The notes beneath the pieces are model-generated. The model ran no database searches. It was not told the origin of the DNA and saw only the letters and a list, made by a program, of their open reading frames with translations. A DNA stretch of 17,139 nt. It comes from an uncultured Deinococcales bacterium. GTDB taxonomy: Bacteria > Deinococcota > Deinococci > Deinococcales > JAAFIG01. The position numbers were made by a program, and so were the translations under genes. Shown here in pieces: positions 1 to 17,139 of the stretch (its first letter is position 1; each line of letters begins with the position of its first letter). The stretch lies in the NCBI GenBank assembly GCA_964247135.1, contig CAXTTL010000094.1, positions 1-17,139 on the forward strand, in the 5' to 3' direction.

Positions 1-789
1 CGCATGAGGCTGCTCGAGAAATGCTTGCACGCACTCGAGCTTCAAACCTGGCACGAGTTTGAGGTGATTGTTGCCGTCGATGGCAGCACGGACGGCACAT
101 TGGCGCTGCTCGAGGCGGTCAAGCACAGAAAGCCTTTTGCCTTGACGGTGCTCTCGCAAACCCAAGCCGGACGTTCCGCCGCCCGCAATGCCGCCATGAA
201 AGCCGCAAGCGGCGAGATATTGCTGCTCTGCGATGACGATTTGCAACTCGATCCCGAAACCCTGGCGCGACACCATGCCTTCCATGAAGTTTTCAAAAAC
301 AATGTTGCGATTGCCGCCGTGCGCTTCCCAGACGGCGTGACGCGCTTTCCGACGCGCCCAGGTTGGATGAATTTCTCGGGTTGCAACGCCAGCCTGCCAA
401 GACTTGCCGCGCTCGAGGTGGGATTGTTCGACGAAAGCCTCGGCGGTTACGGCGGCGAAGACCTCGAGTTTGGTCTGAGGCTCGAGCGGCACGGACTGAA
501 GTTTAAAGCTTTGGCGGATGCGGGCGCATATCACGACGGAACCCGAGTGCCAAATTCTGAAAAAGCCTATTCGGCTGGGAGGCAAGCCGTACAGATTGCC
601 CACAAGTACGGAACGGCGGTGGCATTGCAACTGGGGGTGAACCAAACCCTGCTGACCGCCAAACGCGCGGTCTTAAATCCTATCGGCGATGCGATTTTGG
701 GCAAAGACCCCAATTACGCCTTTGAACGCGTCTACCTGAAGGGTGCTCGAGATGCCTGGAAGGAACTCGAGGAGGCGACTCCACCTTGA
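1..789 (+). CDS. Glycosyltransferase family 2 (GT-A fold), probably 5'-truncated by the window edge
   Basis: FEVIVAVDGSTDGT, GRSAARN, LLLCDDD (DxD), FDESLGGYGGEDLEFGLRL motifs. The frame is open to base 1 and the usual first beta-strand (SVIIPTxN) is missing, so the true start is likely upstream. Confidence 0.9.
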   Translation, partial: RMRLLEKCLHALELQTWHEFEVIVAVDGSTDGTLALLEAVKHRKPFALTVLSQTQAGRSAARNAAMKAASGEILLLCDDDLQLDPETLARHHAFHEVFKNNVAIAAVRFPDGVTRFPTRPGWMNFSGCNASLPRLAALEVGLFDESLGGYGGEDLEFGLRLERHGLKFKALADAGAYHDGTRVPNSEKAYSAGRQAVQIAHKYGTAVALQLGVNQTLLTAKRAVLNPIGDAILGKDPNYAFERVYLKGARDAWKELEEATPP

Positions 790-844
790 TTTCATATCCA
801 GCCAATAGCGTGAATCTAATCTCGAGTGGCAAAAGGAGTTGAAC

Positions 845-1405
845 GTGCAAAGAAACGAACCGATGATTGACGAATCCCAAGACAATCCCGCGCTTGCCAA
901 TGTGATCGAAAAAAACATTCGCACCATGATTGGCTTGCGAATCAAAACCGCCTCCGAGCGCACCATGCAAGACCGCATCGCGGATGGCATCACCGATTTT
1001 GCGGGGCATCTCAAATTCGTTTACATCCACGTCATCTGGTTTGGTGCCTGGATTTTGATCAATACTGGAAAGTTGGGTTTCAAACCCTTTGACCCGTTTC
1101 CGTATGGCTTATTAACCATGATCGTCTCGCTTGAGGCGATTTTTCTATCGACCTTTGTGATGATCTCACAAAATCGCATGAGCGACGACGCCGAACGCCG
1201 CGCCAACCTGCATTTGCATATTGGATTGCTGACCGAACACGAAACCACCCGAATTTTGCAGATGCTCGACGCGATTCAGGATAAGCTTGGCATCGACAAC
1301 GATTCTGACAGCGAACTTGCCGACCTCGAGATGGAAACCAAACCCGAGGACGTGCTTGCCGAGATTGAACGCCTGCAAAAACGTGCAACCCATAAAAAGC
1401 TTTAA
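845..1405 (+). CDS. DUF1003-family membrane protein
   Basis: DRIAD..TDFAG, hydrophobic helix, FDPFPYGLLTMIVSLEAIFLSTFVMISQNR signature. The GTG at 845 is chosen because AAGGAG (833-838) lies 6 nt upstream; alternatives are 839 and 863. Confidence 0.88.
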   Translation: MQRNEPMIDESQDNPALANVIEKNIRTMIGLRIKTASERTMQDRIADGITDFAGHLKFVYIHVIWFGAWILINTGKLGFKPFDPFPYGLLTMIVSLEAIFLSTFVMISQNRMSDDAERRANLHLHIGLLTEHETTRILQMLDAIQDKLGIDNDSDSELADLEMETKPEDVLAEIERLQKRATHKKL

Positions 1406-2031
1406 AACACGCGCAAGTTCATCATCATCACAAAATGCGAGATGCTGCCCGCGATCACAAAACCGTGCCAGATTTCGTGCGCACCAACCAAACCTCTTTT
1501 CGGTTTTCGTGACGCGTAAAACGGCACGCCAAAGGTGTACATCAGACCGCCGATGACCATAGCCACAATCGCGGTCATCGGGAATCTCGAGAGAAACTGT
1601 GGCAGCAAGACCACGCCAAACCAGCCCATTAAAACGTAAAACGTGACCGACAACCACTCTGGCGGCAAGGTCAGGCTTTTGATCAACACGCCAACCAGTG
1701 ACAGCGACCAAATGGCAACCAGCACAATGTCGCGCCAGGGTTGCTCGAGTCCAGTCCAAACAATTGGCGTGTAGGTTCCCGCAATCATCACGTAAATCGC
1801 GGCATGGTCAAAACGTCGTAAGCCCTCCTCGAGTTTTGGGCTGCCTTTGACGCCGTGATGAAGTGCACTTGCCAGGTACACCAGCATCATGCTCGAGCCG
1901 AAAACCAGAAACGCCCAGTGCAAACCGGTTTTCCACGCCAAGATCAGGGTAAAAGCGAACGCCATGAAAAACCCCGCACCGTGGGTCAGGGCGTTGATCG
2001 GTTCGCGTAAAGATTGAAAAAATCGTGCCAC
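1402..2031 (-). CDS. Hemolysin III / PAQR (TrhA-like) membrane protein
   Basis: EPINALTH, SALHH, RRFDHAAIYVMIAGTYTP, YVLMGW, GGLMYTFG, HEIWHGFVIAGSISH motifs; about 7 hydrophobic segments. Its stop overlaps the DUF1003 stop (TTAA). Confidence 0.93.
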   Translation of the reverse strand: MARFFQSLREPINALTHGAGFFMAFAFTLILAWKTGLHWAFLVFGSSMMLVYLASALHHGVKGSPKLEEGLRRFDHAAIYVMIAGTYTPIVWTGLEQPWRDIVLVAIWSLSLVGVLIKSLTLPPEWLSVTFYVLMGWFGVVLLPQFLSRFPMTAIVAMVIGGLMYTFGVPFYASRKPKRGLVGAHEIWHGFVIAGSISHFVMMMNLRVF

Positions 2032-2036
2032 AAGCC

Positions 2037-2042
2037 AGCTTA
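2037..2042 (-). promoter_or_regulatory. Putative -10 (TAAGCT) of a leaderless hemolysin-III transcript
   Basis: TAnnnT 5 nt upstream of the GTG start; no SD sequence. Confidence 0.5.
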
Positions 2043-2118
2043 AAGCGCTTTGATGAGCATTCTCGAGGGTGGGGTTTTGTGCTCAGCTTCCCTGGTTGTG
2101 GTGCTCGAGCTTTCGCGC

Positions 2119-2124
2119 TAGCAT
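2119..2124 (+). promoter_or_regulatory. Putative -10 (TAGCAT) of a leaderless DUF433 transcript
   Basis: TAnnnT 7 nt upstream of ATG 2132. Confidence 0.55.
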
Positions 2125-2131
2125 TAAAGGC

Positions 2132-2413
2132 ATGTCTGATCTGGTCACAGAAAATCATGGTAATGAGCCGTACTCATATTACCCAATGGGCGAATACGTC
2201 GTGCGTGCTCCTGGCATATGCGGCGGCAGACCCACTTTCAAACACACCCGCATCGAAATCACGGGGGCGTTGGCGCGTCTTGCCAGTGGTGAAACGCTCG
2301 AGGCTGTGGTTTCGGGTTATGCAGGACGTGTGACCCGTGAAGCGGTGCTTGAAGCCAGTGAAATCATGGCTCGAGAATTCCTGAGCCATCTGCCAAAACT
2401 ACAAGCCGCGTGA
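2132..2413 (+). CDS. DUF433-family protein (VapB45-like putative antitoxin)
   Basis: PGICGGRPTFKHTRI...LASGETLEAVVSGY...VTREAVLEA is the DUF433 pattern. ATG 2132 is preferred over GTG 2069 because of the -10 element. Confidence 0.88.
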   Translation: MSDLVTENHGNEPYSYYPMGEYVVRAPGICGGRPTFKHTRIEITGALARLASGETLEAVVSGYAGRVTREAVLEASEIMAREFLSHLPKLQAA

Positions 2414-2805
2414 TTGTTCTCGATGAGCAGTTGCTTGGACGCAACCTCGAGCGTCTGATTGGGGCGTGGTATCCAGGCGCGGTGCGGTTTATCACCGAAC
2501 TTCGGGCGGGTACGGTCATCAAAGACGATGCGATTCCTGGTATTTTGCGCCTCGAGCGCGAGGCAACTTTTGTGACCATCAACGAATCTGATTTCTGGGA
2601 GGTGGTGGATATCACCAACGATTTTTGTGTGGTGTGTTTTGCTCTGCCAGATTCGCAAGTTTTGCTTGTTCCAGATTTGTTGCGCCAGGTGCTCAACCAT
2701 CCAAGATTTAGCACCAAAGCTTTGCGAATGGGTTGCGTGATTCGGGTCTCCAAGAACACTTTCTCGTATTACACCGCAAGCCAGCGAACACCTCAAACCC
2801 CATAG
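2410..2805 (+). CDS. PIN-like domain protein (DUF5615/VapC45-like putative toxin)
   Basis: MIVLDEQL start, DDAI, FVTINESDF acidic motifs; GTGA overlap with DUF433, the usual partner arrangement. Confidence 0.72.
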   Translation: MIVLDEQLLGRNLERLIGAWYPGAVRFITELRAGTVIKDDAIPGILRLEREATFVTINESDFWEVVDITNDFCVVCFALPDSQVLLVPDLLRQVLNHPRFSTKALRMGCVIRVSKNTFSYYTASQRTPQTP

Positions 2806-2941
2806 AATTCTGGAAGCTCGAGCCAAACTCAAGTTTGAAACGTTAGACTCGAGAACCTCGTATCTGACTTGAGTTGCTATTCTTGCGCTCGAGAATCGGT
2901 AGAATCTCGAGGCGAGAGAAAATGCCGAAAAAGATGAACCA

Positions 2942-5900
2942 ATGAACACCTGCGCGTACTGCTTGACCCCAATTCCACCTCACGCCAGCAGTTGCGGGTC
3001 GTGCGGAATGCCCGTCGCTGGCGGACTGCATTTGAAAGCAGGAACGACGGTCGGGGCTGGGCGTTACCGTTTGGACGCCGCCCTTGGACGCGGCGGTTTT
3101 GGTCTGACCTACAGGGGCTTTGACCGTCAACAAAACCGTGTGGTCGCCATCAAAGAACTCTTCCTGGACGGTTCGGTGCGCCGTGAAACCAAGGTGATTC
3201 CACCCGGTAGCCTCAAACCAACGGACTTTGATGCAGCTCGGGTTTCGTTTTTGAACGAAGCCCGCACGATGGCAAGATTCTCGCACTCGAGCATCGTGGG
3301 TGTGCTGGACACGTTTGAAGAGAACAACACGGCGTACATGGTCATGGAATTTGTTGAGGGCGAAAGCCTGGGGGATCGTTTGATCCGCAGCAAAACCCTC
3401 GAGCCTGCCGAAGTCGAACGGATCGGCATTGCCGTGAGTGAGGGCTTGGCGATTGTTCACAGCGCGAATTTGCTGCACCGCGACATCAAACCCGACAACA
3501 TTTTGCTGCGCAACGACGGACGCGTGATCTTGATCGATTTTGGTTCGGCACGCGATTTTAGCCTCGGGCAGCAAGTCCAACACACGCGATTGGTCACGCC
3601 AGGTTATGCGCCCCTCGAGCAATACCAAAGCCAAGGACGTTTTGGACCGTACACCGATGTTTACGCGCTCGGGGCGACCCTGTACCACGCCCTGACGGGG
3701 GTTTTGCCAGCCTCGAGTTTGGACCGCGCGGCACTGAGTGTTTCCAAGGGCAACAAAGCCACGCTCGAGTCACCCAGAATCTTGCAACCCAGCGTGTCGG
3801 TGGCGCTCGAAAAAGCGATTTTGTGGGCGCTCGAGATTCGGATCGATGCGCGACCTCAGACGGCGTTGGCATTTCAGGAAGCCTTGCTGGGCAACAAACC
3901 CCGCAAGACGGCGCAAAAACCTGTGGCGGTCAATGTTCCGCTCAGTACGCCAAACCTTGATCTGGCAAAACAAAAACTCATGCTGCTCGAGGATGGTTTA
4001 AAACCCATTTCAAACGTTTGGATTTGTCCATCGTGCCGCACGGGTCAGATGCTCGAGGTGAAACCCTCTGACAACTGTCCAGTCTGTCAAAAACCTGGCA
4101 TGAAATTTCCCGATGCGGCGCAAAAACCGTGCTGCCCAGATTGTGCGCAGCCGAGTTTGGAAATGATGGTCAGTAGCCATTACTCGAGAAGCCATTTTTA
4201 CTTTTATCAACAACTGGGTTTAAACATCAACGAGATCGCGCCTGCCCAAACCCTCCAATGCCCAGCCTGCGAAAAAGGCGAGTTAAAACCGCCCAAACCC
4301 GTGACCAGCCTCATCTGTCCATCTTGCCGAGGTCGGACGCTCGAGAATCGCGTGCCGAACCGCCGACTCTGCCCGCATTGCCGCACCGGAAACCTCGAGG
4401 CGTTCAACACCGATCAGGCGTGCTGCCCGAATTGCAAGGTTGGACGCATCACGCAAACCAGCAAACGCAAATTTGTGTTCATACTCGAGCACCGCGCCAA
4501 TTGCGACCACTGCGACGCGACTTGGGACACGCAAAATTCACACTGGAAATTATTAACAGCCACGGGTGAACTGGCGGACCAAATTGGCTCGAGTCACACC
4601 CCAGAAACTTGGGAAGAGATGTCGGGACGTGAACGAACTGGCGTGGTCTGCAACCATTGTCACAGCGAATTTGACCAGCAAAACGATGGGCGTTTGAAAT
4701 TCGGTTACAGCCTCGAGAAAACCCCATTGCTGCACAAAACCATGACCGCGCTCGAGTGGGCAAAACTCGCGCACCGCATCGCGCCGCACCGTGGCACACA
4801 ACACTGCCCGGATTGCAGCTCCGAATTTGACCTCGACGCCGGCAACATGACCTTGCTCTCGAGTCCTTTATTGCGTGACCAAATCGGTCAAACCCATCCG
4901 CTCGAGGCTTGGAAACGACTGGCGTCGGGCAAACGCAGCATCAACGACGGGGTGCTGTGCGAAACTTGCAACGCCGAATGGGATTGGGTAGGCACCGCAA
5001 ACCTGGGCGAACGAATGCTGAAACTGATTCATGCTGGGCGCAGCCAAAGCCAACTGCCCTTGGGTTTTACGGTCAGCACCGATTACAGCGTCTTCAAAAA
5101 GGCTGGCAAAAACACTGGACTCGAGGGAATGGTCTGCAAAAATTGTGCCTCCGAATGGGACGAAACCGCGCCCAAAGTCTTCACGCAAACCAGGGTGCGC
5201 GGCGCAAAAATGCTGGCAGCCACGCCAAGCATGGGCATTGAACGCCTGCTGGCGCTGGGGCAATCAAAGGCAATGGGACGCAAAACCGCCAGCGTTCCAG
5301 GTCCAACCTGCCCCCACTGCGCCTCGGAATGGGTGGTGCAAGGACAAAACTGGGAACTCGTCTCGAGTTTCAAAAGCGCCCTGGTCGGAATGCAACTTCC
5401 AGCCGAGGCTTGGCGTTACCTGGCGGCGGGCAAACAACACGCCAACGCCGGCGTGAAATGTAACACTTGCGCCACCGAACTTGATCTTAAAAATTCGAGT
5501 TACACGCTTGGGAATGTGAGCCGCAGCAAAGACGATTGGATGCGTTTTGCGATTGGAAAACCACTTGCGGCTGATGTTGCGCAACTCAAACTCGAGGGTG
5601 AACAAGCATTTTTGAAAGCCATCGAAAATGCCGAATGGCAGCAAGTGACATCAGTTTTCCCACGGGTTTTGGGCAAAAACGAAAAAGTGTTGTTTGTGCT
5701 CGAGGCACTCCTTGGTCAAAAAGATGGCTTGGAGTACATCCCAGGAAGTTTAGGACAGGCTTGGTTTACAACCCAACGAATCTTGTTTGAAAATGGCAGT
5801 TTGATTCGAGATGTTGAGATTCTGATTGACAAACTTAATCACATCAATACCACTCACACGTCTTTTTACATTCAAGCAAATAATTACCAAACCCTTTGCC

Positions 5901-6064
5901 GAATTTGGCTCGAGCGCAAGGACCGCAAACGTCCAATCGTGTTGTTCTGCGGCAATTTCGACGTGACACTCTCAAGCGGCGCTGCCAAACTTGAAGTCAG
6001 CATCGGACCAAAGCAACTCGAGCAACTCCTGACAAACTTGCAATCTCGAGTCCTCAACCCGTAA
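2942..6064 (+). CDS. Hanks-type Ser/Thr protein kinase with N-terminal zinc ribbon, 14 C-terminal CxxC motifs and a PH-like C-terminus
   Basis: GRGGFG, VAIKE, HRDIKPDN, DFG, GYAPLE, DVYALG motifs; N-terminal CAYC...CGSC; 14 further CxxC; C-terminal LGKNEKVLF...GQAWFTTQRILF resembles bacterial PH/GRAM-like domains. No signal peptide or TM helix seen. Confidence 0.93.
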   Translation: MNTCAYCLTPIPPHASSCGSCGMPVAGGLHLKAGTTVGAGRYRLDAALGRGGFGLTYRGFDRQQNRVVAIKELFLDGSVRRETKVIPPGSLKPTDFDAARVSFLNEARTMARFSHSSIVGVLDTFEENNTAYMVMEFVEGESLGDRLIRSKTLEPAEVERIGIAVSEGLAIVHSANLLHRDIKPDNILLRNDGRVILIDFGSARDFSLGQQVQHTRLVTPGYAPLEQYQSQGRFGPYTDVYALGATLYHALTGVLPASSLDRAALSVSKGNKATLESPRILQPSVSVALEKAILWALEIRIDARPQTALAFQEALLGNKPRKTAQKPVAVNVPLSTPNLDLAKQKLMLLEDGLKPISNVWICPSCRTGQMLEVKPSDNCPVCQKPGMKFPDAAQKPCCPDCAQPSLEMMVSSHYSRSHFYFYQQLGLNINEIAPAQTLQCPACEKGELKPPKPVTSLICPSCRGRTLENRVPNRRLCPHCRTGNLEAFNTDQACCPNCKVGRITQTSKRKFVFILEHRANCDHCDATWDTQNSHWKLLTATGELADQIGSSHTPETWEEMSGRERTGVVCNHCHSEFDQQNDGRLKFGYSLEKTPLLHKTMTALEWAKLAHRIAPHRGTQHCPDCSSEFDLDAGNMTLLSSPLLRDQIGQTHPLEAWKRLASGKRSINDGVLCETCNAEWDWVGTANLGERMLKLIHAGRSQSQLPLGFTVSTDYSVFKKAGKNTGLEGMVCKNCASEWDETAPKVFTQTRVRGAKMLAATPSMGIERLLALGQSKAMGRKTASVPGPTCPHCASEWVVQGQNWELVSSFKSALVGMQLPAEAWRYLAAGKQHANAGVKCNTCATELDLKNSSYTLGNVSRSKDDWMRFAIGKPLAADVAQLKLEGEQAFLKAIENAEWQQVTSVFPRVLGKNEKVLFVLEALLGQKDGLEYIPGSLGQAWFTTQRILFENGSLIRDVEILIDKLNHINTTHTSFYIQANNYQTLCRIWLERKDRKRPIVLFCGNFDVTLSSGAAKLEVSIGPKQLEQLLTNLQSRVLNP
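4502..5560 (+). repeat. Seven tandem protein repeats of about 50-60 aa (last one shorter) inside the kinase CDS
   Basis: Unit: CxxC-x-[SAT]-[ET]-[WFL]-D ... [WLM]xL ... G.T/S...E.W..LA.GK ... G. Heads are CDHCDATWD, CNHCHSEFD, CPDCSSEFD, CETCNAEWD, CKNCASEWD, CPHCASEWV, CNTCATELD. Confidence 0.85.
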
Positions 6065-6078
6065 AATCTTTGACGTGG

Positions 6079-6084
6079 TAGATT
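6079..6084 (+). promoter_or_regulatory. Putative -10 (TAGATT) of a leaderless fabI transcript
   Basis: TG-n-TAGATT (extended -10), then 6 nt, then ATG 6091; no SD sequence. Confidence 0.65.
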
Positions 6085-6090
6085 GCAAGC

Positions 6091-6882
6091 ATGATTTCAA
6101 TTGACCTTAAGGGAAAAGTAGCCCTGATCGCCGGCGTTCAAAACGAGTACAGCCTAGGCTGGGCGGCGGGCAAGAAACTCTTGGAGGCGGGCGCGACCTG
6201 TATTTTCTCGTTTCAAGGCGAACGCAACCTTCCCGCGCTCGAGAAGCTGACCGCACCCTACAAAGACCAAATTGCGTTTTTGGAAGTCTGCGATGTCAGC
6301 AAAGACGAAGACCTGACCAAATTGTTTGACCGCATCAAAACCGTTTGCGGCAAAATTGATTACCTGATGCACGCCATCGCGTTCACACCAAGGGCGAGCC
6401 AGGAAAATCCGTTTCTCGAGACGACCCGCAACGACTGGCAGATTGCGCTCGACATCAGCGCCTACAGCCTGGTGGCACTGACCCAACACGCCGCGCCCTT
6501 GATGGGTGAAGGCTCGAGCATCGTGTGCCTGTCGTATTACGCCGCCGAAAAAGTCGTGGCGCGATACAACGTCATGGGCGTCGCCAAAAGCGCCCTCGAA
6601 GCCAGCGCACGCTACCTGGCTTACGATTTGGGCATGAAAGGCATTCGGGTCAACGTCGTCTCGCCAGGACCGATGCGCACCGTCGCCGCCAAAAGTATTC
6701 CAGGTTTTTCGTTGATGTTTGAAAAAGCCGCCAAGGTCGCCGCGATGGGACGCAACGCCAGCTTTGAAGAGGTCGGGAACACCTGCCTGTACCTGTTCAG
6801 CCCACTCTCGAGCGGCACGACGGGCGAAACGATTTATGTCGATGCAGGTTACAGCATTATGGGCATGGCGATGGACAGTTGA
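6091..6882 (+). CDS. fabI: Enoyl-ACP reductase FabI
   Basis: LKGKVALIAGV.N..SLGW, CDVS, HAIAF, ISAYSL, YNVMGVAKSALE catalytic Y..M...K, GIRVNVVSPGP, TGETIYVDAG. Confidence 0.96.
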   Translation: MISIDLKGKVALIAGVQNEYSLGWAAGKKLLEAGATCIFSFQGERNLPALEKLTAPYKDQIAFLEVCDVSKDEDLTKLFDRIKTVCGKIDYLMHAIAFTPRASQENPFLETTRNDWQIALDISAYSLVALTQHAAPLMGEGSSIVCLSYYAAEKVVARYNVMGVAKSALEASARYLAYDLGMKGIRVNVVSPGPMRTVAAKSIPGFSLMFEKAAKVAAMGRNASFEEVGNTCLYLFSPLSSGTTGETIYVDAGYSIMGMAMDS

Positions 6883-6947
6883 GGGGAACTACTTCCCTCT
6901 CATCCCCGACCCGTCTTGGTTTCAAGATGCACCTGCGGGCGAAACCG

Positions 6948-6975
6948 CTTCTCTCCTCGGAGAGAAGGGAGTTTT
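6948..6975 (+). terminator. Putative intrinsic terminator of fabI, part of a REP-like palindrome
   Basis: CTTCTCTC-ctcg-GAGAGAAG 8-bp stem followed by ggagTTTT. Confidence 0.5.
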
Positions 6976-7032
6976 ATTGCTTTACACGTGCGGCTCGAGG
7001 AATTTTCACTGTCCCAAAGTGAAGTTGCCATG

Positions 7033-7066
7033 AAAAGAAAAAGCTCGAGATTTTAGATTCTCGAGC
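7033..7066 (-). terminator. Intrinsic terminator of the beta-barrel gene, built from two CTCGAG sites
   Basis: GCTCGAGA (7043-7050) / TCTCGAGC (7059-7066) stem; on the minus strand it is followed by TTTTTCTTTT. Confidence 0.75.
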
Positions 7067-7090
7067 CTCTTGTTTGATCTTGACTGTGGT

Positions 7091-7585
7091 TTAGATTTTG
7101 AAATCTGCACCGAGCGACAGCGTAAAAGCGCTGGCAGTGGCGTTGCCACCAAAGTACAAACGACCTGCCAAGTTAATGCCCAACGGTCCAAAAACCGTGT
7201 ACCTCGCACCACCGCCAAGATAAACGCTGGTGCTGCCCGTCGAGAAATCAAACAAACTGCCAGCCGTCAGACGCTCGAGTCCAGCTTCTGCACGGAAGCT
7301 GATAGGCAAGAATGGCACTGGAATGTCACGCAGCACCGCACCAACGCGGAAAAACGATTGGTTGTCGCCGCGCAGTGCAAAGGGCGTGACTTCGACACCG
7401 ATGGTTCCCAGACCGAGCGGCAGGTTGTAACCCGCACCGACGTGCAGGCTGGCGTAAATGCCCGCGCCGCCCGAGAACGGCAGTTCGGCGTTGACACCGC
7501 CCCAAATGCTTTGCGCACCGGCGACGGGGAACAGGGCGATGATCAGCATCGGGATCAATCTTTTGAGCCATTGTTGTAATTTCAT
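7091..7585 (-). CDS. Small outer-membrane beta-barrel protein (about 8 strands) with Sec signal peptide
   Basis: GGAGG SD 5 nt upstream; MKLQQWLKRLIPMLIIALFPVAGA|Q signal peptide; alternating Gly/aromatic strands (VYLGGGARYT, LSLGADFKI C-terminus). Confidence 0.75.
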   Translation of the reverse strand: MKLQQWLKRLIPMLIIALFPVAGAQSIWGGVNAELPFSGGAGIYASLHVGAGYNLPLGLGTIGVEVTPFALRGDNQSFFRVGAVLRDIPVPFLPISFRAEAGLERLTAGSLFDFSTGSTSVYLGGGARYTVFGPLGINLAGRLYFGGNATASAFTLSLGADFKI

Positions 7586-7697
7586 AAAAACCTCCAGCCT
7601 GCACTATGACATCCAAATTGGCTTTTCGGGTGATAAATCCCGCGTCAGAATGAACGCCAATGCCCGAGAAGCGCTTCCAACTGCGGGTTAGCCTGTT

Positions 7698-8774
7698 GTG
7701 TTGTCCGTGAATTCAGTGCAAATTAAACCCATGAATGCTCGAGCTTTGGTCGATGTGATCGTGGTGGGGGCTGGGCTGGCGGGTTTGGCGGCGGCTCGAG
7801 ATTTGCAAAACGCGGGTTTTGGTGTCTTGGTGCTCGAGAAATCCCGTGGCGTTGGCGGGCGGTGCGCGACCAAACGCCTTGCGGTTGGCGATGGCGTGGC
7901 GCGGGTCGATCATGGTGCGCAGTTTTTCACGGTTCGCGGTGAACGGCTGCAAAAACTGGTGATTCAACTCGAGTCTTCGGGTGTGGTTCAAGCCTGGACT
8001 CGTGGCTTTCCCAAATTGACTGTAAGGGGTCTGGAGCCTCGAGCGGCGGGTCATTCGCGTTACAAGTGCAAAGACGGCATGAACGCCCTGGCAAAAGCCT
8101 TTGTGGAAGATGCTGCGGGTTTGCCGCTCGAGGTTGTGCCCAATGCTTTGGTCAGCGCGGTTTTTCCAAGTCATTTGGGTTGGAGCGCGGTGCTCGAGAA
8201 TGGCGAAATTTACCAAGCTCGAGGTTTGATCGTGAACGCGCCCGCGCCGCAAGCCCTGGCACTGACCCGCTCGAGTTTGCAAGCACAGACCCTTCAAGCG
8301 CTCGAAGCTGTGCAATTTAACCCCTGCTGGGCGTTGATGGTGGCGCTCGAGGAAAGCCCCGATATTGACTGGCAAGGACTCGAGATTGAACACGAAATGC
8401 TGGAATGGGCGGCGCTCGACTCGAGCAAACGCGAGGCTGGCAGCCCACCGACATTGGTGCTTCACGCCACACCCGCCTGGAGTCAAACCCACCTCGAGCA
8501 AAGCCCAGAAACCGTGGCGGCACTGATGCTCCAGGAGGCAAAGAAATTGTTGGGCGACTGGGTGAAACCCGCTGCCATGCTGGCGCACCGTTGGCGTTAC
8601 GCCAAGCCGAGCATCACGCACCCAGAACTGTTCCTGGCACAAGACAACCTGGTGTTTTGCGGCGATTGGTGTACGACTAACCATAGCCGCATCGAAGCCG
8701 CGATCATGAGTGGTTGGAGTGCCGCCAGTTACTTGCTCGAGCAACTACAAGAAAAAACTCATCTTGTGCTTTAA
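7698..8774 (+). CDS. Renalase-like NAD(P)/FAD-dependent oxidoreductase (COG3380-like)
   Basis: VVGAGLAG, EKSRGVGGR, DHGAQFFT, HRWRYA, CGDW motifs. Start is uncertain (7698, 7701 or 7731). Confidence 0.9.
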   Translation: MLSVNSVQIKPMNARALVDVIVVGAGLAGLAAARDLQNAGFGVLVLEKSRGVGGRCATKRLAVGDGVARVDHGAQFFTVRGERLQKLVIQLESSGVVQAWTRGFPKLTVRGLEPRAAGHSRYKCKDGMNALAKAFVEDAAGLPLEVVPNALVSAVFPSHLGWSAVLENGEIYQARGLIVNAPAPQALALTRSSLQAQTLQALEAVQFNPCWALMVALEESPDIDWQGLEIEHEMLEWAALDSSKREAGSPPTLVLHATPAWSQTHLEQSPETVAALMLQEAKKLLGDWVKPAAMLAHRWRYAKPSITHPELFLAQDNLVFCGDWCTTNHSRIEAAIMSGWSAASYLLEQLQEKTHLVL

Positions 8775-8777
8775 CCT
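8772..8777 (+). promoter_or_regulatory. Putative -10 (TAACCT) of a leaderless hydrolase transcript, overlapping the upstream stop codon
   Basis: TAACCT, then 6 nt, then ATG 8784; no SD sequence. Confidence 0.55.
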
Positions 8778-8783
8778 GTAACC

Positions 8784-9659
8784 ATGAGCCTCGAGCGAAA
8801 CTGGCTGAACATCATTCAGCGTCAAAGCGAAAAAAGTTTGTTACGCCTTCGTCGCGCACCGCTTGACCTGATCAACACCGTGGCATCAAGCAAAAATTTT
8901 AAACTCTTTAAAAACCTCGAATACGGTGCGCTCGAGCGGCAAAAACTGGACTTGTACATTCCAAGGCGTGTCCCGATGGCGCCACTGGTGATTTTTGTTC
9001 ACGGCGGATACTGGCACGGCGGCAGCAAAGACGAGTACGCCTTTCTGGCGGAAACCCTCAACCTCGAGGGGTTTGCCGTGGCGACCGTCAATTACCGCCT
9101 CGCGCCTGGGGCAACCTTCCCAACTTGGATTCGGGATGTAGGACTGGCATTGCGTTGGTTGCGTCGTCACGCCGATGATTACCATTACCAAGCCGAAAAA
9201 GTGGGTTTGATTGGTCACTCGAGCGGCGCTCACATCACCAGTTTGCTGGCGCTCGATGCGCGACATCTGACGGGTGTGGGCTTGACCAGGGATGTGCTGA
9301 GTGCGGTGGTGTGCCTGTCTGGACCCTATGATTTTTTTGATTTCATATTGACCGACACCAAAATCCAAGCCGCCTTCGGCGACCCGCTGCACTGGTCGGA
9401 CACCCAACCCGTGCGCTTCGCCGACGGTACAAACCCGCCCATGCTCTTGATGCACGGCGAAAAAGACACGCTGGTCAGTCCGCTCAACACGCCGGCGCTC
9501 GAGAAAGCCTTGCTTGCCGTGGGCGGCAATGTCAAAGCCGTGATGTTTGAAAAACTCGATCACTTCACGATGCTGGGCGCGTTTTCCAAGATTGGGCGTT
9601 GGCTCGAGCCTCGCGTGCTGCCGACGGTGACAAGTTTTTTGAAGCTAAACCTTGATTAA
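8784..9659 (+). CDS. Alpha/beta hydrolase (HSL-like esterase / arylformamidase-like)
   Basis: LDLYIP, FVHGGYW oxyanion motif, NYRLAP, GHSSG nucleophile elbow, HGEKD, LDH catalytic His. Confidence 0.9.
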   Translation: MSLERNWLNIIQRQSEKSLLRLRRAPLDLINTVASSKNFKLFKNLEYGALERQKLDLYIPRRVPMAPLVIFVHGGYWHGGSKDEYAFLAETLNLEGFAVATVNYRLAPGATFPTWIRDVGLALRWLRRHADDYHYQAEKVGLIGHSSGAHITSLLALDARHLTGVGLTRDVLSAVVCLSGPYDFFDFILTDTKIQAAFGDPLHWSDTQPVRFADGTNPPMLLMHGEKDTLVSPLNTPALEKALLAVGGNVKAVMFEKLDHFTMLGAFSKIGRWLEPRVLPTVTSFLKLNLD

Positions 9660-9670
9660 AGTCTGTTGGG

Positions 9671-9703
9671 AAAACCCGAGCAACCCATAAGAATGGTTGC
9701 CCG
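9671..9703 (-). terminator. Possible intrinsic terminator of the PHP gene
   Basis: Minus strand: CGGGCAACC...GGTTGCTCG stem (one G:U pair), then ggTTTT; lies between convergent genes. Confidence 0.45.
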
Positions 9704-9713
9704 CTTTGAATGT

Positions 9714-10418
9714 TCAGGTTTTGACCCCCGACTTATCGGAGGACAGGGAAGGTTTTAAGCCAAATGTTTTTTGCGCAAATGCCAAGACTGGATGCGTCCA
9801 AACGCCCTTCACCTGACCGCCCCGCAACGCCGCCAGCAAATCAGCCGCGCCCTCAATAGAACGTTGCGGCGTTTGGACCCAGGCGTCGCCGATGTGCGCC
9901 CCAATGTGCGCGTCCGACCCCGCCGACATGGGCAGACCGCGCGAGTGCGCCCAACGTTCAGCCACCGTATTCCAAGACCGCCTCGAGATGCGGGCGTTGA
10001 ACGTCTCGACAATGTCAATGTCCGCCGCGATCCGCTCGAGCGCCGCCGGCTTTAAGCGGTGCACTTTTAAGGGGTCAAAGCCGTGCGGCAACAAAACCAA
10101 ACCGCCCTGGGCATGAATTTCATTGACCGTTTGTTCTGGGGTCAATCCCGCCGGAATCACGCGCTGAAGGTACAGCCCGATCAGTTCGCCCTCACGGGTC
10201 GAAACCTCTTCACCAACGATGATCTTTAGCGTCGGATGCTGCTCGGTCATGCGCCCAAGTTCGACGGCGCCCCAAATTTGGTTGTGGTCGGTGAGTGCCA
10301 AAACGTTCAGGTGCGTTTGTTCGCAGCGCTCGAGAATCGCCGACAGCGGCGTGCGGCAGTCGTAAGACGCCAAACTGTGACAATGCAAATCGATGCGCAG
10401 GGTCGGCGATTGGCTCAT
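9714..10418 (-). CDS. PHP-domain metal-dependent phosphoesterase
   Basis: DLHCHS, LTDHN, GEEVST, PHGFD, ETFNAR, GSDAH motifs. Confidence 0.92.
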   Translation of the reverse strand: MSQSPTLRIDLHCHSLASYDCRTPLSAILERCEQTHLNVLALTDHNQIWGAVELGRMTEQHPTLKIIVGEEVSTREGELIGLYLQRVIPAGLTPEQTVNEIHAQGGLVLLPHGFDPLKVHRLKPAALERIAADIDIVETFNARISRRSWNTVAERWAHSRGLPMSAGSDAHIGAHIGDAWVQTPQRSIEGAADLLAALRGGQVKGVWTHPVLAFAQKTFGLKPSLSSDKSGVKT

Positions 10419-10484
10419 GCCCCAAACCCCAAAAAACTGATGTAAAACGACAGCTCGAGGCTCATGCCCAAATTTAATACCCCC

Positions 10485-10578
10485 ATCTTACGGCTGGTTG
10501 AGGCTGCGCTGACCCGCACCTGAGTCCTGCAAATCCTGTTCTGAACGGATTTCTCAGCCCATCCTCAGTTTGGCTTCA
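10485..10578. promoter_or_regulatory. Divergent promoter region with a minus-strand -10 (TAAGAT) and two opposed sets of 11-bp-periodic nTCA repeats
   Basis: TGAG/TGAC/TGAG at 10499, 10510, 10521; CTCA/CTCA/TTCA at 10553, 10564, 10575. Confidence 0.45.
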
Positions 10579-10814
10579 GGTACAACAAAAAGTCAATTCA
10601 TAAACTTGAATTCAACTTAAGTCATTTCGGTGTGATGCCCGCCAGCCGTGATTTCAAACAGACCAACATCAAGCCACAATTGCGCAGGAGGAAGACCGTT
10701 GCGTTTGTATGCCCACTTTTACAATACGCACGCTTCCTTCAGCAAGGCTCGAGTGCTCAGGTTTCAAACCAGAAGTTTGGTTGTCACCCATCCTCAACAG
10801 GCAACGGTTAAATC

Positions 10815-11819
10815 ATGAACAAACCGCTCGAATCCAGCTCGAAGGCGATGCCCGCACTGCGAAACGTGGTGGGCGCGGTCTTGGCTGGCGCACGGGCAGC
10901 CCGAAACCTGGTCTATTCGTTTGCCTTGGCGGGTTCGGTCGGCGTGACCTCATGGTACAAACGCCGCGCACGGGTGGTCGATGAATTCCCAGAGTTGAGG
11001 CTGTGCGGTGCCTCGGATCGCCTGTTGGTGGTGGTGCCACATCCAGACGACGAGGTGCTCGCCTGCGGCGGCGCGATTTTGTCGGCGATCAAAGCGGGCG
11101 CCAGCGTTCACATTGTCTTTTTGACGCTCGGCGACGGCTTTTGGATCGACGCCGCCCTGATGGCACGCCACTGGCGACCAAGTTGGGCGGACAACCTGCG
11201 GCTCGGTGAGCGACGTCTGAAAGAGGCTCAAAACGCCTCCAAGACCCTGGGTGTGCCAGCTCAAAACCTGTTTTTTCTGGGCTATCCAGACCGAGGATTG
11301 CTGCCAATCATCCAACTCGAGGGAAGCGAGACGGTCTACCAATCGTTTTACACCGGTGCTGACCGTGTGCCGTATGCCGCCGCGCTCTCGCCAGAGGCGC
11401 AATACACCCTGGACAATCTGCTTGCCGACCTCGAGACGGTGCTCGAGCGCGTCAAACCGACCGTGCTGCTCGCCCCGTCGTCGCGCGACGCGCACCCAGA
11501 CCATCAAGCCAGCGCCAAACTCGTGGCGCGGTCGCTCGGCTCGCGCCAGGGGATTCGCCGTTACGAATGGATCATTCACGGCGGTCTGGAATGGCCCCTG
11601 CCCAAAGGCTTTCATCCACGTTTGGCGCTCGTGCCGCCGCCGCGCGGACGCGGGCTATCCTGGGAGCGTCTGGACATCGAACACGATCAGGTGCGCACCA
11701 AATCTCGAGCCATCGGCGCACACCACTCGCAGGTTTTGTTGATGTCGCGCTACCTGAATTCGTTTGCGCGGCGCAACGAGTTGTTCGCCCAGACTGCCCT
11801 CGAGGAAACCGATGTTTGA
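10815..11819 (+). CDS. PIG-L / LmbE-family N-acetylglucosaminyl deacetylase
   Basis: VVPHPDDE metal motif, LTLGDG, LGYPD, DAHPDH, AHHSQ; N-terminal hydrophobic stretch. Alternative start at 10848. Confidence 0.92.
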   Translation: MNKPLESSSKAMPALRNVVGAVLAGARAARNLVYSFALAGSVGVTSWYKRRARVVDEFPELRLCGASDRLLVVVPHPDDEVLACGGAILSAIKAGASVHIVFLTLGDGFWIDAALMARHWRPSWADNLRLGERRLKEAQNASKTLGVPAQNLFFLGYPDRGLLPIIQLEGSETVYQSFYTGADRVPYAAALSPEAQYTLDNLLADLETVLERVKPTVLLAPSSRDAHPDHQASAKLVARSLGSRQGIRRYEWIIHGGLEWPLPKGFHPRLALVPPPRGRGLSWERLDIEHDQVRTKSRAIGAHHSQVLLMSRYLNSFARRNELFAQTALEETDV

Positions 11820-11876
11820 CCGACTTGCTTTGACCCAGGCTCGAGCGGCATCCAAACGGAAGGGTGGCTGAAGATC

Positions 11877-12806
11877 ATGCGAGCGATTTTGATTTACAAC
11901 CCCAGCGCTGGAGGTCACGCAGGCGTCTCGAGCGAGCAATTGCTGTCCGCCCTTGCCGCCGCCGGTTTTGACGCCGAGCACCGACCAACCGCGTCCGAGG
12001 CGGATTTGGACGGGGCACTCGAGGGCAACCCAGAATTGATCGTGGTGGCTGGCGGCGACGGCACGGTACGGGCGGTCGCGGTGCGCATCGCCGGTCGCGG
12101 GATTCCAATGGCGCTCATTCCGATGGGGACCTCGAACAACATTGCCCATTCGCTCGGGCAGACTGGCAAGCCGCTCGAGCTGTGCGCCAACCTTGCCGCG
12201 CCGCGCAAAACCGTTTTCGACCTCGGGCGGGCGCGAGGAGACTGGGGCGAAACGCTGTTTCTGGAGGCGGTCGGTTGGGGTCTGTTCGCCGAAACCTTGC
12301 TGCGGTACGATCCAGACGCGCCCAAAAGCCCAATTCGCGGCGCCCAGGCGGTGATCGGCGCCCTGGGTCATCTGCGAGCCAAAGATTACCGCCTGGTCAT
12401 CGATGGTCAGCCCCGCGAGGGACGTTACCTGCTGATCGAGGCGATGAACACGCCAATGACCGGCAATTCGATGCGATTGGCGCCAAACGCCAAAACCGAT
12501 GACGGGCTGCTCGAGGTGGTTCTGATCGAAGAGGGCGGACGCGTCGGACTGCTCAACTACCTGATGCACCTGGTCGTCGGCAGGCTCGAGGACATCCCAA
12601 CGGTCAGCGTGGTGCAATGCCGGAGTTTCTCCCTCCAGTGGGATGGTGCTCCCGTTCACCTGGATGCCGAAGTCAAGGGCGAGTTGCTCTCCGAAGACCC
12701 GTCCACTGACAGCATTAAACCCCCAACCAAAATCGATCTTGACCTGCTGCCTGGACGCCTCGAATTCTGGCTGTCGGGCAACACCAAAGCCCCGAACGAA
12801 CCGTGA
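11877..12806 (+). CDS. Diacylglycerol/lipid kinase family protein (YegS/BmrU-like)
   Basis: IYNPSAG, AGGDGT, PMGTSNN, APNAKTDDGLLEV, HLDAE; GAGG-like SD weak. Confidence 0.92.
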   Translation: MRAILIYNPSAGGHAGVSSEQLLSALAAAGFDAEHRPTASEADLDGALEGNPELIVVAGGDGTVRAVAVRIAGRGIPMALIPMGTSNNIAHSLGQTGKPLELCANLAAPRKTVFDLGRARGDWGETLFLEAVGWGLFAETLLRYDPDAPKSPIRGAQAVIGALGHLRAKDYRLVIDGQPREGRYLLIEAMNTPMTGNSMRLAPNAKTDDGLLEVVLIEEGGRVGLLNYLMHLVVGRLEDIPTVSVVQCRSFSLQWDGAPVHLDAEVKGELLSEDPSTDSIKPPTKIDLDLLPGRLEFWLSGNTKAPNEP

Positions 12807-12813
12807 ACAGCCC

Positions 12814-13467
12814 ATGACCGATTCCACACCAAAACCGCTCCCTCGAGCCATGCTGTGGCTGCTGGTGTTGTTCGGTCTGTTGTTGCCGCTGTACGGTTTT
12901 GCGGCACTGGCAGAAGACGTTTGGTTGCACGAGGCATTTTTATGGGATCAACGAATTTTAACCTTGCTGCACGGCTTTCAAACCCCGACCCTGGACCGAG
13001 TGGCGCTCATCGTCACCTTCTTTGGCTCCGGCGGACTGATGGCGCTGCTCGGTGCCGCCTACGCGCTGGTCTTGTGGCGCCGCCACCAACCCACCCGCGC
13101 CCTCTACGTGGCGCTGGGCATCGTCGGGGCGGGCGCACTGGACTTGCTCGCCAAAATCATTTTTCAACGCGTCCGACCCCACCTCTGGGACTCGAGCATC
13201 CGCGAACTCGGCTTCAGTTTCCCGAGCGGTCACGCGATGGGATCGATGGCACTGGTCGCGGTGCTGATCGTTTTAAAATGGCACAGCCCCTGGCGTTGGT
13301 GGACGGTCATTCTGGGCAGCCTGTTCGCGTTAACCATCGGACTCTCGAGGTTGTACCTTGGGGTGCATTACCCCTCTGACGTGCTGGCTGGCTGGGGCGC
13401 CGCGATTGCCTGGGTGACTGGGATCAGCCTGATTTTTCGTCATCTGGGACGGGTGAGGGGCGAATGA
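12814..13467 (+). CDS. PAP2-family membrane phosphatase (undecaprenyl-PP / lipid phosphate phosphatase-like)
   Basis: KIIFQRVRP (C1), SFPSGH (C2), SRLYLGVHYPSD (C3); multiple TM helices. ATG 12814, just after the DAGK stop, is preferred over 12643. Confidence 0.93.
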   Translation: MTDSTPKPLPRAMLWLLVLFGLLLPLYGFAALAEDVWLHEAFLWDQRILTLLHGFQTPTLDRVALIVTFFGSGGLMALLGAAYALVLWRRHQPTRALYVALGIVGAGALDLLAKIIFQRVRPHLWDSSIRELGFSFPSGHAMGSMALVAVLIVLKWHSPWRWWTVILGSLFALTIGLSRLYLGVHYPSDVLAGWGAAIAWVTGISLIFRHLGRVRGE

Positions 13468-14147
13468 ACTTTGGCGGCAACCCAGGGTCGTCACAAGCCT
13501 TGAGTCTCGAGGTTCGCCCCTACGATTCACACGACCGCGCGGCAGTTCGCCAGATTGCCTACCAAACTGCTTTTTTGGGCGATTCGATTGCGCCACTGAT
13601 GCCAGACCCCGAACTGTTTGCCGACCTTTGGACGGCGGTCTACACCGACCTGCATCCCGACTTGGCGCTGGTCGCCACATTGAATCAGAAGACCGTGGGT
13701 TACATCTTTGGGGTCACCGACAGTCGAAGCCTGCCAGCAGATTATTTTCGTCATGTGCTTCCGCTCGTGCTGACCAGGCTGGTTCGCGGCGAATACCCAA
13801 ATTGGCGACCAGCTCTGGCATACCTTTTCAGGGCGGCGCTCGAGCCTTCAACCCACGCCCCGTATCGGCTCTATCCTGCCCATTTGCACATCAACCTGCT
13901 CGAGGTTGCCCGTGGTCACGGCGCGGGACGCGCCCTGCTGGAAGGGTTCTTGGCGCAGTGTCAAGCCAAAGGCGCCCTGGGCGTGCAACTCTCGACCACC
14001 GATCACAACACCGCCGCCGTGCGCTTGTACGAACGCAACGGGTTTACAGTTTACAACTCGAGCCTCATGCGCCTGTATTCGGCTTCGGTGTCGGGTCCAA
14101 TGCGGCGCTTGGTGATGGTACGGGTTTTGGAACGCCAAAAAGCCTGA
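13464..14147 (+). CDS. GNAT-family N-acetyltransferase
   Basis: VGYIFG, AHLHINLL..ARGHGAG acetyl-CoA motif, N.AAVRLYERNGF; ATGA overlap with PAP2. Confidence 0.9.
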   Translation: MNFGGNPGSSQALSLEVRPYDSHDRAAVRQIAYQTAFLGDSIAPLMPDPELFADLWTAVYTDLHPDLALVATLNQKTVGYIFGVTDSRSLPADYFRHVLPLVLTRLVRGEYPNWRPALAYLFRAALEPSTHAPYRLYPAHLHINLLEVARGHGAGRALLEGFLAQCQAKGALGVQLSTTDHNTAAVRLYERNGFTVYNSSLMRLYSASVSGPMRRLVMVRVLERQKA

Positions 14148-14154
14148 TGGGTTG

Positions 14155-14220
14155 AAAATCGCAACTCCATAAAACGCGCTCGACTCGAGCGATGTTTTGT
14201 GACTCGAGGAGTTGCGTCAT
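14155..14220 (-). ncRNA. Candidate hairpin small RNA of about 65 nt (or 5' end of a leaderless 51-aa ORF, 14065-14220)
   Basis: Begins at the predicted TSS. CGCAACTCC/GGAGTTGCG outer stem, AAAAC/GTTTT middle stem, CGCTCGA-n-TCGAGCG apex, then ATTTT. Confidence 0.3.
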
Positions 14221-14226
14221 GGGGTT

Positions 14227-14257
14227 ATTGTAGACGTAAAAAGAGTAAAACTGTCAA
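14227..14257 (-). promoter_or_regulatory. Near-consensus sigma-A promoter TTGACA-N19-TACAAT
   Basis: Minus strand: TTGACA (14257-14252), 19-nt spacer, TACAAT (14232-14227), 6 nt, then ATG at 14220. Confidence 0.6.
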
Positions 14258-14301
14258 CCCCAAAAGGCTGACCGTTTTTGATTATCTCGAGAACCGAGTG
14301 T

Positions 14302-14682
14302 TTAGCGCTCAAGCTTTTGATTCTTGGCGGCAACGTTTCGGAAATGAGACAGGTTGTTTCCTGCCCATGATTTCACGGTTGGAAATTCTACAGCACAAAA
14401 ATCAAGATAGAAAAATGGGTAGAATCCTTCGCCTTGAATATCAGAATCGATCAATTCGATACTTTGTGAGTCAATCCAAACGTGATAACGCAAGTTGTGA
14501 CCAATGACCTCACGAACAATGAAATTCCAAGGAATGCACTCTTTTGCATTGTCTCGGTTGATTTCAAGTTTTGCGCCGCGTGCCGCCGCGATCAATTGTA
14601 TAAATTGATCATTACCACTCACTTCAATTCTGACATCCGAAATCCATTTTTTGTGCCACTTTTTGCGAAGTCGTTTTCGCAT
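14302..14682 (-). CDS. Hypothetical protein, AT-rich, with basic N-terminus
   Basis: 126-aa ORF filling the gap downstream of sucD; MRKRLRKKWHKKW start; no family recognised. Confidence 0.55.
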   Translation of the reverse strand: MRKRLRKKWHKKWISDVRIEVSGNDQFIQLIAAARGAKLEINRDNAKECIPWNFIVREVIGHNLRYHVWIDSQSIELIDSDIQGEGFYPFFYLDFCAVEFPTVKSWAGNNLSHFRNVAAKNQKLER

Positions 14683-14765
14683 ACTTACCGAGTGCTCGAA
14701 TGCTTGAACTCAAAGCATTCCAATTGCGAGAAATAAAGTTCTGAAGCGCTCAAAGTCAGAGTACA

Positions 14766-14802
14766 ACAAAAAACTCGAGCAGAAGAGGTTTTCTGCTCGA
14801 GT
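14766..14802 (-). terminator. Intrinsic terminator of sucCD, built from two CTCGAG sites
   Basis: Perfect 12-bp stem ACTCGAGCAGAA (14773-14784) / TTCTGCTCGAGT (14791-14802), followed on the minus strand by a T-run; 18 nt past the sucD stop. Confidence 0.88.
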
Positions 14803-14820
14803 CTACGGACACCTAAATTC

Positions 14821-15696
14821 TTACAATCCCAAAGTCTTTTTGGTTAACTCTACAATCTGATCCATCGTGTCAGCCACAGGCACATTCGCTTTCGCCATCG
14901 CCTCGAGCTTGCTCTCGGCTGTGCCCACGTTGCCCATGATGAGCGCTCCCGCGTGACCCATGCGTTTGCCTTTTGGTGCGGTGCGTCCCGAAATAAACGC
15001 GATCACGGGTTTTTTCATGTGTTTGCTGATCCATTCGGCTGCCATTTCTTCGTCCGCACCACCAATTTCACCGATCATGACCACGGCATCGGTGTCTGGG
15101 TCTTCGTTGAACATTGGCAAAAGATCAATGAATGTCGTGCCAATAATCGGGTCGCCACCGATGCCGACCACGGTGCTGCATCCAATGCCTGCGGCGGCAA
15201 GCATCGCGCTGGCTTCGTAGGTCAGCGTTCCCGACCTCGAGATCATGCCGACACGTCCTGCTTTAAAGGTGCTGGCTGGCATGATGCCGAGCTTGCACTC
15301 GCCTGGGGTAATCAAACCTGGGCAGTTGCCGCCAATCAAGCGAACGCCTGGGAGTTCTTTGATTTCTTTGACCACGCGCATCATGTCCAGAACGGGCATC
15401 CCCTCGGCAATGTTGATGATGAGCGGAATTCCAGCGTGTGCCGCCTCGAGCGTTGCATCTGGCGCGGCTGCGGGTGGAACAAAAATAATGCTCGCATCAA
15501 TGTCGTGCTTGGCTCGAGCTTCGGTCACAGAGTTGTAAACAGGAATGCCTTGCACGACCTGCCCGCCCTTGCCTGGGGTGCTGCCTGCGACAATTTTCGT
15601 ACCGTACTCGAGCATTTTTTCGGTGTGAAACGCCCCTTCGCGCCCCGTGATGCCTTGCACGAGAACTCGAGTTTCTTTGTTCACGAGGATGCTCAT
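14821..15696 (-). CDS. sucD: Succinyl-CoA synthetase alpha subunit
   Basis: [45 protein letters not shown] (phospho-His); ATGA overlap with sucC. Confidence 0.98.
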
Positions 15697-16838
15697 GCGT
15701 TGCCTCCTGCTGCGTTGACTTCATTGACCAGCGAAGTCGCGGCTTCCATCATGGTTGGGTAAATGTTAATTGGTTTGCCCTCAAGCAACACGTGGGCTTC
15801 TTCGACCGCTGTACCCGCAACGCGCATGGCGACGGGTTTGGTCAGGATGCCTTCCTCGAGACAACGGATGACGCCTTTGGCAACCTCGTCGGCGCGGGTG
15901 ATGCCACCGAAAATGTTGATTAAAACGCCCTTCACGTCTGGGTCTTTGAGCACCAACTTCACAGCGTTGTAAACAATATCGGCTTTTGCACCGCCGCCAA
16001 TGTCCAAGAAATTCGCGGCTTTGCCACCGACTCGAGCGACCACGTCGAGGCTGGTCATGACCAAACCCGCGCCGTTGCCGATCACACCGATGTAACCGTC
16101 CAATTTCACGTAAGCAAAACCGAACGCGCTGGCTTCAACCTCGAGCGGATGTTCAGCCTCGAGTTCACGGTACGCCATTAACTCTGGGTGACGGCTGAGG
16201 GCGTTGTCGTCGAGGTCGATTTTGGCGTCAGCAGCGATGATATCGCCAGCCGTTGTGACCACGAGCGGGTTGATTTCAGCCAATGAAGCATCGACACCCG
16301 CGCAGGTGTTCCACAAACCGACCATCATGCTGGCAATTTTGTTGATGTTGCCCTCGAGTCCCGCTTTCAGTGCCACCTCTCGAGCTTCAAACGGACGCAA
16401 ACCCTTGATCGGGTCAATGGCAAACCGCGTGATGGCGTCGGGGTTGTTCGCAGCGACCTCTTCGATGTCCACGCCACCCTCTTTGGACACCATCAGGGTG
16501 TAAGATTGCACGTTGCGATCCACGATCAGACCGCAGTAATACTCTTTGGCAATGTCCACGGCTTCGGCAACCAGCACCTTCTTGACCGTCAAGCCTTTAA
16601 TGTCCATGCCCAGAATGTCCGAGGCGCGATCAAACGCTTCATTCGCGTCCTTGGCAAGCTTGACGCCGCCCGCCTTGCCGCGACCACCGACATGCACTTG
16701 GGCTTTGATGACCGTCATCTTGCCAACGCTGACCGCAATTGCTTTTGCCTCTTCGGGCGTGAACGCGACCTTGCCCGCAGGCACAGGCACGCCAAAACGC
16801 GCCAGCAATTCTTTCGCTTGATACTCGTGAAGTTTCAC
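15693..16838 (-). CDS. sucC: Succinyl-CoA synthetase beta subunit
   Basis: [57 protein letters not shown] before the GTG start. Confidence 0.98.
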
Positions 16839-16912
16839 GTATCCTCCTTACGCTCGAGCATCCCTCGAACGACCTTGCTGCCAGGGTTTGAAGCCCGAGC
16901 ACAAACTTTCAA

Positions 16913-16918
16913 AGTATA
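16913..16918 (-). promoter_or_regulatory. Putative -10 (TATACT) for sucCD
   Basis: Near-consensus -10 about 75 nt upstream of the sucC start; no clear -35. Confidence 0.4.
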
Positions 16919-17139
16919 CGCTCGAGATTGGGACTGTGCGAGTTGTGCCTAAAGGGGTGACATGATTTGAGCGACAGTATGTGAAGACTTGAGAAAATAT
17001 TTAAACGTAACAACCTTAATAAGAATTAAAACTTGACGAGAGAGCTGTGGTAGATGCAAAATGAGCTAGAAGGTGTTTGAATTGGTTTAGGACGCACTTT
17101 CAGCCAATCGAACCAACATCAACCTCATCATCGCCGCAT

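What the first reader, a model, noticed from the sequence alone, without database searches (positions are those of the whole stretch)
13..16926. CTCGAG is a highly iterated palindrome (about 1 per 145 bp, >20-fold excess): a HIP1/DUS-like genome mark in a Deinococcota-like genome
Seen: about 118 exact CTCGAG sites by hand count (e.g. 13, 34, 109, 412, 463, 481, 746, 766, 821 ... 16853, 16921). At roughly 55% GC only about 5 are expected in 17 kb. Flanking bases vary, so the unit is the 6-mer. About 20 sites fall in roughly 1.75 kb of intergenic DNA, denser than in genes. Established: palindromic 6-mers are normally avoided because of restriction. Strong excess is known for cyanobacterial HIP1 (GCGATCGC, linked to methyltransferases) and for Neisseria/Pasteurellaceae uptake sequences. 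CTCGAG is the XhoI/PaeR7I site and contains the TaqI site TCGA. Inference: an active process creates or keeps these sites, such as an orphan methyltransferase with methyl-directed or very-short-patch repair, self/non-self marking, DNA uptake bias or a nucleoid-binding protein. The responsible gene is not in this window. I cannot check whether this has already been described for this lineage.
Basis: partly seen in the sequence, partly recalled or inferred. Interest (0 to 1): 0.9.

Follow-up and report, generated by a model that had tools for sequence, protein, structure and literature searches.

The report
Hyper-abundant CTCGAG palindrome genome mark
The six-letter palindrome CTCGAG occurs about once every 150 bases throughout this uncultured Deinococcales bacterium and its whole family, a DNA-level mark strong enough to rewrite protein sequences and closest in kind to the still-unexplained HIP1 repeats of cyanobacteria.

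Summary
The window holds 118 CTCGAG sites where 3.5 are expected. The genome holds 33,925, one per 150 bp and 25-fold over expectation; CTCGAG is its commonest hexamer and occurs on all 386 contigs.

All 16 genomes examined from the same uncultured Deinococcales family have 4.3-6.8 sites/kb. So does one genome of another family, while its genus-mate has 0.3/kb.

The excess survives a protein-preserving synonymous shuffle about 7-fold. It is denser in non-coding DNA, at 34-fold. It has reshaped the proteome: Leu-Glu is the most over-represented dipeptide, and 77% of Leu-Glu pairs are spelled CTCGAG.

Sites are independent words with near-random spacing. They are conserved well above control hexamers, including in intergenic DNA. 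Each lineage keeps gaining new ones, sometimes by amino-acid replacement.

I found no XhoI-type nuclease, no Vsr, and no DNA methyltransferase shared across the family. So this is a HIP1-like mark, but not demonstrably methylase-linked.

The most likely cause is a fixation bias from sequence-biased DNA uptake or recombination. The reading protein is unknown. I found no prior description.

The parts
13..16926 (.). Array of 118 independent CTCGAG sites: 97 in or touching genes and 21 wholly intergenic by my own gene model. Mean genome-wide spacing is 148 bp.
   Evidence: Spacing is near-geometric genome-wide (CV 0.96). There is no conserved extended flank.
15693..16838 (-). sucC (succinate-CoA ligase beta subunit), carrying 6 sites. 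Used as a marker to compare site positions across the family and outgroups.
   Evidence: NF001913, 481 bits; 11 distinct site columns among 14 genomes, shared by 0 to 9 of the 11 family genomes.
14821..15696 (-). sucD (succinate-CoA ligase alpha subunit), carrying 6 sites.
   Evidence: NF004230, 413 bits.
15607..15612 (-). Site encoding Leu-Glu in sucD. It is CTCGAG in 11 of 13 family genomes and CTCGAA in the other two. The three outgroups have Gln-Lys, Lys-Glu and Ile-Lys, so an amino-acid replacement created the site.
   Evidence: sucD column 84. I mapped the coordinate from the gene offset.
15666..15671 (-). Site found only in this genome. Thr-Arg-Val is spelled ACT CGA GTx here; the site-aligned hexamer in the same-genus genomes G001 and G002 reads CCAGGG, encoding the same peptide. 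This is a recent synonymous gain.
   Evidence: sucD column 25.
16158..16163 (-). Site encoding Leu-Glu in sucC in genera g1 and g4 only. Six of the seven other family genomes and one outgroup have Val-Glu; the seventh (G012) has Thr-Glu. A lineage-specific replacement to Leu made the site.
   Evidence: sucC column 681.
16031..16036 (-). Site in frame GCT-CGA-G (Ala-Arg-Val) in genus g1. Six family genomes of genera g3 and g5 (among them the unnumbered MAG L001) carry a CTCGAG 2 bp away in another frame (Val-Ser-Arg). Outgroups have Asn or Gln here. These are independent solutions at one spot.
   Evidence: sucC columns 809 and 811.
14902..14907 (-). Site encoding Leu-Glu in sucD in 12 of 13 family genomes. 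Outgroups have Leu-Lys or Leu-Ala.
   Evidence: sucD column 846. The coordinate is mapped from the gene offset after allowing for alignment gaps.

Best explanation
What it is (shown): CTCGAG is a genuine, lineage-wide, hyper-abundant palindrome. Each site is an independent 6-bp word made in place by point substitutions. It is not a copy of a mobile repeat, and it is not a by-product of codon or peptide usage. A fixation bias acting on the DNA favours gaining the word and opposes losing it. The bias is strong enough to fill 42-77% of all synonymous opportunities and to drive amino-acid replacements.

How it most likely works (inferred): a symmetric, probably dimeric, protein reads CTCGAG plus weak flanks during a DNA transaction that decides which allele is passed on. 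The best candidate transaction is preferential uptake or recombination of kin DNA carrying the word. That would be the 'molecular drive' described for Haemophilus USS and Neisseria DUS (recalled from my own knowledge), and a role in transformation is now suggested for HIP1. Fragments carrying the word would then replace alleles lacking it. Long-resident DNA would fill with sites while newly acquired DNA stays poor in them. The determinant appears able to switch on or off within a genus. Methylation may be involved but is not shown. The core claim (a real DNA-level mark kept by a fixation bias) I hold at about 0.9. The confidence below is for the uptake/recombination mechanism.
For: Excess: 118 observed against 3.46 expected in the window. 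33,925 sites genome-wide, O/E 24.8, the commonest hexamer. Every one of 386 contigs has 2.56/kb or more.

Acts on DNA: a synonymous shuffle that keeps each protein and each gene's codon usage gives about 4,040 sites against 28,884 observed. Intergenic O/E is 34.4. All three reading frames are used: 18,080, 4,220 and 6,584.

Proteome effect: 23,487 Leu-Glu dipeptides against 10,041 expected, while Glu-Leu is at 10,099; 77% of Leu-Glu pairs are spelled CTCGAG. Outside sites, CTC is only 15% of Leu codons and GAG 32% of Glu codons.

Independent words: spacing is near-geometric, and one-off variants are not enriched (O/E 0.08-1.74).

Protein-like footprint: symmetric flank preferences persist in intergenic DNA, with A at -3 in 44% and T at +3 in 43%, G at -1 in 35% and C at +1 in 36%.

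Fixation bias: against a same-genus genome (312,689 aligned bp, 85.1% identity), 1,699 of 2,204 sites are conserved (77%) against 43% for phase-matched control hexamers. In intergenic DNA it is 134 of 207 (65%) against 38%. There are 505 and 304 lineage-private sites (the smaller window sample agrees).

Continuing lineage-specific gains, including amino-acid replacements.

Resident versus foreign DNA: most of the 40 longest of 64 site-free gaps over 1.1 kb are below 46% GC (several are 27-40%). Of 10 genes taken from such gaps, some encode a TraG/VirB4-type conjugation ATPase, a reverse-transcriptase-protease fusion, an O-antigen ligase and an eCIS-core protein.

Competence core genes: ComEC in 14 of 15 and DprA in 14 of 15 family genomes.

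Analogy: methylated HIP1 raises natural transformation in Synechococcus (bioRxiv 10.1101/2024.09.10.611283, abstract read). A 2026 paper proposes HIP1 as a kin-DNA uptake watermark (PMC13756078, passages read).
Against: No reader protein was identified. No uptake or recombination bias can be shown with these tools.

ComEC and DprA are present in most bacteria, so finding them is only a failure to refute.

Known uptake sequences (as I recall them) are 9-12 bases, non-palindromic and about 1 per kb. Here the word is a 6-bp palindrome at 6.7 per kb.

One-off variants are not enriched; I recall that imperfect USS copies are common in Haemophilus.

Selection for a function and a neutral drive predict the same conservation and gain patterns, so searches do not separate them.

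Flank preferences differ between CTCGAG-rich lineages, so there may be several readers.

My gene model is home-made. The foreign-DNA reading of site-poor islands rests on GC and on 10 annotated genes, of which about half are clearly accessory or mobile.
Confidence: 0.4

Rival explanations
1. Methylation-coupled repair bias, as in Elhai's HIP1 model. A CTCGAG-specific, possibly orphan, methyltransferase marks the sites, and a methyl-directed nick or very-short-patch-type repair converts near-cognate sequences into sites or protects sites from loss.
For: In cyanobacteria each HIP variant co-occurs with a methyltransferase of matching specificity (PMC4390886, abstract and passages read). The genomes carry several DNA methyltransferases, and different enzymes could share one specificity. 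The symmetric flank footprint fits a type II enzyme. Some CTCGAG-enriched genomes outside the family do carry the Eco57I/TaqI_C-type methylase found beside an XhoI-family nuclease: g31 3 of 3, g14 3 of 3, g12 5 of 22.
Against: The XhoI nuclease family is in 0 of 11 family genomes. The N6_N4 methylase found beside XhoI nucleases is in 0 of 11 at E<=1e-20. The Eco57I/TaqI_C type gives only 26%-identity hits in 2 of 11. Three G000 methylases tested one by one are not family-wide: orthologs (50% identity or more) of the first in G002, G007 and G013, of the second in G001, G002 and G007, and matches to the third in 6 of 15 genomes. An inventory of four Pfam methylase families in five further family genomes from five genera, with G000's own candidates and the Dam-class locus of three genomes added, gave no orthogroup in more than 3 of 6 genomes. 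The one-contig genome G011 has no N6_N4 enzyme and G008 has no C5 enzyme. G000 has no Vsr (the genome is 84% complete). The one-step partners of gained or lost sites are the three transition classes in equal numbers (122, 121, 110), with no cytosine hotspot. Caveats: these are incomplete MAGs, only five Pfam families were searched, and m6A or m4C would leave no mutational trace.
Confidence: 0.25
2. Direct selection for a function of the sites in the cell. Candidates are an abundant nucleoid or chromosome-organising protein that binds CTCGAG, or an orientation-free, Chi-like 'self' signal that stops a nuclease or defence system from degrading the cell's own DNA.
For: Sites are conserved above control words even in intergenic DNA. 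Site density across most of the genome varies little (5-kb windows average 33.2 sites, sd 8.0). There is a symmetric footprint. Putative foreign DNA lacks the mark. The genome otherwise shows extreme palindrome avoidance, implying heavy nuclease pressure. Kamoku and Nielsen suggest a Chi-like role for HIP1 (abstract). Xu et al. argue for a chromosome-structure role of HIP1 (PMC5861425, passages read).
Against: No candidate binding protein or nuclease was found. Spacing is not more even than random (CV 0.96; 5-kb windows are over-dispersed), so there is no sign of selection for regular spacing. Kilobase-scale periodicity could not be tested on a fragmented MAG. A 20- to 37-fold difference between two genomes with the same genus label is hard to square with an essential architectural role.
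Confidence: 0.2
3. An RNA-level signal. CUCGAG in transcripts would be the selected word, for example as a target or anti-target of a sequence-specific endoribonuclease. A palindrome places the word in RNA whichever strand is transcribed.
For: Only the logical point that a palindrome appears in transcripts of either strand, plus a mild density peak 0-50 bp after stop codons (10-12/kb).
Against: Density is highest in intergenic DNA overall. All three reading frames are used. The profile across genes and flanks is flat. No RNA data were available.
Confidence: 0.03
4. No special process. The excess is a by-product of base composition, codon or dipeptide usage, or an artefact of assembly, binning or library construction.
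For: A maximal-order Markov model gives O/E of only 1.24, but that is because the 5-mers CTCGA and TCGAG are themselves carried by the 6-mer. In high-GC relatives CTC and GAG are presumably favoured codons (my own knowledge, not measured here), and moderate enrichment there (about 1/kb in genus g9, similar to the reversed word) probably is codon-driven.
Against: Dinucleotide shuffles, the protein-preserving synonymous shuffle, intergenic O/E of 34 and the reversed word GAGCTC at 0 copies all reject a compositional cause. All 386 contigs and 15 further independent assemblies, among them a one-contig genome, show the excess, which rejects an artefact.
Confidence: 0.01

Closest known systems
HIP1 (GCGATCGC) and the alternate highly iterated palindromes of cyanobacteria (Elhai 2015, PMC4390886; Xu et al. 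2018, PMC5861425)
   Same: Both are short GC-rich palindromes tens of times over-represented, in coding and non-coding DNA alike, independent of codon usage, and more conserved between related genomes than control words. Both are lineage-wide with exceptional genomes that lack them, and both vary in flanking extension between lineages. Neither has an established function.
   Different: The phylum differs (Deinococcota, not Cyanobacteria). The word is a 6-mer, not an 8-mer. Absolute density is higher: about 6,660 per Mb, against 300-2,700 per Mb quoted for HIP1. No co-distributed cognate methyltransferase was found, which is the main correlate of cyanobacterial HIPs. I saw no Leu-Glu-scale proteome effect in the HIP1 passages I read. 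Kilobase-scale periodicity was not tested here.
DNA uptake sequences (Haemophilus USS, Neisseria DUS) and their accumulation by molecular drive (recalled from my own knowledge; no paper read here)
   Same: A lineage-specific short word spreads through resident DNA, into genes in whichever frames tolerate it, and shapes peptide content. It is scarce in recently acquired DNA. Core competence genes are present.
   Different: USS and DUS are 9-12 bases, asymmetric and about 1 per kb. Here the word is a 6-bp palindrome at 6.7 per kb with no enrichment of imperfect copies. No uptake bias has been shown for any member of this family.
XhoI/PaeR7I-type restriction-modification target (CTCGAG)
   Same: The word is identical. 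XhoI-family nucleases with adjacent methylases do occur in the phylum, in 4 of 301 genomes.
   Different: Restriction targets are normally avoided; here the word is 25-fold enriched. The nuclease family was found in none of 11 family genomes, and orthologs of its partner methylases are missing from the family.
Chi sites (recombination hotspots that mark self DNA for RecBCD/AddAB; recalled)
   Same: Over-represented short words that could distinguish resident from foreign DNA during DNA processing.
   Different: Chi is asymmetric, orientation-biased with replication, and far rarer (about 1 per 4-5 kb in E. coli, as I recall). Nothing here links CTCGAG to a helicase-nuclease.
Dispersed repeats (REP, MITE-type elements)
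   Same: High copy number.
   Different: There is no conserved sequence beyond the 6-mer. The sites lie inside ordinary genes in all frames, and spacing is near-random. The window does hold a true dispersed repeat at 6886-7020, which is a separate thing.

Membership tests
Highly iterated palindromes (HIP1 type) | A short palindromic word over-represented at least 15-fold across the whole genome | tested here: met
   O/E 24.8 genome-wide, 34.4 in intergenic DNA, on all 386 contigs.
Highly iterated palindromes (HIP1 type) | The excess is independent of codon and peptide usage and is present in non-coding DNA | tested here: met
   The synonymous shuffle gives about 4,040 against 28,884 observed. 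Non-coding density is 7.10/kb against 6.59/kb coding.
Highly iterated palindromes (HIP1 type) | Sites are more conserved between related genomes than control words | tested here: met
   77% against 43% in coding DNA and 65% against 38% in intergenic DNA, over 2,204 sites. The window sample agrees.
Highly iterated palindromes (HIP1 type) | A methyltransferase of matching specificity is co-distributed with the word | tested here: not met
   No methylase orthogroup occurs in more than 3 of 6 family genomes. Orthologs of the XhoI-partner methylases are missing from the family. Caveats: incomplete MAGs, five Pfam families only, and non-orthologous enzymes could share the specificity.
Highly iterated palindromes (HIP1 type) | Sites are methylated in vivo | not testable with these tools
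   No methylome data were available. The only indirect evidence is the lack of a cytosine-deamination signature.
Highly iterated palindromes (HIP1 type) | Quasi-periodic distribution over tens of kilobases | not tested
   The longest contig of G000 is 116 kb. The one-contig relative could not be downloaded whole.
DNA uptake sequences (USS/DUS) | Preferential uptake of DNA carrying the word | not testable with these tools
   This needs transformation or uptake assays.
DNA uptake sequences (USS/DUS) | Competence machinery is present | tested here: met
   ComEC (PF03772) in 14 of 15 and DprA (PF02481) in 14 of 15 family genomes. This is weak evidence because the genes are widespread.
DNA uptake sequences (USS/DUS) | An asymmetric 9-12-base word at about 1 per kb, often in inverted pairs at terminators | tested here: not met
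   The word is a 6-bp palindrome at 6.7/kb. There is only a mild excess 0-50 bp after stop codons.
DNA uptake sequences (USS/DUS) | The word shapes peptide content and is scarce in recently acquired DNA | tested here: met
   Leu-Glu O/E is 2.34. Site-free gaps are mostly below the genome's GC, several at 27-40%, and hold accessory genes.
XhoI/PaeR7I restriction-modification system | A cognate nuclease is present and the word is avoided or protected | tested here: not met
   PF04555 is in 0 of 11 family genomes, and the word is enriched, not avoided.
Dispersed repeat element (REP/MITE) | Copies share sequence beyond the core | tested here: not met
   Information content outside the 6-mer is at most 0.12 bit per position.

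The most novel reading that the evidence does not exclude
CTCGAG marks a sequence-directed allele-conversion system not yet described in Deinococcota. It needs no dedicated conserved methyltransferase, can switch on or off within a genus (7.0-7.5 against 0.2-0.3 sites/kb in two genomes with the same genus label and similar GC), and acts as a kin-DNA watermark in naturally transformable, probably multi-copy genomes. Its drive would be strong enough to roughly double the Leu-Glu content of the proteome. That would make iterated palindromes a general, convergent feature of bacterial genome biology rather than a cyanobacterial oddity, and would provide a second, independent system for finding the mechanism.
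Probability: 0.3. Interest if true: 0.9.

Novelty: new variant of a known kind. Interest (0 to 1): 0.8.

Why it matters
Highly iterated palindromes have been known in cyanobacteria for some thirty years, and their mechanism is still not agreed. An independent case helps in four ways.

- It shows the phenomenon is convergent: a different phylum, a different word, and no obvious cognate methylase.
- It comes with natural contrasts suited to finding the determinant by comparative genomics. These are a whole family at 4.3-6.8 sites/kb, intermediate lineages at 2-3.6/kb, and two genomes of one genus label that differ more than 20-fold.
- It is an unusually clear example of a DNA-level pressure rewriting proteins. 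There are about 13,400 more Leu-Glu dipeptides than expected, roughly 3 per gene, including in central-metabolism enzymes.
- It has practical uses. The word is a strong compositional signature for binning and for spotting foreign DNA in these genomes. XhoI would cut such DNA into fragments of about 150 bp unless it is modified.

Tried and rejected
- No 16S rRNA gene was found in the MAG, so rRNA could not be examined for sites.
- The look-up of sequencing runs: the first request was one base too long. The corrected request listed only three holders with small shares (0.05-0.07) and no RNA holder. I did not lay reads, so I have no read-level confirmation, polymorphism data or expression data.
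Some high-GC viral contigs have 4-7 sites/kb, and five of them have no GAGCTC. None resembles the 52% GC family, and the sample is biased by the pattern itself, so I draw no conclusion about phages of this family.
- I tried to separate 'faster gain' from 'slower loss' using the equilibrium counts of one-off variants. Both models predict one-off O/E near 1 by detailed balance, so the counts cannot tell them apart. This was my own reasoning, not a tool result.
- Methylase candidates tested and rejected as family-wide: C36 N6_N4, C178 C5, C320 Dam-class, the N6_N4 partner of XhoI and the Eco57I/TaqI_C partner of XhoI.
- Not tested for family-wide presence: the MmeI-like enzymes on C21 and C192, the methylase of the NotI-like pair on C207, and the C4 466-aa protein. 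These entered only the six-genome clustering. That clustering placed the C207 methylase in 2 genomes (G000, G009), the C4 protein in 2 (G000, G005) and the type I HsdM on C169 in 3 (G000, G005, G011).
- Literature: searches found no paper linking CTCGAG over-representation to Deinococcota or to iterated palindromes. The library holds open-access papers and bioRxiv only, and supplementary tables (for example of methylome surveys) were closed and may bear on this.
- G249 as a mis-binned member of the window's family: its sampled contigs align to G000 over only 11% of their length, like other non-family genomes at 9-18% and unlike a same-genus genome at 74%. The sample is only 20.6 kb, and the family label is the tool's own.

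Full report
**1. The observation**

Dinucleotide-preserving shuffles give a mean of 3.46 and a maximum of 10. Window GC is 55.3% and the reversed word GAGCTC is absent.

The window is contig C94 of a 5.09-Mb, 386-contig assembly, G000, with 52.7% GC and 84% estimated completeness. Genome-wide there are 33,925 sites, one per 150 bp and about 4% of all bases. That is 24.8 times the base-composition expectation, and CTCGAG is the most abundant of all hexamers. A maximal-order Markov model gives only 1.24, but that is because the 5-mers CTCGA and TCGAG are themselves carried by the 6-mer. Every contig has at least 2.56 sites/kb, with a median of 6.8.

Flanks are weak: G at -1 in 39%, C at +1 in 38%, A at -3 in 37%. 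The unit is therefore the 6-mer.

**2. The organism, and how far the trait extends**

The closest named records by SucC are MAGs titled 'Deinococcales bacterium' at 84% amino-acid identity, one of them titled as a chromosome (OZ252252.1). A Thermaceae MAG is next at 73%.

I examined 16 genomes of the window's family, labelled f1 by the tool, across five genera and including G000. All have 4.3-6.8 sites/kb (genome sizes are rounded by the tool). GAGCTC occurs 0-25 times in most of them.

I also counted the 6-mer in 301 genomes of the phylum. One of these, G261, is unpublished, and no claim here rests on it.

| Group | Genomes | CTCGAG per kb |
|---|---|---|
| f1 | 11 in this draw | 4.3-6.7 |
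| g7 (family f3) | 100 | 0.27 or less |
| g9 (family f5) | 31 | 0.6-1.6, close to the reversed word |
| g12-g14 (f5), G192 (f3), G019 (f4), several f2 genera | various | 2-3.6 |
| G249 (f3, genus g36) | 1 | 7.0 |
| G193 (also g36) | 1 | 0.3 |

Sampled contigs confirm the g36 contrast at similar GC. G249 has 7.5/kb (O/E 28.6, GC 51.9%) and G193 has 0.20/kb (O/E 0.8, GC 50.6%). G249 contigs align to G000 over only 11% of their length, against 74% for a same-genus genome, so G249 is not a close relative of the window's genome.

The trait is therefore universal in the window's family, graded and patchy elsewhere in the phylum, and apparently able to change within a genus.

**3. Not codons, not peptides, not a repeat element**

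I built a self-trained gene model: 4,544 genes covering 86% of the genome. It is home-made, which is a limitation.

- Coding density is 6.59/kb. Non-coding density is 7.10/kb even though non-coding GC is only 46%. Intergenic O/E is 34.4.
- Shuffling synonymous codons within each gene keeps every protein and each gene's codon usage. It gives about 4,040 sites against 28,884 observed, a 7-fold excess. The null is conservative, because the codon usage it preserves already includes the sites.
- All three frames are used: CTC|GAG 18,080, xCT|CGA|Gxx 4,220, and xxC|TCG|AGx 6,584. One search gives the correct frame labels; the printed legend had the last two swapped.
- 77% of all Leu-Glu dipeptides are spelled CTCGAG. 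42% of [S/P/T/A]-Arg-[V/A/D/E/G] tripeptides and 49% of [codon ending in C]-Ser-[Ser/Arg] opportunities contain the word.
- Outside sites, CTC is only 15% of Leu codons and GAG 32% of Glu codons.
- Leu-Glu is the most over-represented dipeptide, at 23,487 against 10,041 expected (O/E 2.34). Glu-Leu is at expectation, 10,099.
- Spacing between sites is near-geometric (mean 148 bp, CV 0.96), with a 3-bp ripple from coding. Spacings below 15 bp are depleted. A spacing of 6 never occurs, since it would create GAGCTC.
- One-off variants are not enriched, with O/E 0.08-1.74.
- 62% of all TCGA tetramers lie inside CTCGAG. The remaining 20,685 match my own base-composition estimate of about 19,800 (for the counts).

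**4. Signs of a protein-sized reader**

In 4,217 sites with fully intergenic flanks, the symmetric preferences persist. A at -3 is 44% and T at +3 is 43%. G at -1 is 35% and C at +1 is 36%. G at -4 is 31%. This looks like a symmetric footprint of 12-14 bp and cannot be a codon effect.

Density is flat across gene starts and ends. There are mild peaks 0-50 bp after stop codons (10-12/kb) and 25-50 bp before start codons (9.5/kb).

Other CTCGAG-rich lineages have different flanks. G249 prefers C or G at -1, and G192 has C at -1 in 65% of flanks. The core is shared, but the extended recognition is not.

**5. Evolutionary dynamics**

I aligned 312,689 bp between G000 and the same-genus genome G005, at 85.1% identity.

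| DNA class | Sites conserved | Phase-matched control hexamers conserved |
|---|---|---|
| All sites | 1,699 of 2,204 (77%) | 43% (coding controls) |
| Intergenic | 134 of 207 (65%) | 38% |

There are 505 sites private to G000 and 304 private to G005. The smaller window sample agrees: 34-60 conserved sites against 22-33 expected in five same-genus genomes.

In a codon alignment of sucC and sucD from up to 13 family genomes and three outgroups, sites are shared by anything from 0 to 12 family genomes.

- There are species-specific synonymous gains (window 15666).
- There are gains by amino-acid replacement. Leu-Glu in the family replaces Gln-Lys, Lys-Glu or Ile-Lys in the outgroups at 15607. 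A Val to Leu change made the site at 16158. A Lys to Arg change made another.
- In one case, two lineages built a site 2 bp apart in different frames through different residues (16031).

The pressure is therefore ongoing in each lineage and can override protein conservatism.

tRNA genes hold 10 sites in 5.1 kb, where 34 would be expected at the genome average. Strongly constrained sequence resists the word but is not immune.

Most of the 40 longest of the 64 site-free gaps over 1.1 kb are below 46% GC, and several are 27-40%. Ten genes taken from such gaps include a TraG/VirB4-type conjugation ATPase, a reverse-transcriptase-protease fusion, an O-antigen ligase, an eCIS-core protein and STAND-type ATPases. 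They also include ordinary enzymes and one protein with no match. This fits recently acquired DNA that has not yet gained sites, but it is only partial support.

**6. The search for an enzyme**

- G000 has no XhoI-family nuclease and no Vsr.
- Its DNA methylases are: an NgoPII-type pair, a methylase with a NotI-like nuclease, two MmeI-like enzymes, a type I HsdM, an N6_N4 enzyme, a C5 enzyme, a Dam-class enzyme and a few partial ones.
- The three most plausible candidates are not family-wide.
- Across 301 phylum genomes, XhoI-family nucleases occur in 4 and in no family member. They sit beside either a 340-aa N6_N4 methylase or a 452-aa Eco57I/TaqI_C methylase.
- Homologs of the N6_N4 type are in 36 of 301 genomes, but in 0 of 11 family genomes.
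- Homologs of the Eco57I/TaqI_C type are in 20 of 301 genomes. The family has only 26%-identity hits, in 2 of 11 genomes.
- I inventoried four Pfam methylase families in five further family genomes from five genera, and clustered the hits together with G000's own methylase candidates and the Dam-class locus of three genomes. No orthogroup occurs in more than 3 of 6 genomes. The one-contig genome G011 has no N6_N4 enzyme and G008 has no C5 enzyme.
- The one-step partners of gained or lost sites are the three transition classes in equal numbers (122, 121, 110), with 9-23 for each transversion class. There is no cytosine-deamination hotspot of the kind 5-methylcytosine would leave.

The defining correlate of cyanobacterial HIPs, a co-distributed cognate methylase, was therefore not found. 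It is not excluded, because these are incomplete MAGs, only five families were searched, and non-orthologous enzymes could share one specificity.

**7. Mechanism**

What is shown: a fixation bias acts on the DNA word itself, in all sequence classes, continuously, and in every lineage of the family.

What is inferred: the transaction that produces the bias. I favour sequence-biased uptake or recombination of kin DNA (confidence 0.4). It is the one mechanism I know of (recalled, for USS and DUS) that spreads a short word through resident DNA, shapes peptides and spares new DNA. ComEC and DprA are present in 14 of 15 family genomes each. Recent work ties HIP1 to methylation-dependent transformation and proposes a kin-DNA watermark.

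The rivals are methylation-coupled repair bias (0.25), direct selection for a DNA-binding or self-recognition function (0.2), an RNA-level signal (0.03), and composition or artefact (0.01, refuted).

Selection and neutral drive predict the same comparative patterns, so the present data cannot separate them.

**8. Comparison with what is known, and novelty**

The closest known kind is the HIP family of cyanobacteria. Three of the features I listed for it are met: hyper-abundance, independence from codon usage, and excess conservation. One is not met: the co-distributed methylase. Two could not be tested: methylation in vivo and periodicity.

It works like an uptake sequence in its genomic consequences, but it fails the form criteria of asymmetry, length and density.

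Five literature searches and the passages I read in four HIP1 papers contain no mention of CTCGAG enrichment or of iterated palindromes in Deinococcota. The library is open-access only and supplements were closed.

I classify the finding as a new variant of a known kind, with high interest. It offers an independent system, with built-in natural contrasts, for an old open question.

Noticed in passing
whole genome G000 (window included): Extreme general avoidance of palindromic hexamers. Of the 64 palindromic hexamers, 28 have O/E below 0.1: the 27 so listed plus GAGCTC, whose 0 copies come. Examples: GGATCC 7 copies, CGGCCG 3, GGGCCC 1, AGGCCT 4, in 5.09 Mb. CTCGAG is the lone, huge exception.
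   Followed up: partly
window 6886-7020: A dispersed repeat of about 110-135 bp, between fabI and the next gene. G000 holds 34 copies at 70-100% identity, and further copies occur in other genomes of the family. It is unrelated to the CTCGAG sites apart from carrying one.
   Followed up: partly
phylum genomes of genus g9 (e.g. G016, G020): The 8-mer GCTCGAGC is almost absent (2-56 copies) although CTCGAG itself is at about 1,500-2,800 copies. In addition, 23 of 31 of these genomes carry a close homolog of the N6_N4 methylase that sits beside XhoI-family nucleases. This may indicate a restriction system with a longer specificity.
   Followed up: no
G000 contigs C14 (about 36040-37933) and C207 (3-1647): An NgoPII-type nuclease with a C5 methylase, and a NotI-like nuclease with an N6_N4 methylase. 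These could account for the near-absence of GGCC-containing palindromes.
   Followed up: no
G192 (L368-L370) and G249 (L363-L367): CTCGAG-rich genomes outside the family have other flank preferences. G192 has C at -1 in 65% of flanks (so CCTCGAGG), and G249 has C or G at -1. This suggests different readers or independent origins.
   Followed up: partly
G000 contig C4 51606-53231 (L337): A reverse transcriptase fused to a trypsin-like protease, in a site-free island of 35% GC. It looks like a defence-associated reverse transcriptase.
   Followed up: no
G000 tRNA genes: 16 of the genome's 131 TTCGAA words lie in tRNA genes. This shows how thoroughly that palindrome has been purged elsewhere.
   Followed up: no
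viral contigs L325, L228, L284, L237, L290: High-GC (58-69%) viral contigs with 4-6 CTCGAG per kb and no GAGCTC. They share the two-word signature seen in CTCGAG-rich Deinococcales, but their hosts are unknown and the scan was truncated.
   Followed up: no
window 2942-6064 (+): A 1,040-aa protein with an N-terminal Ser/Thr kinase domain (best NCBIfam match PknB-like, 168 bits, below its cut-off) and a long uncharacterised C-terminal part.
   Followed up: no

Follow-up and report, generated by a model that had tools for sequence, protein, structure and literature searches.

Few small protein domains are as common as zinc ribbons, and arrays of them are usually read as beads on a string. A protein kinase encoded by an uncultured Deinococcales bacterium raises the question of how two separate arrays of seven CxxC knuckles each, both placed behind the kinase domain, combine into metal sites. 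The gene lies in a window of 17,139 nucleotides, which is the whole stretch of DNA analysed here. An earlier note on this DNA had proposed that the knuckles pair from the inside outward instead of with their neighbors. The evidence assembled here, all of it computational, favors such nesting over sequential pairing and comes from matched motif counts, joint cysteine losses, blocks of DCA coupling, a split-chain structure model, and structural matches that bridge knuckles A6 and B2.

Domain organization of the kinase

A single ORF on the plus strand (2942-6064, 1040 aa in translation) encodes, in order, an N-terminal ribbon, a Hanks-type Ser/Thr kinase, a predicted zinc hairpin, and a PH-like domain (Table 1). 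The Pfam model PF00069 matches the kinase region with 144.5 bits against a curated cut-off of 31.7 (E 5.4e-42). Hanks kinases share a set of motifs comprising a glycine-rich loop, the VAIK lysine, HRD..K..N, DFG, and APE, and the translation contains the catalytic strings LGRGGFG, VAIKEL, HRDIKPDN, DFG, and APLE. The product is a soluble Hanks-type kinase with a long C-terminal tail. In the database, the gene (P0002, 1018 aa) is called from a start 22 aa downstream of the ORF start and so loses the N-terminal ribbon, which is kept in the homologues whose N-terminus was called (P0003, P0007, P0011, P0013, P0014, and P0016-P0019).

Table 1. Features of the kinase ORF. Tail residues are counted from aa 335; distances are expected errors in the split-chain model.
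Feature	Residues (aa)	Position (nt)	Strand	Predicted partner	Basis
N-terminal ordinary zinc ribbon, CAYC-x10-CGSC	4-21	2951..3004	+		CxxC scan
Hanks-type Ser/Thr protein kinase domain	42-313	3065..3880	+		Pfam Pkinase (PF00069)
Helix before array	337-353	3950..4000	+		AlphaFold2 DSSP, tail residues 3-19
A1 knuckle CPSC	362-365	4025..4036	+	B7 (probable)	CxxC scan; pairing by elimination
A2 knuckle CPVC	379-382	4076..4087	+	B6	Split-chain model: tail C45-C456, 0.7 A
A3 knuckle CPDC	398-401	4133..4144	+	B5	Split-chain model: tail C64-C398, 0.6 A
A3-A4 insertion, with helix aa 416-424	402-439	4145..4258	+		CxxC scan, AlphaFold2
A4 knuckle CPAC	440-443	4259..4270	+	B4	Split-chain model: tail C106-C339, 0.6 A
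A5 knuckle CPSC	459-462	4316..4327	+	B3 (probable)	Split-chain model: interface tail residues 123-131, 283-291
A6 knuckle CPHC	477-480	4370..4381	+	B2	Split-chain model: tail C143-C236, 0.6 A
A7 knuckle CPNC	495-498	4424..4435	+	B1, contiguous ribbon at tip	CxxC scan, VIA-align
Tip beta-hairpin between A7 and B1, net charge +5	499-520	4436..4501	+		AlphaFold2 strands, tail 168-177, 180-187
B1 knuckle CDHC	521-524	4502..4513	+		CxxC scan
B2 knuckle CNHC	570-573	4649..4660	+		CxxC scan, split-chain model
B3 knuckle CPDC	622-625	4805..4816	+		CxxC scan, split-chain model
B4 knuckle CETC	673-676	4958..4969	+		CxxC scan, split-chain model
B5 knuckle CKNC	732-735	5135..5146	+		CxxC scan, split-chain model
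B6 knuckle CPHC	790-793	5309..5320	+		CxxC scan, split-chain model
B7 knuckle CNTC	840-843	5459..5470	+		CxxC scan, split-chain model
Helix after array	876-895	5567..5626	+		AlphaFold2, tail residues 542-561
C-terminal PH-like (GRAM-like) domain (predicted)	900-1040	5639..6061	+		VIA-align of AlphaFold2 tail model

Two classes of knuckle

A CxxC scan of the ORF finds exactly 16 motifs, two of which (at aa 4 and 18) form the N-terminal ribbon. Seven CPxC motifs, A1-A7, follow the kinase (nt 4025-4435; consensus CPxCxxGx[LMI]) at spacings of 17, 19, 42, 19, 18, and 18 aa. After a gap of 26 aa come seven further motifs, B1-B7 (nt 4502-5470; consensus CxxCx[SAT][ET][WFL]), spaced 49, 52, 51, 59, 58, and 50 aa apart, and each heads a repeat of 49-59 aa. 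Both sets had been claimed in the earlier note, and all of the nine-residue strings quoted there are present. The only cysteines outside the CxxC motifs are C397, C494, C986, and C1003. Loops of the form G-[KR]-x-x-[ST] recur ahead of the B knuckles.

The 14-knuckle pattern is not a product of chance, because both cysteines are kept at all 14 positions in 14 of 16 aligned 7+7 homologues, at identities down to about 31-38%. The two exceptions are P0016, with B1 reduced to C-x-C, and P0019, with A1 lacking its second cysteine. Among five distant 7+7 homologues displayed, four (P0013, P0014, P0016, and P0017) have no insertion between A3 and A4, and P0019 has one.

The numbers of A and B motifs are linked, as the nested proposal anticipated. 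Among 127 homologues of at least 640 aa, 93 are 4+4 and 15 are 7+7, with no 5+5 and no 6+6 protein. A separate count of A and B motifs over 156 proteins gave the same matched outcome of 4+4 or 7+7. Even totals of 14 or 8 are also compatible with ordinary tandem ribbons joined in sequence order (A1-A2, A3-A4, A5-A6, A7-B1, B2-B3, B4-B5, B6-B7), and the A-knuckle spacings of 17-19 aa match those of ordinary zinc ribbons. Yet under this arrangement homologous knuckles would need different partners in 4+4 and 7+7 proteins. With the cysteine losses and split-chain contacts described below also standing against it, sequential pairing is very unlikely.

Correlated cysteine loss and coupling

The 110 full-length 4+4 sequences, whose knuckles are named a1-a4 and b1-b4, served as the sample for both cysteine loss and DCA. 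Cysteines of a1 and b4 are lost together in four rows, with a1 alone lost in none and b4 alone in one (Fisher p 8.7e-07, uncorrected for relatedness). For a4 and b1 the joint losses number two, against one single loss on each side (p 0.0015, likewise uncorrected), while a2 and b3 show one joint loss, two losses of a2 alone, and one of b3 alone (p 0.054, also uncorrected). P0128, a 590-aa protein outside these rows, has lost both the a1-b4 and the a4-b1 cysteines. The joint losses thus cross from one array to the other, which argues against sequential pairing, and the neighboring pair a1-a2 is jointly lost in 0 of the 110 rows. Single losses occur as well, at b1 in P0113, a2 in P0116 and P0155, and b2 in P0044.

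Mean-field DCA on the same rows points in the same direction. At the 99.5th percentile, couplings are concentrated in the blocks a2-b3 (17/1008), a4-b2 (10/735), a1-b4 (8/954), and a4-b1 (7/600); the strongest, a2-b3, is homologous to A5-B3. Same-index blocks lie at or below chance (1/720, 4/882, 2/1064, and 2/795), and a3-b2 is not enriched (5/931, about chance). The 60 top-scoring pairs include C313-C546 (a1-b4) and C369-C393 (a4-b1). The covariation check suggested with the original proposal came out in its favor: joint losses follow the nested register, and of the antiparallel blocks, a1-b4, a2-b3, and a4-b1/b2 are enriched in signal while a3-b2 is not.

Structure models

Structural evidence comes from an ESMFold2 split-chain model, in which tail residues 226-566 were modelled against tail residues 21-158 (A1-A6 against B2-B7), with the A7-B1 unit omitted. 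The two halves scored 0.67, 0.66, and 0.67, whereas none of three controls exceeded 0.00. As a benchmark, 58 of 80 solved complexes reach the score mark, as do 2 of 110 mismatched pairs, a rough guide here since the alignment was self-supplied. The runs share at least 96% of their contacts, and partner pLDDT is at least 86. As to which CxxC motifs meet, the lowest-error contacts include cysteine pairs between A6 and B2, A4 and B4, A3 and B5, and A2 and B6 (Table 1). The binding of the A half to the B half through such contacts is a further point against sequential pairing. The pairs A1-B7 and A5-B3 are suggested by interface residue lists instead of listed Cys-Cys contacts; for A1-B7, tail residues 26-50 and 502-509 fall within the modelled interface. 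The A3-A4 insertion, said in the earlier note to lie opposite B repeats, does touch the B array in this model (tail residues 79-101).

AlphaFold2 models the tail (aa 335-1040) with a mean pLDDT of 92.3 and a pTM of 0.56, and the core (aa 433-731) with a pLDDT of 86.7 and a pTM of 0.78. Because of the pTM of 0.56, the long-range geometry of the whole tail is uncertain. The helices expected to flank the arrays appear at both ends (Table 1). In a VIA-align comparison of the core model with solved chains, 15 of the 50 matches listed, small metal-binding domains, span A6 and B2 (residues 41-50 to 165-182) while skipping A7-B1, each aligning 63 residues or fewer; the other 35 lie on residues 58-130, the A7-B1 unit, where the best match, 4aay_B, aligns 43 residues with Z 4.3 and an rmsd of 2.0 A. 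Structure predictors and DCA are not mutually independent, because the same alignments feed both.

The split-chain result also bears on an intermolecular arrangement, in which the A array of one chain would zip with the B array of another into a domain-swapped dimer or filament, joining two kinases for trans-autophosphorylation. The A and B halves do pair in trans in silico, and the counts, cysteine losses, and couplings fit pairing within or between chains equally. However, A7 and B1 are separated by only the short gap noted above, and AlphaFold2 places them in a single contiguous ribbon that includes a long beta-hairpin, so a turn within one chain is favored. The monomer models are also confident, and we regard the intermolecular form as quite unlikely.

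Proposed topology

Nested pairing within one chain, from A7-B1 innermost to A1-B7 outermost, is probably the correct reading of these models and alignments. The tail would then fold into a hairpin made up of seven composite zinc ribbons. One CPxC knuckle and one strand would come from every short A segment, whereas every long B repeat would add the partner CxxC knuckle along with a beta-hairpin and a helix. The chain would run outward through A1-A7, turn at the ordinary contiguous ribbon A7-B1, and come back through B2-B7, pairing in the nested order A6-B2, A5-B3, A4-B4, A3-B5, A2-B6, and A1-B7. This would create seven Cys4 sites, presumably for zinc, with one more in the N-terminal ribbon. 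Since the chain would return in this way, the two flanking helices and the PH-like domain would be expected at the base, beside the kinase.

Sequence and structure searches

Pfam and NCBIfam contain no model that covers the knuckle arrays or matches elsewhere on the tail, which bears out the view that the architecture has no named family. A PDB sequence search with the tail returned only matches at E 0.35 and 0.84, the best ESM Atlas score (0.80) was under the informative level, and Foldseek of the core model against the PDB gave nothing at E 0.001 or better. None of the 48,161 chains compared with the core model by VIA-align reached Z 5. The whole-tail VIA-align barely probed the rod, because matches to the PH-like domain filled its list. 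Within these structure searches, no solved chain matches more than one ribbon unit. A literature search of listings and abstracts found no paper on this architecture.

Some of these matches touch on the identity of the metal. CPxC combined with CxxC is also a rubredoxin pattern, and iron in place of zinc would turn the sites into a chain of redox centers. The top single-unit structural matches are iron-sulfur (Rieske) metal-binding subdomains (Z 3.4-4.3 in VIA-align), and the PDB hit at E 0.84 is a weak match to rubredoxin-2. But these matches are weak, zinc ribbons share the knuckle geometry, and topoisomerase I zinc ribbons occur in the same VIA-align list. The glycine that follows the second cysteine in rubredoxin-type knuckles is also missing here, which leaves iron highly improbable.

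The C-terminal domain and gene neighborhood

The last part of the tail is predicted to have a PH-like fold of the GRAM or myotubularin type. VIA-align of the whole tail matches 104 residues to 5yqr_A at an rmsd of 2.8 A (Z 10.4) and gives 1lw3_A at Z 9.6. In all, 24 chains reach Z 8 or more, and most of the 50 matches listed are PH-like by title, among them PH, PTB, GRAM, and FERM lobes. A PH-like fold consists of a seven-stranded sandwich with a C-terminal helix as its cap; in the AlphaFold2 model, strands lie across tail residues 582-687 and are followed by a helix at 689-704. The C-terminal segment of about 140 aa thus shares its fold with known PH-like domains such as GRAM and myotubularin, but without a sequence-family match, since Pfam reports no family for aa 876-1040 at E up to 10, GRAM and bPH included. 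It is also the fastest-evolving part of the protein: close homologues share 57% identity here, compared with 80-83% in the rod.

Gene context varies. In the window, DUF1003 and HlyIII ORFs lie upstream of the kinase, and a FabI gene and an ORF without a Pfam match lie downstream; these two ORFs on each side include neither the TerY-like VWA gene nor the PP2C phosphatase gene that adjoin the kinase in TerY-P triads. Close relatives keep this synteny. In the genome G178, the 7+7 kinase adjoins a VWA-FHA gene and Ter-associated ATP-grasp and PRTase_2 genes, and the metagenomic locus L011 has a HEAT-repeat gene. No PP2C gene occurs in the loci examined, including five ORFs scanned in G178. Because these three neighborhoods differ, gene context gives no clue to function.

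Distribution and growth of the arrays

A sequence search among 1.84 billion representatives recovered 120 proteins at E 1e-10 or better. The 7+7 form is found in Deinococcales, including a named, non-MAG species, Deinobacterium chartae (P0017), and the 4+4 relatives that bear a source name are Armatimonadota. With the core as query, 2 of 201 sampled Deinococcota genomes match at E 1e-5 or better, the source genome itself (G000) and G178. A related-locus search from conserved alignment stretches returned only five close Deinococcales loci. A metagenome scan using kinase motifs as patterns kept 80 loci, of which three (L011-L013) span the tail, with flanks for L011 only.

Repeats B4-B7 are closest to the last repeat of the 4+4 proteins, with mean scores of 44-53. 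This sequence comparison suggests that the array grew at the hairpin's open end, but the A knuckles offer too little sequence for confirmation.

Possible roles

A tentative possibility is that the nested hairpin serves as a stalk or clasp stapled by metal, its length fixed at four or seven units. It would keep the fast-evolving PH-like domain, acting in input or targeting, next to the kinase and present a long conserved surface to a partner.

A different function for the same topology would be a thiol- or zinc-labile switch, in which oxidation or zinc loss unzips the open end, the PH-like domain leaves the kinase, and activity changes. It would resemble the zinc-thiolate redox switches of Hsp33, RsrA, and the rubredoxin domain of PknG, and Deinococcales, the host lineage, are noted for oxidative-stress biology. 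The protein is cytoplasmic with 28 cysteines predicted to be paired, and in the model topology the kinase and PH-like domain join the hairpin at its open end. However, structural zinc ribbons are mostly inert, and the named 4+4 relatives belong to Armatimonadota, for which we know of no link to oxidative-stress biology; such a switch is rather unlikely. A graded version, also unlikely, would be reversible and act as a zinc-thiolate zipper. Under oxidants or a lack of zinc, its composite ribbons would part singly from the open end, progressively freeing the PH-like domain and flanking helices from the kinase and passing redox or metal status into kinase output, with the number of units (four or seven) setting the threshold. 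As a further speculation, the kinase might autophosphorylate its own G-[KR]-x-x-[ST] loops, which would then recruit FHA proteins like the G178 neighbor.

Significance and comparison with known systems

In these models, the halves of each ribbon appear to be written in separate arrays and zipped antiparallel into a hairpin that metal would staple, four or seven units long. The arrangement appears to be new, being absent from the named families and solved structures searched here. If nested pairing is correct, it would represent a new route to a long, rigid, metal-dependent protein element and delimit a module that has so far lacked annotation, with members in more than 100 sequence clusters. 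It would also offer a natural model for split metal sites that evolve in step, with counts jumping from 4+4 to 7+7, and a caution that CxxC pairs counted in sequence order can mis-assign metal sites. The Deinobacterium chartae version may then make experiments practical.

The TerY-P triad includes a bacterial Ser/Thr kinase that carries a zinc ribbon at its C-terminus, described as a single one (PMC11090510). The present kinase resembles it in its C-terminal zinc-ribbon material and, in G178, in the adjoining VWA-FHA and Ter-associated genes, but differs in having a predicted nested array and a PH-like domain where the triad kinase has one ribbon.

Similarity to classical zinc ribbons extends to the single unit, as each, judged by the models, seems to combine a small sheet with a Cys4 site made of two knuckles. 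Classical ribbons include those of TFIIS, TFIIB, and the C-terminus of topoisomerase I, and to our knowledge tandem zinc ribbons pair sequentially. The classical scheme of two CxxC-type knuckles giving one metal four cysteines is predicted in silico for A6-B2, A4-B4, A3-B5, and A2-B6. The contiguous A7-B1 unit matches small two-knuckle metal domains, topoisomerase I included (9gda_F, Z 3.3; 1yua, Z 3.0), and is the only unit with the classical contiguity of knuckles tens of residues apart. In contrast, the predicted partners in the other six units lie 93-478 residues apart, with the inner units nested between them.

A further close parallel is the DnaJ (Hsp40 type I) cysteine-rich domain, together with DnaJ-like zinc-finger proteins, which also have several CxxC knuckles per chain and nested pairing. 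The outer motifs of DnaJ, 1 and 4, bind one zinc and the inner motifs, 2 and 3, bind the second, so that an extended hairpin results. Its zinc-binding domain is built from four CXXCXGXG motifs (PMC5818400). The kinase tail has no such set of four and no match to Pfam DnaJ_CXXCXGXG (PF00684) at E up to 1, and no DnaJ cysteine-rich domain is among the 50 VIA-align matches listed for the core model. The DnaJ-type trait of nested pairing, outer with outer and inner with inner, is found here in silico and through correlated cysteine loss. DnaJ uses two zinc sites and four motifs of one kind in a J-domain chaperone, whereas the kinase tail is predicted to use four or seven sites and two motif classes, the B class heading a repeat of about 50 aa with a hairpin and a helix, between a kinase and a PH-like domain.

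Kinase and knuckle arrays

A Pfam scan of the long ORF gives a single match, to a protein kinase domain (aa 42-313, 144.5 bits). Because the usual catalytic strings can be read in the translation (LGRGGFG, VAIKEL, HRDIKPDN, DFG and APLE), the kinase looks catalytically active. The earlier note described seven CPxC knuckles (A1-A7) after the kinase, followed by seven CxxC-x-[SAT]-[ET]-[WFL] knuckles (B1-B7), and a CxxC scan finds this description exact, with each B knuckle heading a repeat of 49-59 aa. Its view that the architecture belongs to no named family also stands, as no Pfam or NCBIfam model covers the protein beyond aa 326 or the tail of its relatives.

The scan also locates an N-terminal CxxC pair at aa 4 and 18. 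The database gene call, P0002 (1018 aa), begins at Met23 and so loses this conserved CxxC-x10-CxxC ribbon (window 2942-3007), which is likewise missing from the homologue calls P0004-P0006 and P0008-P0010 (1001-1034 aa) and present in others. The hairpin at the tip has a net charge of +5. In the loops ahead of the B2-B7 knuckles (window 4625-5458), inspection of the repeats shows a recurring basic-x-x-Ser/Thr pattern (GRERT, HRGT, GKRS, GKNT, GRKT); this pattern could be structural or could provide repeated phosphorylation sites.

Coordinates of the arrays and of neighbouring genes in the window and in L010, a related locus
Feature	Location	Strand	Basis or placement
Long ORF, 1040 aa	window 2942-6064	+	translation of window
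A1-A7, seven CPxC motifs	aa 362, 379, 398, 440, 459, 477, 495	+	CxxC scan
B1-B7, seven CxxC-x-[SAT]-[ET]-[WFL] motifs	aa 521, 570, 622, 673, 732, 790, 840	+	CxxC scan
Enoyl-ACP reductase, FabI-type	window 6091-6882	+	Pfam adh_short_C2, E 1e-77
PRTase_2/TRSP, Ter-operon-type	L010 3822-4994		same flank as ATP-grasp
ATP-grasp, Ter-operon-type	L010 4991-6046		other flank of kinase
7+7 kinase	L010 6335-9379	minus
VWA + FHA-like protein	L010 9467-11299		one flank of kinase
DEAD-box helicase	L010 11329-12759		beyond VWA + FHA-like gene

Relatives and motif counts

A word-based search finds twelve proteins, 11 with 70-82% identity and one with 32%, and every one is 7+7 (A + B count). HMMER with the tail (aa 335-1040) against 1.84 billion representatives returns 163 proteins at E <=0.001, 120 of these at <=1e-10; a handful of distant relatives among them (P0013-P0019, 33-39% identity) are also 7+7. 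The majority are kinases of ~720 aa that align to query aa 438-684 only and have four closely set CPxC motifs (spacings 18, 18, 20), then four wide CxxC motifs (24, ~48, ~50, 56). By spacing, 156 proteins have at least one motif, 93 of them being 4+4 and 15 of them 7+7. Among the 127 of at least 640 aa, these 93 and 15 are joined by three 3+3 proteins, the remaining 16 being counting artefacts (insertions, truncations, lost motifs), and none is 5+5 or 6+6. Apparent 4+3 proteins keep two cysteines at altered spacing (C-x-C, C-x3-C or C-x4-C). The two counts thus match in homologues, the behaviour proposed as a check on nested pairing.

By source names, the 7+7 forms come from Deinococcales (five MAG records and Deinobacterium chartae) and the 4+4 forms from Armatimonadota (Fimbriimonadales, Abditibacteriaceae); matches occur in 2 of 201 sampled genomes of the window's own phylum. 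Repeat comparison places B4-B7 closest to the last repeat of 4+4 proteins, which suggests that extra units may have been gained at the open end of the hairpin.

Four proteins of ~440-450 aa (P0046, P0163, P0050, P0093) have a 4+4 array and no kinase, starting ~24 aa ahead of a1, the first knuckle. Contigs in the P0046 cluster reach 16.5 kb, and a Pfam scan of P0046 gives zero matches. They could be free-standing rod proteins or could result from split gene calls.

Knuckle pairing

The earlier note proposed that A7 pairs with B1 innermost and so outward to A1 with B7, rather than neighbouring knuckles pairing in sequence. In an alignment of 110 full-length 4+4 relatives (knuckles a1-a4 and b1-b4), a3 is never lost, and outside the three nested pairs double loss is absent in 16 of 18 tabulated combinations. 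The other two have one row each, P0160 (alignment doubtful) and P0161 (apparently C-terminally truncated). In P0128 (590 aa, outside the 110) the a1-b4 and a4-b1 pairs are both gone; single knuckles are lost in P0113 (b1), P0116 and P0155 (a2) and P0044 (b2). Kinship among rows notwithstanding, cysteine loss in three different pairs follows the nested register. Mean-field DCA on the same rows has little power (effective number 110 sequences against 397 columns) and points in the same direction: blocks a2-b3, a4-b2, a1-b4 and a4-b1 exceed the ~0.5% expected in any block, and same-index blocks hold 1-4 pairs, but a3-b2 is not enriched.

Knuckle loss and DCA pairs above the 99.5th percentile in 4+4 relatives (one-sided Fisher p-values overstate the case, the 110 rows being related to one another)
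Pair	Both lost	First only	Second only	Fisher p	DCA pairs
a1-b4	4	0	1	8.7e-07	8/954
a4-b1	2	1	1	0.0015	7/600
a2-b3	1	2	1	0.054	17/1008
a3-b2					5/931
a4-b2					10/735
a1-b1, same index					1/720
a2-b2, same index					4/882
a3-b3, same index					2/1064
a4-b4, same index					2/795

AlphaFold2 models the tail from 145 aligned rows with a mean pLDDT of 92.3 (570 of 706 residues at >=90; pTM 0.56), placing a short strand behind the knuckle in every A segment and, in every B repeat, a strand into the knuckle, then a hairpin, plus a helix. Knuckle contacts were read indirectly, from a split-chain complex test and a structural search. In the former, ESMFold2 received two halves of one protein, B2-B7 (tail 226-566; tail numbering is aa minus 334) and A1-A6 (tail 21-158), with the innermost A7-B1 omitted. 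Scores were 0.67, 0.66 and 0.67 versus 0.00 for three controls; of 80 solved complexes 58 reach the mark applied, as do 2 among 110 mismatched pairs, a rough guide here since a custom alignment was used. Runs agree on at least 96% of contacts with partner pLDDT of at least 86. The lowest-error contacts include C236-C143 (B2-A6), C339-C106 (B4-A4), C398-C64 (B5-A3) and C456-C45 (B6-A2), and residues behind each A knuckle pair as strands with those ahead of its B knuckle. Because A1, A5, B3 and B7 also fall within the interface list and the others are already assigned, A1-B7 and A5-B3 are the pairings predicted by elimination. PDB sequence and structure searches found no solved complex resembling the pair, so the score is unlikely to reflect a memorised structure, though both chains still belong to one protein.

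The core (aa 433-731, A4-A7 plus B1-B4; 129 rows) reaches pLDDT 86.7 and pTM 0.78, with confidence high through the B4 knuckle and low beyond, where partner segments are absent. An all-against-all structural search of this model against 48,161 chains gives nothing at Z >=5. Of the best 50 rows, 35 map to the contiguous A7-B1 unit, residues 58-130 (top match 4aay_B: Z 4.3, rmsd 2.0 A, 43 residues). The remaining 15 align only 38-60 residues, spanning residues 41-50 to 165-182; they begin at the A6 knuckle, pass over the A7-B1 unit and end in the hairpin and helix of B2. Of these 15, six are Rieske-type metal-binding subdomains (e.g. 9rk4_A: Z 3.5, rmsd 1.8 A, 38 residues). Since these matches bridge A6 and B2, the two form one compact unit in the core model too. 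Cysteine loss, DCA, split-chain Cys-Cys contacts and A6-B2 bridging together lend computational support to the nested interpretation.

C-terminal domain and proposed function

The C-terminal 140 aa adopt a PH-like fold in the model (5yqr_A: Z 10.4, rmsd 2.8 A over 104 residues; 1lw3_A: Z 9.6), most of the best 50 structural matches being PH-like by title; a Pfam scan of this domain (window 5639-6061) gives zero matches. The helices predicted earlier at both array ends appear in the tail model at aa 337-353 and aa 876-895. If the tail is a hairpin, its topology would put these helices, and the PH-like domain with them, at the open end, close to the kinase. Among close homologues, identity is 57% in the PH-like domain versus 80-83% in the two arrays, so that conservation lies in the rod and variation in the PH-like domain. 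Overall, the kinase gene (~84%) ranks below its neighbours (~82-97%) in conservation.

The in silico results support a hairpin tail built from seven composite Cys4 ribbons, with zinc the probable metal. Such a hairpin would form an elongated, rigid stalk that keeps the PH-like domain next to the kinase. Tentatively, it might serve as a fixed-length, metal-stapled stalk or clasp that positions a variable domain, for input or targeting, and exposes a conserved binding surface. Alternatively, and less probably, the hairpin could be a redox- or zinc-labile zipper, the more novel of the two readings.

Gene neighbourhoods

The FabI-type gene, co-directional with the kinase, begins 27 nt past its stop, and this order is kept in three close Deinococcales loci (L001-L003) whose flank reaches that far. 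In L010 (G178:C7:27000-42000, from a related Deinococcota genome), the surroundings at 3822-12759 resemble Ter/TerY modules, a context the window lacks. L011 (6989-10085), on a 1-Mb metagenome contig, has a 4+4 family kinase followed by a HEAT-repeat protein, with a divergent BTAD/AAA/TPR regulator upstream, and is a third, unrelated context. Because the three contexts differ, they are no help in assigning function.

Comparison with known systems

The array is a new zinc-ribbon variant and defines an unannotated kinase-associated module; a search of the openly accessible literature found no description of such a knuckle array. The classical zinc ribbon is contiguous, whereas six of the seven window-array units are not. 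TerY-P triad kinases have one C-terminal zinc ribbon, according to PMC11090510. In one related genome (G178) a VWA-FHA gene neighbours the 7+7 kinase, an arrangement absent from the window.

The nearest known principle is that of the DnaJ cysteine-rich domain, in which two zinc sites form via nested knuckle pairing. With no DnaJ profile match, and with motifs other than the four CXXCXGXG described for DnaJ in PMC5818400, the window array stands outside the DnaJ family.
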